Source: an uncultured cyanobacterium (GTDB lineage: Bacteria; Cyanobacteriota; Cyanobacteriia; Phormidesmidales; Phormidesmidaceae). From it: DNA of 64,000 nt. Of this stretch, positions 1-64,000 are shown piece by piece. Location of the stretch: the NCBI GenBank assembly GCA_963793265.1, contig CAWBZI010000004.1, forward strand, positions 224,001-288,000, in the 5' to 3' direction. Position 1 is the stretch's first letter. Every line of letters begins with the position of its first letter. The position numbers and the translations under genes were made by a program. A model generated the notes under the pieces. That model searched no databases. It was not told the origin of the DNA and worked only from the letters and a program-made list of their open reading frames with translations.

Positions 1-656
1 ATGCTTCTATGCTGGTGCTGCTCAAGGCCGATACGCTGGTACGTCATGAGCTAGAGCAGGTTGCAGAGCCTGAGGGCGATGATTTTTTTGATGATGATCT
101 AGACTACAGCGCTGATGAGCTGCCCCGGAACTTGGAGCAGCATATTCATAGAAGGGCGGTTGCCCCGCCTCCGGCTAAGCGGCAGGTGACTTTGAGTGAG
201 CTGATTGATCAGTTGGAGGCGATCGCTGCTGCCATGAGTGAGCCTTCAAGAGTGCGATCGCGTGCTGCTAAGCCTCACACTAAAAAAGAAGCCGTTCGTG
301 CGATTTCCGAGCTAGCCCACCAAGAGAACCTGAACGAAATTGCAGATGCGCTCAACGCCTTTCTAGATAATCACTGGGATGATGTGTTTGAAGATGCCGT
401 TAACTGGATGGATTTTGAGCTGTTACTTACTCACTGGGCGAGCTTTAGGCCGGATGTATTGGGCGGGCCGATTAAGGGCGAGCTGACTGAAGCCGACTAT
501 AAGCACGAAAAGGTCGGCGTTTTTTGGGGTCTGTTGTTTCTCACCTCTCAATCTAAAGTAGAACTGCTGCAAGAGAACTTCTATCAGGATCTCAAAGTGC
601 GGCAGCTCAATGAGATTACGCTAGCAGAAGTGCCTGCTTACGCCCTACCAGATTGA
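1..656 (+). CDS. scpA: Segregation and condensation protein A (5'-partial)
   Basis: Frame is open from the window edge. ASMLVLLKADTL motif, RxVTLxELIxQL segment and C-terminal VGVFWGLLFL..KVELxQExFYxDL winged helix typical of cyanobacterial ScpA. Confidence 0.85.
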   Translation, partial: ASMLVLLKADTLVRHELEQVAEPEGDDFFDDDLDYSADELPRNLEQHIHRRAVAPPPAKRQVTLSELIDQLEAIAAAMSEPSRVRSRAAKPHTKKEAVRAISELAHQENLNEIADALNAFLDNHWDDVFEDAVNWMDFELLLTHWASFRPDVLGGPIKGELTEADYKHEKVGVFWGLLFLTSQSKVELLQENFYQDLKVRQLNEITLAEVPAYALPD

Positions 657-673
657 AGCGGAAATCATATTAT

Positions 674-1504
674 TTAGTCATCTTGAAACAGCGCACAGAA
701 CTGTAGTTCTGTGCGCTCGTCGGCTGGAAACAAGCATTCCAAGCGTAGCTCTTGGAGCGTAATGTCTTGTGGGGTGCCAAAGGTTGTAAGGGTTGTAAAC
801 AGACTGAGCTGTTGTTCGGGCTGCTTTGTTTTAGCAAAGTTGACGGTGAGTAGCGGGAGCTGCCAGCTATCGGCTGTAGGCGCTTGCCATAAATCGTGAA
901 CGTTTGGATAAGACAGTAGCGTGTTAAAGAGCGTTTGGGACTGTTCGTCTTGGCCTTCGGCTAAAGTTTCTCGATGCACACGATGGATGAGGTTAGAGGC
1001 TACGGTTTCCCAGTTTTCGACGTGAGGCTTTATGCCTTCAGGATGAAGCATCAGCTTGATCAAATTAGTCCCGATGTCGTCGGGTATGGCCTGTTCGTCT
1101 AGCAGCCAGCCCATTAGCCTTTGCGCCCCCTGATTACTTTGAATTTGGTTCCAATAGCGATCCATAACGATAGCAGGATAGGGTTCTTGCTGACGTAGCG
1201 TGAAGTCTAGAGCGCGGCGAATAGGGGCGACCTCTGGAGCACTTAGATCAAACTCTGAATAAATAGGGGTAAATCCAGCGGCGGTGAGCATTTTGTTTTG
1301 CTGGCGTAGAGGAATGTCTAGTACGGCTGCGAGTTTGAGTACCATATTGTGACTGGGGCGCGATCGCCCAGATTCAATAAAGCTGATGTGCCGCTGAGAA
1401 ACGCCGCTTGCCATGGAAAGATCGAGCTGGCTGAAATTTCTTTGCGATCGCCACTGCTTGAGTAACTGGCCGAAAGCTCTATCTTTTCGGGTTTCCAAGG
1501 CCAT
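674..1504 (-). CDS. XRE-family HTH regulator with MmyB-like ligand-binding domain
   Basis: N-terminal FGQLLKQWRSQRNFSQLDLS..GVSQRHISFIESGRSRPS; C-terminal EPYPAIVMDRYWN...FGTPQDITLQELRLECLFPAD. Likely ATG start at 1504. Confidence 0.85.
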   Translation of the reverse strand: MALETRKDRAFGQLLKQWRSQRNFSQLDLSMASGVSQRHISFIESGRSRPSHNMVLKLAAVLDIPLRQQNKMLTAAGFTPIYSEFDLSAPEVAPIRRALDFTLRQQEPYPAIVMDRYWNQIQSNQGAQRLMGWLLDEQAIPDDIGTNLIKLMLHPEGIKPHVENWETVASNLIHRVHRETLAEGQDEQSQTLFNTLLSYPNVHDLWQAPTADSWQLPLLTVNFAKTKQPEQQLSLFTTLTTFGTPQDITLQELRLECLFPADERTELQFCALFQDD

Positions 1505-1651
1505 TTTCAAGAATTCCTCAAGATAAGGTTTGCTCGCTATTACTCTACAGGTAATTGAAATGATTATCTGCTAAGTGCACAATCGAGATGTTGAAGACAA
1601 AAGCAGCGCAGATTGTTTTTGTCAGATATTTTCATCAGCAGGAGATCCGAT

Positions 1652-2029
1652 ATGCAAAGTATTTCAGTACCAAAGAACCAGCAGTCGCAAGCTTTAAAGA
1701 CGATTTATTTTATCTGTATAATCGTCAGCGTAGTCGTGTCGTGGGGAATTCTCTCTCAGTTCTTATTTTCTGGCGATGCTTCCGTTTCTAGCTTCTTCCA
1801 ACAATCTTTTGCAAGTCCAGTTTCGACCCTTATTTCCAGCGACATTCTTATCACTGCGCCTATCTTTCTAATCTTTGCGCGGGTTGAACTTAGCCGATTA
1901 GGAATGCCTGCTAACCGGCTTCTGCTCTACACAATTGCAACTTTCTCTGTAGGCATTTGCTGCTCCCTATCGCTATTTCTCTATCAGCGTGAAGTTTGGC
2001 AACAGAGCGTAAAGGAGACTCGTCGATAA
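1652..2029 (+). CDS. DUF2834-like small membrane protein
   Basis: Three hydrophobic helices, SxDILI motif, VGxCCSLSLFLYQRE tail. AGGAG RBS before ATG 1652. Confidence 0.7.
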   Translation: MQSISVPKNQQSQALKTIYFICIIVSVVVSWGILSQFLFSGDASVSSFFQQSFASPVSTLISSDILITAPIFLIFARVELSRLGMPANRLLLYTIATFSVGICCSLSLFLYQREVWQQSVKETRR

Positions 2030-2433
2030 TGCAAAACTTGCTTTTCTATTTTGGTTTTTCAACGCTGCTTGCGCACGAGCTAGACGCGATGACTCAATCG
2101 GAGTGGAGGCTGCTGTTTGTTTTGCGAAACCTTCTTGAACCGCTTGCCTCCAATATCTTTGTTCTGGCCCACGTACCAGTAGTAGCACTGCTTTTATGGC
2201 TCACTAGCCATCAGTCTCTATCAACTCGGTACTGGTCACGGCTGGCGATCGCACTATTTGCAGTCATTCACGTTGCCCTGCACAAGCATCTAGAACATCA
2301 CCCGGCCTATACCTTTACATCGCCACTTTCTTTGGCTTTGATTTATGGGGCCGGGGTGTTCGGGTTTGTTTACGCTGTCTTCGCGATTAAATCTCCAACC
2401 TTTTCTGCGTCAAAGACTCCTACAAAGAACTAA
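2029..2433 (+). CDS. DUF6713-like membrane protein
   Basis: LLAHELDAMTQSEWRLL motif and four TM segments. TAATG overlap couples it to the upstream gene. Confidence 0.7.
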   Translation: MQNLLFYFGFSTLLAHELDAMTQSEWRLLFVLRNLLEPLASNIFVLAHVPVVALLLWLTSHQSLSTRYWSRLAIALFAVIHVALHKHLEHHPAYTFTSPLSLALIYGAGVFGFVYAVFAIKSPTFSASKTPTKN

Positions 2434-3157
2434 CTGTAGCGTCGGCTTGAATGATCATTTTGCCAGGCTGTATGTCTAGCTGGTTGAACTTGAGCGCCAT
2501 ATCACCAATTTCAAAGTTGCGCAGATCGAGGAGTTCTTTAGTGCTGTCAATGAGCGATCGCGTCAGCTCTGGCATATCGTTAGTCGCTTCGTCATACTGA
2601 ATATCTTCTAGTGTCAATACGTTGCCATCTTCTATAAGCTTTGGCTTCGCAGAAAACGCGACGTGATGCGTTTCTACTTTTTCTATGAGCATTACATCAG
2701 CTTCTACCGTAATCTTTCCAGCTTCAGGAATGCTGAACTTTACGTTGCTAGCATCAGTCGTCAGCTTCTCACCAGAAGACAGTTCTATCTTTTGGCCTCG
2801 TAGCTTCTTTTTCACATAGCCAGAGTTAAAGGCATTCTGAATATCTTCAGCTTTGAGCACGACTCGAGCCTCAGCATCAGCCGGACGATCCAGCTCAATT
2901 TCACCAAAAACCGCTTTGGTCATACTGATGTCTACTGAGTTAGCTTCTAGCGAAATTTCCTCCGTCCGCAGGTCGTTTTTAACCACCAAACCTTTGCCTT
3001 CGACGGTCACTTTATCTACCTGACCTTGAGCCAGCTTCATCGGATCGGTATGAATTTCAACGCTGAGATCTTCGGCCTCATCCATTTGAGATTTGATGGC
3101 CGCCTCAGCCGCTTTGCTGATGGCCTGTTCGCCAATGCCTAAATCTTGTGAACTCAT
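2420..3157 (-). CDS. DUF2993 (LmeA-like lipid-binding) protein
   Basis: GEQAISKAAE...TDPMKLAQGQVDKVTVEGKGLVV...GEIELDRP pattern. ATG 3157. Confidence 0.75.
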   Translation of the reverse strand: MSSQDLGIGEQAISKAAEAAIKSQMDEAEDLSVEIHTDPMKLAQGQVDKVTVEGKGLVVKNDLRTEEISLEANSVDISMTKAVFGEIELDRPADAEARVVLKAEDIQNAFNSGYVKKKLRGQKIELSSGEKLTTDASNVKFSIPEAGKITVEADVMLIEKVETHHVAFSAKPKLIEDGNVLTLEDIQYDEATNDMPELTRSLIDSTKELLDLRNFEIGDMALKFNQLDIQPGKMIIQADATVSSL

Positions 3158-3257
3158 ATCTTTACCTTTACAGTTAGCCCTCAGCATAAAAAGATGCTGT
3201 TGCTGCTCCTTCTACCGTAGGAGCTAACTGCGAGGATATGCACTCGTCCGCTGGGTT

Positions 3258-5057
3258 CTATTTTGCTTTGTAGAAGATGGTGGACTCGCTAATCGGCTCT
3301 AGTGAGGTTCCAGGGTAGTAAAACTCAAGAATTTGTTCGCTGGAGTAGCCTTTTTCGCCCAGATTGTAAGCGCCGGTTTGGCTCATACCGACGCCATGGC
3401 CAAAGCCGCCACCAATGAATTTGTATCCAGTAAGGACAGGTTGAGCTGTGTTTTGCTTGTTTTTATCGTCTTCAGGTTTAGCTACATTCTCTGCATTAGC
3501 AGCACCCGTATTAGCAGGTTTGGTGGCTTGCGGAGCCTCCGTAATCGGCTCTAGGTAAAATAGTAGGCTGCGAGGCGGGACGAGTGCCTTTACCGCTTCG
3601 TCTTTGACCAGTTCAAACGAGCCTAAATCGGTGTCTACCTGCATTTTTTGAACTCGACCGGAGTCAGCGCGTTCAATAACGCTAAGGCCAGTAATTTTCT
3701 CGAAGTTGGCAAGCGGGTGCTGCCGATTGGCAAGGTACTCTTTCATGACGTTGCCAATATCTTTAAGCGAGGCTTTGCGATTCCAGCGGAAGGCGGGCCA
3801 GCCGTCTTCGTTGAAGCCGTCTTTGAGGGCAATGAAGTCGCGGAAGTTGGCTTCGTCAGAAAGTGGGCGCGCAGCTAAGTCCCACTTAGGCTGAAGGGAG
3901 TCGATAACGGGGCGGAGGTAGGGACGATCTTGGCCGTTCCAAACGTCGGTGAAGTTGGCGGTGATGCCGCCGGTTGTAGAAGAGTAAAGGGCGTCTACGA
4001 GTTCGTTTTCGTAGGTAAGAACTTGGCCGGAGGTGGCAGCGATCGCACTATCTGAAACTGGATCCGTCTCGGCTAAGCCAAAATACACCTGGCACTGCGT
4101 ATCGGCGCAAATTTCATAGTCATCAATGGCAAATCTTCTGAGGTTGCGCAGGGCATAGGTGCGTGCCAAAATTGCCTGCGCCTGAATCGCGTTGCGAGGG
4201 GCTCCGGCTCCGATTTCATGCGGGACAACGCCGCGTAGATAGATATCGACAGGAACCTGATTGACCAGCGTGTAGTTGCCGTAAGAATTGGGCTGAATTT
4301 TTAGATCGCCTGCAAATAGGTCGCGATACTGGGTGCTGTTGCCCTGCGCCATTTGAAAGCGGCGGTTGGCGGTAGTGAGGGTGAACTCGTCGCGGGCGTA
4401 CTTGAAGCCGTTGGCGGTGAAGGCAGCTTTGGGCACTTCTTTGACGACGCGGCTATCGATGAAGGCGCGGGTGTAGCCTGCGGCATGTAGGTTTTGCAGC
4501 AGCAGCCTGCGGGCAACCGGGGCGCTGTAGTCTTCGCGTTTGGCCCATACCTGCCAGGCGTCAGGCTGAGCAATTTCGGCGTCTATTCCAGCGGCCTGCC
4601 AGCGGGTCGCGCTATCTTCGGCGCTCTCAAAGCTGCGGTGGGTGCTGAGTACCACCCATTCTTGTAGCTCAGGCTCACTCAAAGGCTGCATGGTGATGTC
4701 TATTTGCAGCCGGTCTGTTGTGAGGGTTTGCTCTGTGCCGCCAGTTTTATAAGAGACGGTGATCTCATCGCCCGCGAGAGGAGCAAGGGTAATTTTATCT
4801 TCCTTTTTCTCACCGAAGCGCTGAACGATGCCGACTTTGATCTCGGGATTGGTGGAGGCTGATTGTGCTTGTGCTATGCGCGGTGTAAGGGTGCCTTCAA
4901 CGGCGGCAATGCCTGTCGCAAGTGAGAGAGGTGCGATCGCGCTGCCGACGATACCTAAGCCCAACAGCCAAGCTGTACTCCCTACGCCCAAAGCAGTGCT
5001 CGCAGCGAGGCGTGACACCTTAGCGGCTGTGGCTGTAAAAGAATCGATAGAAGGCAT
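3258..5057 (-). CDS. SpoIID/LytB-domain peptidoglycan lytic transglycosylase
   Basis: YLRGVVPHEI, AQAILARTYAL, CADTQCQVYFG and GGGFGHGVGMSQTGA...ILEFYYPGT motifs; N-terminal hydrophobic segment. Confidence 0.9.
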   Translation of the reverse strand: MPSIDSFTATAAKVSRLAASTALGVGSTAWLLGLGIVGSAIAPLSLATGIAAVEGTLTPRIAQAQSASTNPEIKVGIVQRFGEKKEDKITLAPLAGDEITVSYKTGGTEQTLTTDRLQIDITMQPLSEPELQEWVVLSTHRSFESAEDSATRWQAAGIDAEIAQPDAWQVWAKREDYSAPVARRLLLQNLHAAGYTRAFIDSRVVKEVPKAAFTANGFKYARDEFTLTTANRRFQMAQGNSTQYRDLFAGDLKIQPNSYGNYTLVNQVPVDIYLRGVVPHEIGAGAPRNAIQAQAILARTYALRNLRRFAIDDYEICADTQCQVYFGLAETDPVSDSAIAATSGQVLTYENELVDALYSSTTGGITANFTDVWNGQDRPYLRPVIDSLQPKWDLAARPLSDEANFRDFIALKDGFNEDGWPAFRWNRKASLKDIGNVMKEYLANRQHPLANFEKITGLSVIERADSGRVQKMQVDTDLGSFELVKDEAVKALVPPRSLLFYLEPITEAPQATKPANTGAANAENVAKPEDDKNKQNTAQPVLTGYKFIGGGFGHGVGMSQTGAYNLGEKGYSSEQILEFYYPGTSLEPISESTIFYKAK

Positions 5058-5327
5058 AGTGCAAAATAGTAGTAGTGCAAAGCGGCAATAGTTGGCAAGC
5101 AAAAATACGAAAACAGAGCTTAGAAGCGTAGCCTAAAGGCGTAACAATTATCCTTGTTTATTCAACCCAAATATCTTTGAACCTGGCGGGTTTAAGCTCA
5201 ACTTTTTTTGAACTTTCCTAAAGGCTAATGAATCACCATTTTTTCTAATCCTAACGGTTTCTTTATTGGAATATATAAAGGCCGATAAAATTTGTATCTA
5301 TAGGGTGTTTGTGAGGATGAACTTAAG

Positions 5328-6002
5328 TTGAAGGAAACGGCGCTTCAAGACGATAAATACCGGGCCAATGATCATTATGAGATGACTTTGCGATCGCTCA
5401 TGCAGTCGGCAGATATTACGAGCTACCGAGCGCTTGCGACAGCGGCGGGGGTTTCTCGCTGGCAGGTGCAGCAGCTACGGCTTGGTAAGGTAAAGCAGAT
5501 GCGGGTGGGTGCACTAGCTCAACTCGCTGAGGCGCTAAAGGTTCCTTTAAGCAAGCTGCTGAGTGAGTTTGGCTTGGATACTGTAGCACCAGAAAAGTTA
5601 TCGGATGGTGAGGTGGTAGCTCTGCGGCAGGAGTATCAGCGATTGCAGGGGCAGATGGCGCAGCAGCAGCAGCAGGCGCGATCACAGTTTCAAACTGAGG
5701 CGCTGCAAACGATTGAAACCTGGCTGAGGCTGTGGCCGACGATTGCCAAACGGGCTGAGGATAAGGGCTCGGAGCTGCCTGCGGCGAAGGTTTTAGCGTT
5801 TGTGCGACCTGTAGAGGAGATGGTAGCCGATTGGGGGGTGGTAGCGATCGCACCTGTGGATGCGCAGATTCCTTACGATCCCCAACTACATCAGCTCAAA
5901 AAGGGCACTGCTGAGCCAGGCGAAGTTGTCCGGGTGACCCACTGCGGCAGATTGCACCATGGAAAGCTGCTACAGCGCGCCGAAGTTCAGCCGATTGATT
6001 AA
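5328..6002 (+). CDS. XRE-type HTH / coiled-coil / GrpE-like C-terminal domain protein
   Basis: HTH LRSLMQSADITSYRALATAAGVSRWQVQQLR, a Q-rich coil, then PYDPQLHQ..GEVVRVTHCGRLHHGKLLQRAEV resembling the GrpE beta domain. Confidence 0.65.
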   Translation: MKETALQDDKYRANDHYEMTLRSLMQSADITSYRALATAAGVSRWQVQQLRLGKVKQMRVGALAQLAEALKVPLSKLLSEFGLDTVAPEKLSDGEVVALRQEYQRLQGQMAQQQQQARSQFQTEALQTIETWLRLWPTIAKRAEDKGSELPAAKVLAFVRPVEEMVADWGVVAIAPVDAQIPYDPQLHQLKKGTAEPGEVVRVTHCGRLHHGKLLQRAEVQPID

Positions 6003-6013
6003 AGACTTAAAGA

Positions 6014-6844
6014 TTACGCCCTGACAAGTGTGAGAACCGTTAGCTCGGGCGGGCAGCAGAACCGGCCTGGAAAGTAGGTGCCGAGGCCGCGATTGACGTA
6101 TAGCCAGTTGTTGTTGACGCGGTGCAGGCCCTGGCTCCATTCCCAGTGATGCACGACTTGGAAACAGCGATCGCTTAAGAAGGGAATAGCGTTGCGAATT
6201 TTCCTGGGTACGCGCTGACGCATACGCTTCCATACCAGCGGGCCGGGGCCTAAAAAAGGAAGATTGATTTGGCCGCCATGCGTGTGACCTGAAAGCTGTA
6301 GATCGGCTCGCCACTTTGACAGGGGCTCGGCAGTGTCGGGGTTGTGAGAGAGCACCAGGCGAGGCACCGCTGAATCGAGCTGATCTAAAACCCTGGGATT
6401 AAATTCTCCAGACCAGTAGTCAGCAAAGCCTACGACCGGAAAGTCTTCACCCATTGGCGTGGCTATTTGATTCCACAGAACGGGAATATCGGCGCTTTCT
6501 AACGCTTGGGTAACGACGCCGCGAGCCCCTGCCGCTTCGATATCATGGTTGCCGAGCACTGCGATCATGCCGTAGCGGCTGGGCAGGTGCTTGAGGTGGC
6601 CAACGAGATCGTGAATAGGGCTTGGGTCATCCGTTACAAAGTCGCCAGTGAACGCGATTAAATCGGGTTTGAGGGTGTGAATGCGATCGACGGTTTTAGC
6701 AAGCAGCCTTTCAGAGAGGCGGAGGCCGTCAAAGTGAAAGTCTGATAGTTGAGCGATGACAGTTCCGACGAGGCGCTCTGGTAGGTCTTGAATGGGGATG
6801 GTACGTTTTTCTACCGATAGCGCGCCGGATAAAAGCCGATACAT
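6014..6844 (-). CDS. Calcineurin-like metallophosphoesterase (YkuE/YaeI type)
   Basis: SDFH, TGDFV, LGNHD, LSHNPD, SGHTHGGQ and VNRGLG motifs. Confidence 0.92.
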   Translation of the reverse strand: MYRLLSGALSVEKRTIPIQDLPERLVGTVIAQLSDFHFDGLRLSERLLAKTVDRIHTLKPDLIAFTGDFVTDDPSPIHDLVGHLKHLPSRYGMIAVLGNHDIEAAGARGVVTQALESADIPVLWNQIATPMGEDFPVVGFADYWSGEFNPRVLDQLDSAVPRLVLSHNPDTAEPLSKWRADLQLSGHTHGGQINLPFLGPGPLVWKRMRQRVPRKIRNAIPFLSDRCFQVVHHWEWSQGLHRVNNNWLYVNRGLGTYFPGRFCCPPELTVLTLVRA

Positions 6845-6955
6845 ATTAATGTCTCAGAGTGCTTGAAAGGAGCCAGTTCTTACCGAAGTTGGCGTTAGGC
6901 TATCATTTTAGCTGAGTCGGCTAAGGTCATGCCGGATACAAGGTGTGGCGATTTC

Positions 6956-6979
6956 GTGAGGCGATTTAAATCGCCTCAC
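6956..6979. terminator. Perfect 24-bp palindrome at the argB stop (terminator or RNA-stability hairpin)
   Basis: GTGAGGCGATTTAAATCGCCTCAC is its own reverse complement. No clear U-tract. Confidence 0.45.
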
Positions 6980-7899
6980 TATTCGCTGAAGCTAGAGGCG
7001 ACGAGCATTGTACCAATCCCAGCATCTGAGAATATTTCGAGGAGCAGGGCGTGGGGCATTCGGCCATCTAAGATGGTAGCCGCGCGGACGCCTTGAGCAA
7101 GCGATCGCACGCAGCAGGTCACTTTAGGAATCATTCCGCCTGCGACGGTACCGTCTTCGATAAGCGCTCTGGCCTGATGAATGTCGAGCCTGGCTATGAG
7201 CGTGCTGGGGTCTTTGAAATCTTTCATAATGCCGGGCGTGTCAGTGAGTAGAACCAGCTTCTCGGCACTAAGAGCCGCCGCTAACTCACCTGCTACGGTG
7301 TCGGCATTGATGTTATACGCCTGGCCGGTGGCGTCGCCTGCCACGCTGGAGATCACAGGAATATAGCCTGCTTCTACAAGAGAACCGACGAGATCGGGAT
7401 CAATGCGGCCCACGTCACCAACAAAGCCAACACCGTCTTCGGTGGGCCTGGGCTTGGCGGTAATAAGATTGCCGTCTTTGCCACACAACCCCACGGCCTT
7501 ACCGCCCGCTTGATTAATTAGTGACACTAGCTCTTTATTCACGCGGCCTACCAGCACCATCTCGACGACATCCATGGTGCCTGCATCGGTAACGCGCAAA
7601 CCGTCTTTAAACTGGGGCTCAATATTGAGCTTAGTGAGCCAGCTATTAATTTCAGGGCCACCTCCATGTACGACAATCGGGCGAATGCCAACACTGGCCA
7701 TAAATACGATGTCGCGAATGACTTTGGCCTTGAGGCTGCTATCTTTCATCGCTGCGCCGCCATATTTGACGACAACAGTGCGGCCCTGAAACTTCTGAAT
7801 GTAAGGCAGCGCTTCGCTGAGGATGCGGACGCGATCGGCTTCGGCTTTTTGAAAATATTCGCTTTGGTATTCGCTGGCGGTATCAGGCGATGCAGTCAT
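6979..7899 (-). CDS. argB: Acetylglutamate kinase
   Basis: [41 protein letters not shown] motifs. Confidence 0.97.
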
Positions 7900-7901
7900 A
7901 G

Positions 7902-8513
7902 TTAGGTAGAGGTATCTGGTGCGGTGGGGGTGTTGATAGAAGGTTGATTAATGACCACCTCGCCTGCGACGAGTTTTGGGTCAGGGCGTAGATTGGCCTG
8001 CAGGGCTTCGACGATGCGATCGCAGGTTTTCCCAACCGATCGCCCTTCGTAGCCAATGCGAATATCGGCTTGGGCGTAGCGATCGCCTCTTTGCGCAATT
8101 AAGGCGTCGAGCTTTTCACTCAGCGCAACATCCTTTAATAGCGGGCGATCGGTGTCACCTGAGAGCCGGGATATGAGAACCGGAATGGGCACGTCTAGCC
8201 AGATCACAACGCCGTGCTGTAAATAGCTCCAGTTCATTTGCTGGGTGACAATGCCACCGCCTGTTGCAACAACTAAGCTGGTGTGCGCGGCGACCTGAGA
8301 GAGCACTTTGGTTTCTAGCTCACGAAAAGCGGCTTCGCCTTGCCCCGCAAAGATTTCAGTAATCGGCTGACCAGCGGCGGCTTCAATGAGCGCGTCTGTG
8401 TCCAAAAAGCGGTAGCCAACGCGATTGGCAAGCTTGCGGCCAATGGTGGTTTTACCCGCGCCCATCATGCCAATGAGGTACAGATTGGTTTTTTTGAGAA
8501 AGTCGGCAGTCAT
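7902..8513 (-). CDS. aroK: Shikimate kinase
   Basis: GMMGAGKTT Walker [24 protein letters not shown]. Confidence 0.96.
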
Positions 8514-8568
8514 GGGGATAAAGCGGCGGGCTCATCCGCACGTTTTTACTTACAGCTTTACTGAAATA

Positions 8569-9144
8569 TTATGTCAGCAGTTGGGCGCGATCTAGCAGCG
8601 CTAGCCAAAGCTGCCGCTCACCACCGGGCGCGCTGTAAAAGAGCAGGTCTATAAGCAGGCGGAGCGATAGCTGCGTGAGAATATCGGTTTTAGGAATGGG
8701 ATCGGCCATGCGATCGCCATACAGATTATTAAAATTATCCAGATAGTCGCCCAGCACTGCCGCGCGATGAGGCGGTTCATCTTGAGCGCTAAGCTGCTCT
8801 AGTTTTTCAACTGCCTGACGAATGGCGCTGTGGTGCTTAGCCGACAGATGACATATCACCAGCACCAGCGCTCGGGCTTCTTCTATATCCAGCTTTTTGC
8901 GGCCCTGCCCCTTCCTCAGCGGACTCGACTGCCGCAGCCGCCACAGCCCAACGCGATCAGAAAGCGTTTTGTGCAAGCGCAGATCTTTTGCCGCTGCCAG
9001 CACCGCATCGGAGCCGATATTAGTTAGCGCCTCTATTGCCATGAGTACGAGATCTAGCTGAGCCTTGATGCTGCTAAGCTGCGCAGTCGATAAATCGGCG
9101 GGTAGATCGGCGGCCAGATGATCAACAGGCAGAAAGGAATCCAC
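8569..9144 (-). CDS. DUF3038 cyanobacterial conserved protein
   Basis: QLDLVLMAIEAL, DRVGLWRLRQSSPLR, EARALV, LLIDLLFYSAPGGERQLWLALLD. Start moved to GTG 9144 to avoid overlap with the upstream gene (uncertain). Confidence 0.75.
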   Translation of the reverse strand: MDSFLPVDHLAADLPADLSTAQLSSIKAQLDLVLMAIEALTNIGSDAVLAAAKDLRLHKTLSDRVGLWRLRQSSPLRKGQGRKKLDIEEARALVLVICHLSAKHHSAIRQAVEKLEQLSAQDEPPHRAAVLGDYLDNFNNLYGDRMADPIPKTDILTQLSLRLLIDLLFYSAPGGERQLWLALLDRAQLLT

Positions 9145-9250
9145 AGCAGTTGGGGCAGTTTTTAACGAGATATCACAAGGAAGATATCCAAAAATGATAC
9201 GGCAATTGGGTGACTTGTGAGAGCGAGTTGTCAGCGCGTTGAGAGCAGCT

Positions 9251-10111
9251 TTACAAACACATTCGCGTGCCCCACTCGGGTTTCTCACGGCGATCGCTAA
9301 AGCCTGAGCAGGTAAACTCACCTACGGGCACGCTGCTCGCGGCGCTGGCAGCTTCAGGCAGATACCCAAAGGTTCTTTCAAATCCGGCTTCGGTGGCGCT
9401 ATACACAACTGCGCCAACGGTCGTGCAGTCTTGCATCAACAGCGTAGAAATGTAGGTTAGAAACTGAGGCGAAAACATCACCGATAGGGCTGCTGGGCCA
9501 CCTAGCCCCATGGTGATGCCGTTGGGTCGAGCGGGCGGTATTGTGCGAAAGCGATCGCTCAGTGGTTCACCATCGACTAAAACGCCAATATTTCGGCCCT
9601 GCTCAATGTTGTCAATGGCGCTGAGGACGGCTGCGTTACAGCGAGAGCTGATATTAGGCACCGCGGCAGCAGCCATCTCGCGAGCGATGACCCGGCTCCT
9701 GGCTGAAGACTGCCCGTCAGAAATCTCTACTTTAATCGTGTAGCGACCGTTTTTGCCTGATTCGTAGCTGTTGGCAACAGCGGTATAGGTACCTGTGCTA
9801 GGCAGTGTGACACTGAGCCGAGAATTTCGGTTACTGCGGCTAACGTCGTCGTTTTCGTTGATTCGCCTTCTACTGGGATCGAGCAATATCAGGTAGGGAT
9901 CAAAGTCCTGGCTCTCAAGCGTGATGATTACCTGCTGGCCGCTACTACCGGAGAACGTGTATTGATCGTAGAGACTACCGTCTTCAAATACACTATCTCT
10001 GGAAGTTAGAGAACCTTGCTGATTGATGATGGGGGCCGCGGTGGCTTCGCCTGTGCTGAGGGCTAGTGCGATCGCAGTACCTATAATTCCCAGCCGTTGC
10101 AACGCCTGCAT
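9251..10111 (-). CDS. Secreted PPC (pre-peptidase C-terminal) domain protein with Cys-containing C-terminal domain
   Basis: Signal peptide; DGSLYDQYTFSGSSGQQVIITLESQDFDPYLILLD...ENDD...LPSTGTY PPC signature. Confidence 0.8.
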   Translation of the reverse strand: MQALQRLGIIGTAIALALSTGEATAAPIINQQGSLTSRDSVFEDGSLYDQYTFSGSSGQQVIITLESQDFDPYLILLDPSRRRINENDDVSRSNRNSRLSVTLPSTGTYTAVANSYESGKNGRYTIKVEISDGQSSARSRVIAREMAAAAVPNISSRCNAAVLSAIDNIEQGRNIGVLVDGEPLSDRFRTIPPARPNGITMGLGGPAALSVMFSPQFLTYISTLLMQDCTTVGAVVYSATEAGFERTFGYLPEAASAASSVPVGEFTCSGFSDRREKPEWGTRMCL

Positions 10112-10367
10112 CTAAATTTCTCTGGTTAAGGGTCGTGGAGGTATGGGTACGGGTGACGGGGTAGAGCTACATATCAACAAAAGCTATATATCAACAAAAG
10201 TAGGTGCGGGAGCAGAACTGACATTCTATGAACAAACTTTCTGAAAACAAGGCTCTAAAAGTGACAGCTTATTGATTGGTTTTAGTGAATAGATACCATA
10301 GCAGAGGTCGCAGTAGGGAGTTCGGTGTTTACCGAAGTATTTTATCTTCTTACCTTTTCATCTATAC

Positions 10368-10495
10368 ATAGTGCCTTGTGCGTGGATCTTTCTACGTAAG
10401 CCTCGTCTTATCCTCACACTACAGCGCGTTCTTTGCGCAAAATTGACAAAGTAGGTCAATTATATCCGCCTTCGTGGGTAGTCTCAGGGCACTAT
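10368..10495. other. Inverted-repeat-bounded structured element (candidate MITE or 5'-leader RNA)
   Basis: Terminal ATAGTGCCTTG / CAGGGCACTAT enclose three internal hairpins and an ACTAC/GTAGT helix. Confidence 0.35.
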
Positions 10496-10515
10496 TTGAA
10501 CGCCTTGCTTGACGT

Positions 10516-12357
10516 ATGCGTCTAACCTTTTGCTTCGCGCCTCTGTTCGCCTTTGTTTGGTTTGCACAGCCTGCACCGGCCTCTGCAATGGCTTCCCCTC
10601 TGGCTTCTCCTTTGGTATCAGCCTCGTCGCCTGTAGCAAAGCCAGATCTACTGCTAGGGGCGAGACTACTGCTGGCTTGCGGTGCCTTGTTTACTGGCGG
10701 TGCGCTGAGCTGGGGCGTGGGCCACTACGTTCGCCAGCAGCGATGGCAGCGAACTGAGTTTTTGCGGCGGGCGGTGAAGGAGTTTGAGCAGGATCCAGAG
10801 ATTCATAATGCGCTGAAGATTCTGGATTTTGAAGAATATCGTGACTATGTGATCCCAGCTCAGCTTAAGCAGGCGCTGAAGGCGACGAGTGTGGCCGATA
10901 AGCGGATGAGCTTTCGGGTGGATGATGAGCTATTGTGTCGGGCGCTGGCCGATCACGATCAGCGCGCTCGGGTGAAGCAAAGGCTGGAATATGACCAGGA
11001 TCATGATGGTATAGATGCCGAACTGCTGCGGCAGTATCAAATTGAAACGGCGCTGCGAGACTGGTTTAATAAGCTGCTAAACGGCCTAGAGCATTTTGGC
11101 TATTTTTTAGAGTCGGGGCTGTTTAATGAAGCAGAGCTGCGGCCCTGGCTGAGCTATTGGATTAAGCTGATTGCCGATCCGGCCTATCGCAGGCCGGGGG
11201 CGTCTAAGTTTTATGACGCGCTCTATAGCTATATTCATCACAGCGGCTTTTTCGGCGTGCAAAAGCTGTTTGAGCGATTTGGCTATCGCATTTTGCCCTC
11301 GCCCTATCGCGATACTGATTTGCTGGCGATCGCCCAGAACACTGCTAGTAAATCTGCTAGCGGCAGCTCAACCTACAGCCCACAGATGGCGCTAACGCTG
11401 GCCAAAGCAGCCTACCTGGCCTATCAAGACAAACAGTTTGTTGCAGAAATTGTCGGACGCTGGGGCACGGCGCTTACCGGGCGCTCTGAGCAGGATATTA
11501 TTCGCCGCGACTTTCGCTACTTCAACAATCGGGGTCGCGACACGCAGGCTTACATGTTTCGGACAGATGCGTTTATGGTGCTGGCTTTTCGCGGTAGTCA
11601 AGAGCCGAAAGACTGGATGACGAATCTAACCATGCAGCTCCGAAACTTTACGATTCAAAAAGACGGGGTGACGACGCTTTCTTCCTATCAAGGGCGGGTG
11701 CATACGGGCTTTTTCTTAGCCTGGGCAATTATTGAAAAGTCGGTGCTGGCGCAGATTCAGCGGTGGCGAGAGGATCTGGCGAATGATGGTCAGCCGATGG
11801 TGCCTTTGTATGTGACAGGGCACAGTTTGGGCGGGGCTTTGGCAACGATGGCTACAGCGGCACTGGTTGAAGGGGGAATTGATGTGGCAGGCGTGTATAC
11901 GTTTGGTCAGCCTCGGGTGGGCGATCGCACCTTCGTCAAGCAGCTTAGAGCTAGCACGCAAGGCAAAATCTTTCGCTTTGTCAACCACAACGACATTGTG
12001 CCTCACGTCCCCCCGCCGTTTTCGGTGTGGAACCCGACCCGGTTTTATAGCCATGTGGGCGCAGCAAGCTACTTCAACGGCAAAGGTGTGCTGACGGCAA
12101 AAGCGAACTACACGCTCGGCGCTCGGCTGACTGATATGGCGCTGGGGTTAGCTCAAGGCATCACAAAACCTGGATTTGATCATATTACCGATCACCGCAT
12201 GGAGTATTACATTAGCCACTTAGAGCGAGCGCTGGATGAGGCGATAGAAGACGAAGCCGCCCACATGCTCGCAGCGCGTGAGGCGAAGCAGGTTGCTAAG
12301 GTGCTGGGTGAAGCAGGGACTAAAAAAAGCGGCGAAAGTCTTCATCTTTTTGGCTGA
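10516..12357 (+). CDS. Membrane-anchored class 3 lipase with N-terminal helical domain
   Basis: LAFRGS, VHTGF, VTGHSLGGALA nucleophile elbow, YTFGQPRVG, NDIVPHVP, DHRMEYY. N-terminal hydrophobic segments. Confidence 0.88.
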   Translation: MRLTFCFAPLFAFVWFAQPAPASAMASPLASPLVSASSPVAKPDLLLGARLLLACGALFTGGALSWGVGHYVRQQRWQRTEFLRRAVKEFEQDPEIHNALKILDFEEYRDYVIPAQLKQALKATSVADKRMSFRVDDELLCRALADHDQRARVKQRLEYDQDHDGIDAELLRQYQIETALRDWFNKLLNGLEHFGYFLESGLFNEAELRPWLSYWIKLIADPAYRRPGASKFYDALYSYIHHSGFFGVQKLFERFGYRILPSPYRDTDLLAIAQNTASKSASGSSTYSPQMALTLAKAAYLAYQDKQFVAEIVGRWGTALTGRSEQDIIRRDFRYFNNRGRDTQAYMFRTDAFMVLAFRGSQEPKDWMTNLTMQLRNFTIQKDGVTTLSSYQGRVHTGFFLAWAIIEKSVLAQIQRWREDLANDGQPMVPLYVTGHSLGGALATMATAALVEGGIDVAGVYTFGQPRVGDRTFVKQLRASTQGKIFRFVNHNDIVPHVPPPFSVWNPTRFYSHVGAASYFNGKGVLTAKANYTLGARLTDMALGLAQGITKPGFDHITDHRMEYYISHLERALDEAIEDEAAHMLAAREAKQVAKVLGEAGTKKSGESLHLFG

Positions 12358-13138
12358 GCTGCGCCCATGTCACGCCGGTTTTTTGAAACCAACTGACGAG
12401 GCGATCACACGCGGGTCTTTCGGTGGCATAGTGTCCGGCATCTATAAGGATGATGCCGCGATCTTGGCTTTCTTGAAACTGATGAAATTTGCAGTCGGCA
12501 GTCAGGTATGCCTGCGCGCCCGTTTGGGCTACGGCGGATAGATAGCTCGCGCCTGAACCGCCTAAGACAGCGACACGCTGGATAGTTTGCTGAAAATCTG
12601 CGGTGGGCGAGTGTAGCAGGCGCTCGGGGGTGAGAGCTGCTTGAATGTTTTCTAAGAGCTGCTGAAGTGACTGAGGGGTCGGTAAGCTGCCAACGCGCCC
12701 GTAGCCTCTAGCAGGTGCGCTTTGGGTTTTGGGTGCCTTGATTTCTACGGGCTCGGTATCTTCTAAATTCAGCAGTTGGGCGAGCACGTCGGCGGTGCCG
12801 TTTTGAACCTGATCAAAGTTGGTATGGGCGCTGTAGATACCGATATTGTGGGCGATCGCCGCTCTGACCATATCGCCTACGCTATCACCCGCTTGAACTG
12901 AAGAGAGCTTGCCAAAAATGAGCGGATGATGGGCAAAAATCAGGTTAATCGGTGCGCCTTTCTTTTTGAGGTCAATAGCTTCTTGCATGACCGCGAGGGT
13001 CGGTGTTAGGCATACCAGTACGCCTGCGGGCTCATTGAGTATGCCGGGTTCTACCTGCCAGCCGCAGTTGTCCCAGTTTTCTTGCCAGGTGGGGTTGGCC
13101 CAGCGCTCGAAGTGGGCGATCGCATCCAAAACTTTCAT
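12320..13138 (-). CDS. Nif3-like dinuclear metal center hexameric protein
   Basis: WDNCGWQV, AHHPLIF, SAHTNFD, GGSGA, DAGHYATE. Confidence 0.93.
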   Translation of the reverse strand: MKVLDAIAHFERWANPTWQENWDNCGWQVEPGILNEPAGVLVCLTPTLAVMQEAIDLKKKGAPINLIFAHHPLIFGKLSSVQAGDSVGDMVRAAIAHNIGIYSAHTNFDQVQNGTADVLAQLLNLEDTEPVEIKAPKTQSAPARGYGRVGSLPTPQSLQQLLENIQAALTPERLLHSPTADFQQTIQRVAVLGGSGASYLSAVAQTGAQAYLTADCKFHQFQESQDRGIILIDAGHYATERPACDRLVSWFQKTGVTWAQLSQKDEDFRRFF

Positions 13139-13175
13139 CAGGGCAATAGCTAACGTTTGTTCTACACCTTAAATT

Positions 13176-15744
13176 CTACGACGCCAAATTCTCAGGCAAA
13201 TTCTCAGACAGCAAATTCATCCCTTCAATCAGCGGCACAGGCTTAGCGATGCCATAGCCTTGAGCATAGCTGATACCGAGTGCTTTTATCGTTTGCAGCG
13301 TTGCCTCATCTTCTACAAATTCAGCCACTGTTTGAATATCCATTACCTGCGCAATCTGATGAATTGCGGTCACCATAGCAATATCGATTTTGTTGCCAAC
13401 GATATTGCGAATAAAGCGACCGTCAATCTTAAGGTAATCAACGGGCAGCGTTTTTAAATAGGCAAAAGAAGACATGCCGCTGCCAAAGTCATCCAGCGCA
13501 AACTTGCAGCCTAAGTCTCTTAGCTCCGCAATGAACAAAGCAGCCTTTGTCAGGTTCTCTATCGTGGCCGTTTCGGTAATTTCAAAACAGATTAGATCTG
13601 GGCGGAATGCGATATTTTGAAAACTGTTCTTTTAAAAAGTAAATAAAACTGTCATCGCTGATACTGGCTCCAGAAAGATTAATAGAGTACAGATGAGAGC
13701 CTGTGATGGTCTGTTCTGCTGTCTGCTTTGTCGCTGGCGACTGTGAAGCGGCCCACACCTGCTGATAGTAGCTAGCCTGCACCTTAAACAGTGTGCTGAC
13801 AACCCATCGATCAATTAAGGGCATCAGGTCGTAGCGCTCGGCGGCAGGCATAAAGGCATCGGGTGAAACCAGCTGTCCGGTTTGATCACACAGTCTGAGG
13901 AGCACTTCGTAATGCTCGCTAGAGGGACAGTTTGGGTCTAGCGATAGGATTTGCTGCTGATAGAGACTAAATTTTCCAGTCTCTAACGCTTCGGTGATGT
14001 AGGCTGCCCACTGAATTTCGCTGCGTTGCTGGGCTAGTTCGAGGTCGTTGTGCTGATGAATGTAGGTACGATTGCGGCCTTTGCGCTTGGCAATATGGCA
14101 GGCTCCATCAGCATCGCTAAGGGCATCTTCGACGCTTTGCGTTTTGGCTGTAATCGCCGTGACGCCAATGCTTGCGCCTACTGAGAATGTTCTACTCTGA
14201 CAGGTAAATCTTAAGTCTTTCAGCTTTTCTCTAAGCTTACTGACAATGCGCTGCGCGTGATCGAGCTGACAGTACTCTAATAGCAGCCCAAATTCATCGC
14301 CGCCGAGCCTGGCTAGAGTATCGGTGGCTCGAATGTGACCCGTAAAGAGTGCGCTTACCTGCTTTAGCAGCTTGTCACCTGAAGCGTGCCCGCAGGTGTC
14401 GTTGATGATCTTAAAGTTGTCTAAATCGATGTAGCAGAGGGCGTGCATTCTCTGATGCGAACTGGCATTATCTACGGCCTGGCTCAGCCGCCTTTCAAAC
14501 TCTCTGCGGTTAATCAGGCCAGTCAGTTCGTCATGGCTGGCCTGCCAGGAGATTTGCCGGGTGAGTAGCCGGGTTTTGGACACGTCGTTAAACACCATAA
14601 CAACACCGATGATCTGACCGTCTCCTGTCTTGAGCGGAGCGGCAGAGTTCTCAATCGGTAGCTCTACGCCATTGCGCGTAATTAAGATGTTGTAGTTAAC
14701 TAAGTCAATTGCCTGTTGTTTTATAAGAACCTGCGTAATTGGATTTGCGGTAGGCTTGCGCGTAATTTCGTGGATGGTCTTAAACACGGCTGATACGGGG
14801 TGGCTAGCCGCTTCCGATTGAGTCCATCCGGTCAGCGTTTCTGCAACTGGATTGAGATGGCGAATGCGCCCGAGTTCATCGGTGGTGATTACCGCATCTC
14901 CGATGGAGTTTAGAGTGACTTGCGCCAGCTCTCTTTCAATGGCAAGTTTTTCTTTGAATTTGCCTTGTTTGAAGAGCATGTCCAGTGGAATTGCAATGGC
15001 ATTGATGTACTCAATCAGCGTTGGGTCTTGTGCGATCACCTCGCCACTGAAAAATACCAACACTGCTAGCGTACGACTATTAGCGACCAGCGGCAGGCTA
15101 ACGGATGCGCGAAGGTTAGGACAGGTAGCAGAATCAAGAACATGGTGATGCCATTCTGCTCGTTGAGATTTCCAGACACGCTTGACAATACTCGTTTTTT
15201 TACCGTTGCTTCCTCTGCTTGTCGCTATAGGACTGATGCCTAAAGAACAAGTGCAGCTTTCATCAGAATGTCTGAATCGAATAGGATAGGGGGCGCTGAT
15301 CTGGGGGGCAGTTTCAATCTTGGACGGATTGGAGTCTTGGCGCGGCGAGTCCTCTATGCGTCTAGTGGGTGCTTTGTTAGTGTCTAATACAGATTTTTCA
15401 GATACTTTGAATGCTAGTGGAGGTGTTGCTTCAGCGGCTAGGTTAGGGGGGGTGGCTAATTTATTTGCATGACCCGGCAGGCTATGTGTTTCAGGATTGA
15501 ACTGCCAAGCTTCTCCGCAGTGCCAGTTGTAATGACGACAGATAATCTGAGCGATCGCTTCTAGCGCGCCCTCAATATCCTGCGCTTGGCCTACGCCAAA
15601 AAGTAGTGATTTGAGCAGAGTGTCGGGTGTCTCTTCTGGTGCCTTGCTCAGCCGATATCTTGTCTCATAATTGCTCGCGTTTACAGGGTTGTTATTCGAT
15701 GCCATGGATTTAAAGAGACTCCATTCCTTGCTAGCCGTGCTCAA
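13176..15744 (-). pseudogene. GAF-PAS-GGDEF-EAL c-di-GMP enzyme split by a +1 frameshift (pseudogene or sequencing error)
   Basis: ORF 13582-15744 has PAS (SIGDAVITTD), RLGGDEF and EVLLR; ORF 13176-13538 has DDFGSG and AEFVE. Removing one G from GGG at 13600-13602 restores IPPDLICFEITETA. Confidence 0.85.
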
Positions 15745-15952
15745 GCTGCGTTCTTCAACGTCGCCTGAACATGAAAATGAAAAAACGAAACGCTTACAGT
15801 AGCTATAAAGACTTTTATAGAAGTTTTCCTGATTGGGAAATTTTCATAGAATTTGACACATAATGGTCACTCATATCAAGTACTGAAGTTCTTTGGTATC
15901 AATATTTCCGTAGTCTTACTGATATATCTTGGGGCTAAAAATTGAAAGTCAC

Positions 15953-15993
15953 AAAAAAGAGATATTTGGCAGTTGATCTGCTAAATATCTCTT
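15953..15993 (-). terminator. Rho-independent terminator of the 16052-16993 gene
   Basis: AAGAGATATTTGGCAG-ttgat-CTGCTAAATATCTCTT stem with an A-run on + (U-tract on -). Confidence 0.7.
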
Positions 15994-16051
15994 AAGTAAT
16001 TATTAAGTTTGAGGCATTCAACAGCTATGTGCTAATACTCCCAGCGCACAG

Positions 16052-16993
16052 CTATCTGATCAGTGCGCTGGTTGGCGTAACTCCAGAAAGCGTCAGTGTG
16101 TAGTCAAATCGACCACCGCCGTTGTCCTGCCAGCCGGTTAGGCGACCCTCTCGGTTGAGAATGGGATCGTTGTTGTAAGTGGTGACTACCGCGAAGTAAA
16201 GGTCTGTTTGAGGAATGAGTGTGTCTTCAATACGAGACTGAGGGCCGTTGCTATCGTCGGCTGAGGCGACTAGGTTGCCATGACGATCGAATATGAAAAG
16301 CTGGGAGTCGTCGCTGGTGTACAGGCTACCGGTCATAACGCGGGTGACTTCAAGATTGGCTTCTAGGCGATCGCCTCTTCCGGCAACAAATCCGTACACC
16401 CGATGACCAGGGCCAACGTGCCCTGATACAACGTTAAGCCCTTGACTAAGATCTACCGGGGCAGCAGGCGTTAGCCCTAGCGGCTCGCCCATGGCTACTG
16501 GCAGGGCAAAGGGAACCGATTCGGTGGTGACTTCGGCGGTGGCGTATTGGTTGTTAGTCGCCTCAGCGACGGCCCCTTCCCAGCCGATGGGCTGGCCGGT
16601 TTGGACGGTGGGCGGCAGGGTGGATGTGAGGAAGTAGGGGTCGGTGCGATCGCACGCTTCGGCGGCAGCGACGATAATGTTTTCGCTGCGGTAGCGCTCT
16701 AGCTGTCGGCGCAGACTCAACAGCGAGCTGCGCTGCGTGGCGGTGGTTCCGTCTTGGGCCACGAGTGTCCCGGTAATACCGATGGCCTTTGCCCAATCGT
16801 TGGCGCAAATCGCCTGATCAAGGTCAAATCTTGTTGTTCTTTGGGCATGAGCTGGCAGCACGTTTGCTGCTAGCATAGCTGAGAGCCCGCCGAGGGCAGC
16901 TAGCATCGTAGCTAGTCTGTGACGCGCTCTAGAATGATGTTTTTGAATGTGTTTTTGATGGCATCTGCGATCGTGAGATCTCGCTGGGCTCAT
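16052..16993 (-). CDS. Secreted protein with C-terminal PPC/DVUA0089-like domain
   Basis: Signal peptide ending AHA; DDSQLFIFDRHGNLVASADDS...LYFAVVTTYNNDP...YTLTLSG. Confidence 0.7.
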   Translation of the reverse strand: MSPARSHDRRCHQKHIQKHHSRARHRLATMLAALGGLSAMLAANVLPAHAQRTTRFDLDQAICANDWAKAIGITGTLVAQDGTTATQRSSLLSLRRQLERYRSENIIVAAAEACDRTDPYFLTSTLPPTVQTGQPIGWEGAVAEATNNQYATAEVTTESVPFALPVAMGEPLGLTPAAPVDLSQGLNVVSGHVGPGHRVYGFVAGRGDRLEANLEVTRVMTGSLYTSDDSQLFIFDRHGNLVASADDSNGPQSRIEDTLIPQTDLYFAVVTTYNNDPILNREGRLTGWQDNGGGRFDYTLTLSGVTPTSALIR

Positions 16994-17208
16994 TGTTTTC
17001 TCCTCTAAGGTCAGTTTTAGTGGTCAGTTCAATAGATGTTTGTATAAAAAAGATTTATACAATTTTGGCTGGTTTGTCTCAACTCAGCGCTAGCAGAGGG
17101 CAGTAGCCGGGCATCTTAGGTCTGCTGATGGTATAAGACAACAACCGAAAATAACGGTTTCAGTATGCCCCGGTCACTCTATGCAAGCAACCGCAGGCCA
17201 TCTTAAGA

Positions 17209-18870
17209 ATGGAAGAAAAATTAAAACTGCTTGTCGTCGATGACGAGCCCGATAATCTAGATTTGCTGTATCGTACTTTTCGCCGAGACTTCAACGTTTT
17301 TAAGGCAAAAAGCGGTGCAGAAGCTCTCGATTTGCTCTTTGAACAAGGCGAGATGGCCATCATCATTTCTGATCAGCGAATGCCCCAGATGAACGGTACG
17401 GAGTTTTTGAGCCGTACCGTTGAGCGTTTCCCTGACACGATTCGGATGGTGCTTACGGGCTATACCGATGTGGAAGATTTGGTGTCGGCGATTAACTCAG
17501 GGAAAGTGTTTAAGTACATTACGAAACCCTGGAACCCGGCCAAGCTAAAAGAAGTGATTGCTCAGGCCGCAGAAACGTACCGGGTGATCAAACAGCGCAC
17601 AAAAGTTCTGAGTAGGGCGCTGGCTCAAGAGTCTTTGAGCAACAGCATTATGACGGCAGTTAGAGGCTCTCTTGACTATGGCAGCACGCTGCAAACGGTT
17701 GTGAGTGCTCTGGGCAAGGCTTTTGATACTGATGCGGCTATTTTGTATCCGGTAGAAACGCTCTCGGGTAAGGGTTCTTTGCAACCACCGTTGACCTATT
17801 GGGCTGAGTCAAAGCCGCCTTTATGTAACGACGTAGAGGACTTGCCGCCGACGCATTCTAGCTTAGAGATTCTCTCTGAACCGGTAATAGTTAACAATAA
17901 ACCCGTCACTAGAATTGTTGTTCCTTTTTTAGAGAAAGGTTCGCCAATCGCCACTATCTGCTTGTATAAATCGACTGAACAAAAACAGTGGGCCGACAGT
18001 GCAACAGAGCTGCTCAAAAATGTCTCTGAGCAGGTGGCTTTAGCGATTTCTCACGCTAAGCTTTATCAGCGGATGCATCAACAGTCTGTGCAGATGCGAG
18101 CGGAGCTAGATGTAGCCAGGCAGATTCAGGGTAATTTGCTGCACCAGAGCTGGCCTGAGATTCCAAGGATAAAAATTCAGGCGCGCTGTGAGCCTGCTCG
18201 GGAGGTCGGCGGTGATTTTTTTGAGGTGTTTATGCATCCTCATGGCGATATTTGGCTGGCGGTCGGTGATGTGTCGGGTAAAGGCGTTCCGGCAGCGCTG
18301 TTTATGGCTAGCTCTATTTCTGTGCTACGGCGAGAACTGGCTCAGGAGAAGTCGCCCGCCCCAGAGATGGTGATGCGCAATTTGAATAGCATTTTGTGCA
18401 ATGACCTGATGAGCAACAACTGTTTTATTACGATGGCGCTCATTCGCTATAGCCCTAATACTGGAAAGCTGGTGTATGCGAATGCGGGTCATGTGTATCC
18501 GATTGTGTGGTCGCATCGGTCGGTGGTAGCCTCTCGGGGGCAGCGTGATTTGCCTGCGGTGGTGCCAACTTACTTGGATGTGAGGGGTGTGCCGGTTGGA
18601 ATTTTGCCGGTTTGGCAGGCGGCGGCGGGTGAAACGAAGCTGGCTGCTGGCGATGTGGTGCTTTTGACTAGCGATGGCATTACGGAGGCGACGGTGCCGA
18701 GCCATCGGGGCGGTAATGGTAGCTGCTCCATGCTAAATCAAGAGGGCCTTTGGGCCTTTTTACAGAAGCAGCCTGCGGATCTGAACCTGGATGATTTGCT
18801 GGCCTACATTGATGTGGGCGAGGGCGAGCAGGAAGATGACCAAACCATTTTGTTACTGGAGGTGAGCTGA
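17209..18870 (+). CDS. Response regulator receiver-GAF-PP2C (SpoIIE/RsbU-like) phosphatase
   Basis: LLVVDDEPD and IISDQRMPQMNG receiver; VGGDFF, GDVSGKGVPAAL, NAGH, SDGITEA and EDDQT PP2C motifs. Confidence 0.92.
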   Translation: MEEKLKLLVVDDEPDNLDLLYRTFRRDFNVFKAKSGAEALDLLFEQGEMAIIISDQRMPQMNGTEFLSRTVERFPDTIRMVLTGYTDVEDLVSAINSGKVFKYITKPWNPAKLKEVIAQAAETYRVIKQRTKVLSRALAQESLSNSIMTAVRGSLDYGSTLQTVVSALGKAFDTDAAILYPVETLSGKGSLQPPLTYWAESKPPLCNDVEDLPPTHSSLEILSEPVIVNNKPVTRIVVPFLEKGSPIATICLYKSTEQKQWADSATELLKNVSEQVALAISHAKLYQRMHQQSVQMRAELDVARQIQGNLLHQSWPEIPRIKIQARCEPAREVGGDFFEVFMHPHGDIWLAVGDVSGKGVPAALFMASSISVLRRELAQEKSPAPEMVMRNLNSILCNDLMSNNCFITMALIRYSPNTGKLVYANAGHVYPIVWSHRSVVASRGQRDLPAVVPTYLDVRGVPVGILPVWQAAAGETKLAAGDVVLLTSDGITEATVPSHRGGNGSCSMLNQEGLWAFLQKQPADLNLDDLLAYIDVGEGEQEDDQTILLLEVS

Positions 18871-19298
18871 TGCTAAAAACTGAGTTAATTGTGCCAAGCG
18901 ATCTGAAATTTTTAGCGGTGGTGGAGCACTGGTTGTTGGAGTCTTTGCAGTTAGAAATAGATCAGGATATCAATTGGAGTGACGTGGAGAAGCGGCTGCG
19001 GCTGGTGGTGGTTGAGGTGTATTCTAATATTGTGCGCCATGCTCACAATGAAAAGCCTGAGCTGCCCGTGCTGATTCGGATTGAGCTAGATGACAACAAT
19101 CTCTCTTTGGAGGTGTGGGATCAAGGCGTGGGATTTAAGCTGGATGACTATGCTGCGCCTGCGCCGGGTGACTTCCAAGAAGGCGGCTATGGCTGGCTGA
19201 TTTTGCACCGGATTATGGATCGGGTGGAGTATCAGCTTCGGGTGGGGGGCGATCGCAACTGCTTAAAGCTAGAGAAAAATCTGGCGATCGCGGCTTAG
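18870..19298 (+). CDS. Anti-sigma factor / Ser kinase (RsbW-like HATPase_c)
   Basis: EVYSNIVRHAH N-box, WDQGVGF, EGGYGWLI. TGATG overlap with the phosphatase gene. Confidence 0.88.
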   Translation: MLKTELIVPSDLKFLAVVEHWLLESLQLEIDQDINWSDVEKRLRLVVVEVYSNIVRHAHNEKPELPVLIRIELDDNNLSLEVWDQGVGFKLDDYAAPAPGDFQEGGYGWLILHRIMDRVEYQLRVGGDRNCLKLEKNLAIAA

Positions 19299-19319
19299 TT
19301 TGGCTATTTAGATAGTTGC

Positions 19320-20027
19320 TCAAAAAGATCTGACGAGCTGCGCGTTGCCGTATTGAGCGATCGCCCCTGCGCCTGTCTGATAGGCCCATAGCTGATCGCC
19401 AGTTGAAAAGTGCCACCATTCGTTTGGATGCTGCTGAAAGCCAGCGGTGTTCATGGCTTTCGCTAAAACGCTACGGTGGTGATGATATTGCTGCGCCTGG
19501 GATTCTGAACTATCGGCGAAATGATCGGGGTAGGAGCGCGGTGATATTTCGTCGATAGCCGATCCCATATTGACGGCGATGCCTTGCTCGTTGACGAGGG
19601 TCAGATCGACGGCGGCTCCTGTGCTGTGGGGCGGTGGGGTGTTTGGGTTTGCGCTAGGAACGGCCCAGAATTCTGTAACTTTGGTGGTGAGGTGCGATCG
19701 CTGCTCTTTGCTTAAGTTTTCTGCATTGAGTCCTGCTTTTTCAGCAAGCTGATTAAAGGTGTAGTCCACCATGAATTGTTGCACGGGGATCGGGCGATAG
19801 GCATCAAAAATTTGTAGCTGCCAGCCTGGGTGATTAGTTTGTAGATGAGACTGTGCGCGTAACAACTTTTGGAGTACGCCCTGACGAAGGAAGTAAGGTG
19901 AAAAGTCACCATAGGGTGCGCCCAGCGTCGCGTAGGGATGTGGGGTAACAACGGCGAAGTTCTCTAAAGGAATAGAGACGAGGGCTTCGCCGCATTCTTT
20001 GATTGGAATTTTTTGGTAGGGTTTCAC
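19320..20027 (-). CDS. D-alanyl-D-alanine dipeptidase (M15D, VanX/DdpX family)
   Basis: IFDAYRP, PPHSTGAAVDLTL, NEWWHFS. Confidence 0.92.
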   Translation of the reverse strand: MKPYQKIPIKECGEALVSIPLENFAVVTPHPYATLGAPYGDFSPYFLRQGVLQKLLRAQSHLQTNHPGWQLQIFDAYRPIPVQQFMVDYTFNQLAEKAGLNAENLSKEQRSHLTTKVTEFWAVPSANPNTPPPHSTGAAVDLTLVNEQGIAVNMGSAIDEISPRSYPDHFADSSESQAQQYHHHRSVLAKAMNTAGFQQHPNEWWHFSTGDQLWAYQTGAGAIAQYGNAQLVRSF

Positions 20028-20055
20028 AGAAAAGGATTTTTGAGTTACGGCTGCG

Positions 20056-20700
20056 TTAGGCCGCTACGAGCTGGGAGACTTGTTGAACGTATTCGACAAA
20101 GTTACTCAAAATTTGCAGACCAGCGGTGGACGATTTTTCGGGGTGGAACTGCATGGCCATGAGGTTCCCTTTGGCTACAGCAGCGGTGACGGTTTGGCTA
20201 CCGTGGGTGATCGTGGCTGCGTTAAGGGCCAAATCAACTGGAGCTGCATAAAAAGAGTGCACGAAGTACACCCAGGCTTCAGTCGGAATGTCTTTGAAAA
20301 GCGGGCAGTTGGGCTGGGTGATCTGAAGCTGGTTCCAGCCCATGTGAGGAATGGTGATGCCGGGCTCGGGGCGGAACTGACGAATCATGCCAGGGAAGAT
20401 GCCTAAGCCTGCTTCGTTACCTTCTTCGCTGCCTTCAAACAGCACGTGCAGGCCCAAGCAAATGCCTAAGAAGGGTTTGCCACTGAGGGCGATGCGACGG
20501 ATGGGCTCGATTAGGTGGCGCGATCGCAAGTGCTGCATAGCAGGATCAAACGCGCCTACGCCAGGCAAAACCACGCCGTCTGCTTGTTCAATGTCGGCAA
20601 CAGAATCGGTGACAAGGGTGGTTGCCCCTGCAAACTCTAAGCCTTTACAAGCCGAGTGCAAGTTGCCCATGTCGTAGTCAATGACGGCGATTGTAGTCAC
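20056..20700 (-). CDS. hisH: Imidazole glycerol phosphate synthase glutaminase subunit
   Basis: DYDMGNLHS, LPGVGAF, GICLG, PHMGWN, YFVHSF, QFHPEKS. GTG start. Confidence 0.97.
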   Translation of the reverse strand: MTTIAVIDYDMGNLHSACKGLEFAGATTLVTDSVADIEQADGVVLPGVGAFDPAMQHLRSRHLIEPIRRIALSGKPFLGICLGLHVLFEGSEEGNEAGLGIFPGMIRQFRPEPGITIPHMGWNQLQITQPNCPLFKDIPTEAWVYFVHSFYAAPVDLALNAATITHGSQTVTAAVAKGNLMAMQFHPEKSSTAGLQILSNFVEYVQQVSQLVAA

Positions 20701-20792
20701 AGCAGTATCTAGCCTTTAGCTAGCCTTTGGGAATGGTTAGGATGATAGTGGAGCCGGTACTATCAAACCAGATTATATATGCAATTCTCGAT

Positions 20793-21353
20793 ATGGAAAG
20801 CGGTGACACGTTAGGGCCTGTCTTGATTACATCGTTTCCGCCATGGCGAAAGGATCAGCGCTCTAACTCATCTGATGATTTGGTGGCGATGCTGCAAGCA
20901 AGTGGTCAGATGCCTGCGGACGCGGTGTGGTTGCGATGGGTGCCGGTGGACTTTGAGCTTGCGCCGAAACAGGTGATTGGTGAAATGAGGCGGCTGCGGC
21001 CTCGCGCTGTTATTTGCTGCGGCATGGCTGAAGGGCGATCGCGTCTATCTATCGAACGACAGGCTATCGAACGGCAGGTTGTTAGCCAGGAACAGGCCAC
21101 GCCTGCTGCAACGCTGCAAACGTCAGTAGATATACCAGAGCTGCTTACAAATACTACATTGAGTGAGCGCAGTGATGATGCTGGTCGTTACGTTTGCAAT
21201 CATCTTTATTATCGTGTTTTGAGCTTTATTAAAGACGCGAACTTATCAACAACAGGCGTATTTCTTCACATTCCAATACTTAGCCAGGAAAATAAAATGC
21301 TAATTCTCGGTGACTTTACAAAAATTGTTCTATCGATATCGAAAGAAAGTTGA
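20793..21353 (+). CDS. Pyroglutamyl-peptidase I (C15) family protein
   Basis: LITSF..W, CCGMAE, SIERQA, DAGRYVCNHLYY, FLHIP. Start uncertain. Confidence 0.85.
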   Translation: MESGDTLGPVLITSFPPWRKDQRSNSSDDLVAMLQASGQMPADAVWLRWVPVDFELAPKQVIGEMRRLRPRAVICCGMAEGRSRLSIERQAIERQVVSQEQATPAATLQTSVDIPELLTNTTLSERSDDAGRYVCNHLYYRVLSFIKDANLSTTGVFLHIPILSQENKMLILGDFTKIVLSISKES

Positions 21354-21588
21354 CTAAAAGATTGTTCATGTGGGTGTAATGACCTCTGTGTAAAGGATAT
21401 AGCTATTTGTAAGTGCTTTTGATTTAGTCTGAACAGTTTGTGATTTGGTAGAAAATACTTGACTTTTAACAACGACAAATTGAGAGATTTCCGCGTTTAC
21501 CGCTGGTGCCTAATAGTTAGAATTGCGGGCTTCTTGATATTTTTGAAACATTCTTTTGCTGTGTCTGTCTAGGGCCTTTCACTGAGCC

Positions 21589-22128
21589 GTGTTAGAGGCT
21601 TACTTTCGCGAATGTATTCGGGCACCATCGGAGGGCAGTTCTTACAAAAGCTACATGTCACGTTCACTCGCTCAAATGAAAGAGCATCTCTTAGCGAATT
21701 GTTTTCCGGTCGCGTCTAATGCTGAGCCGATTGCTTTGTATCAAGGAGATCGGCAACAGGAGATGCAGGAAGATTTTTGTTTGGAGTGCCTGCTGAAAGT
21801 TTTGAAAGTGGGCGATCGCACTGGCTTACTGTCTCGGGTCAACTACTACTTTCCTAAAGACGCCGATGTGCCAGTGAAGCGAGCTTTGCACCATGCCGAA
21901 ATGCTCAATCATTTGCTGATGCATTCCAAGGTGTTTGTGATTCAAGATATCGATGGCGATCGCAGCTATTCTTTACGCATGGATACGCTATTAGACGGCG
22001 ACTATGCCAGAGAAGACATCACTCGCTTTTTTGATGAGGTGACTCAAGATGTCGCCGCTTTGCTGCAACACTTTGGCTATCGTGTAGGTCACCGCTCTGA
22101 CCGCTGTGTCGATCGCTGTCTTAACTAA
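21589..22128 (+). CDS. Hypothetical protein, possibly YbjN/T3SS-chaperone-like fold
   Basis: 179-aa ORF filling the gap. The C-terminal LNxLLMHSKVFV..D.DGD...LRMD..L pattern loosely resembles YbjN. Confidence 0.5.
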   Translation: MLEAYFRECIRAPSEGSSYKSYMSRSLAQMKEHLLANCFPVASNAEPIALYQGDRQQEMQEDFCLECLLKVLKVGDRTGLLSRVNYYFPKDADVPVKRALHHAEMLNHLLMHSKVFVIQDIDGDRSYSLRMDTLLDGDYAREDITRFFDEVTQDVAALLQHFGYRVGHRSDRCVDRCLN

Positions 22129-22188
22129 AGAGCTAAAGAAACGGGCGCATGTTCTATTAGAATCATCGAGTCGATATAGAGTTGACCT

Positions 22189-23664
22189 ATGCTTCTTTGG
22201 CTGATTTCGCTGCCGCTACTGACTCAAACCGGGGTGTCTCAGATGGTATCTCAAGCGGTACCTGCAACAGTGAACTCTCCAACGGTGATCCAATCATCAG
22301 TGGCCCAATCATCGTCACCTGAGGCAGTTATAGAACAGGTGATCTCTCAATCAGTTAGGCCATTGCCAGGACAGCTTAACAGCGTGCCTGTTTTCAATAG
22401 CAATAGTCCTGAGCTAGTGGCGGAGGATGGGATCTTACTCTCAACGTTTCCACCTGAAGGCATGGCCGTGCCCGAAGCACATCTCAACTTTCCGTTTGAG
22501 GGGCGCTTTGATGTGTTTGCTCATCACGTCTATAAGGCAGCAGATTATGACGAGGACGTGCCTGAGCAGCTAGACAGCTTGTATTTAGGCGTGCTAGTAC
22601 ACAATCCTGAAGACGTGCCGGTGACGGTGCGAGTGCTTTCGGGGGCGAGCTATTTAAGTCAGCCAGACGCACCGTTTATTCCGCTGCCGAGTTTTGTGCG
22701 GTTTAGTCCGCGTAAGCCTGTTTTTGCAGGGCCGGGGAGCCGGGCGATGGGTGATATTTTGCAGGGCTATCGGGGCGGTATGTTTCCGGCTGTGATGACG
22801 ATTGCGCCGGGTGAAAGTGAGCTGCTGCTAAATGTGCCGATTCCGATTCGTGAGTTGGAACCACCAATTAATGGGCGGTCTTCTTTGGCTTTGTTAGAGA
22901 GTAGTGGGCCGGTGTATGTGGCGAGCTTGGCGCAGCAAGTGACGCTGGATGAGGCAGGGAATGAAGTGCCGCCGAGTTTGGCGAGCTGGGAGCGGATGCT
23001 GAGAGAAGAGGGTTTGGCGGGGCCGCGTGATCGCGAACCTGCGCCTTTGCCTTTAGCAGAAGGCGTACAGCTTATTTATGGCCGGGTTGCAGGTGTGTCT
23101 GAGGGCTCAGAGTGGGCCGCGACGCTGACTGATACGGATGATTTGGGCGATACCGATGAGGCCGCTCGGCTGACGATTCCTGCTGCGGGTGAGGCGTTTG
23201 CCTATGGTATTAGCCTGCTGTATGGCGGCACGATGGGAACCGGGCAGGTGCAAAGCGCTCGGATGCTGGTGCGCTATCCTGACACGGCCTATCAGGCTCA
23301 TGGTAATTATGGTGTGCGCTATCGCTTGGAGATGCCGCTGCATAATCCGACAGATGAGGTGCAGACGGTGGATGTGGTGTTCTCGACAGCGCTGAAGGAA
23401 GAGGAATTGAGTGAAGGGGGACTGCGCTTTTTGGAGCCGCCGGGGCCGCAGACGTTTTTTAGGGGGCCGGTGCAGGTGCGCTATCAGAGCGATCGCGGTT
23501 TGCCAGTGGTGCGTAATATTCATCTCGTACAGCTACGGGGGGAGCAGGGTGAGCCGCTAGCAACGGTCAATATTGAACCGGGTTCGACGCGGACGGTGGA
23601 TGTGGATTTGCTGTATCCGGCTGATTCGACACCGCCTCAAGTGCTGACGGTGAAAACGAGATAG
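22189..23664 (+). CDS. DUF3370 domain protein
   Basis: VRPLPGQLNSVPVFNSNSPELV, GILLSTFPP, ASYLSQPDAPF, AHGNYGVRY, LLYPADSTPPQVLTV. Confidence 0.88.
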   Translation: MLLWLISLPLLTQTGVSQMVSQAVPATVNSPTVIQSSVAQSSSPEAVIEQVISQSVRPLPGQLNSVPVFNSNSPELVAEDGILLSTFPPEGMAVPEAHLNFPFEGRFDVFAHHVYKAADYDEDVPEQLDSLYLGVLVHNPEDVPVTVRVLSGASYLSQPDAPFIPLPSFVRFSPRKPVFAGPGSRAMGDILQGYRGGMFPAVMTIAPGESELLLNVPIPIRELEPPINGRSSLALLESSGPVYVASLAQQVTLDEAGNEVPPSLASWERMLREEGLAGPRDREPAPLPLAEGVQLIYGRVAGVSEGSEWAATLTDTDDLGDTDEAARLTIPAAGEAFAYGISLLYGGTMGTGQVQSARMLVRYPDTAYQAHGNYGVRYRLEMPLHNPTDEVQTVDVVFSTALKEEELSEGGLRFLEPPGPQTFFRGPVQVRYQSDRGLPVVRNIHLVQLRGEQGEPLATVNIEPGSTRTVDVDLLYPADSTPPQVLTVKTR

Positions 23665-23874
23665 CTGTAAACCTTATGGATAAAGGGCTAGCTGGAAAGT
23701 GAATGGCAGATTAGGGGCACTTTTTTGAATGCTCAGTTAACACTTATCTGATTATCATGTGTCTTCTGTGAGTCACGAGCATACTAATAACAACAAGGAA
23801 TAGAGAGAGACGCCGCAAGTCTTTTAGCTTCTTTGCTCACGTATCTCGTAGATTTTTTTGGAGACTTTAGACTC

Positions 23875-24345
23875 ATGAAAGTATCACTTTTTCAACAGAT
23901 TAAGCTCACTGGTTTGACACTTGCGATCGCTGCTTTTAGCTATCAGCCATCTACTCAAGCTAGCTTCTCGCCTACTTTTCAATCAACCAACGCTGCAATC
24001 ACGCTAGCCCAAGCGCCCAACGCGCTTAAGCGCGCCACGTTTGTTGGAGATAACCGCCATGAGACTTCGGGTAACGCTGAGATCGTAGAAGAAAATGGCC
24101 AGCGCTATCTAGAGTTTGATTCAGCTTTTCGCTCAGACAGTGGCCCTGATTTGTTTGTGTTGTTGCATAAAGAAGCGGTGCCTAATTCTTACAGCCCAGA
24201 GAACTACGTTAACTTGGGTCGAATTCAGGCGCTAGACGGCGTACAGCGCTACGCGATTCCAGCAGATGTGGATATTGCAGATTTGAAGTCGGCTGTGATT
24301 TGGTGCCAGCAGTTTGACGTTACGTTTGGCTATGCGACTTTTTAA
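23875..24345 (+). CDS. Secreted DM13 domain protein
   Basis: Signal peptide; HETSG, GPDLFVLL, LGRIQ..GVQRYAIP, VIWCQQFDVTFG. GGAGA RBS. Confidence 0.88.
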   Translation: MKVSLFQQIKLTGLTLAIAAFSYQPSTQASFSPTFQSTNAAITLAQAPNALKRATFVGDNRHETSGNAEIVEENGQRYLEFDSAFRSDSGPDLFVLLHKEAVPNSYSPENYVNLGRIQALDGVQRYAIPADVDIADLKSAVIWCQQFDVTFGYATF

Positions 24346-24366
24346 GGAGCGGAGATGCGATGGGTT

Positions 24367-24410
24367 GCTGAGCCGGAGGGCGCACAGCCGTGACGCCCCT
24401 ACGGTTCGGT
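24367..24410 (-). repeat. GTAG-type REP-like palindrome that doubles as a terminator hairpin
   Basis: Minus strand reads GTAGGGGCGTCACGGCTGTGCGCCCTC. Flanks GCTGAGCCG/CGGTTCGGT extend the stem on +, followed by a T-rich tract. Confidence 0.6.
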
Positions 24411-24486
24411 TTGGTTTTATTGGGTCTGGACGCTTTAATGTGCGATGGTAACGCTAACGTTACGCTGTTAAAGCGCTCTAAAGGTC

Positions 24487-25413
24487 ATGAGAATTAAAGG
24501 AACAACTAAGCTGCTTGGGGTGATTGGCTATCCGGTAGAACATTCTTTTTCGCCGCTGATGCATAATGCAGCGATCGCTCACCTTCAAAAAAACGGTCAA
24601 GAGAATAGTCAAGAAAACAGTCCGCAGCTCAATGCTGATTATGTTTATCTACCTTTTCCGATTGCGCCTGAGGCTTTGGAAAGTGCGATCGCTGGCTTTA
24701 CTGCCATTAACCTGCAAGGCTTCAACATCACAATCCCACACAAGCAATCTATCATTCCACTCTTAGATGACGTGAGCGAGGTGGCCCAGGCTATCGGCGC
24801 AGTAAACACGGTTTGGCGGAATGGAGCTAGATTGTGCGGTACGAACACGGATGCTGTAGGGTTTTTAGCGCCGCTGAAGACTTTAGATCGAAATTGGTCG
24901 GGAGCAAAGGCGATCGTTTTAGGCAACGGCGGAGCCGCAAGAGCGGTAGTGGCGGCTTGCTGTCAGTTAGGCTGCGAGAAGGTTTGGGTGGTGGGGCGAT
25001 CGCCTGAAAAGCTACAGACGTTTGCTCAAAGCTGGGCAGGCTCGCCGGATATCGGCGCGAAGCTGTCGGTAGTGGACTGGAACCGGCTGAGTGACTATTT
25101 GCCAGAAGCCGCGCTGGTGGTGAATGCGACGCCTTTGGGTATGCATCCTCATGTGGATAGGTCGCCGTTGGATGAGGCGGAGATTGCGCTGATGAATGAG
25201 GGTGCGATCGCCTACGATCTTATCTACACACCCAGACCAACTCAGTTCTTACGGCAGGCGGCTGCGACCGGACATTTGGCTATAGATGGCTTAGAAATGC
25301 TTGTGCAGCAGGGTGCGGCGGCTTTGGAAATATGGTTAGGCCAACCGGCTCCAATTGCGGTAATGCGGCAGTCTTTATTGGATTATCTGAGTGAAAAATC
25401 AGGGCACGATTAA
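24487..25413 (+). CDS. aroE: Shikimate dehydrogenase
   Basis: GYPVEHSFSPLMHN, NITIPHK, GAVNT, NTD, GNGGAARA, NATPLGM, DGLEMLVQQG. Confidence 0.96.
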   Translation: MRIKGTTKLLGVIGYPVEHSFSPLMHNAAIAHLQKNGQENSQENSPQLNADYVYLPFPIAPEALESAIAGFTAINLQGFNITIPHKQSIIPLLDDVSEVAQAIGAVNTVWRNGARLCGTNTDAVGFLAPLKTLDRNWSGAKAIVLGNGGAARAVVAACCQLGCEKVWVVGRSPEKLQTFAQSWAGSPDIGAKLSVVDWNRLSDYLPEAALVVNATPLGMHPHVDRSPLDEAEIALMNEGAIAYDLIYTPRPTQFLRQAAATGHLAIDGLEMLVQQGAAALEIWLGQPAPIAVMRQSLLDYLSEKSGHD

Positions 25414-25462
25414 CCCTTAAAATCACGGTAAGCTGGTTGTAATATCTAGCTACTGCGCCTCT

Positions 25463-25933
25463 ATGACTTTTCCGTCACGCTCCAATATTCTCGCGGTCTT
25501 TATGGCTGTTTGCCTGTGCTTTTTTAGCTGGGTGCCAGCGGCTCATGCACTTACGCAAATCGGGCTCAAAGACCTAGCGGCTGAGGAGTGTCCTGCTGAC
25601 GCGGCCTATGCTGAAAACCTGACGACCAGCGGATCTTCTCAAGAAGCAACCTGTTATCTAATTCGCGGCACGGCGGTGAATAGCTCAGGCAAAGACATTG
25701 TAGATGCGGATATCTTTGGCCGCATCTATGACGCTCAAGATAATTCAGTCATGAAAAATCGCTTCCGCCTGGGCGGTATTGAGTACGTGCCCGCTGGCGA
25801 AAGCGAATTTTCGTTCAGGATTTCGGTGCCTTCAGTTCAGCCTGCGCCTTTACGCCTCGAAAAGTTTAAGGCCACTGGGTTTACCAGCAAGGTCAGAAGA
25901 TTTCAGGCTTGGGATCAGTCGATTGATGAGTAA
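25463..25933 (+). CDS. Exported hypothetical protein
   Basis: Signal peptide ending AHA, two Cys, DADIFGRIYDA...NRFRLG motif that I recall from cyanobacterial hypotheticals. Confidence 0.7.
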   Translation: MTFPSRSNILAVFMAVCLCFFSWVPAAHALTQIGLKDLAAEECPADAAYAENLTTSGSSQEATCYLIRGTAVNSSGKDIVDADIFGRIYDAQDNSVMKNRFRLGGIEYVPAGESEFSFRISVPSVQPAPLRLEKFKATGFTSKVRRFQAWDQSIDE

Positions 25934-26269
25934 TTAGTAGGCTCCAAACCCAGTGTTGCTCATTGTTACTAAGCTGCTACCAGCACCCGCAATTAAGCTA
26001 GAGACGATTTGCACGGCGAAAATTGCGACGATAGCTGAAAGGTCTAGGCCACCAAGCGGTGGAATAATGGAGCGAAATATGTTGAGGTAGGGATCGGTGA
26101 GCTGGGAGACGGTAGAGAAAAGTGGGTTTGACCAGTCGATGTTAGGGAACCAGCTCAGCAGAATGCGAACGAGAAGCAGTGCCCAGTAGATTTGGAGAAA
26201 CATCACCACGCCACTGATCAGGTCTGCACCTGAGATGGCGAGGGCATTAGCGGCAATGAGGTCGATCAT
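25934..26269 (-). CDS. yggT: YggT/YlmG (Ycf19) family membrane protein
   Basis: LLVRILLSWFPNIDW, LTDPYLNIFRSIIPPLGGLDLS. Confidence 0.92.
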   Translation of the reverse strand: MIDLIAANALAISGADLISGVVMFLQIYWALLLVRILLSWFPNIDWSNPLFSTVSQLTDPYLNIFRSIIPPLGGLDLSAIVAIFAVQIVSSLIAGAGSSLVTMSNTGFGAY

Positions 26270-26351
26270 AGTTTTCTAGGCGAATTTGCTTCAAGTGTAT
26301 AGATCTATTTTAGAGCACGGAGCAGCGGCTGTATTCTACCGGATGGTTCTT

Positions 26352-26714
26352 TTAATTGTCGTATTCAGGGCGCTGCTGCATTGACGGGCTGACAGGCTGA
26401 CCGACGGGCTGATTTTGAAAGCTATTAGATAGGTTATTCGCCTGGCTACCTGTATTGCTCATCTGCACTCTGACATCTTCAATAGCGGTATTGAGCTGAG
26501 CAATTTTGTCTTCTAGGCCGCGTCGGGCAATTTCCATCTTTTCTTCGGTGGTGGCGTTTTCGAGCTGGCGACGCTCTTCTTCGGATAGCTGGCTAAAGTC
26601 GTCTTCAGGCTCACGGCGGAGGCGATCGCTTGCCAAAACGCCCACAATGCCGCCGATGATGCCGCCGACAAAGGCTCCGGTGATAAATCCACCCGCAAAA
26701 TTGTGTTGACTCAT
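26352..26714 (-). CDS. Small membrane-anchored coiled-coil protein (YtxH-like)
   Basis: FAGGFITGAFVGGIIGGIVG Gly-rich TM, ARRGLEDKIAQLN coil. AGGAG RBS before ATG 26714. Confidence 0.75.
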   Translation of the reverse strand: MSQHNFAGGFITGAFVGGIIGGIVGVLASDRLRREPEDDFSQLSEEERRQLENATTEEKMEIARRGLEDKIAQLNTAIEDVRVQMSNTGSQANNLSNSFQNQPVGQPVSPSMQQRPEYDN

Positions 26715-26766
26715 GAGGTTCTCCTGGGGGTTTCTCCTAGATAAATAGATTACGTGGATAAATAGA

Positions 26767-27417
26767 TTACGTGCCAAAGGTGCGATCGCCCGCATCCCCT
26801 AAGCCTGGAACAATAAAGCCGTTTTCATCTAAGCCTTCATCGATAATAGCGGCGTAAATGGTCACAGTTGGATAGTTTTCAGCGAGCTTTTGCAGGGCTT
26901 GCGGCGCGGTGACAATAGAAATAATGCGAACGAACGCGGGGTCTATGCCGCGCTTAACCAGCTCTGCCATGGTCGCCATAATCGTACCGCCTGTGGCTAG
27001 CATCGGTTCGGAAATAATCAGGCGGGTGCTGGGCTCAAACTGCTCGGGTAGCTTGTTGAGATACCAGATGGGCTCTAGCGTTTCCTCGTTGCGAGCAAGC
27101 CCGATGTGGTAGGTGCAGCCTGTCGGCACAGCGCTTTGAATGCCTTCTACCAGGGCCAAACCCGCGCGCAGAATTGGGACAATCGCCACCGGCACTTCAG
27201 GATCTACAAAGGTGGCCGGGCAGGTGGTGAGCGGCGTTTCAATCGTCATGTCTACGGTGGGAAGCCAGTCTCGGACGGCTTCGTAGGCCAGCCAGCGGCC
27301 CAGCTCCGTCATGGCGCTACGGAAAACGGGGGAGGGGGTGCTTGCGCTGCGAAGTACGCCGAGCCAGTGCTTAATTAAGGGATGGGGCGGAACGTAGATT
27401 CGCAGTTGTAGGGCCAT
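26767..27417 (-). CDS. upp: Uracil phosphoribosyltransferase
   Basis: HPLIKHWL, VPILRAG, PMLATGGT, IVPGLGDAGDRTFGT. Confidence 0.97.
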   Translation of the reverse strand: MALQLRIYVPPHPLIKHWLGVLRSASTPSPVFRSAMTELGRWLAYEAVRDWLPTVDMTIETPLTTCPATFVDPEVPVAIVPILRAGLALVEGIQSAVPTGCTYHIGLARNEETLEPIWYLNKLPEQFEPSTRLIISEPMLATGGTIMATMAELVKRGIDPAFVRIISIVTAPQALQKLAENYPTVTIYAAIIDEGLDENGFIVPGLGDAGDRTFGT

Positions 27418-27561
27418 AGATCAAAAGCCGGGTTGAGCAGGATGGGGATGTGAGAAAGCGCTAACGGGCGCGAAAAGCGGTAGAAACTATCATACTGCTG
27501 TGGCTACGATCATTTCTGTTTGTGCACAAGTATTGTTAGCTGAACCAGTTAGTTAGACCCG

Positions 27562-28224
27562 TTAGCTAAGCCAAAACAGACCGCCTAGCGTGAGCAGAAT
27601 GCCAGCTAGGGCAATCCAGACGAACTGGTTGTCGTCGGTGTTGACCTGGCTAAGATCTAGCGGTTCGGGTTCGGGTTTGGGCTTGCGGCGGCGGGGCTTT
27701 TTGGGCACCTGGGCGTAGCGTTTGCCCTGGTCGTCTTCAAGATCGGTGAGATCAGGAATTTGGGTGACCCATTCGGGCCTCATTTCTAGCTCGGGGGCTT
27801 CGAGTATGTAGAGCAGGCGTTTACTCTGGCGCTGGGTGTCAAGGTCGGGATGTCTAATGAGCTTGCGGCACAGCGATCGCCCCTCTTCTTCATCACCGTT
27901 GGCGACGTAGGCATTCACCAGCCACATCTGAATTTCGCCGCCCCGTGCGCCGATGGGATTAGAGAGGGCCAAGGCGGTTTGAAAGTGTTCGATGGCTTTG
28001 CGATAGCGACCGCGCTCGAAGGTTGCCTGGCCTAGCGTAAAGGCTTCTTTGGCGCGGGCTTTTTTTTCGGGATTGTCGAGCTTATCCAGGGCGCGGCCTA
28101 TACGCTCAACCGCACTGTCTGGGGTATCTTCTGCTGAGGTGCTGTCTGCCGGGCGCTCTGCGGTGGAATTGCTTAAAGAATTGTTTGGTGTGAGGGCATC
28201 AGATGGCCCAGGCTCCGAAGTCAT
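27562..28224 (-). CDS. TPR protein with C-terminal membrane anchor
   Basis: GQATFERGRYRKAIEHF TPR, GGEIQMWLV, LLYILEAP, C-terminal TM. Confidence 0.8.
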   Translation of the reverse strand: MTSEPGPSDALTPNNSLSNSTAERPADSTSAEDTPDSAVERIGRALDKLDNPEKKARAKEAFTLGQATFERGRYRKAIEHFQTALALSNPIGARGGEIQMWLVNAYVANGDEEEGRSLCRKLIRHPDLDTQRQSKRLLYILEAPELEMRPEWVTQIPDLTDLEDDQGKRYAQVPKKPRRRKPKPEPEPLDLSQVNTDDNQFVWIALAGILLTLGGLFWLS

Positions 28225-28308
28225 GAGTAGCTAAAAAGGCGGTTCACTGTTTAGTTTATCGCGTGCGGTTTAGGATGGTTATTTGATATTAGTTAAGTGA
28301 TGCAGCCG

Positions 28309-29073
28309 ATGTTGATGGTGATTTCTCCCGCTAAAACCCTGGACTATTCGGGAGCCGATTATTCTCACTTCACGGTGCCGGAGATGCTGGATAAAAGTGA
28401 AGTGTTGATCGATAAACTCAGCGGTTACGAGCCGCTTGAGCTTTCAGACTTGATGAAAATTAGCGATAAGCTAGCTGCACTTAATCGGCAGCGCTATCAG
28501 GATTTTGAGACGCCTTTTACGCTTGAGAACGCAAAGCAGGCGCTGCTGGTTTTTAACGGGGATGTTTATCGCGGTATTAAGGTGAAAGAGTATGACGATG
28601 ACGATTTGGCGTTTGCTCAAAAGCATTTAAGGATTTTGTCGGGACTGTATGGCGTTTTGCGACCGTTGGACTTGATGCAGCCTTACCGATTGGAGATGGG
28701 AACGAAGCTAATTACTGAGCAGGGTAAGAATCTGTATGAGTTTTGGGGCGATCGCATTGCGGCGCTGATTAATGAAGCGTTGGAGTCGGAGGCTAATCCC
28801 TGTCTGGTGAATCTGGCATCAAATGAGTATTTTAAGTCGGTGGATCAAAAGGCGCTGAAGGCGGACGTTTTGAACATTGCCTTTAAGGAGAATAAAAACG
28901 GCGTTTATAAGATTGTTGCGATTCACGCTAAGCGGGCGCGAGGACTGATGGTGGATTTCGCGATTCGTAATCGGGTTGAAAATGTAGAGCAGCTTAAAGA
29001 CTTTGATACGGAAGGGTATCGGTTTGATGCGGCGATGTCTGAACCGGATACTTGGGTGTTTTGTCGAGATTAA
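28309..29073 (+). CDS. yaaA: Peroxide stress protein YaaA
   Basis: MLMVISPAKTLD, ILSGLYGVLRPLDLMQPYRLEMG, NLASNEYFK, AKRARG. Confidence 0.95.
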   Translation: MLMVISPAKTLDYSGADYSHFTVPEMLDKSEVLIDKLSGYEPLELSDLMKISDKLAALNRQRYQDFETPFTLENAKQALLVFNGDVYRGIKVKEYDDDDLAFAQKHLRILSGLYGVLRPLDLMQPYRLEMGTKLITEQGKNLYEFWGDRIAALINEALESEANPCLVNLASNEYFKSVDQKALKADVLNIAFKENKNGVYKIVAIHAKRARGLMVDFAIRNRVENVEQLKDFDTEGYRFDAAMSEPDTWVFCRD

Positions 29074-29108
29074 TACGAAGTGAAGGAGATTGGCTGTTGC
29101 AGCGCGCT

Positions 29109-29738
29109 ATGCCCGGATTTACGAGCTATCACTTTAAGCTAATCGCGGCTTTTACCATGCTGCTAGATCACATTGCAGCCATTCTTTATCCTGAAGCTGA
29201 CTGGCTGCGAGCGATTGGCCGCATTAGCTTTCCGGCGTTTCTCTATTTGCTGGTGCAGGGTGAGGTGTTTACAAAAGATGTTGGGCGCTACGGTCTGCGG
29301 CTAGGACTGCTCGCTATTATCTCTCAGCCGATCTATCAGATTGCGTTTGATACCAATCAGCTCAACGTTTTGTTCCTTTTGCTCATCGGACTGATATGTT
29401 TGCGCCAGAGTCGGCGGTACCAGCAGCTATCTTTCCTGATATGGCTAGCTGGCGCACTGATGGCGGAGCTGTTAAATACTAGCTATGGCGGCTACGGCAT
29501 TCTCCTAATACTGCTAATTCGCGCTTTTCGTCCGACGCTCTTATGGTGGTCAGGCTGGCTAGGGTTTAATTTGACTTGGATGGCGCTGATTGGCGGCTGG
29601 TTTCAGCTTCCAATACTTTGGGTGCCGCTGTTGTTTATGTCAGCGAATGGGCAGCGAGGGGCTAAGGCTCGCTGGTTCTATGGCTTTTATCCAGGGCACT
29701 TGCTGCTGTTGGCAATGATTGCGGGCGCTCTACGATAG
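29109..29738 (+). CDS. TraX-family membrane acyltransferase
   Basis: KLIAAFTMLLDH, IGRISFP, ISQPIY, FYGFYPGHL. Confidence 0.85.
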   Translation: MPGFTSYHFKLIAAFTMLLDHIAAILYPEADWLRAIGRISFPAFLYLLVQGEVFTKDVGRYGLRLGLLAIISQPIYQIAFDTNQLNVLFLLLIGLICLRQSRRYQQLSFLIWLAGALMAELLNTSYGGYGILLILLIRAFRPTLLWWSGWLGFNLTWMALIGGWFQLPILWVPLLFMSANGQRGAKARWFYGFYPGHLLLLAMIAGALR

Positions 29739-29764
29739 GGGCTGAACCTTGCCAATCACGACAA

Positions 29765-29793
29765 TGCCCGTCACAGCAATGTTGTGACGGGCA
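29765..29793. terminator. Hairpin between convergent genes (probable terminator)
   Basis: TGCCCGTCACAGC-aat-GTTGTGACGGGCA. Confidence 0.65.
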
Positions 29794-29848
29794 GAAAGAT
29801 TAGGCGACTACTCGGATGCGATCGCCTCAAGTCATAGCGGTAAAAACG

Positions 29849-30415
29849 CTACCAAAGCGCGCGCGGGCTGTTAGAGGTAGGAGCGCTGCTTGGCGTAACT
29901 GCCGGTGTCGCGGCAGGCGTAGGTGTAGTGGTTGGTGTGACGGTTGGACTGCTAACAGGCGGATTGCTAACTGGCGTTGCAGGCGGAATAGCAGCAGGTG
30001 TCGTAGTTGTTTCTTCCATGTCTAATTCGGGCTCAACAACAGTTTCAGTTTCGACTTCGGCTTCTACGCCCGTTTCTACTTCAGTTTCAGTTTCTAGGCC
30101 CGTCTCAACTTCGGTATCCGTTTCAGTCTCTAGGCCCGTCTCAACTTCAGTATCCGTTTCAGGTTCTAAGCCTGCTTCGACCTCACCTTCTGTGGATTCA
30201 GTTTCTATATCGTCACCTACAGCATCTATCTCTGGTTCTGGGGTGGCTTCTGGTGTAGCGCTGGGGGTTTCTACCGGTAGCGTTGAGTCAGGCGTAGACT
30301 CTGGCAGGTCTTGGGCTTTAGCAGTTGGCGCTAGAAAAGCCTGTAGCCCGACAATAGATAAGGCAGAGACGAACAAGAAAAGACTTTTGACAGATAGACG
30401 GGATTGTGAGCGCAT
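29849..30415 (-). CDS. Secreted low-complexity acidic (E/T-rich, then P/T-rich) protein ending in PRALW
   Basis: Signal peptide ending AKA, ETETDTEVETGL repeats, Pro/Thr linker. Confidence 0.75.
   Translation of the reverse strand: MRSQSRLSVKSLFLFVSALSIVGLQAFLAPTAKAQDLPESTPDSTLPVETPSATPEATPEPEIDAVGDDIETESTEGEVEAGLEPETDTEVETGLETETDTEVETGLETETEVETGVEAEVETETVVEPELDMEETTTTPAAIPPATPVSNPPVSSPTVTPTTTPTPAATPAVTPSSAPTSNSPRALW
30085..30185. repeat. 36-bp in-frame tandem repeat (2 near-perfect units plus 1 degenerate)
   Basis: TTTCAGT[T/C]TCTAGGCCCGTCTCAACTTC[G/A]GTATCCG at 30085-30120 and 30121-30156. Confidence 0.85.
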
Positions 30416-30468
30416 AGTATAAATTTTTACAAAAGTTCAATTTGCCTGTACTGAAACTCATTATGGCC

Positions 30469-30490
30469 AAACGTGATCAAAATCACAATA
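30469..30490. promoter_or_regulatory. CRP-family binding site candidate
   Basis: AAA-CGTGA-TCAAAA-TCACA-ATA versus consensus TGTGA-N6-TCACA, about 55 bp upstream of the 30415 start. Confidence 0.5.
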
Positions 30491-30556
30491 AGTTTGTATC
30501 AATTTTATTCACGCTAGCTTTGAATAAATTTCATCTTTGCGCTATTACCGGCTCTA

Positions 30557-31723
30557 TTACTGATAGACGGAAAGCGGCAGGTTGAGCTGGCCGCGATCGC
30601 AAGAGAGGTCGTCATTTAACAGCTTTCCGTTCTCCCAAATGCCCGATTTGGTAGAACCGTTGAAAAATATGAACGTGCCTCTGCCGCTGCACTGGTTGTC
30701 TTTAAATTCGCCTATATATCGCTCACCCGTTTCTAAAATCCAGGTGCCTTTACCGTTGAACTGGTCGGCTTCAAACTGGCCGATGTATCGTCTGCCGTTA
30801 CTGAAGTTAAACGTTCCGCAGCCGTTGCGAGCGCCATTTTTATACTCCCCATCGTAGCGATTGCCGCTGGGGTAAACCATCGTGCCTTGGCCATCAGCAG
30901 GCTTGCCGTTTTCAAACGCGCCGTAGTAAATAGCTCCGTCTTGGTATCGGTGAGAAGCCGAGCTGATGATGGTGTTGGCAATTTTGACTTCCTGGCAGGG
31001 TAGAGAGATTGAGCCTGGCCCCTGTAGAGAGATAGCGGCAATCTGCTCGGGTATCTGTGAGTCTGTACTGTCTGTACTGTTGGAGCGAAGGGTTGTGGTG
31101 AGTCCGACTATGGCGATTGCCACTGCCGATCCTAATCCGATGATTAGCTTGACTGAACGGGGGCGATCGCTAGCGTGATCTTTAGCTTCGTGGCTAGGTA
31201 GTTGCCGAATTAAAGCTGCTAGCTCGCCTGCTTTGAATGACTTTCGTCTGGGCGATCGCTGCCTTGAGCGCCGCTTTGATTTTAGATAGATGTAGCGGCC
31301 CTGAAGCTCATTGAGCTTCGTAGCATCGTTAACTTGTAAACCTGATAGGTAAGCGCCTGTAAAGCAGCTCTGCGACAGGTTTGCCCCATTGGCCTGAGCG
31401 TTTGATAAATTGGCCTGACTAAAGTTAGCCTCGCTAAAGTTGCCTAAGCTCAAATCCGCCTCGGCCAGCGTGGCCTCGCTGAAGTCTGCGCCGCTGGCAT
31501 AGGCCGAATGTAGGCAGCTTTGGCTTAAGTTGGCACCGCTCAAGTTTGCGCCGATGAGGCAAGCGCGCTCTAGATTGGCTCCGCGCAGGTTATAGCCGCT
31601 GAGCACCTGCCCAAAAAGGTAGGCTGACCTCAAATCGGGCTTTTCATCAGGATTTTGGGCTCGCCAGCGGTTCCAGTCCTCGGCTCCTTGTTCAATAAGT
31701 GCCAAAAAATTAGTATCTGTCAT
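30557..31723 (-). CDS. Pentapeptide-repeat / TM / MORN-repeat protein
   Basis: A(N/D)LxxA repeats after WNRWR, one TM, then YxGxFxxGxxxGxG MORN repeats. Confidence 0.85.
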   Translation of the reverse strand: MTDTNFLALIEQGAEDWNRWRAQNPDEKPDLRSAYLFGQVLSGYNLRGANLERACLIGANLSGANLSQSCLHSAYASGADFSEATLAEADLSLGNFSEANFSQANLSNAQANGANLSQSCFTGAYLSGLQVNDATKLNELQGRYIYLKSKRRSRQRSPRRKSFKAGELAALIRQLPSHEAKDHASDRPRSVKLIIGLGSAVAIAIVGLTTTLRSNSTDSTDSQIPEQIAAISLQGPGSISLPCQEVKIANTIISSASHRYQDGAIYYGAFENGKPADGQGTMVYPSGNRYDGEYKNGARNGCGTFNFSNGRRYIGQFEADQFNGKGTWILETGERYIGEFKDNQCSGRGTFIFFNGSTKSGIWENGKLLNDDLSCDRGQLNLPLSVYQ

Positions 31724-31854
31724 ACATCACGAATAGGTGCAAGTAGTTCAGAACCTTTAGAAAAATAGTCGCTGTAGATAGCTGCTGCCCTGTCTAACTT
31801 TTACTCATGTACGTGCCTACAACAAGCACCCAAAGTATAGAATTCCTATACTCT

Positions 31855-32928
31855 CTAGTCCGTTCTAGTATTTCTTATGTTCCCGGTAGAAGCCATGCTC
31901 ACAAGGTTACAAAGCTTGTAAACAATGCGCGCGCCCACATTTCCATCCCACTCGTCGGGGCCTACTTCGCACAAATCAAAGCCGATGATTTTACGGCTAT
32001 CAGCGATCGCCTTGATCAAGCAAAAGGCTTCATCTAGCTCCAACCCCCCAGGGACAGGCGTGCCGGTAGTCGGACACAGCTTAGGATCTAGCCCATCGAT
32101 ATCGAAGCTGATGTATACGTGCGGCGGCAGGTCTCTGATAATGGTGTGGCAGAGTGTGAGCCAGGGGGTGCCTGCATAGCGCGATCGCTTCAGTTCTGTA
32201 TCGTGATGCAGCACAATACGACCCTGGGATTCCTTCGCCAGCGCTACTTCTCTGTGCGAAATGTCGCGAACGCCGACCTGCACCAGCTTAGAGACTTGAG
32301 GCAGCTCAAGCGCATTACGCATAATCGAGGCGTGGGAAAATCGAAAGCCCTGGTAGGCGTCACGCAGGTCGCAGTGGGCATCGATATGCAGGATGCCGAA
32401 GTCGGGATATTTTTCGGCAAGGGCTTGGAGTGCGCCTAGTGGAACGCTGTGATCGCCGCCGAGAATGCCGACGGTTTTGCCGTCTGATAGCGCCTGGCGC
32501 GTTTTGCTTGCAAGCCACTGGTTGATTTTTTCGCAGCCGCTGTTGACGCGGTTAAGCGCTTGCGTGAGTTCGGGCTTTTTGAGGGCAGCAGGGTTTTGTT
32601 CGGTGGCCTCAACAATCTTTTGGGCGGGCGATCGCAGCTCAGCATTCATCGCCTCAATCCACTTTGGCACAGGCGGCATGTAGATCCCCTGCTTCCAACC
32701 GTCAGGATTGTCGTAGTCATAAAAATCAAGCTGAGGCGAGGCGTCTAACACGGCCTTTGGCCCTTGAGCAGTGCCGCTATGAAACGACACCGTAACCTCC
32801 CAGGGCACGCCTAAAATGATGACACCAGCGGTGTCGTAGTCAAAAGGAAAGCCGAAGATATTGCCATTGTTGAGGCCGACACCGCCAGGGTCAAATGTGT
32901 TAATAAGCTGCTGTTTTGTTTTGTTCAT
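31855..32928 (-). CDS. speB: Agmatinase-family ureohydrolase
   Basis: GGDHSV, DAHCD, SFDIDGLDP and PVPGGL motifs. Likely start is ATG 32928, 8 bp after the speDE stop. Exact substrate not determinable. Confidence 0.85.
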   Translation of the reverse strand: MNKTKQQLINTFDPGGVGLNNGNIFGFPFDYDTAGVIILGVPWEVTVSFHSGTAQGPKAVLDASPQLDFYDYDNPDGWKQGIYMPPVPKWIEAMNAELRSPAQKIVEATEQNPAALKKPELTQALNRVNSGCEKINQWLASKTRQALSDGKTVGILGGDHSVPLGALQALAEKYPDFGILHIDAHCDLRDAYQGFRFSHASIMRNALELPQVSKLVQVGVRDISHREVALAKESQGRIVLHHDTELKRSRYAGTPWLTLCHTIIRDLPPHVYISFDIDGLDPKLCPTTGTPVPGGLELDEAFCLIKAIADSRKIIGFDLCEVGPDEWDGNVGARIVYKLCNLVSMASTGNIRNTRTD

Positions 32929-32936
32929 GTCGAGAG

Positions 32937-34226
32937 TTAGGCAGAACGGCTCAGCATGTTTTTGATAAACGTGGGCAGGCAGAAAGCGGCCTGGTGAATG
33001 GCGCTGTTGTAGTACTGCAAGCCGTGATCGCTGGCAAATTTGCTGGCGTCGTTGGTGTTCAATGTTTTTACGGGATGCGTGCCGTTTTTGGTGCCGTAGG
33101 TGAAGCTCCACATGCCAGTAGGATAGGTTTGAATGAAGACCAGGTAGGGGTGAACATTCTGGGGGCTGAAGATGTCTTGCAGGCAGTGGCTTACATCAAC
33201 AAATGCTTTTTGGTTGAACCGGGGTGACTCGCTTTGGGCGGTCAAAATGCCATCAGGCTTGAGGATACGGTAGACGTTTTGGTAGAATTCGGTGCTGAAT
33301 AGGCCGACAGAAGGGCCAACAGGATCGGAGGAATCGACCACTACAAAGTCGAAGCTTTCGGCCTCGGCACTAGCAACATAGTCAATGCCGTCGCCAATGA
33401 TGAGGTTGAGCTTGGGATCGTCTAAGGAGGAAGATAGAGAGGGTAAAAATTCGCGAGAGGCGCGTACGACTACTTCGTCAATTTCGACCATGGTGACACT
33501 TTCAACCGACGGGTGCCTGAGAATTTCGCGGACGCTGCCACCATCGCCGCCGCCAATCACCAGCACGTTTTTAATGCCAGGATTTGCCAGCATGGGCACG
33601 TGGATAATCATTTCGTGATAGGCAGCTTCATCGCGTTCGCTACACATCACCATTTTGTCTACGGTGAGCATTTTGCCGTATTTGAAGGTGTCAAAGATTT
33701 CGACGAGCTGGTAAGGAGATTTTTCTTGGAAGAGGCGATCGCCCTTATGCCGAATTGAGAGCGCGATATTGTCGTCTTTATCAGTAAACCAGACGCTGCG
33801 ACTGTGCTTAGGCGGCATTAGTTTTTGGGTGGCTACATCGCGCATATCGCCTAAGTCAATGTCAATTTTCTCTAACAGCTCTAGCTGACCGCGATTGAGT
33901 TCTATTGCCGAGCCATGCTCGGCTTCAAAGGCGACCTTGAGACTTTCGTAAGACACCCAGGGATTGACCGAATCGCCGCAGGTAAACAAATCAACTGCGG
34001 CATAGCGGTATTCGGGCCAGGTGTGAATAGCCAGGTGGCTCTCTTGAATGACGATAACGCCAGAGACGCCAAAGGGTGAAAAGTGATGAAATACCGAGTT
34101 AATGATGGTTGCGCCGCTCTTTGTAGCAGCTTCTAGCATGTCGTGTTCGATGCGGGGCACATCGTTGAGAATTTCGGCGGAGCAGCCGTGAAATTCGACT
34201 AGAATATGGCGACCGAGAGACTTCAT
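32937..34226 (-). CDS. speD-speE: Fused S-adenosylmethionine decarboxylase + polyamine aminopropyltransferase
   Basis: N-terminal [33 protein letters not shown] (pyruvoyl AdoMetDC); C-terminal [24 protein letters not shown] (SpeE). Confidence 0.93.
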
Positions 34227-34453
34227 GGGCAGATACCACAGTAGATACAGAGTGTTTGAGTGGGCGTGGCTCTAATTCTAGGGCGAGCGATTGAGCTGAG
34301 ATAGAGGTGCGGTAGATACAATAGCGAAACAAAGTGCATAAGCGCATCTTGCTTAACGACGATTGCCAAAATAATTCTAAAAATGCGGTTGCGATCGCAC
34401 AATTGAGTTGCCTAATCGTCGTAGGCTAAAGCGCAGTTAGGGAGATACATCTT

Positions 34454-36664
34454 ATGAATGCAGGTGACGGGCGCGGTGGATCTTCGCTGTTGGGCGATCG
34501 CTACACCATAGTGCGAGAGCTAGGTCGCGGTGGATTTGGCCAAACCTACCTGGCGAAAGACCGTCACCGACACGATGAGATGTGCGTGATTAAAGAATTC
34601 ATGCCGCAGGTAGAAGGGCAGGCAATGCTGGAGAAAGCAAAGTCGCTATTCGAGCGTGAGGCGCAGGTGCTCTACACGCTCGATCATCCCCAGATTCCTA
34701 AGTTTCGCCAGCTATTCAAGAGCGAGGCAGATACGGCGGACGGCCTGTTTTTGGTGCAAGATTTTGTGCCGGGCTTTACCTATCAGTCTTTGTTAGAGAG
34801 CCGTCAGGAGTACGGTGGTAAGTTTTCAGAAACGGAGGTGACGCAGCTTCTCTATCAGCTTTTGCCAGTGCTCACCTATATTCACAGCGCCGGGCTAGTG
34901 CATCGTGATATCTCGCCTGATAATTTGATTCTACGACCGGCAGATGGTCTGCCTGTGCTGATTGATTTTGGTAGTGTGAAGGCGATCGCCGCTAAGGTCA
35001 GCAGCGAGCTTTCAAACGCAAATTTTGAAGAGGTGGCCCTGACTCGAATCGGTAAGGTGGGCTACGTGCCCCCTGAGCAAATGAGCACAGGCGAGGTAGA
35101 TCCCTCTAGCGATTTGTATGGCCTTGCCGCTACGCTGCTGGTGCTGGCTACGGGTGGAGATCCGCAGATGCTAAAAGACCCTGAGCAGGGGGCAGTGGGC
35201 GGATTAGACGCTTTGAGCCCCAAGCTGAGCCGTATTTTGGGCAAAATGCTGGCCACCGATCGGCTCGATAGGTTTTCTTCAGCAGATGCGGTACTCAGCG
35301 CGCTACAGTCTGCTGAGAATCCGGTTGATAGTGCAGGCGGTGAGTTTGAGGAAGGCTTTGAGGCGATAGAGGCGGGTGCCTTTAATGAAATCCATCCGCC
35401 AACAGGGCTAGCGGGTAATGCAGGGCTCGGCAGTGAGTTTGAAGACGGGCAGGTGATGGCAATTACTTCGCCGGAGGTGCTATCGGCTGAGCCGTTAGAG
35501 CGAGCAGACAGCGCTGCTGATGAGTCAGAAACGTACGAAGGTGAGCTGGGTAGACCGCCGCAAAAAACCAGTAATAACAGCACGACTCAAGCCATTATTG
35601 GTCTGCTGGCCGTTTTAGGTTTGGTGGGTACGGCGCTGCTGTTTTTCTTTTTGCGAACTGACAATTCGCCAGCGGGTGCTGGGCAGCAGGCAAATTCGCA
35701 GGATTCTGTCCAAAATGTGGTGCTTGCAGACGGCGACCTTCCGCCTGAGGAAATTGCGCGCAAAGAAGAGATTCGTCTGCGTCGAGAAGATTTAGGCGTG
35801 GGTGAAACCTACTTCACGCGTCTAGTCGATCAGCTTTTTTATCAGGAGTATCCCACCCTGCTCACCAGTGGCCCTAATAATGGGCGGAAGACTCTAAGCG
35901 CGGCCCCTGACGATGAGCCTTTGCGCATTCGGTGGGATAACATCTCGTTTGATCTGCTCGAAACAATGGAGAACAACTACAGCCCCACAGTTTTGGACAA
36001 TTTGGGCAGCTATAGCGAGGAGAGTCGGGGCGAATGGCGATCGCTCATCAATAGTGCTAACGTCAATGACCGAGCGCTGAACGATCTAGTAGACGCGAAG
36101 TTCTTCACGCTTTTTCCTAGCCAGGCGGGTCGTGACTTTTTAACTCAGCCTATCGGCCAGCTTTATTACGCGCTAGCTGCCGATCGGGCTCGTGATATTG
36201 CTTCGGGCCAGCGGGTTGAGACAGTAGCCTTTGGTGAAAGTGACTTCAGTAAGGATGTCAGCGGTGAACTCGGGCCAGGCGAAGGTCAAATCTATTTGAT
36301 GCCGCTTTCAGCCGGGCAGCTATTGCGGCTAAACTTATCTGCGCCCGCAGAGAGCACCCAGCTTTCGCTCTATGCGCCTGAGCAAACAGACGATAATCCG
36401 GCTGTGTTTGCTGATTCTGAGCAGACAACCTGGTCAGGCTCGCTGTCACAGGAAGGCACTTATGAACTGGTTGTGGTGAACCGCTCTTCGTCGCCTATTG
36501 ACTACCAAATGACAATCTCAGTGGATCGAGTTACCTCTACGCCAGTTGCGCCTCCCAGAGAAGAGACTGATGATGAGGTTACAACCGACTCGATTCAGGA
36601 CGATCGGAATGACCAAAGTACAGTAGATGAGACTGATTCTGCTGCGGATGATGCGAGTGAGTGA
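34454..36664 (+). CDS. Hanks-type Ser/Thr protein kinase with TM and extracytoplasmic PPC-like domain
   Basis: LGRGGFGQTYLA, VIKEF, HRDISPDN, IDFG, GYVPPEQ, SDLY; one TM; C-terminal beta-sandwich (GQLLRLNL..GTYELVV). Confidence 0.92.
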   Translation: MNAGDGRGGSSLLGDRYTIVRELGRGGFGQTYLAKDRHRHDEMCVIKEFMPQVEGQAMLEKAKSLFEREAQVLYTLDHPQIPKFRQLFKSEADTADGLFLVQDFVPGFTYQSLLESRQEYGGKFSETEVTQLLYQLLPVLTYIHSAGLVHRDISPDNLILRPADGLPVLIDFGSVKAIAAKVSSELSNANFEEVALTRIGKVGYVPPEQMSTGEVDPSSDLYGLAATLLVLATGGDPQMLKDPEQGAVGGLDALSPKLSRILGKMLATDRLDRFSSADAVLSALQSAENPVDSAGGEFEEGFEAIEAGAFNEIHPPTGLAGNAGLGSEFEDGQVMAITSPEVLSAEPLERADSAADESETYEGELGRPPQKTSNNSTTQAIIGLLAVLGLVGTALLFFFLRTDNSPAGAGQQANSQDSVQNVVLADGDLPPEEIARKEEIRLRREDLGVGETYFTRLVDQLFYQEYPTLLTSGPNNGRKTLSAAPDDEPLRIRWDNISFDLLETMENNYSPTVLDNLGSYSEESRGEWRSLINSANVNDRALNDLVDAKFFTLFPSQAGRDFLTQPIGQLYYALAADRARDIASGQRVETVAFGESDFSKDVSGELGPGEGQIYLMPLSAGQLLRLNLSAPAESTQLSLYAPEQTDDNPAVFADSEQTTWSGSLSQEGTYELVVVNRSSSPIDYQMTISVDRVTSTPVAPPREETDDEVTTDSIQDDRNDQSTVDETDSAADDASE

Positions 36665-36665
36665 T

Positions 36666-37592
36666 TTAGCTGGCTAGATCTGCGTCGGCTAGGTCTGTGA
36701 TGAAAGGGGCGATCGCGCTAACAAATTCAGGCGCAGACTCATAGGGCATCACATTTCGCCCTTCGATAGTCACACCCTGAGCACGAGGAAAGTGATCCAT
36801 GTATTCTTGCAGGCGCTTTTGGCTGGGATTGTCGGTGATCTTCTCTAGCTTTTTAGCAGTTTTACGATCGATAGTAGAGGCTGATTCGCCCATGACGATG
36901 AGGACAGGCTTTTGAATTTGGGCAATGTCTTGAGCATAGTCTTGCCGCCAAAAGCCTGCTAAAAAGGAGAACACGGCGTAGCGACTGTCAAGGTTTTTTG
37001 CGCCCTGTTCTAGCATGGTTAGCCAGCGATCGCTCACGTCTTCGGCATTTTCAAATAGCTGCTTTTGTGAAAACGAACGCAAGAAACTTTCTCGCCGTGC
37101 ATAGCGATAAAACAAACTGCCCAAGGGCGACGAAAAGAACTGCCAGCCCAGCGTCTGCTTCCACTGATCGGAAGGCGTGGTCATCAGCCGCCAGGCCGGA
37201 GGCCCAGAAAGCACCATTCCGCGTACCTTTTCGCCCGCAGGTAGCGCCATCAGCCGCACCGCTACCGGGAGCAGCGCCCCCTGCACCACTAATACAACAG
37301 ATTCTTCTACCACTTGCTCAACAAAGTATGCGAGCTGCTGCGCCCAATCTTCGGGTTTATAAGCTTTGCTTGGCATATCGCTTTCGCCGCAGCCTAATAG
37401 ATCTGGGTTGTAGATTGCGCTAGTCGCCTCGGTTTGCTGCCACTGTTCTATGAAAGGACGCCAAAAGTTACCAGAGAGTCCTACGCCGATGGGGTGAATA
37501 AGTAGTAGCGCTGGAGCTTTGGCATCCGCATTCTTTTTTCTAGGAACCTTTTCAAAAGCGCACTGATGATTTTGCCAGGTGTAAAATTCCAT
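36666..37592 (-). CDS. Alpha/beta fold hydrolase (non-canonical nucleophile elbow)
   Basis: LLIHPIGVGLS, PDLLGCGES, VVQGAL, GRNVMPYE. Confidence 0.82.
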   Translation of the reverse strand: MEFYTWQNHQCAFEKVPRKKNADAKAPALLLIHPIGVGLSGNFWRPFIEQWQQTEATSAIYNPDLLGCGESDMPSKAYKPEDWAQQLAYFVEQVVEESVVLVVQGALLPVAVRLMALPAGEKVRGMVLSGPPAWRLMTTPSDQWKQTLGWQFFSSPLGSLFYRYARRESFLRSFSQKQLFENAEDVSDRWLTMLEQGAKNLDSRYAVFSFLAGFWRQDYAQDIAQIQKPVLIVMGESASTIDRKTAKKLEKITDNPSQKRLQEYMDHFPRAQGVTIEGRNVMPYESAPEFVSAIAPFITDLADADLAS

Positions 37593-37607
37593 GAGAAGAA
37601 CGGTAGA

Positions 37608-37644
37608 AGAGGGCTGTTTTATGAACCATCATAAACAGCTCTCT
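37608..37644 (-). terminator. Intergenic hairpin after the pentapeptide gene
   Basis: AGAGGGCTGTTT(T)ATGA...TCATAAACAGCTCTCT. Confidence 0.5.
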
Positions 37645-37677
37645 AGTAACCCGTTGAGACTTCTCCCCAATCCTTTG

Positions 37678-38271
37678 TTAGACGGTAGCCACAGGTGAAG
37701 AGAAGTTCTGACTGACTTCCTTAGCACTGAGCGCTTTTTCAGGAGCGGCTTCAAGCGATAGGTTAGCGTCTAGCTGCGCGCGATGGAGCATAGTGGCTTG
37801 CAAACAAGCAGCTTCCATTCTCGCTCCGGTGAGGTTAGTACTGGTTAAATCAGCGCCAGTTAGATCAGCGCCAGTTAGATCAGCGCCTCGCAGGTCGGAG
37901 TAGCAGAGTTTTGCGCCCCGCAGGTCTGCGCCTGCAAAGCTTGCGCCTTTTAAGTCTGACAGGCGTAGGTCGGCTCTGTGTAAAACTGCGCCGCTAAAGT
38001 TCGCGCCCGCTGCGTTGCTACGAACCATGACGGCCTGATGTAGATTTGTCCATCGCAGGCTAGCTTGTTCTAAATTGACTCGCCACATCATCGAGCCCGT
38101 CAAATCTGTGTTGTCTAGCTGCGCGTGGCTTAGCTCAGCGTTTGTTAGATCTGCCCAACGTAGCTGAGCACCTATAAGCTGTAGAGAAGCCAGGCTAGCT
38201 TCACGCAAATCTATGCGCTCGAAGTGGCGCTGACCTGCTGTGTATTTTTGGATGAGTTGATAAGCGTCCAT
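37678..38271 (-). CDS. Pentapeptide repeat protein
   Basis: YTAGQRHF N-cap followed by continuous ADLxG repeats. Confidence 0.92.
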   Translation of the reverse strand: MDAYQLIQKYTAGQRHFERIDLREASLASLQLIGAQLRWADLTNAELSHAQLDNTDLTGSMMWRVNLEQASLRWTNLHQAVMVRSNAAGANFSGAVLHRADLRLSDLKGASFAGADLRGAKLCYSDLRGADLTGADLTGADLTSTNLTGARMEAACLQATMLHRAQLDANLSLEAAPEKALSAKEVSQNFSSPVATV

Positions 38272-38425
38272 GTTGGCTAACTATGTCTGGCGCTTATGAT
38301 CGCTGGACAAGATTGTAAAGTTTCATTAACGCTTATCAATGTAACAAAATGTAACTTTAGTTGCAACGCTCCAGCATAAAGTGCTTTTTGTCTTTAGCTT
38401 TCCATCTTCACAAGGCGATTCGCCG

Positions 38426-38995
38426 CTAATGAACAGGCCCTTGAGCAGCGCAAACCGTAGACCAGCTTTCGTGGTTAAGTCGGGCATCCAGCAGGCCGCT
38501 GACTTCGCCGCGCTGGCCGATGATTCGTTCGCGGTCGAGTGAACCCGGCTGGGTGTAGGTCGTGAGCTGATCGAGGGTGGTGGCGGCGCATACCCAGTCC
38601 TGACGCTCGGTGGCGGTGGCAAGGCGGGCGTATAGCTGGTCGATGGCGCTCTGCCGGGCAAAGACGCGATCGTATTGAATGTAGTAGGCCATGTTGTCGG
38701 CGGCAGCGGCGGCGTAGGGATGGCCGGGCCGGATCATTAGGGCTCTTTTGAAGTTGATAAGGGCGGTGTTGAAGTCGCCCTGGCGGGAGGCGGCGTAGCC
38801 TACGTTCATGGCTTGCTGGAAGCTCATGCCTGCGGTGGTGAGGGCGGGTGAGGATTGGGGCGTTTGTGAGGATTGGGGCGTTTGGGCGATCGCACTTGAT
38901 GCCAAGTTAGCCGCAATCAATAACCCAGTAAGTCCCGCTGCTGCTAATTGGCCCAGAATGAAACCTTGGCGGCGTGTGGGTTTAATGGCGGACAT
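38426..38995 (-). CDS. Exported TPR-like protein
   Basis: RR-containing leader and signal peptide; MNVGYAASRQGDFNTALINFKRAL..RPGHPYA TPR. Confidence 0.75.
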   Translation of the reverse strand: MSAIKPTRRQGFILGQLAAAGLTGLLIAANLASSAIAQTPQSSQTPQSSPALTTAGMSFQQAMNVGYAASRQGDFNTALINFKRALMIRPGHPYAAAAADNMAYYIQYDRVFARQSAIDQLYARLATATERQDWVCAATTLDQLTTYTQPGSLDRERIIGQRGEVSGLLDARLNHESWSTVCAAQGPVH

Positions 38996-39141
38996 GGCAG
39001 CACTCTAGATATAGCGAGACGACTGACAGCCTAAGCTATTCTACGGAGCGGTTGCATGGGTGAAATCGACCAAGCTTTATCGTTAGATGGTAGGTTTCAG
39101 GTGATGGCTCAGCGGTTGTACTGAGCCAAGGAGCTAGACCG

Positions 39142-39591
39142 ATGCAGATATGGATAGATGCGGACGCTTGTCCGAATGCAATTAAGGAGATTATTTTTCG
39201 GGCGGCTAAGCGGACGAGATGTGCGCTGACGCTGGTGGCAAATCAGCCAGTGCAGGCCCCCGCTTATGCCGAAATGATCGTGGTGCCCTCTGGGTTTGAC
39301 GGGGCAGACAATAAAATTGTGGAACTGCTGGTGGCAGGTGATTTGGTGATCACCGCTGATATTCCTTTGGCGGCGAAGGTATTAGATAAAGGCGGCTTTG
39401 TGTTTAATCCGCGAGGGGATGAGTATACGAGCCGGAACATAGGCGATCGCCTCTCTGTCCGCAACCTTCTAGAATCCTTTCGCGGCGGCGCAGAGCCCGT
39501 TGGCGGCGGCCCGCCACCTTTGAACAATAGAGATAAGGCCAACTTTGCCAATCAGCTCGATCGATTTTTAACAAGGCATCATCAGAACTGA
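39142..39591 (+). CDS. YaiI/YqxD (DUF188) family protein
   Basis: [33 protein letters not shown]. Confidence 0.92.
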
Positions 39592-39648
39592 AACCATACA
39601 CAAAGGGGCAGTGATAAAAGAGCGCGTTCAAGAGTGATTCACTACGGC

Positions 39649-39774
39649 TTATGGCTCGGATATGTTCTTGAGGTCAATATCTCCTTGACATACTGTATAA
39701 AGCGTATAAAGGTCGTCGGTAATGGTCGCACCATCGACTGTGATGCTGCCTTTATCGTCTAGATCAAAGATAAT
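39649..39774 (-). pseudogene. Stranded original 3' end (41 codons) of the beta-helix gene
   Basis: Out-of-frame remnant IIFDLDDKGSITVDGATITDDLYTLYTVCQGDIDLKNISEP* aligns with the C-terminus of the 42737-44491 paralog. Confidence 0.8.
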
Positions 39775-42388
39775 CTCGAGTCAGCGTCGCACCATCGACG
39801 GTGACACTGCCTTTGTCATCAAGATCGAAGATGATATTATCGATGCCTTTGTCGCCGCTGAAGGTGCCGCCTTGAATAGAAAGAGAGCCTTCGCTGCCGA
39901 GTACGTGAACGTGGGCGGCGGTGCCGATGCCGCCTTGACGGATGGGGTCATCGCTGGCTACGTCAATCATGGTGGCAGTGCGCCAGATGCGGAAGTTGCG
40001 TTTGTTGTTAGCAGCAGCAGCGCGGATAAGCACCGTGTCTTTTGACTTGAGGTCGTAGCCGCCATCGGTGTTGCCAGAGGCGAAGGTGTCTTCGTAGGTG
40101 ATGTCGTAGGTGCCCCAGTCGGTGACGAAGCCGTCGGCGTTCCAGTACAGCGAGTCGTCTCTACGCTGAACGGCGTTGTTCATAGTGACGCGGCGGTGAA
40201 TGACGTTGTTAACGGTGTTTTGAAGCTGGACGCCCATGGCGAAGTTGTCGCCGTCCTGACGTTGGGAGTCTCCAACTACGTCTTCAATGAGGATGTTGTT
40301 GCTGTTGTATTGGAGGCGGATAGCTCCTTTGGAGAACCCAGCGACGTTGATGTCGCGAATGGTGAGATCGGTGATGGAGGCTGTATTCGCGCCGCCGGAG
40401 ACGTAGTTTTCTACAAAGCGACGGACATTGTTGACCTGCATGTCTTCGAGGGTGATGTTCGTGAGATCGCCGCCTAGACGGAAGGCTCCATTGCCGATAT
40501 TTTTGAAGTTAATACCTGTGAAGTGGAGATGGTTAGCGCCGTTGAGCAGGCGAAAGACTTCGCTGCCGTCGGACTTGCCGGGCGTCCAGTTTTCGGCGCG
40601 ATCGCCTACAAACAAAGGCGTATCATTTCCGCCTGCTTGAGAGGCGACCCCTCTGATCCGAATCGGTGCTGTAGCACTGCCGCCACTATCTACGCTAATG
40701 ATCTGCCCAGCAACGTTGTAGTCGCCTAAATCGCCTGCTATCCAAATCTCGCCGCCGGGAGTAGATTGTTCAATGAGTTTGTCTAAATCAGTAATGCTAG
40801 CCGCCTGCTGCCAACTGCTGCCGTCACCATTGCCGTTAGGACTGATGTAGCGAACGCTGCTTGTATCAGTGAAGGGCTGACTAGGAGCTTCAGGGAACAT
40901 CTCTGGTAGGATAGGCGGTTCTTCTGGCTGTATCGACACGGGTAGAATTTCAAATCCAGAGAGTTTAGCTTTATCTTGAATGCCGGTAAGTGAGATATCT
41001 AATCGGCCATCGGTGACGACAATATTACTGAATGATTGGTTGAAAGCTCGCAATCCGCCAGCTTCTTGATAGATATCGAGTCCCTGTGTAACTGTCTCTC
41101 CTTCTACAGCAATATCAAACGTACGCTGGCCGCTGGCTGACCAGTAAATTTCAGCGAAGAGAAGATTTAAGTCGTAGGTGCCATTGGTAACTGCAACAGA
41201 GTAGTCTAGCGTTTTGGCATAGCGTTCACTTCTGTATAAAGTGTCGTTTCTAGTGCCTTGAATATCGACGTTTTTATAAGCCGTTTTTCCATCGTCGAAG
41301 AAGGTGTCTGCTAGCCAGGTTCGGCCTTGCCTATCAACAAAGCGATCGCCACCAGCATTTACCCGAATAGCGTCTGTCGGTTCTATCAAATCTGTTGCGA
41401 TAATTTCGATGCCCGAGAGCTGGGCATAGTTTTCGACGGCCTGTAGCTGAATGTCTAAGATCCCATCAGTGACAACGATACTGCTAAAGGCTTCTTGAAT
41501 GGCCTGGTCATAGCCTGCGGCGGCGTGGATGTCAAAGCGATCGCTGAGCTTCTTACCTTCTAAAGAGATATCGAACAGGCGATCGCCACTGCTTTCAAAA
41601 AGCATCTCGGCAAAGTGCAAATTAACATCAAAAACGCCGTTAGCGACCGGAATGTGATAGTCCATGCTCGTTGCATACCGCCCACTTTGATAGAGCGATT
41701 CGTCAAGGGTTCCTGAAATTCTATCGCTTGTTTGCGATGTTCTTCCGTCCTCAAAAAAACGATCGGCTATCCACGTTTGCCCTTTACTATCTGTATAAGC
41801 CTCACCGCCTGCGTTAATCCGAATAGGATCAGGAAGATTTTTCGCCGCGCCTACTTGGATAAATTCTACATAGTCAATTCTGGCGTGTTCGCTAGCAGCT
41901 TCAGTACCTAGAACCGTGAAAGTGTCGCCCTGCTGTAACGAGATCTGACTAGCGATGGTGCGGTGAACTAGAGTCCCAGGGGTCGCTAGATGGCTGTCTA
42001 GCTTTTGATCCAGCTTGAGCGCCCCTAGAGACTGACCGTTTAATAGTGGATCTAACTTTGCACCACCGCCTTCTTCATCAAAGTAGCCCAGAACAATATC
42101 ATAATTTCCTTCGGGGCCAGTAAAGGTGATACTGGCGCTGCCCGTTTCACCTTTCTGTTGACCAAAGAAGCTGATCACGCTTTGATTAGAGGCAAAGTCA
42201 ATGACTTCTAGACGGTAGTTTTCCAATGCTATATCTTCCGCTTCAACTCTCAATACCTGAGACTGGACGCGACGATTTGATAAAAATGTGCCGCTAGCAC
42301 TCACCAGTTCGCTTACTGAAGTATCTGTATCCTGAGCGCTACTGGATATATCTGAAGGGGCGCTGAAGGCACTATCTACGAATGTCAC
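39764..42388 (-). CDS. CBM6/35-like + 2x malectin + right-handed beta-helix protein (C-terminally truncated)
   Basis: RVEAED...ARIDYVEF CBM-like module; two RINAGG..W.AD..F..G..LY.S.RY..F.AE..R.FD malectin modules; beta-helix with WNADGF and GNTDGGYDLKS. Likely GTG start at 42388 behind GGAGA. Confidence 0.8.
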   Translation of the reverse strand: MTFVDSAFSAPSDISSSAQDTDTSVSELVSASGTFLSNRRVQSQVLRVEAEDIALENYRLEVIDFASNQSVISFFGQQKGETGSASITFTGPEGNYDIVLGYFDEEGGGAKLDPLLNGQSLGALKLDQKLDSHLATPGTLVHRTIASQISLQQGDTFTVLGTEAASEHARIDYVEFIQVGAAKNLPDPIRINAGGEAYTDSKGQTWIADRFFEDGRTSQTSDRISGTLDESLYQSGRYATSMDYHIPVANGVFDVNLHFAEMLFESSGDRLFDISLEGKKLSDRFDIHAAAGYDQAIQEAFSSIVVTDGILDIQLQAVENYAQLSGIEIIATDLIEPTDAIRVNAGGDRFVDRQGRTWLADTFFDDGKTAYKNVDIQGTRNDTLYRSERYAKTLDYSVAVTNGTYDLNLLFAEIYWSASGQRTFDIAVEGETVTQGLDIYQEAGGLRAFNQSFSNIVVTDGRLDISLTGIQDKAKLSGFEILPVSIQPEEPPILPEMFPEAPSQPFTDTSSVRYISPNGNGDGSSWQQAASITDLDKLIEQSTPGGEIWIAGDLGDYNVAGQIISVDSGGSATAPIRIRGVASQAGGNDTPLFVGDRAENWTPGKSDGSEVFRLLNGANHLHFTGINFKNIGNGAFRLGGDLTNITLEDMQVNNVRRFVENYVSGGANTASITDLTIRDINVAGFSKGAIRLQYNSNNILIEDVVGDSQRQDGDNFAMGVQLQNTVNNVIHRRVTMNNAVQRRDDSLYWNADGFVTDWGTYDITYEDTFASGNTDGGYDLKSKDTVLIRAAAANNKRNFRIWRTATMIDVASDDPIRQGGIGTAAHVHVLGSEGSLSIQGGTFSGDKGIDNIIFDLDDKGSVTVDGATLTRDYL

Positions 42389-42631
42389 TGGGCTATCTCC
42401 CAAGCCGATTTGAGCCCAATATGTGCTTTATGATACGCGTGTAATAATGACGTAAATACCTAAGTTGTGTACGGAAGCCTGAACAGGAGGATGGGTTGCG
42501 ATCACCCACCTATCTGTACTAGCCAAACGAGTAAAACCACGTATGCTTAGAAATTTTGAATTCGCCAAATCCCTTGCTGTAAGAGCAAAGCATGCTATTC
42601 ATGCAACTTTGGGAACCTGTATAAAGTAGTC

Positions 42632-42667
42632 AAAAACCCAACGAAAGTATAAGTAATTTCGTTGGGT
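42632..42667 (-). terminator. Rho-independent terminator between the two beta-helix paralogs
   Basis: ACCCAACGAAA...TTTCGTTGGGT stem with an A-run on + (U-tract on -). Confidence 0.7.
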
Positions 42668-42736
42668 CAATAGCCCTACCTGTAATGTTGTAATTACTGA
42701 TTGCGCATGTAGCCTTTATGAAAAACTATGGGCAAG

Positions 42737-44491
42737 CTAGTCTTCGGTCAGGTTGTTGATCTGTAGACTGCCGCCTTGGACGGTTCTAAGCGTGTAGTCA
42801 TTGCCTAAAATAACTACCTCATCAACCCGAGCACTGCCTTTCTCATCTAAGTCAAAAATAATGCTGTCTCGTTTGTTATTAAAGGTGCCACCTTCAATAA
42901 CCAGATCGCCGTTGTTCCCTAAAACATGAATATGCGCGGTCGTACCCGTTCCGCCTCTACTATTGGGCTCGCTACTGATCACGTCATACATTTCGGCTGA
43001 ACCCCAAATCCGAAAGTTTCGCTTATTGTCTTTGGCCGCAGCGCGTCGCAGTACAGTGTTGTTCGATTTAAGATCGTAGCCGCCATCAGCATTTCCAGCA
43101 GCGTAGGTATCTTCATAGGTGATGTTATAAACGTTCTCTTCGGTCGCAAAGCCGTCGCCGTTCCAGTAGTCGGATTTTCCTTTTTGCTGAATGGCATTTT
43201 GCATGGTTACCCGACGGTGCATGACATTATGAACGCTGCCTTCTAGCTGAACACCGGTCGCGAAGTTGTCGCCATACTGCTGTTGGGAGTCTCCAAAAAC
43301 ATCTTCAATCAGTACGTCGCGCGTGTTGTATTGTAAGCGGATGGCTGCTTTAGAAAAACCAGAGATATTAATGTCTTGAATGGTGAGATTGCTTACTGAG
43401 GCATCACTTTCTCCACTGGCTGCGAAGTTTTCAACAAACCGGCGAACGTTGTTTGCTTCCATCTTTTCTAAGGTAATGTCAGTGAGGTCTGCGCCCAGCC
43501 TGAAAGCGCCGTTGCCCACATTCTTAAATCCTAAGCCGCTGAAGTTTAGATGATCTGCACCATCTACAAGGCGGAAAACTTCGTCGCCATCGTTTTTCCC
43601 AGGCTTCCAATTTTCGGCGCGATCGCCCACAAAGAAAGCCTTATCTTCCTTTCCTGTTTTACTAGAAACCCCGCGAACGAATACAGGTGACTCCTTTGAG
43701 CCACCATGGCGAATCGTAAACAGCTTATCTTCAACGTCATACGTCCCCAAATCGCCTGCTATCCAAACCTCATCTCCTGGCTTTGAACGGTCGATAAGCC
43801 GATCGATTCGATCGAGGCTAGCTGCACGCTCCCAGCTTGAGCCATCGCCTTCCCCATTCGGCTTTATATATCGTATTTGAGCACCCTGCTTCAAAGGGCG
43901 TGGATCGACAGACTGTTTAGACTCTGACTGGATCGAATCATCCTGACTGCCAGTAGGCACAAACTCTACATAATCGAGGCGAGCGGGTTCCCCATTAGAT
44001 TCCACGCCGAGTACTTCAAAAGTATCGCCGGTTTGTATAGAAACATTCTCGGCTACGGTACGCCTTACCTGTGTTGCAGCATTTGCCAGATTGCTACCTA
44101 ACTGGCGATCTAGCTTTATTTTACCGAGCGACTGGCCATTTAACAGCGGATCTAGCTGGGCGGTACCCGCTTCTTCGTCAAAGTAGCCCAATATGACGTC
44201 ATAGCTGCCAGATGGTCTAGAAAACTTTGTTGAAACGCTACCTGATTCGTTGTTGCCTGCTCCTAAAAAGCTAGCGACTAGCTGATTGGACGCTGCGTCA
44301 ATCTTTTCTATCCGGTAGTTCTTTAACGACATCTCTTCTGCTTCAATTCGCAGGCTTTGAGGTGCGCTTTGGAGATCTCTTTTGAGGTTGAAAGGGCCGC
44401 TAATGACGTCACTTGAAAGCGTTTCGCCTGATGATATAAGCGATGCATTGTGATCGCTGTAGTCAATGTTCTGAATATCTGTAAAAACCAC
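42737..44491 (-). CDS. CBM6/35-like + right-handed beta-helix protein (paralog without malectin)
   Basis: RIEAEE...ARLDYVEF; RYIKPNGEGDGSSW; WNGDGFATE; GNADGGYDLKS. Colinear with the downstream gene. Confidence 0.8.
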   Translation of the reverse strand: MVFTDIQNIDYSDHNASLISSGETLSSDVISGPFNLKRDLQSAPQSLRIEAEEMSLKNYRIEKIDAASNQLVASFLGAGNNESGSVSTKFSRPSGSYDVILGYFDEEAGTAQLDPLLNGQSLGKIKLDRQLGSNLANAATQVRRTVAENVSIQTGDTFEVLGVESNGEPARLDYVEFVPTGSQDDSIQSESKQSVDPRPLKQGAQIRYIKPNGEGDGSSWERAASLDRIDRLIDRSKPGDEVWIAGDLGTYDVEDKLFTIRHGGSKESPVFVRGVSSKTGKEDKAFFVGDRAENWKPGKNDGDEVFRLVDGADHLNFSGLGFKNVGNGAFRLGADLTDITLEKMEANNVRRFVENFAASGESDASVSNLTIQDINISGFSKAAIRLQYNTRDVLIEDVFGDSQQQYGDNFATGVQLEGSVHNVMHRRVTMQNAIQQKGKSDYWNGDGFATEENVYNITYEDTYAAGNADGGYDLKSNNTVLRRAAAKDNKRNFRIWGSAEMYDVISSEPNSRGGTGTTAHIHVLGNNGDLVIEGGTFNNKRDSIIFDLDEKGSARVDEVVILGNDYTLRTVQGGSLQINNLTED

Positions 44492-45091
44492 AAAAAACCT
44501 CTTTTGCTCAGAAATGTGTCATTGAAGACGCGCAAAAGAGAGAAGCTATAAAACAAGCTCCGAAGTCTTCATAAAAGAGAGATTTATGGCCCAAAACACA
44601 GTAAAACTAGCCGCTTTAAGAACTGTTCTCAAGCAGACACCTTCGTCGTTAGTTTTGTTCCTCAAAAAGTAGAAAGTAGAACTGCCGCCAGCGGAAAACT
44701 GCTAGTGGAGCATCCAACTCAATAGCTTACGTTGGCCTATTTATTAGGGTTCTCTCGATATAAAACTCTCTTTACGCTGTCTTACTTTAATTTATTGACA
44801 ATTAGCACAAGTGACGATTTAGTGACGAATAAGCTGGAAGATGCTGTCTTTTAAGAAATCTAGCATGTTTGCTTAGAACTGTGTGCCGTATATGAGCCAG
44901 TTTTTTTGCTTGGGAAATATTCTCTTCCGGCTGTTTATAGATGAATCTTAGGCAAGAAGAGCATAGCCGACGAAATTGTTGATATCAGCTTGCTAACGCT
45001 GTTAAAAGTAGATGATATTTCAGTTTTAGCCCATTTCTTGAACCCTCATCAAGAGCGCTACATTATTCATACTCAAAATCTAGTACTTTTT

Positions 45092-45952
45092 ATGGCAGTT
45101 TCTCCCTATCTTGTAGACGTTCATTGGCTATCGCAGTGTTTGAGCAATTCTAATGCTGTCGTTATAGATGCTCGGTTTTCTCTAGCCGATTCTGAACTTG
45201 GCTATCAGCAGTATCGATTAGGTCATATTCTTGGCGCATACTATCTGCATCTCAATCGAGATCTTTCTATCCCTGTTCAATCTCATGGCGGGCGACACCC
45301 TTTACCTGACTGGGCGCAGTTTGCGCGTACGCTCAACCAAATGGGCGTGTTCTCTAAACCACCAAATGGCCCTACTCAAATTGTGATTTACGATGATTCG
45401 CGCTTTGCCTTTGCAGCTCGGCTGTGGTGGATGCTCAGGTATTTAGGTCATGAGCAGGTCGCTATTTTAGATGGTGGTATCAATGCTTGGGAGTCGGCTG
45501 ATTTGCCGATAAGTACGGATATTCCTGGGGCGATCGCAGGCAATTTTATTCCTCAGCCACAATCAGACTGGATCGTAGATATCGACGCTGTGCGACAGGC
45601 AGTGCGACAAAGAAAGGATCGCTCAGGCGCAATCGTGATTGATTCTAGATCGCCAGAAAGATTTCGCGGTGAGGTAGAGCCTATTGATCCCATTGCAGGT
45701 AGCATCCCAGGCGCAATCAACTCATTTTGGAAAAATGTCACCACTGAGGCTGGCTATATGAAGAATACTTCTGCACTATCTAGTCAATGGTCTAGTTTGG
45801 CCTCAAAAGATGAAATTATCGTCTATTGCGGATCTGGCGTAACGGCCTGTGTCAACTTGTTTTCATTAGTAGTCGCTGGTCACCCCATGTACAAACTCTA
45901 TCCCGGTGGCTGGAGCGACTGGTGTTCTTACGAAGATATAGACAAAGCGTAG
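45092..45952 (+). CDS. Two-domain rhodanese / 3-mercaptopyruvate sulfurtransferase (SseA family)
   Basis: GRHPLP, AARLWWML, LDGG, DSRSPERF, YCGSGVTAC, LYPGGWSDW. Confidence 0.92.
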   Translation: MAVSPYLVDVHWLSQCLSNSNAVVIDARFSLADSELGYQQYRLGHILGAYYLHLNRDLSIPVQSHGGRHPLPDWAQFARTLNQMGVFSKPPNGPTQIVIYDDSRFAFAARLWWMLRYLGHEQVAILDGGINAWESADLPISTDIPGAIAGNFIPQPQSDWIVDIDAVRQAVRQRKDRSGAIVIDSRSPERFRGEVEPIDPIAGSIPGAINSFWKNVTTEAGYMKNTSALSSQWSSLASKDEIIVYCGSGVTACVNLFSLVVAGHPMYKLYPGGWSDWCSYEDIDKA

Positions 45953-46003
45953 GGCGTAGGTACAGATGTAAACTGATGATTTTAGTAGCCTTTGGCTAAA
46001 CGA

Positions 46004-46561
46004 ATGGCGGTTCGCATCTACGGCAATCGAGAACTTAAAACGCTACCTGGGGAGGCGACTCGGCCGACGTCGGCGCGGGTAAGAGAAGCGCTGTTTAATA
46101 TTTGGCAGGGGCGGGTTGCGGGCTGCTCTTGGTTGGATTTGTGTGCGGGTAGCGGCGCGATGGGGGCAGAGGCGCTGTGTCGTGGGGCGGCAGAGGTGGT
46201 CGGGATTGAGAAGTCGGGTGCGGCTTGTCAGGTGGTGACTGAGAACTGGCGGAAGGTGGCAAAGCCTGAGCAGCAATTTCGCGTGATTAGGGGCGATGTG
46301 GTTCGGCAGCTAGCGATGCTTAAAGATGGCGTTAAGTCGAGTGGGCAGGCTTTTGACTGTGTTTATTTTGATCCACCCTATGCAGGCGAACTCTACGATT
46401 CGGTGCTTAATTTGGTCGCTGAGTGCTTAAGCGCGCAGGGCGAAGCTGCCGTTGAGTATGATGCATCGCGGTGGCAACCTAATCGGCTTCCTGCCGCTTT
46501 AGACGTTGTGAAGGAGAAGCGCTACGGCAGTACTCACCTGATCTTTCTACGCAGGTCGTAA
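46004..46561 (+). CDS. rsmD: 16S rRNA m2G966 methyltransferase
   Basis: TRPTSARVREALFNI, LDLCAGSGAMGAEAL, YFDPPY. Confidence 0.93.
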   Translation: MAVRIYGNRELKTLPGEATRPTSARVREALFNIWQGRVAGCSWLDLCAGSGAMGAEALCRGAAEVVGIEKSGAACQVVTENWRKVAKPEQQFRVIRGDVVRQLAMLKDGVKSSGQAFDCVYFDPPYAGELYDSVLNLVAECLSAQGEAAVEYDASRWQPNRLPAALDVVKEKRYGSTHLIFLRRS

Positions 46562-46753
46562 TGAGGCGAGCCGCAATTTACTCGATAGGTTTGATAAGCA
46601 TTTTTGAACGGTGAGTGCTGCAAGAATGGCGAATTTACGGCACAATTGAATAAAGCAACACTTTTGTTGCTAAACTCGCTTAGGCGTAGTTTGTATGGGC
46701 TAGACCGCTGTTAGCGGTAGACCATACGGTCGCAGGAAATAGGAGAAATAGTT

Positions 46754-48508
46754 ATGGTTGCCGCCGCTGTTCAGACGAAGGAAAATTTTGAAGGGCCTGC
46801 TCAAAAGCGCCTGTCGATGCAGGTTGAGGGCATTGCTGAAGAGACGACGACGCTGCGATCACAAGACTGGGATCGCGACCGATTCGACATTGAATTTGGA
46901 CTTCAAAACGGCACAACCTACAACTCGTTCATTATCCAGGGCGAAAAAACCGCGCTTGTAGACACCTCCCACGCCAAGTTCCGCGAGCTATATATAGATG
47001 CGCTCAAAGGTGAAATCGATCCGGCCACTATTGATTACATTGTGGTGAGCCACACCGAGCCTGACCACAGTGGTTTGATTAAAGACGTGCTGGCGCTGGC
47101 TCCGAATGCGGTGGTTGTGGGTGCTAAAGTTGCGATCGCCTTCCTAGAAGATCTGATCCACGCCCCTTTTGAGCGCCAAATCGTCAAAAGCGGCGACACG
47201 CTAGAGCTTGGCAACGGCCACCTGCTCGAATTTACCAGTGCGCCAAACCTGCACTGGCCCGACACTATCTTCACCTTCGATCATAAAACCGGTATTCTCT
47301 ACACCTGCGATGCCTTTGGTGCTCACTACTGTACTGCCGACACCTTTGATGAAGATCTTGAAGCGCTTTCACCTGACTTTCGCTTTTATTACGAGTGCCT
47401 GATGGCTCCGAACGCTCGCTCTGTGGTGTCGGCCATGAAGCGGATGGATAAGCTAGACGGCACGATTGACACGATTGCGACCGGGCACGGGCCTTTGCTC
47501 AGACGAAACGTAGAAGAGCTGACGGGGCGCTATCGGGAGTGGAGCGCGCAGAAGAATAATGCTGAGACGCTGGTGTCGGTGTTTTATGTGTCTGACTATG
47601 GGTTTAGCGATCGCATTTCGCAGGCGATCGCCCGAGGCATCAATAAAACTGGCGTTGGTGTAGAAATGGTGGACTTGCGCTCTGCCGATGCTCAAGACGT
47701 GAATGAAATTGTCAGCCGCTCGACGGGCGTTGTGATCGGAATGCCGCCGTCTACGGGTAAAGGATCTGAAGAAACGCGAGCAGCACTCGGAACGGTGTTA
47801 GCAGGCGTGAGCGAGAAGAAAACGTTCGGCTTGTTTGAGTCTTATGGCGGTGATGACGAGCCGATTGATACGCTGCAAACTAAGCTGCAAGATCTGGAGC
47901 TAAAGGTCGCCTTTGATCCGATTCGTGTAAAAGATACGCCGGATGAAGCGCTATATCAGCTCTGCGAAGAGACGGGTACTGACCTGGGTCAAGACCTGGC
48001 CAAGAAGAAAAAAATTAAGAAGATTAAAGCGTTAGACGCTGATTTGCAAAAGGCTCTGGGCCGCATTAGCAGCGGACTTTATATCATCACTGCGACAAAG
48101 GGCGACGTGCAGTCAGCGATGCTGGCCTCCTGGATTACGCAGGCGAGCTTTGAGCCTTTGGGCTTTACGGTAGCTGTGGCTAAAGACAGAGCGATTGAGT
48201 CGTTTATGCAGACGGGCGACACGTTTGTGCTGAATATTTTGGAAGAGGGCAATCATCTGCCGCTGATGAAGCATTTCCTCAAGCGCTTTCCGCCGGGTGC
48301 CGATCGGTTTGCCGGGGTGCGGACGCGCCCGGCTGAAAATAAATCACCGATTCTGGCCGATTCGCTGGCGTATTTGGAATGTGAGGTGGCAAGCCGGATG
48401 GAGCTGAGCGATCATTGGCTTGTGTACTGCACGGTGGATGAAGGCAAGGTGGCTAAAGAAGAGGCGCAGACGGCTGTACACCATCGGAAGGTTGGTAACT
48501 ACTACTAA
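46754..48508 (+). CDS. flv3: Class C flavodiiron protein Flv3
   Basis: DWDRDRFDIEFGLQNGTTYNS, canonical HTEPDH / HWPD / CDAFG ligands, flavodoxin and flavin reductase domains. Confidence 0.88.
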   Translation: MVAAAVQTKENFEGPAQKRLSMQVEGIAEETTTLRSQDWDRDRFDIEFGLQNGTTYNSFIIQGEKTALVDTSHAKFRELYIDALKGEIDPATIDYIVVSHTEPDHSGLIKDVLALAPNAVVVGAKVAIAFLEDLIHAPFERQIVKSGDTLELGNGHLLEFTSAPNLHWPDTIFTFDHKTGILYTCDAFGAHYCTADTFDEDLEALSPDFRFYYECLMAPNARSVVSAMKRMDKLDGTIDTIATGHGPLLRRNVEELTGRYREWSAQKNNAETLVSVFYVSDYGFSDRISQAIARGINKTGVGVEMVDLRSADAQDVNEIVSRSTGVVIGMPPSTGKGSEETRAALGTVLAGVSEKKTFGLFESYGGDDEPIDTLQTKLQDLELKVAFDPIRVKDTPDEALYQLCEETGTDLGQDLAKKKKIKKIKALDADLQKALGRISSGLYIITATKGDVQSAMLASWITQASFEPLGFTVAVAKDRAIESFMQTGDTFVLNILEEGNHLPLMKHFLKRFPPGADRFAGVRTRPAENKSPILADSLAYLECEVASRMELSDHWLVYCTVDEGKVAKEEAQTAVHHRKVGNYY

Positions 48509-48560
48509 ACGTTCCGTTGAATGATGAACTTGCTGTGAGATGTAAAGGAGCCTATTTGTT

Positions 48561-50327
48561 ATGACTGCTCAAATCCCTGCGGTACAGGCCGACACGGAGG
48601 CGGTACCTGCTAAGGGGCGCAGAGACGTGCAGGTGTTGCCGATTGCGGCGGATACAACGGCGTTGCGATCGCGCTCTTGGGAACGCCTGCGCTTTGAAAT
48701 CGAATACGCCCTTGAGAAAGGCACGACGGCTAACTCCTACCTAATTCGCGGCAATCAAATCGCGCTGCTCGATCCCCCCGGCGGTTCTTTCACCGAAAAG
48801 TTTCTCGAAGCACTCAAAGCCGAAGTTGACCCGCACGATATTGACTACATCCTTTTAGGTCATATCAACCCAAACCGGATCGAAACGCTGAAGGTACTGC
48901 TACCGCTAGCGCCTCAAGCGACGATTGTGTGCTCAAACCCGGCGGCTATTACGCTTAAGGCGGCGCTAGAAGAAACCGATCTGAATAATCCTATTCAAGC
49001 GATCAAAGGCGGCTCCGAGCAGGACTTGGACTTAGGTCAAGGTCACCATTTGCAGTTCGTGCTTACGCCTACGCCGCGCTGGCCTGATGGCATGTGCACC
49101 TACGACAGCTACAGCGAAGTACTCTATAGCGATAAGTTCTTTTGCGCTCACATCTGCGGCGAAGATGCCTACGATCTCAGCCGCGAAACGCTAATAGAAG
49201 ATCAGCGGTATTACTTCGACTGCTCAATGGCCCCGAACGCTAAGCAGGTAGCAACAGCACTTGAGAAGCTGAAGGATTATGCGCCTCGGTTATATGCGGT
49301 TGGTCATGGGCCGCTGGTTCGCTACGGTGTGACTGAGCTAGGTCAAAATTATGTTGAATGGGCTACTAAGCAGAAGGGCAACGATCTATCGGTAGCGCTG
49401 ATTTATGCTTCTGCGTATGGGAATACGGCGACAATTGCGCAGGCGATCGCACGCGGCATTACCAAAGCAGGCGTCGGCGTAGAGTCCATCAACGCCGAGC
49501 AAGCCACCACCGCAGACGTTAAAGCGGCGGCTGAGAATTCTGCGGGCTTTATTATGGGCTCGCCTACGCTAGGCGGTCATGCGCCTACCCAAATTCAGAC
49601 GGCTCTGGGCGTGGTTCTCTCTGCGGCGAGTAAAACGAAGCTAGCGGGTGTGTTTGGCTCTTTTGGCTGGAGCGGTGAAGCGATTGATCTGCTCGAAAAC
49701 AAGTTCAAAGATGCGGGCTATAGCTTCGGCTTTGACCCAATTCGGGTGAAATTTACCCCCGATGCTGGAACGCTGCAAGAATGTGAGCAGGCAGGCACTG
49801 ATTTTGCCCAGCAGCTCAAGAAGAAGAAAAAAGCCAAAGCGCCTCGCATGTCGGCCTCTGCGGTAGAAAGAGCCATTGGTCGATTAGTCGGTTCTATGTG
49901 CATTGTGACGGCCAGGCGCGACGATATTAGTAGCGCCATGCTGGCCTCCTGGGTCGCTCAGGCAACGTTTACACCCCCTGGATTTACGGTGGCCGTGGCA
50001 AAAGATCGGGCTGTAGAAGGGCTAATGCACACGGGTGATAACTTTGTGCTGAATATCTTGGCAGAGGGCAAGCATCTAGGGCCGATGAAGCACTTTTTGA
50101 AACCGTTTAAGCCGGGTGAAGATCGCTTTGCAGGTGTGGAGACTCGAGAGACTGAAGATGGGCAGTTGGTTTTAGAAGATGCGATCGCCTTTCTTGAATG
50201 CACCGTGGCTAACCGCATGGACTGCGGCGATCACTGGGTTGTGTATGCGACAGTCAGCAATGGCGAGGTGATAGACAATAATGCTAAGACAGCGGTTCAC
50301 CATCGCCGGACAGGAACGCATTATTAA
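48561..50327 (+). CDS. flv1: Class C flavodiiron protein Flv1
   Basis: RSWERLRFEIEYALEKGTTANSY, non-canonical HINPNR / RWPD / SDKF ligands, SAYGNT flavodoxin, flavin reductase domain. Confidence 0.85.
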   Translation: MTAQIPAVQADTEAVPAKGRRDVQVLPIAADTTALRSRSWERLRFEIEYALEKGTTANSYLIRGNQIALLDPPGGSFTEKFLEALKAEVDPHDIDYILLGHINPNRIETLKVLLPLAPQATIVCSNPAAITLKAALEETDLNNPIQAIKGGSEQDLDLGQGHHLQFVLTPTPRWPDGMCTYDSYSEVLYSDKFFCAHICGEDAYDLSRETLIEDQRYYFDCSMAPNAKQVATALEKLKDYAPRLYAVGHGPLVRYGVTELGQNYVEWATKQKGNDLSVALIYASAYGNTATIAQAIARGITKAGVGVESINAEQATTADVKAAAENSAGFIMGSPTLGGHAPTQIQTALGVVLSAASKTKLAGVFGSFGWSGEAIDLLENKFKDAGYSFGFDPIRVKFTPDAGTLQECEQAGTDFAQQLKKKKKAKAPRMSASAVERAIGRLVGSMCIVTARRDDISSAMLASWVAQATFTPPGFTVAVAKDRAVEGLMHTGDNFVLNILAEGKHLGPMKHFLKPFKPGEDRFAGVETRETEDGQLVLEDAIAFLECTVANRMDCGDHWVVYATVSNGEVIDNNAKTAVHHRRTGTHY

Positions 50328-50358
50328 CCGCTACAAAAGCCGCTCTGAGGGAAACGCT

Positions 50359-50979
50359 ATGTCATCTGTTTACATCCCTACTAAGCTCCTCAGCTTTGAA
50401 GAATATCTGACCTATGACGACGGGTCGGACTACCGCTATGAGCTGTTAGATACGGGAGAGCTAGTCGAATTGCCCTACGAAAATCAAATCAACGTCATTT
50501 TGGCAATGTCGCTAGCTAGGTACTTTGAGCAGTTTGTGCACTGGCGCTTAATCATGCTCAACACCACGGCTATACAAGTAGCCCCTACAACGATTACGCT
50601 TGCAGACGGTCGGCGGCGTCGTGTCCGTCAGCAGAGTCGCATTCCAGATCTGATGATTTTGACCCAGACTGGAGAGCGTCAGATATTTGGTAAGCCTAGT
50701 GGGGTGGCTTTGCATCATGACAATCCAACGCTCATTGTAGAAGTTGTTAGCGAATCTAATGCGAGTGAGGATTATGTTGACAAGCGTATTCAATACGAGG
50801 CCAGAGGCGTGAGTGAGTATTGGATTGTTGATCGTCATCAGCAGAAAGTGACGGTGTTGACGCTTGAGGATGATCGCTACCAAGAAGCGGTTTACCAAGG
50901 CAATGCGGTAATTCAATCGAAGGTATTTCCTGGTTCTACAATTACCGTGGAGAGCGTTATTACCGTTGATGAAATGTAA
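50359..50979 (+). CDS. Uma2-family PD-(D/E)XK endonuclease-like protein
   Basis: SFEEYL..RYEL..GEL, RIPDL, LIVEVVS, DYVDKRIQYEARGVSEYWIVD. Confidence 0.9.
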   Translation: MSSVYIPTKLLSFEEYLTYDDGSDYRYELLDTGELVELPYENQINVILAMSLARYFEQFVHWRLIMLNTTAIQVAPTTITLADGRRRRVRQQSRIPDLMILTQTGERQIFGKPSGVALHHDNPTLIVEVVSESNASEDYVDKRIQYEARGVSEYWIVDRHQQKVTVLTLEDDRYQEAVYQGNAVIQSKVFPGSTITVESVITVDEM

Positions 50980-51087
50980 GCCTATTTTTTCCTGGACGCT
51001 GGCTCAAATGCCTTTGATATGAGTCAGCGTTTTGACATCGGTAGGTAGCGTGAGAAAATTGAGCGATCGCCTGTTATTGCAACCTTC

Positions 51088-52548
51088 ATGCCAGCAGTCC
51101 AGCACGGATTTGAGTTACTAACAACGACATTTGAGCCGAAGGAAGCCCAGCAGTTTCTAAGCGACTGTCAGCAGCAGGCAGTTCATGAAAATCAATCTAA
51201 AATTGCTAGCTTTTCGGTGTCTATCTCACCGGTTTCGCCCTGGGCTGTGCTGTCTGCTTTGGGCCTGGTTCGCCAGCGCCATTTTTATTACGATCCGCCG
51301 CAGCGTCCGGCAATGGTAGGACTAGGCGTGGTGATTGGTTCTAACACCTCTGGATCTATGAGGTTTGAGCAGGCGCAAGGGTTTATCAATAGTTGGGCGT
51401 CGCGGTTTATCTATGCCGATAGCAAGGCTAATAGTAAGACAGCGGCAGGGCATTTCTTTTGTAGCGCAACCTTCTTTGACCAGCAGCACGATCAGCCTGA
51501 AGCTGCCGCAATCGCTGTGATAGAGCCCAATCATTTTGAGCCTGCCTATGTGTTTGTGCCCAAGGTTCAGGTCACCACTAAAGCAACATCTTCGGTGGTG
51601 ACGTTTAATCGATTGATGACAGCGACGACCGACGTTGAGGCAGAAATAGCCGACATTTATCGCCAGCTAAAAGCACTCATGGCGACGAGAGACTTGGGAG
51701 AGGCGCGGCTTGCTTCTGGCAAAGTGGTGACTAAGGATGTGGCGAACTTTGCGCAGGCGGTGACGGCGGTGTTGCAGCAGATGAAGTCTGGGCGGCTGAG
51801 CCACTTGCTGCATAAGGTGGTGCTCGCTGATGTGATGGATGTGGTGGCTCCGCAGGCAGTGGACGTGGTGCGATCGCTCCAAACGCTCCGACACAATCAC
51901 CCTGACTGCACGGTATTTTCAGTTGGCAACGGGCAGGGCCAGTCCTTCATCGGTGCTAGCCCAGAGCGGCTATTGAGCATTACCGATTCGCAGCTCACAA
52001 CCGACGCGCTCGCTGGCTCGTTTGCTCGGGGCAAAACGCTTGATGCCGATGCTGAACTAGCCGAAACGATGCTGAACAGTGAAAAAGAACGATATGAGCA
52101 TCAAGTCGTCGTAGAATTTATCACGCGGCAGTTGCGATCGCTCGGCCTCTCTCCTCATCATGCCAGCGCCCCACAGCTCCTCCAACTCCTCCACATTCAA
52201 CATCTCCACACCCCCATCACCGCCACCCTCAGCTCCGCCGATATTTCGCCACTAGCCATTCTCGCCAAGCTCCACCCCACCCCAGCGGTTGCCGGTTTAC
52301 CTCGTGCCGAAGCCTGTCAGCTCATCCGCCAGCACGAGACTTTTGATCGTGGCCTTTACGCTGCGCCCCTCGGCTGGATCGATACGCAGGGTAACAGTGA
52401 GTTTATTGTGGGGATTCGGTCGGCGTTGATCAATGGGTGCAAGGCTCGGCTGTATGCGGGAGCGGGGATTGTAGCGGGCTCTGAACCGGCAAAGGAACTG
52501 GCAGAAATCAAGCTAAAATTGCAAACGCTGCTAAACGCGCTGGTGTAG
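51088..52548 (+). CDS. menF: Isochorismate synthase
   Basis: [51 protein letters not shown]. Directly upstream of menD. Confidence 0.92.
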
Positions 52549-52555
52549 GGTTTAC

Positions 52556-54284
52556 ATGCCTCTCGATTTTCGTAATGTCAACAGCTTGTGGGCTTCTGTT
52601 GCGGCTGAAACACTGGCCCGGCTAGGGCTGCAAACGGTGATAGTGTGTCCAGGATCGCGCTCTACGCCGCTGACGTTTGCCTTTGCCAATCATCCCGATA
52701 TTGAAGCGCTGCCGGTTTTAGATGAGCGCTCAGCGGCTTTTTTCGCGCTGGGTTGTGCAAAACGTCAGCATCTCCCGGTGGCTTTGCTTTGCACGTCAGG
52801 AACAGCAGGCGCGAACTTTTACCCGGCGATCATAGAAGCCTATGAAAGCAACATTCCTTTGCTGGTGTTCACGGCTGATAGACCGCCTGAACTGAGAGAT
52901 TGCGCCTCGGGACAAACCATCGACCAGCAAAAGCTATACGGCGGTTTTGTGAAGTCTTACAGCGAGCTAGCGGTACCTGAGAGTAGGCCGGAGATGCTGG
53001 CTTATTTGCGGCAAACTTTGGTGAGTGCCTGGGGAAAGGCGATCACAGCACCGCCTGGCCCAATTCACTTTAACTGCCCGTTTCGCGATCCGTTGCCACC
53101 GCTAGCTGATGGTGAAACTGAGCAGCTAGCAACAGATTTTGACTACAGATCTCTTTTTTGCGGCAGTAAAGCCGCCTACGCCCGCAATCGAACAAACGCC
53201 GTATCTCTCTCTTTCAGAGTGGCAGCATTGCTCAGAAGGTATCATTATTGCTGGTGCCGCAGCGCCAGAGAACCCAGAGGCGTACTGTAAGGCGGTAAGC
53301 GATTTGGCTGAAACGCTGAGCTGGCCTGTTTTAGCAGAGGGTCTTTCGCCTTTGCGCAACTATCGCAGCCTGAACGACTCTCTCGTTTCTACCTACGATA
53401 TTATCTTGAGAGATCCAGAGCGAGCAGACTATCTGGTGCCTAAGCAGGTGATTCAGCTTGGGCCGCTGCCGATTAGTAAGGTGTTGCGTGGGTGGTTGGC
53501 GCGATCGCAGCCGCAGCGATGGATAATTGGCTCCCAGCGAAATCTAGATCCGCTGCATGGCCCAACTCACTTTTTAACAACAGATATCGAAACGATTGCA
53601 TGGCTTGCAACAAACAAACCCCTCTCTGAGTCTTTGAGCCCTTATCATCAAAGGTGGCTCGCTTACGAGAGTACGGTTCGCAGGGCGCTGGATATTCGAC
53701 TTAAAAACGAGACTGCTTTGGTGGAGAGCAAGGTGGTGTGGCTACTTTCTCAGCATTTGCCTGATCGTACGCCTTTGTTTGTGGCAAATAGTATGCCGGT
53801 ACGGGACGTGGAGTATTTTTGGGGTGGGGGCGATCGCTACATTCAACCCGCTTTTAGCCGAGGCGCTAACGGCATCGACGGCACCCTTTCAACGGCGATG
53901 GGGTTAGCTCATCACAACGCACCAACAGTCTTGCTCACGGGCGATTTAGCTTTTTTACATGATACGAATGGACTGTTGAACATCCCTCAGCTTTCGGGCT
54001 CTCTCACGATTGTACTTATCAACAATGACGGCGGCGGTATTTTTGAAATGCTGCCTGTCTCTGAGTTTGAGCCTGAGTTTGAGAAGTATTTTCTGACGCC
54101 TCAGCAGGTGAATTTTAAGACGATGTGTGAGACTTATGGGGTGAAATATCAGCGGATTGAGGAGGTGCGCGAGTTGGTGGAGAATATTGAGCGGTTGCCG
54201 GAGAAAGGAGTGAGCTTGTTGGAGGTGGTGTGCGATCGCCAGCAAAGCGTTCAGCAAAGAAAAGCGCTATTGAATGCCTTGTAA
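52556..54284 (+). CDS. menD: SEPHCHC synthase MenD, split by a +1 frameshift near 53144
   Basis: First half has [30 protein letters not shown]; second half has [31 protein letters not shown]. Removing one base near 53144 gives DFDTDLFFA in a single frame. Confidence 0.9.
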
Positions 54285-54286
54285 TC

Positions 54287-55126
54287 ATGCCCCATCTCAC
54301 GCTTGAAAACCATGTACTGCACTATGTAACGGTGGGTGATTCAAGTAATCCATCGTTGTTGATGCTGCATGGTTTTTTAGGGAGCTGTGAGGATTTTAGA
54401 GCGATCGCATCTACCCTAAGCCAGCATTTTTACTGCATCATTCCCGATCTTCCTGGACATGGTAAAACCGTCACAACCCCAAACTGCTACACATTTCCCA
54501 CAACCGCTCAGGCACTAATAGATATACTTAACCATCTGAATATTCCTCGAACTCACCTGCTGGGCTATTCTATGGGCGGGCGTTTGGCGCTCTACTTAGT
54601 CTGTTGTTTTCCTGAGCGGTTTAATCGAGTCGTTTTAGAGTCGGCTTCGCCTGGGCTGAAGACGGCTGATGAGAGGCGGTTGAGGGCGGGGAGGGATGAG
54701 GTGATCGCACAAAAAATAGAAACCACTCCCCTTCCTACTTTTCTGGCTCAGTGGTACAGCAATCCCCTTTTCGCTAGCCTAAAGAACCACCCAAAAGCCT
54801 ATGCCGAAATGCTCCAGCGTCGTCAAAACAACAATGCTACAGAGCTAGCGAATGCTTTACGCGGCCTTAGCACAGGACGACAGCCTTCGCTTTGGCAAAC
54901 TTTGAAATCTATTGACATACCGTTGCTTCTGCTTGCAGGCACCTTCGATGACAAATTCGTTGCTATCAATCGTGATATATTTTCACGGATGGATCAGAAA
55001 ACACCGCCAATACTTGAAGTAATCAAAGAATGCGGCCACAATATTCATTTAGAGGACTCTGCCACATGTATCTATAGTGTCGCCCATTTCTTAAGTGCCT
55101 ATAGCGCTCCGTTACTGATAAGGTAG
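54287..55126 (+). CDS. menH: SHCHC synthase
   Basis: LHGFLGS, DLPGHG, GYSMGGRLAL, ESASPGL, CGHNIH. Follows menD. Confidence 0.9.
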   Translation: MPHLTLENHVLHYVTVGDSSNPSLLMLHGFLGSCEDFRAIASTLSQHFYCIIPDLPGHGKTVTTPNCYTFPTTAQALIDILNHLNIPRTHLLGYSMGGRLALYLVCCFPERFNRVVLESASPGLKTADERRLRAGRDEVIAQKIETTPLPTFLAQWYSNPLFASLKNHPKAYAEMLQRRQNNNATELANALRGLSTGRQPSLWQTLKSIDIPLLLLAGTFDDKFVAINRDIFSRMDQKTPPILEVIKECGHNIHLEDSATCIYSVAHFLSAYSAPLLIR

Positions 55127-55186
55127 GATCAAAGCTTAAAACTCATAAGTTTTAAAGTACAGCGCACGGAGGTTGGGCCAATTAAA

Positions 55187-55513
55187 ATGACTTTTCAAGA
55201 GTTAGAATCGCAGCTGTTATCTTTGAGCCAACCCGATAAGGTAAAGGCAATGCAGGTACTAGCGAAAAGCCTAAGTCAATCCTGGTACGGGATAGAACGT
55301 ACGCCGGGCGTATGTGGTGGTGACGCTCGAATTGCGAACACACGGATTCCAATTTGGGTATTGGTAGAAGCTCGTACGAGTGGTTACAGTGATGCCGATT
55401 TACTACTAAGCTACCCGGCTTTGAGCGCTATAGATTTGGTCAATGCTTGGTCTTACGCCGAGGCATTTTCAGAGGACATTAAGTCGGCTATTCAACGCAA
55501 CGAGGCTGCCTAG
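55187..55513 (+). CDS. DUF433 domain putative antitoxin
   Basis: IERTPGVCGGDARIANTRIPIWVL..SDADLL.SYP.L...DL. Confidence 0.88.
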   Translation: MTFQELESQLLSLSQPDKVKAMQVLAKSLSQSWYGIERTPGVCGGDARIANTRIPIWVLVEARTSGYSDADLLLSYPALSAIDLVNAWSYAEAFSEDIKSAIQRNEAA

Positions 55514-55516
55514 CGA

Positions 55517-55644
55517 ATGGCTCGTTTCTAGTTTGTACGAATGATAAAAACTGGGCATCGTTTGCTGATCGTATCGATGCGGCTGTTTCTGCTGAAGAAA
55601 GCGTAGATGGAAAACTTATCCGTGTGACTCGTCCCGCTAGATAG
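55517..55644 (+). pseudogene. Internally deleted DUF5615/PIN-like toxin remnant
   Basis: ATG GCT CGT TTC TA joined out of frame to VCTNDKNWASFADRIDAAVSAEESVDGKLIRVTRPAR*. These match the N- and C-termini I recall for DUF433-partner PIN proteins. Confidence 0.7.
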
Positions 55645-55668
55645 TTTTGGAAAACAGAAGCATTAAAG

Positions 55669-56460
55669 ATGATTATTCGTCACGACGTTGACCCAAAGCT
55701 TTACATAACAGATCCAGCAAAGTTCCCAGCAGTGGTAGCGGTAGATAGCTTTCGAGAAGAGATACAGATTGCTTACGACCAGATTGATGAGCTGCTAAAG
55801 CCAAGCCTGACGCCACTGATTCAGACGACTCAATACCGCATTCGCTATGACGGTATGGGTATGCTGATTCGTCCTGAGTGGGTGTTGAGTGCGGCTCATG
55901 TAGTGACGGAGTTGGACTTAGGCAAAGAGATAGCGTTTGGTAATTCTGTTTATTTAATTAAGCAGACAATAGTACATCCGCAGTTTGAGAATTTTGGACT
56001 GGAGAGAGATTTTGCTGAGCATGATATTGCGTTGATTCAGCTTGGCGAGGCTGTTGAAAATGTTTTTCCTTTGCCGCTCTATCAAGGGTCAGACGAGCTT
56101 GAGAAGATAGTTACTTTTGTTGGCAGAGGAGACTTTGGGACTGGTTTGATTGGGCCAGATGTGGTAGATGGAAAGATGCGAATGGCGACTAATCGTGTTG
56201 AGCAGGTTGATGAGCAGTGGCTTGTTTTTAAGTTTGATGCGCCGCCTGAGTGTACTGAGCTTGAAGGAATTTCGGGGCCTGGGGATAGTGGGGGGCCTGC
56301 GTTGTTGATGACAGATGAAGGATGGGCGATCGCTGGCATCAGCTCCGGTCAAATCTCAAACTTCCCTTCAGGCAACTTGGGCGAAGGTCGATACGGCGTG
56401 ATGGAATACTACACGCGGGTTTCTTGCTATCTAGACTGGATTAAATCGGTGATCGATTAG
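55669..56460 (+). CDS. Trypsin-like (S1) serine protease without signal peptide
   Basis: WVLSAAH, HDIALIQL and GDSGGP catalytic triad; YTRVS..LDWI. Confidence 0.9.
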   Translation: MIIRHDVDPKLYITDPAKFPAVVAVDSFREEIQIAYDQIDELLKPSLTPLIQTTQYRIRYDGMGMLIRPEWVLSAAHVVTELDLGKEIAFGNSVYLIKQTIVHPQFENFGLERDFAEHDIALIQLGEAVENVFPLPLYQGSDELEKIVTFVGRGDFGTGLIGPDVVDGKMRMATNRVEQVDEQWLVFKFDAPPECTELEGISGPGDSGGPALLMTDEGWAIAGISSGQISNFPSGNLGEGRYGVMEYYTRVSCYLDWIKSVID

Positions 56461-56529
56461 TAAGCTCTCTCCCCAACGATACTGGATGATAAAAACTCAG
56501 TTTCTAAAATGAAGGCGTAACGCTAGAAG

Positions 56530-57378
56530 GTGAGTACTTTGCGAATCGTAATTACAGGGGCAACTGGCAAAGTGGGCTCCCAGATTCCTCAATTTATTGA
56601 TACGCAACAGCATCAGGTCGTACTGGCACTCAGAGGTGTAGCCAAGCTAAAGCAGTTTGATGAGAAGGTAGAGGCCGTTCCTTTTGACTTTGAAAAGCCT
56701 GAGACGTTTGCGGCTGCACTTAAAGGGGCTGACAGTCTTTTTTTGATGCGTCCGCCGACGGCTGCAAAGAATGTGAACTTGATTGTGGATGAGGCGATCG
56801 CATCAAACATCAAACACATCGTCTACCTCTCTGTACTTGGCGCTGATAAAAACAAGCTCCTGCCGCACAGAGCCACAGAAGACTACATAAAAAAAGCTGG
56901 CATCTCTTACACCTTTCTAAGAGCCAGCTTCTTTATGCAAAATTTGAGCACCGTCCACCGAGCAGACATTCAAAAACGAAATACTCTTTTTCTACCTGCT
57001 GGTACCGGCAAAACCAGCTTCATCGACACTCGCGATATCGGCGCAGTTGCGGCAAAGACACTCACTGAATCTGGTCATGAGGGTAAAGCCTATCGACTCA
57101 CAGGCTCCGAAGCTTTGGACTATTACGAAGTCGCAAACATCTTTAGCGAAGTGCTTGAACGTCCGATTACCTACACCAATCCTTCTGTCTTCAAGTTTGT
57201 AGCCACCATGCTCAAGCGAGAGACGCCCCTGCCATTCGCCTTAGTCATGGGCGGTATCTATACAACCGTACGATTCGGTTTAGCAGACCCACTTTATTCA
57301 GATACCGCCAATTTGCTGAATCGTGAGCCTATTTCCTTTTGCACGTTTGTAAAAGACTATCGAGACTGCTGGGAATAG
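56530..57378 (+). CDS. NmrA-like / atypical SDR NAD(P)H-binding protein
   Basis: ITGATGKVG, YLSV.GA, LRASFFMQN, FIDTRDIG. Confidence 0.88.
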   Translation: MSTLRIVITGATGKVGSQIPQFIDTQQHQVVLALRGVAKLKQFDEKVEAVPFDFEKPETFAAALKGADSLFLMRPPTAAKNVNLIVDEAIASNIKHIVYLSVLGADKNKLLPHRATEDYIKKAGISYTFLRASFFMQNLSTVHRADIQKRNTLFLPAGTGKTSFIDTRDIGAVAAKTLTESGHEGKAYRLTGSEALDYYEVANIFSEVLERPITYTNPSVFKFVATMLKRETPLPFALVMGGIYTTVRFGLADPLYSDTANLLNREPISFCTFVKDYRDCWE

Positions 57379-57382
57379 GCTA

Positions 57383-58003
57383 TTACCACAGGTACAGCAG
57401 AATAAACAGAATGATCCAAATCACATCAACGAAGTGCCAATACAGCTCAACAGCTTCAATGCCAAAGTGATTCTCACTAGAGTAGTGACCCGGCTTACGA
57501 GCCCGCAATAAAACCGCGAACATCAGCAGCAGTCCTACTAGCACGTGCAGCCCGTGAAAGCCTGTGAGCACATAGAACGTGCTGGCAAATAGATTGTCTC
57601 TCAGGCCAAATTCTAGATTGCTGTACTCATAGAGCTGACCCAGCAAAAAGACGGTGCCCATGATGATAGTGGCGCTGAACCAAACGCGCACGCCGTTCAC
57701 ATCGTCTTTTTTAACAGCGGTATCAGCCTTGTGAATCACAAAGCTACTGGAAATGAGGATCAAAGAGTTAATGCCAGGTAGCAAAATCTCTAGGCTAGGC
57801 GTACCTTCAGGGGGCCATTCTGTGGCAACCAAACGGAAGGTGATATAGGCCACAAAAAGACCCATAAAGAGCATACTTTCAGCGCATAGGAATACTAGGA
57901 TTCCAAACATGCGATGGTCGGGATGCTCCTCGTGGTGGCTAGCTGCGCCCTCTTGAGCAATGTTGATAGTGCTCTGAGCGGTAGTATCGATGGAACCTTG
58001 CAT
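57383..58003 (-). CDS. ctaE: Cytochrome c oxidase subunit III
   Basis: [30 protein letters not shown]. Confidence 0.96.
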
Positions 58004-58021
58004 AGTGTCTTGGTGGTGGGA

Positions 58022-59704
58022 TTAAGTTGCAGCCGGGATGGGAACGCCGTGCTCGTATAGCTCGTCGGGATCTTCTTCAGCAATGTAGCCCAAGCCGTAG
58101 TCGTAGGGGCCGGTTTTCAAAACAGGCAGCTCTTCAAAGTTCTCAATGTGAGGCGGCGAAAGCGTTTGCCATTCCATTGTGAGCGCTCGCCATGGGTTAG
58201 CGGGGGCTTTAGGGCCATATTTCCAAGACCAGGCGGCGTTGATGAGGAAGGGAATGGTCGAAACCGCCATGATATAAGAGCCGATGGTCGCAAGCACGTT
58301 GAGATCGGTGAACTGCGGATCGTAGAGGGCGATGCGGCGGTTCATGCCCATCAGGCCGAGTTCGTGCATGGGCATGAAGGTGAGGTTCATGCCGACGAAG
58401 GTGAGGGTGAAGTGAATCTTGCCCCAAAATTCGTTCATCATGTGGCCGGTCATTTTGGGGAACCAGTGGTAAACAGCCATGAATACGCCGAATACGGAGG
58501 CTCCAAAGAGAACGTAGTGGAAGTGGGCGACAACAAAGTAGGTGTCGTGGACGTGAATGTCGAAGGGGACGGCGGCGAGCATGACGCCGCTGATGCCGCC
58601 GATGAGGAAGAGGGAGATAAAGCCGAGGGCAAATAGCATGGCGCTGGTGAAAGCGATTTTGCCGCGCCAAAGGGTCGCAACCCAGCCGAATACTTTAATG
58701 CCGGTAGGGACGGCGATGACCATGGTGGTGATCATGAAGAACATGCGCAGCCAGGGTGGAGTGCCGCTGGTGAACATGTGGTGAGCCCATACGATTAGGC
58801 CCAAGAAGCTGATGACGATGGAGGAGTAGGCGATCGCACGATATCCAAAGATAGGCTTACGCGCATGAACCGAAATCACCTCACTAATCGCGCCAAACAG
58901 CGGCAGCACGAAAATGTAGACCGCCGGGTGGGAGTAAAACCAGAACATATGCTGGTAAACCACCGGATTACCGCCACCTGTCGGGTTGAAGAAGGCGGTA
59001 CCGGCTAACAGGTCAAAGGCTAATAGGATCAGCGCACCTGCTAACACTGGCGTACTGATTAAAATCAGCAGGGAAGTGGCGATCATTGCCCAGCAGAACA
59101 AAGGCATATCTGTTAAGGACATGCTCGGTACGCGCATTTTTAGAATGGTGACCAAAAAGTTCAGTCCGCCTAAAATGGAGGCGGTTCCACCTACCAGAAT
59201 GCTCATAATCCAAATGCCTTCGCCCACTGCGCCTGTCGTGAGGCTCAGCGGTGGGTAGGAAGTCCAGCCTGCTTGAGGCGGCTCGAAGAAGAAGCTGCTG
59301 ATGAGCAGAAGGCCGGAAGGGGGGATCATCCAGAAGGCGATCGCATTCAGCCTTGGAAAGGCCATATCGCGCGCGCCAATCATCAGCGGGATCAGGTAGT
59401 TCGCCAGGCCCGCGCCCGCAGGCACAATCCACAAAAACAGCATGACCGTGCCGTGCAGCGTCAGCATACCGTTGTAAACATCAGGCGTCACAATATCAGG
59501 AGCCGGGGTCGCCAGCTCCGTCCGCATAACGGTCGCCAGCGAGCCGCCGACCAAATAGAAGAAAAATGCGGTCACAAGGTACTGAATACCAATGACCTTA
59601 TGATCGGTGCAAAAAGTGAAGTAGTCAGTCCATTTGCGCTCGTTGCCCAAGAGCATCGGCACGTCTGACCGGGATGATTGAGGTGCTTCTGTAGTAGCTG
59701 TCAT
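58022..59704 (-). CDS. ctaD: Cytochrome c oxidase subunit I
   Basis: TDHKVIG, HGTVM, GWTSYPPL, WFYSHPAVY, WAHHMF, HDTYFVVAHFHYV. Confidence 0.98.
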   Translation of the reverse strand: MTATTEAPQSSRSDVPMLLGNERKWTDYFTFCTDHKVIGIQYLVTAFFFYLVGGSLATVMRTELATPAPDIVTPDVYNGMLTLHGTVMLFLWIVPAGAGLANYLIPLMIGARDMAFPRLNAIAFWMIPPSGLLLISSFFFEPPQAGWTSYPPLSLTTGAVGEGIWIMSILVGGTASILGGLNFLVTILKMRVPSMSLTDMPLFCWAMIATSLLILISTPVLAGALILLAFDLLAGTAFFNPTGGGNPVVYQHMFWFYSHPAVYIFVLPLFGAISEVISVHARKPIFGYRAIAYSSIVISFLGLIVWAHHMFTSGTPPWLRMFFMITTMVIAVPTGIKVFGWVATLWRGKIAFTSAMLFALGFISLFLIGGISGVMLAAVPFDIHVHDTYFVVAHFHYVLFGASVFGVFMAVYHWFPKMTGHMMNEFWGKIHFTLTFVGMNLTFMPMHELGLMGMNRRIALYDPQFTDLNVLATIGSYIMAVSTIPFLINAAWSWKYGPKAPANPWRALTMEWQTLSPPHIENFEELPVLKTGPYDYGLGYIAEEDPDELYEHGVPIPAAT

Positions 59705-59806
59705 AGGGTGTTGCTAAAAAAGGACAAGGTTTTAGAATTTTGTCCGTACAAGAAAGGAAGATGTCCGTACTAAGAAAGGAAAATTCATTAACTAACTTGG
59801 GATCGT

Positions 59807-60814
59807 CTAGTTAGCGTCTGTGTGCTGATGTCCGTCATGATGATGACCTTCGTGCAGTGCCACTAAAGTCTCTGGTGACATAGCGAGCTGCATCGGCTCA
59901 ACAAACGTATTCAAGTACTCTGCCTCTGTTCTATCAGCCGGAGCCTTGGGCAAATTCGCAATCGTATTGTCGCCATTCGCCATCGCCGTAACGCGACTAT
60001 CAACCCACTCAGCGTATTCATCAGCCGACTGCACAATAATCTGCGTTCTCATACCGCCGTGATAGGGGCCACATAGCTCTGCGCATACCACCGGATACGT
60101 GCCTTCTTTAATGGCATTGAACACAAGCTTGGTGTCTTGCCCAGGGATCATGTCTTGCTTAATGCGAAACTCAGGGAGCCAGAAGGCATGAAGGACATCT
60201 TCTGCGTTCAAGTTCAGCTCCACAGGCGTATCTACCGGCACGTGCAGCTCGCCATCGACAATGCCGTTGGGATAGTTGAAGATAAACGCATACTGTAAGC
60301 CCTTCACCTCAACAGAAAGCAGCGCATCACCATCTTCGCCAGGCATCATGCCCATACCGGCAGCAGCATCTGCCATAAGCGGCATACTGCCATCGCCAGG
60401 TGCATAGGCGACCTGCACAGCGGCTTTGTCGGTAGGAGCCATGCTGTGATTCATCAAATCCAGGCCGCCCATGCGAGTGTAAATGTCGAAGCTATAGATA
60501 GAGATGCCAAGCACGACAACGGCTGGGATCGCTGTCCAAACAATCTCTAAAGGAATGTTGCCTTCTAGGTGTTCGCCATCGCCCATGTCGCCCTTTTCGC
60601 GGCGAAAGCGAAAGGCCGCGACCAAAAGCGCACCTTCTACCAGCAAAAACAAGCCAAAGCCAATGGTCATCATCGTATTGAACAGCCCGTCTACCAGTTC
60701 AGCCTCGGCAGACGCTGCGACGGGTAGCAAACCATGATTTTGGCCATACCAGAGGCTAGCCAAGGTAACGGCAATACCTACTAAAAGGGTCAGAATAGAA
60801 CTGGGAATCTTCAC
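59807..60814 (-). CDS. ctaC: Cytochrome c oxidase subunit II (CuA)
   Basis: LEIVWTAIP, DVLHAFW and CAELCGPYHGGM CuA motif. GTG start. Confidence 0.96.
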   Translation of the reverse strand: MKIPSSILTLLVGIAVTLASLWYGQNHGLLPVAASAEAELVDGLFNTMMTIGFGLFLLVEGALLVAAFRFRREKGDMGDGEHLEGNIPLEIVWTAIPAVVVLGISIYSFDIYTRMGGLDLMNHSMAPTDKAAVQVAYAPGDGSMPLMADAAAGMGMMPGEDGDALLSVEVKGLQYAFIFNYPNGIVDGELHVPVDTPVELNLNAEDVLHAFWLPEFRIKQDMIPGQDTKLVFNAIKEGTYPVVCAELCGPYHGGMRTQIIVQSADEYAEWVDSRVTAMANGDNTIANLPKAPADRTEAEYLNTFVEPMQLAMSPETLVALHEGHHHDGHQHTDAN

Positions 60815-61523
60815 AGTGTTTCGCTTCAGATCTCAATAGATCTGTTGTTTGGGTTTTGTGCTTATGTCTTGAAAACGGCCCTTGTGAAACACTTTTTCTT
60901 CGGTTTCTTGAGGGCTTTTTGCTGGCAGATGATAGCGCGACCGCTGAGGTGGGCTCATCGCCTATACAAGGTAGCGTTCTTTTGATAGATATGAATCGTT
61001 TTTTAAGGGATGTGTTGGGCTTTAACCTTTTCTTCAGAATCTCTTATATGGCACGTATAAAAAGAGTCCGTAAAACAGGAGATCAGACAATATTAAAACT
61101 GCCCTCTTTTGATACAAAACGCTACAAAAAAACTTGATTATAGCCTTCTCCTATCGCTACCTCAGCTTTGCCTTCATCGACTGTATCTAACACTACTAAC
61201 AGCTCGGCCTCAATCCAGCAGAAAATCTTTATAATCTAATAAGTACAAGGCTTTTGAGCGCGCCGTTCTTTCAAAAACCGCCTGAAACCGCCTCGGTATT
61301 CTGTCTGGAATGATGATTAATTGTTAAGCAACGTAAAATCAAAGGCGGCTAATCGGAAGAAAATGTCTACAACGGAAGAATATTCCTTTGATTGCGTTAT
61401 ATTCTCATCGGCAGAAGATTCTAGATAGTCATTTAGACAAGCCTCTAACTTGCGGCTTTAAATCTACGGCTTCGAGTCTCTAGTAAGAAAACTTTGTTCT
61501 CTCTTTTTGCTCTTTCTGTTTTT

Positions 61524-62510
61524 ATGGCAAACCCCAGCTTTTCAAGCACTCCTTTCTCTCCTAAGTCTGCTGACGAATCTTTGGGTGGTTCGCCCGCTTT
61601 TTCGCCCCAGACTTTGATTAGACGATGGGTGTGGAAAATGGCGATCGCAACCCTCCTACTCATGGCCGTCGGCAGCGCCACCCGCGTAATGAACGCCGGA
61701 CTGGCCTGCCCCGACTGGCCCTTATGCTACGGCCAGCTAGTCCCCACCGCTCAAATGAACCTGCAAGTGTTCTTAGAGTGGTTTCACCGCTTAGACGCCT
61801 CTTTAATTGGGCTAATGGCGATTGGGCTGGTGGGCTTAAGCGCCTGGTATCGCAAGGATTTACCCACCTGGCTCCCTTGGGCCTCTCTGGTTGCACTGTT
61901 CTTAATTGTTGTGCAGGGCATTTTAGGCGGCCTTACCGTAATTGAGTTGCTGCGGTTTGACATTGTTACCGCTCATTTAGGCACCGCCCTATTGTTCTTT
62001 TGTACGCTGCTGACGATTGGCATGGCGCTACTGCCCTATCAGCCAACTGGGAATGCGGGCAAGCTGCCCTGGCTAGGCATGGCAGCAGCGGTGCTGGTGT
62101 ACTGTCAGAGCATTATCGGCGGACTGGTCGGCTCTCGCTGGGCCGCGCATCAGTGCTTTGGTGTAGCTGACTTGTGTAACGTAATGAACTCTCACATTGC
62201 TGGCGTAGTGCCACCGACGCTAGCCGTTGTCGCTCTTGTTATTAGCGTATGGCGTCGGCCTGCTTTGAACAGCGGCCTGCGAAATCTGGCCAATGCAGCG
62301 GGCCTGCTCGTTGTCTTGCAAATTGCTTTAGGCGTAGCGACTTTCAAGCTACGGCTTCAGGTAGAGCCCTTGACCGTATGCCATCAGGCTATTGGTGCGG
62401 CGCTGCTAGGCACCTTAGTTTGCTTTACAGTGCTATCCCTTCGCGACTTCTTGGCTCAAAGAGACGTACGAAAAAACATCCTGCTGACGACGGCCTCGTC
62501 TATCTCCTAG
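61524..62510 (+). CDS. ctaA: Heme A synthase (COX15/CtaA)
   Basis: GSATRVMNAGLACPDWPLC, EWFHR, QGILGGLTV, VTAHL. Confidence 0.94.
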   Translation: MANPSFSSTPFSPKSADESLGGSPAFSPQTLIRRWVWKMAIATLLLMAVGSATRVMNAGLACPDWPLCYGQLVPTAQMNLQVFLEWFHRLDASLIGLMAIGLVGLSAWYRKDLPTWLPWASLVALFLIVVQGILGGLTVIELLRFDIVTAHLGTALLFFCTLLTIGMALLPYQPTGNAGKLPWLGMAAAVLVYCQSIIGGLVGSRWAAHQCFGVADLCNVMNSHIAGVVPPTLAVVALVISVWRRPALNSGLRNLANAAGLLVVLQIALGVATFKLRLQVEPLTVCHQAIGAALLGTLVCFTVLSLRDFLAQRDVRKNILLTTASSIS

Positions 62511-62601
62511 TTGCATGTAGCTGGCTTTACGCTGCTAAGTCGCGTTTCACCTACAAACATTCCGACGAACCTTTTGAAGAAGATCACCCTCTAATATCAC
62601 T

Positions 62602-63585
62602 ATGCAAACTTCCCCCACTTGGGCCTCTCGAAGACACCATGACAGCTTTGGCGAAGTGATTCGCAGCTACATGCAGCTTACTAAACCCCGCATTATTCCG
62701 CTGCTGCTAATTGAAACAGCGGCAGGCATGTGGGTTGCTGGTCAAGGGCGCGTGAGTCCTGCTTTGCTGCTAATTACGCTGTTGAGCGGTACGCTGGCTG
62801 CGGCCTCAGCGCAAACAATCAACTGCATTTACGATCGCGATATTGACTACGATATGGAGCGTACGCGCAGCCGTCCAATCCCATCTGGTCGTATACAGCC
62901 AAAAGATGCGCTGGTGTTTGCGATTGTGATGGCGGTGATGTCTTTTGCGCTGCTAGCGACGTTCGCTAATTTGCTAAGCGCTAGCCTGGCGATGTTGGGC
63001 ATTGCCGTTTATATCGGCGTGTACACAACCTGGCTGAAGCGGTCTTCTCCTCAAAATATTGTGATTGGTGGTGCAGCCGGTGCGATTCCGCCTTTGGTAG
63101 GTTGGGCTGCGGTCACAGGCGGGTTGAGCCTTGCGGCCTGGGTTATTTTTGCGATTGTGTTCGTTTGGACGCCGCCCCATTTTTGGGCTTTGGCGATGCT
63201 GATTCAAGATGACTATGCAAAGGTGAACGTGCCGATGCTGCCGGTAGTGGTAGGGAATAAGGCCACGGCAAGTCAGATTTGGCGCTATACGGTTGGATTG
63301 GTGCCTTTGACGCTGGTATTGGTCTATCCTCTAGGCGTTTGCGGTGTGGTGTATGCCATGGGTGCTTCTGCGCTGGGCTATTTGTTCTTGAAAAAGGCGT
63401 GGGCTTTGCGCAATAGCTACGACGATCGCGACTTGGCACGTGGCACATTTAAGTACTCTATCTTCTATATGATGTTGCTCTCTGTGGTGATGGTGATTGA
63501 TTCGCTACCCGTGGTTCGCTTCGGCATTGCTTCTTTGGCCAGCGGTGTACAATCCGTCTTAGCTTCGATCCCGATGATTGGGTGA
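62602..63585 (+). CDS. ctaB: Protoheme IX farnesyltransferase (heme O synthase)
   Basis: LTKPRII, NCIYDRDID..MERT..RPIPSG, NIVIGGAAG, WTPPHFWAL, DDY. Confidence 0.96.
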   Translation: MQTSPTWASRRHHDSFGEVIRSYMQLTKPRIIPLLLIETAAGMWVAGQGRVSPALLLITLLSGTLAAASAQTINCIYDRDIDYDMERTRSRPIPSGRIQPKDALVFAIVMAVMSFALLATFANLLSASLAMLGIAVYIGVYTTWLKRSSPQNIVIGGAAGAIPPLVGWAAVTGGLSLAAWVIFAIVFVWTPPHFWALAMLIQDDYAKVNVPMLPVVVGNKATASQIWRYTVGLVPLTLVLVYPLGVCGVVYAMGASALGYLFLKKAWALRNSYDDRDLARGTFKYSIFYMMLLSVVMVIDSLPVVRFGIASLASGVQSVLASIPMIG

Positions 63586-63622
63586 TAATAGGACATGTAT
63601 CGTTTAGCCCCTGTATGAACCC

Positions 63623-64000
63623 ATGGCTCCCGCTGTTTTAGTTGAAAATCTCAAGAAGTCATATGGCAGCGTTGATGCTGTTAAAGATGTCTCTTTTGCA
63701 ATTGAGCCGGGTGAGATTTTCGGCCTGTTAGGGCCAAATGGCGCGGGGAAAACAACGACAATTCGGTGCCTTTGTACGCTGATGACACCGGATGCCGGGC
63801 GGCTAGAGCTAAACGGAATTTCTGTGCTAGACGATCCTCGAATGGCTCGGCAGATGTTGGGCTACATTGCCCAAGAGGTAGCTTTGGATAAAGTGCTCAC
63901 AGGGCGAGAGCTGCTAGAGCTTCAGGCGGCAATTTATCATTTGCCGAAGGCTAAGATTAAGGCGCGGATAGCGCAGATGCTTGATTTGCTTGAGATTGCT
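63623..64000 (+). CDS. ABC transporter ATP-binding protein, DrrA-like (3'-partial)
   Basis: My translation from ATG 63623: MAPAVLVENLKKSYGSVDAVKDVSFAIEPGEIFGLLGPNGAGKTTTIRCL (Walker A). Runs off the window end. Confidence 0.9.
   Translation, partial: MAPAVLVENLKKSYGSVDAVKDVSFAIEPGEIFGLLGPNGAGKTTTIRCLCTLMTPDAGRLELNGISVLDDPRMARQMLGYIAQEVALDKVLTGRELLELQAAIYHLPKAKIKARIAQMLDLLEIA

What the first reader, a model, noticed from the sequence alone, without database searches (positions are those of the whole stretch)
219..61648. Base-composition skew flips polarity at HIP1 sites regardless of gene orientation
Seen: on the + strand, DNA just 5' of GCGATCGC is G/T-rich and DNA just 3' is C/A-rich. Hand counts in 60-nt flanks (5' then 3'): site 38886, minus-strand gene, G32/C6 then G12/C18; site 47132, plus gene, G23/C9 then G12/C20; site 51870, G26/C10 then G14/C19; site 56794, G18/C10 then G7/C18; site 58830, ctaD on minus, G21/C10 then G10/C18. 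One-sided counts: G6/C30 after 52134 and G27/C4 before 54232. The same look occurs near 5844, 11921, 53830, 56326 and 61641. It happens mid-gene on both strands, so transcription or codon bias does not explain it. Established: HIP1 function is unresolved, its core is a methylation target, and many cyanobacterial chromosomes lack a clean two-replichore GC skew. Inference: a nick or break at HIP1 followed by 5'->3' resection would leave the complementary strand single-stranded; C->T and A->G deamination there gives C/A enrichment 3' of the site on each strand. HIP1 would then be a recurrent entry point for repair or recombination. Caveat: I chose sites by eye, so selection bias is possible, and I cannot confirm this is unpublished.
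Basis: partly seen in the sequence, partly recalled or inferred. Interest (0 to 1): 0.8.

Follow-up and report, generated by a model that had tools for sequence, protein, structure and literature searches.

The report
Strand bias flips at HIP1 palindromes
In this cyanobacterium the silent positions of genes are G-rich just before and C-rich just after nearly every copy of the abundant palindrome GCGATCGC, a real and apparently undescribed scar that points to a one-directional DNA repair-type process anchored at this long-unexplained word.

Summary
Confirmed. All 12 hand counts are exact. 74 of 83 window sites and 83% of genome sites lean G-to-C, against 47-48% of random positions. The flip is strongest at fourfold sites: GC skew about +-0.6 beside the site, reaching ~800 nt at isolated flanks. 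It is the same for both gene strands, all eight codon families and all codon-bias classes. It is absent at 118 control palindromes and at E. coli GATC. Orthologous positions that lack HIP1 in a relative lack it (0.008 vs 0.214), and conserved sites carry more. New here: the footprint varies by lineage, ratio 0.97-5.15 over 132 genomes, and is null in a genome twice as HIP1-dense. Best reading (0.4): HIP1-anchored polar strand excision with mismatch-type-dependent correction. No responsible gene was found. The scan had found this flip before on other DNA. I found no paper describing it.

The parts
219..61648 (.). Span holding all 83 HIP1 octamers (GCGATCGC) of the window. Each is the switch point of a local G-rich (5') to C-rich (3') ramp, and the intervals between sites form a sawtooth.
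   Evidence: 83 sites; 74 of 83 with D>0, z 11.8; fourfold GC skew 11-100 nt is 5' +0.577 and 3' +0.058 on a window background of +0.316; 37 sites in + genes, 37 in - genes, 9 intergenic by my own gene calls. (sawtooth genome-wide).
38826..38953 (.). HIP1 at 38886-38893 with its 60-nt flanks, inside a minus-strand gene
   Evidence: 5' G32/C6, 3' G12/C18; gene strand -1 by own gene calls.
47072..47199 (.). HIP1 at 47132-47139 with 60-nt flanks, inside a plus-strand gene
   Evidence: 5' G23/C9, 3' G12/C20; gene strand +1.
51810..51937 (.). HIP1 at 51870-51877 with 60-nt flanks
   Evidence: 5' G26/C10, 3' G14/C19.
52074..52201 (.). HIP1 at 52134-52141 with 60-nt flanks (very C-rich 3' flank)
   Evidence: 5' G15/C10, 3' G6/C30.
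54172..54299 (.). HIP1 at 54232-54239 with 60-nt flanks (very G-rich 5' flank)
   Evidence: 5' G27/C4, 3' G11/C16.
56734..56861 (.). HIP1 at 56794-56801 with 60-nt flanks
   Evidence: 5' G18/C10, 3' G7/C18.
58770..58897 (.). HIP1 at 58830-58837 with 60-nt flanks, inside a minus-strand gene
   Evidence: 5' G21/C10, 3' G10/C18; gene strand -1.
5784..5911 (.). HIP1 at 5844-5851 with 60-nt flanks
   Evidence: 5' G26/C7, 3' G12/C19.

Best explanation
HIP1 is the fixed entry point of a strand-specific excision-and-resynthesis process. On each side of the site, the strand whose 5' end lies at HIP1 is the one removed and rewritten. The strand that runs 5'->3' into HIP1 serves as template and 'wins' whenever the two strands disagree. 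Mismatch recognition is uneven: G.T and G.G are recognised best and C.C hardly at all. So the winning strand gains G and loses C while A and T stay about neutral. The chance that a tract starting at HIP1 reaches a given base falls with distance, which gives a gradient of several hundred nucleotides. Neighbouring sites add up, which produces a sawtooth. The disagreements could be replication errors (a polar, HIP1-directed form of mismatch repair, close to Elhai's hypothesis) or heteroduplex between chromosome copies. SHOWN: the footprint, its polarity, its dependence on the full local octamer, its base pattern, its reach and its variability between lineages. INFERRED: the nick, the direction of excision and the role of MutS/MutL.
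For: (1) DNA-level and general. Fourfold-site GC skew is +0.64/-0.59 at 1-5 nt and +0.21/-0.24 at 81-100 nt, equal for + and - genes. The shift in ln(G/C) is uniform over all 8 fourfold codon families (+0.74 to +1.12 upstream, -0.70 to -1.04 downstream) and over codon-bias terciles. It is present, though weaker, at 583 intergenic sites.
(2) It behaves as one force on G and C. Twofold sites, where only transitions are silent, shift by the same log-odds as fourfold sites (upstream d ln(C/T) about -0.6, d ln(G/A) about +0.4). S relative to A on the strand entering HIP1 is G +0.42/+0.60, C -0.50/-0.51, T +0.05/+0.18. GC4 is constant. Direct C<->G differences between near-identical strains are only 4 of 146, 4 of 165, 2 of 117 and 2 of 70.
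(3) The largest asymmetry, G versus C, matches the largest known contrast in correction. [quoted passage not shown] C-C is 'not subject to MMR' (PMC5416779, passages).
(4) Reach and additivity fit tracts from an entry site. Isolated flanks (n=1,051 and 1,052) keep antisymmetric skew of 0.26 at 101-150 nt, 0.17 at 201-300, 0.12 at 401-600 and 0.056 at 601-800. Elhai's model assumed ~1000 nt. A second HIP1 behind a site strengthens the far flank, and intervals cross zero at their midpoint.
(5) Local causality. At 655 ortholog site pairs the genome with HIP1 scores 0.214 +- 0.009 and the genome lacking it (>=2 mismatches) 0.008 +- 0.010, against 0.006 for random positions. Conserved sites are stronger than lineage-specific ones (0.406 vs 0.250 in G000; 0.264 vs 0.174 in G015).
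(6) It is independent of the dominant replication direction.
(7) MutS1 and MutL are present in G000. RecJ is in 80 of 80 genomes. ExoI, the main 3'->5' exonuclease of the E. coli pathway, is in 0 of 5.
(8) E. coli GATC, a bidirectional entry site, leaves no footprint (0.014 +- 0.007, n=1,317). So polarity is the special feature here.
(9) Principle: break or nick processing can decide which strand wins mismatch resolution (PMC9001825, abstract).
Against: No nick or nickase is shown. G000 has no Pfam MutH or Vsr. MutL, RecJ, ExoVII and the MutY domain are just as present in genomes without the footprint, so nothing explains the lineage variability. Half-sites xCGATCGC show no footprint even on their intact side. 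This fits a reader of the whole 8-bp palindrome but not Elhai's one-strand G-meC signal. Intergenic flanks carry a 3-4 times weaker signal than fourfold sites (skew 0.12 vs 0.45 at 11-20 nt), which a purely neutral DNA-level process does not predict unless intergenic sites are younger or constrained. The A/T order differs between relatives. Part of the recognition hierarchy I assumed from memory is contradicted: T:C is reported as corrected at near 100% in one E. coli assay. The model predicts equal shifts for G/A and T/C, but they are 0.4 and 0.6. Equilibrium composition alone cannot separate this from other polar processes.
Confidence: 0.4

Rival explanations
1. A nick or break at HIP1 is followed by 5'->3' resection. 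The exposed 3'-ended strand (the one running into HIP1) suffers single-strand damage (C->T, A->G, more generally C>N and A>N), and this writes the skew by mutation.
For: It has the same geometry and sign as observed. C is the most depleted base. C/T falls more than G/A rises, and T is slightly above A in G000, so a minor deamination component is possible. Precedent: flanks of human meiotic break hotspots carry strand-asymmetric C>N and A>N mutations that swap strands at the centre, ascribed to resected ssDNA and translesion synthesis (PMC7615360, passages). Methylated HIP1 raises recombination and transformation in Synechococcus PCC 7002 'reminiscent of Chi' (bioRxiv 10.1101/2024.09.10.611283, abstract).
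Against: A and T are flat, GC4 is constant and the purine pool rises from 0.49 to 0.60, which transitions cannot give. In G015 A>T on the G-rich strand. Direct C<->G changes are 2-3% of strain differences. G000 and four other strong genomes have no Y-family polymerase, and presence is 23 of 40 strong vs 15 of 40 weak. Excess fourfold identity around 405 conserved sites is 0.13-0.19 at all distances, so there is no visible local mutagenesis, although a model check suggests only ~10% would be expected.
Confidence: 0.2
2. HIP1 acts as a recombination or DNA-uptake signal (Chi- or DUS-like). Single strands with a fixed polarity relative to HIP1 enter heteroduplex with another chromosome copy or with transforming DNA. 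Biased resolution of that heteroduplex (a strand-polar biased gene conversion) drives G up and C down.
For: The pattern looks like a fixation bias: the same log-odds at twofold and fourfold sites, added on top of any background. HIP1 abundance co-evolves with type IV pilus and competence genes, RadC and a GIY-YIG nuclease (PMC13756078, sections 11 and 13 read). Transformation is enhanced by methylated HIP1. It overlaps with the best explanation in its mismatch step.
Against: With the textbook rules (the invading or incoming strand is the one corrected; 3' end enters first) I derive the opposite sign; this is my inference. Genomes with abundant HIP1 can lack the footprint altogether (G023, G050, eight g38 genomes, three g57 genomes), so HIP1's general role is not sufficient. 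No oriented guide word exists in the flanks.
Confidence: 0.2
3. Reverse causality. G-to-C switch points arise for another reason, and HIP1 is born or retained preferentially at them.
For: Positions one mismatch away from HIP1 in the other genome already or still carry most of the footprint (0.223 +- 0.023 vs 0.264). GTGATCGC sites have a full footprint (+0.285/-0.223, n=554).
Against: Orthologous positions with >=2 mismatches have none (0.008). No other process is known to make ~7,000 sharp switches. Ramps are centred exactly on the octamer and reset at every copy. Conserved sites are stronger. GTGATCGC is the expected m5C-deamination product, that is, a recently lost site.
Confidence: 0.07
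4. Selection on a function of the flanks: an extended hairpin or cruciform, an oriented protein-guiding word, or an mRNA- or codon-level effect (G-ending codons upstream, C-ending downstream in every transcript).
For: A transcript-oriented effect would be symmetric for both gene strands. Fourfold sites are 3-4 times stronger than intergenic DNA.
Against: Flanks are not complementary (observed = expected at 3-60 nt, deficit at +-1-2). A per-base model explains 87/83/74% of 5-, 6- and 7-mer strand asymmetry with no dominant word. The shift is uniform over codon families and independent of codon adaptation. It is present in intergenic DNA. Selection on ~50 silent sites at each of ~7,000 loci is implausible (inference).
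Confidence: 0.05
5. Artefact: eye-picked sites, an extended motif, or a repeated element.
For: The immediate flank has a G preference (-2: G 0.41).
Against: All-site averages, controls, a unimodal shift of the whole distribution, fourfold sites out to hundreds of nucleotides, and replication in G015.
Confidence: 0.01

Closest known systems
Methyl-directed mismatch repair of E. coli (Dam, MutS, MutL, MutH at GATC)
   Same: A short methylated palindrome serves as the strand-entry site. Excision tracts reach on the order of 1 kb. MutS and MutL are present in G000.
   Different: G000 has no MutH-family protein. The site is 8 bp, and half-sites are inert. The HIP1 footprint is polar, whereas E. coli GATC leaves none (0.014 +- 0.007 vs 0.30-0.41). 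That is expected if E. coli excises in both directions.
Elhai's hypothetical G-meC-directed mismatch repair that creates HIP1 (Life 2015, PMC4390886; passages read)
   Same: It postulates a nick at HIP1 opposite the methylated strand, MutS/MutL-dependent degradation and a ~1000-nt range. That range matches the ~800-nt reach seen here.
   Different: The paper predicts neither polarity nor flank skew (0 occurrences of 'skew' or 'asymmetr'). Its signal is a one-strand G-meC, but xCGATCGC half-sites have no footprint on the intact side. It does not foresee HIP1-rich genomes without any footprint.
Strand-asymmetric mutation around human meiotic double-strand-break hotspots (Hinch et al. 2023, PMC7615360; passages read)
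   Same: Mutation types swap strands at the initiating site. The flanks span hundreds of nucleotides to 2 kb. The asymmetry is ascribed to strand-specific processing after 5'->3' resection.
   Different: That case is eukaryotic and PRDM9/SPO11-driven, is demonstrably mutagenic and depends on translesion polymerases. Here no rate increase is seen, no Y-family polymerase is present in G000, and the outcome is an equilibrium composition with A and T neutral.
Replication-associated GC skew (sign change at origin and terminus)
   Same: G excess on one strand with an abrupt sign change at a defined point. The HIP1 flip has the polarity of a terminus (G-rich then C-rich on the + strand).
   Different: The scale is ~0.1-0.8 kb, repeated ~6,900 times. 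It is independent of and additive to the large-scale skew. It has almost no TA component.
Chi sites and DNA uptake sequences (proposed roles of HIP1: bioRxiv 10.1101/2024.09.10.611283 abstract; PMC13756078)
   Same: Hyper-abundant short words that interact with recombination or uptake machinery; methylated HIP1 boosts transformation.
   Different: Chi and DUS are oriented, non-palindromic words. To my knowledge (recalled) they are not known to imprint a polar skew on their flanks. HIP1 abundance and the footprint are uncoupled.

Membership tests
MutHLS-type methyl-directed mismatch repair | MutS (mismatch-binding domain I) and MutL present | tested here: met
   PF01624 hit 144 bits in a 926-aa frame at G000:C5. 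PF08676 hit at G000:C4:331509-331874. Both are equally present in genomes without the footprint (MutL 5 of 5).
MutHLS-type methyl-directed mismatch repair | MutH/Sau3AI-family nicking endonuclease | tested here: not met
   PF02976: 0 matches in G000 (98.97% complete), and the control rings in E. coli. The review PMC5101192 states mutH is absent from all cyanobacteria studied (passages).
MutHLS-type methyl-directed mismatch repair | Entry site acts from both sides of a mismatch (no polarity) | tested here: not met
   The HIP1 footprint is strictly polar. E. coli GATC shows none.
MutHLS-type methyl-directed mismatch repair | Nicking of the unmethylated strand at a hemimethylated site | not testable with these tools
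   Only assembled contigs of public runs were available, with no raw reads and no methylation or nick data.
Elhai's G-meC-directed repair at HIP1 (hypothetical) | Range of about 1000 nt from the site | tested here: met
   At isolated flanks the antisymmetric skew stays above zero out to the 801-1000 nt bin (0.056 at 601-800, 0.030 at 801-1000).
Elhai's G-meC-directed repair at HIP1 (hypothetical) | A single G-meC on one strand suffices as the signal | tested here: not met
   ACGATCGC, CCGATCGC and TCGATCGC (n=171, 222, 120; >=150 nt from HIP1): skew on the intact side is -0.085, -0.140 and -0.023, against -0.327 at HIP1.
Very-short-patch repair (Vsr with a C5 methyltransferase) | Vsr endonuclease present | tested here: not met
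   PF03852: 0 matches in G000, although about seven C5-methyltransferase loci exist.
Break-resection ssDNA-damage footprint (human hotspot type) | Strand asymmetry that swaps sides at the initiating site | tested here: met
Break-resection ssDNA-damage footprint (human hotspot type) | Damage signature C>T/C>N and A>G on the exposed strand (T gain, GC loss) | tested here: not met
   T 0.237->0.234-0.248, A 0.185->0.167-0.193, GC4 0.57-0.60. A>T in G015.
Break-resection ssDNA-damage footprint (human hotspot type) | Local rise in substitution rate; translesion polymerase available | tested here: inconclusive
   Excess fourfold identity is 0.13-0.19 near the site vs ~0.17 far from it, but sites are near saturation (identity 0.384) and only a ~10% change is expected. 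PF00817 is absent from G000.
Replication-associated GC skew | Depends on fork direction and comes with a TA skew | tested here: not met
   The footprint is equal in G-rich, neutral and C-rich 50-kb blocks (0.756/0.704, 0.783/0.768, 0.796/0.839). The TA term is about 10 times smaller than the GC term.
Chi-like or KOPS-like oriented guide words | A specific oriented oligomer enriched toward the site | tested here: not met
   A per-base model gives R2 of 0.87, 0.83 and 0.74 for 5-, 6- and 7-mers. The largest departures are 1.1- to 2.7-fold.

The most novel reading that the evidence does not exclude
HIP1 is the recognition site of a so far unidentified enzyme that reads the whole 8-bp palindrome and nicks or loads there. 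The enzyme launches strictly unidirectional (5'->3') strand replacement. On this reading it is the missing strand-discrimination signal of mismatch correction in many cyanobacteria, present at graded activity across lineages and silent in some. The hyper-abundance of HIP1, its quasi-regular spacing and the lack of clean replichore skew in these genomes would all be by-products of this system.
Probability: 0.25. Interest if true: 0.9.

Novelty: new variant of a known kind. Interest (0 to 1): 0.8.

Why it matters
HIP1 has been known for about 30 years without an agreed function. The polar footprint is a quantitative readout, written into every genome, of a process that acts at HIP1. It shows that the process is strand-specific, changes strand exactly at the octamer and reaches several hundred nucleotides. 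It also needs the full palindrome and differs in strength between lineages. That makes the question testable in three ways: by comparative genomics (which genes track the footprint), by mutation-accumulation in repair mutants, and by nick or gap mapping. It also matters for method. In strong-footprint genomes, silent-site composition, codon usage and even amino-acid usage near ~7,000 sites are shaped by distance to HIP1. That distorts codon-bias, GC-skew and selection analyses.

Tried and rejected
**Structure and word rivals**
- Extended hairpin or cruciform: flank complementarity equals expectation.
- Oriented guide word: none found.
- Codon, tRNA or expression effect: the shift is uniform over families and terciles.
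- Replication-direction dependence: none.

**Polarising substitutions and reads**
- Relatives: the nearest held genomes are 64-85% identical and fourfold identity is 0.384, so polarising substitutions was not feasible.
- Public runs: only contigs were held, and only 40 of 323 variant positions were listed, so there was no test around HIP1 and no read-end test.

**Gene hunt for what separates strong from null genomes**
- 2 strong vs 3 null genomes: MutL 5 of 5; ExoI 0 of 5; ExoVII over cut-off in 4 of 5; Uma2 matches 49 and 39 vs 2, 17 and 43.
- 40 strongest vs 40 weakest: RecJ 80 of 80; Y-family polymerase 23 vs 15 of 40; MutY C-domain 79 of 80.
- Nothing discriminates.

**Other predictors of footprint strength (132 genomes)**
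- Octamer strictness (HCGATCGC/HIP1): rho -0.26, genus-level -0.24 (p 0.04).
- HIP1 density: rho -0.26, not significant at genus level.
- Genome size: rho +0.34, genus-level +0.27.
- All are weak, and strict-octamer genomes without a footprint exist (g57).

**Not pursued**
- The C5-methyltransferase neighbourhoods were located but not followed up.

**Caveats**
- Gene calls come from my own codon-usage caller (4,567 genes, 85% coding).
- The cross-genome phenotype is a pattern-count proxy at -13, -16 and -19. 69 of 201 genomes were dropped for low counts (<150).
- Related genomes are not independent.

Full report
**Observation**

The window (G000 contig 4, 224001-288000) holds 83 copies of GCGATCGC against 1.8 expected.

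Taking every site instead of chosen ones, 74 of 83 have more G-minus-C in the 60 nt before the site than in the 60 nt after it. Two are ties and 7 go the other way. Mean D is 9.69, z = 11.8 against random window positions. So the feared selection bias inflated the size, not the fact.

Genome-wide (5.68 Mb, 6,888 sites), the all-site GC skew is +0.36 next to the site, +0.106 at 40-60 nt and +0.039 at 100-150 nt, with a mirror image on the 3' side. 83.3% of sites lean this way against 48.0% of random positions, and the whole distribution is shifted rather than a subset.

Among 118 other palindromic octamers with at least 40 copies, the antisymmetric fourfold-site score is -0.013 +- 0.042 (maximum 0.172). 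HIP1 scores 0.304.

**Anatomy**

I called genes with a codon-usage model of my own (4,567 genes, 85% coding).

- **Where the flip lives.** It is concentrated at silent positions. Fourfold-site GC skew is +0.64/-0.59 at 1-5 nt, +0.45/-0.47 at 11-20, +0.26/-0.32 at 41-60 and +0.21/-0.24 at 81-100. It is the same in plus- and minus-strand genes. Codon positions 1 and 2 deviate only within about 30-40 nt.
- **Reach.** Where no other HIP1 lies within 1.5 kb on that side (n=1,051 and 1,052 flanks), the footprint reaches much further: 0.26 at 101-150 nt, 0.17 at 201-300, 0.12 at 401-600 and 0.056 at 601-800.
- **Neighbours.** Effects add. A second site behind a site raises ln(favoured/disfavoured) at 301-400 nt from 0.06 to 0.23-0.24. 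Every inter-site interval is a monotonic ramp from about -0.5 to +0.5 that crosses zero at its midpoint.
- **Background.** The footprint adds, in log-odds, to whatever large-scale skew a region has: 0.756/0.704, 0.783/0.768 and 0.796/0.839 in G-rich, neutral and C-rich 50-kb blocks. So it shows no dependence on the dominant replication direction.
- **No hairpin, no word.** Flanks are not complementary to each other, and there is a deficit at +-1-2. No oriented word carries the bias: a per-base model explains 87, 83 and 74% of the strand asymmetry of 5-, 6- and 7-mers.

**What part of the motif matters**

Among one-off variants at least 150 nt from a true HIP1, only GTGATCGC keeps the footprint (+0.285/-0.223). 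It is also the commonest variant (n=554) and is what deamination of the methylated C of CGATCG would produce, so these are most simply recently decayed sites (inference).

Variants that keep CGATCG but lose the outer G (ACGATCGC, CCGATCGC, TCGATCGC) have no footprint on either side, even next to the intact end. The full 8-bp palindrome is therefore required.

**Base signature**

On the coding strand upstream of HIP1 (1-10 nt), fourfold sites read A .193, C .111, G .461, T .234, against A .185, C .272, G .305, T .237 far away. Downstream is the mirror image (C .450, G .116). GC4 stays at 0.57-0.60.

Twofold-degenerate sites, where only transitions are silent, shift by the same log-odds as fourfold sites: d ln(C/T) about -0.6 and d ln(G/A) about +0.4 upstream. 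So this is not a special G<->C transversion. It behaves like a single force that favours G, disfavours C and leaves A and T about neutral.

Differences between near-identical strains in four public runs agree. 78-83% are transitions and only 4 of 146, 4 of 165, 2 of 117 and 2 of 70 are C<->G.

The shift in ln(G/C) is uniform over all eight fourfold codon families despite baselines from -1.23 to +0.76. It is the same in low, middle and high codon-adaptation terciles. This removes the transcript- or codon-level rival, which the palindromic symmetry by itself does not exclude. The force is strong enough to move amino-acid usage: more Gly and Val codons upstream, more Leu(CTN), Pro and Thr downstream.

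**Causality**

I mapped 630 orthologous genes between G000 and 1.2 Mb of a same-genus relative, G015. Median amino-acid identity is 76%, and fourfold identity is 0.384, close to saturation.

Of 839 G000 HIP1 sites in these genes, 405 are conserved at exactly the aligned position, 51 differ by one base, 343 differ by two or more and 40 are unaligned.

| Site class (antisymmetric fourfold skew, 11-100 nt) | Score |
|---|---|
| One genome has HIP1, the other differs by >=2 bases (655 pairs): genome with the site | 0.214 +- 0.009 |
| Same pairs: genome without the site | 0.008 +- 0.010 |
| Random positions | 0.006 |
| Conserved sites, read in G000 / G015 | 0.406 / 0.264 |
| Lineage-specific sites, read in G000 / G015 | 0.250 / 0.174 |
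| One-mismatch positions, genome lacking the exact octamer | 0.223 |

So the footprint needs a local HIP1 in the same gene at the same codons. It grows with site persistence and outlives a recent loss.

In 200 kb of G023, which has 2.7 HIP1 per kb (about twice G000's density), 578 sites show no flip at any distance. In G025 (80 sites) it is confined to about 40 nt.

I calibrated a pattern-count proxy, GNNGNNG-N12-HIP1 over CNNCNNC-N12-HIP1. It gives 3.9 in G000 and 1.26 in the G023 sample. I applied it to 201 genomes of the class.

- Among the 132 genomes with at least 150 counts, the ratio runs from 0.97 to 5.15 (median 1.47).
- 90 are above 1 at z>3, 26 are within z<2 and none is reversed.
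- G000's genus is near the top (2.55-4.02).
- Null groups include g6 (2 genomes), g38 (8), g57 (3) and much of g5.
- Contrasts occur within families (f10: 1.09-2.55; g53: 1.14-2.28).
- Strength correlates only weakly with octamer strictness, HIP1 density and genome size.

The G-versus-C component is general, but the A/T component is not. In G015 A beats T on the G-rich strand (S_T -0.22 to -0.26), whereas in G000 T is at or just above A.

**Mechanism**

The geometry says that the two strands are treated differently and that the roles swap at HIP1. The sign fits a 5'->3' removal of the strand that leaves HIP1, with the strand running into HIP1 kept.

The T/A sign reverses in G015, and silent divergence around 405 conserved sites is flat. 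Y-family polymerases are absent from G000 and do not track the trait.

*My preferred reading (confidence 0.4)* keeps the geometry but puts the bias in mismatch correction. The strand entering HIP1 wins whenever a recognised mismatch lies in the tract. Because G.T and G.G are the best and C.C the worst substrates (PMC3167615 and PMC5416779, passages), G accumulates and C is lost on the winner, while A.A and T.T roughly cancel. This explains:

- the equal shift at twofold and fourfold sites;
- the additivity of neighbouring sites and the midpoint zero-crossing;
- the ~0.8 kb reach, which is like Elhai's assumed ~1000 nt;
- the independence from transcription and replication direction;
- why E. 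coli GATC, which serves both directions, leaves nothing (0.014 +- 0.007 over 1,317 sites).

*What speaks against it.* No nickase is known; MutH and Vsr are absent. All candidate components are equally present in null genomes. Half-sites are inert, contrary to a one-strand G-meC signal. Intergenic flanks are 3-4 times weaker than fourfold sites. One reported assay finds T:C well corrected.

*Rivals that remain.* ssDNA damage after resection is at 0.2; its closest precedent is human meiotic hotspots (PMC7615360). A recombination- or uptake-linked polar conversion is also at 0.2.

**Literature**

Full-text searches were 'highly iterated palindrome' + skew (4 papers, none relevant), HIP1 + GCGATCGC (18 papers), HIP1 + cyanobacteria + 'strand asymmetry' (0) and cyanobacteria + 'GC skew' + palindrome + synonymous (5 chloroplast papers).

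Term searches inside Elhai 2015, Xu et al. 2018 and the 2026 GBE paper found no description of a flank skew. Subscription-only papers and supplements were not seen.

Earlier notes of this scan report the same flip in this genome and in others. I re-derived it independently and treat those notes as leads only.

Noticed in passing
window 50395-50952 (+) (G000:C4:274395-274952): A Uma2-family (PF05685, PD-(D/E)XK nuclease-like) gene lies in the window. G000 has 49 matches to this family genome-wide. Counts in other genomes (39, 2, 17, 43) do not track the footprint.
   Followed up: partly
genome-wide: ATCGCGAT, a palindrome built from the two HIP1 halves in swapped order, is itself frequent (298 copies). 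It carries about half of the HIP1 footprint (+0.136/-0.207). Some copies lie in overlapping GCGATCGCGATCGC.
   Followed up: no
window as a whole; G000:C4 0-400 kb: The window sits in a region of strong large-scale skew: fourfold-site GC skew +0.316, all-site +0.086 (G 17,687 vs C 14,897). Across the contigs the 100-kb skew profile is irregular, without a clean two-replichore pattern.
   Followed up: partly
positions -2..-1 and +1..+2 of all HIP1 sites: The bases flanking HIP1 are less often complementary to each other than expected (0.222 vs 0.277). So the octamer is not extended into a longer perfect palindrome, although G is preferred at -2 and -1 and C at +1 and +2.
   Followed up: no
L007-L016 (G023:C1:1-200000); for many genomes: In G023 the outer position is loose: HCGATCGC runs at 148-205 per 1,000 HIP1 for each base, against 27-44 in G000. 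In several genomes CGATCGC without the leading G far outnumbers HIP1 (for example G042: 12,783 vs 813). So the iterated unit differs between lineages.
   Followed up: partly
control columns: The reversed, non-complemented word CGCTAGCG (also a palindrome) is unusually frequent in G000's genus (173-307 copies) and in g57 (225-341). Most other genomes have about 20-170.
   Followed up: no
window 53845, 58861-59361 and 59361 (tables 5 and 7): Contigs of related strains break off or skip within 8-31 nt downstream of HIP1 sites. There is a loose end at 53845 after the site at 53830, a 499-nt skip from 58861 to 59361 (each 17-24 nt past the end of a HIP1), and a loose end at 59361. This could be structural variation at HIP1 or cross-mapping of a paralogue.
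   Followed up: no
genome-wide, intergenic HIP1 (n=583): The footprint in intergenic DNA is 3-4 times weaker than at fourfold sites at the same distance (skew 0.12 vs 0.45 at 11-20 nt). This is unexplained. Younger sites or constraint on intergenic DNA are guesses.
   Followed up: partly
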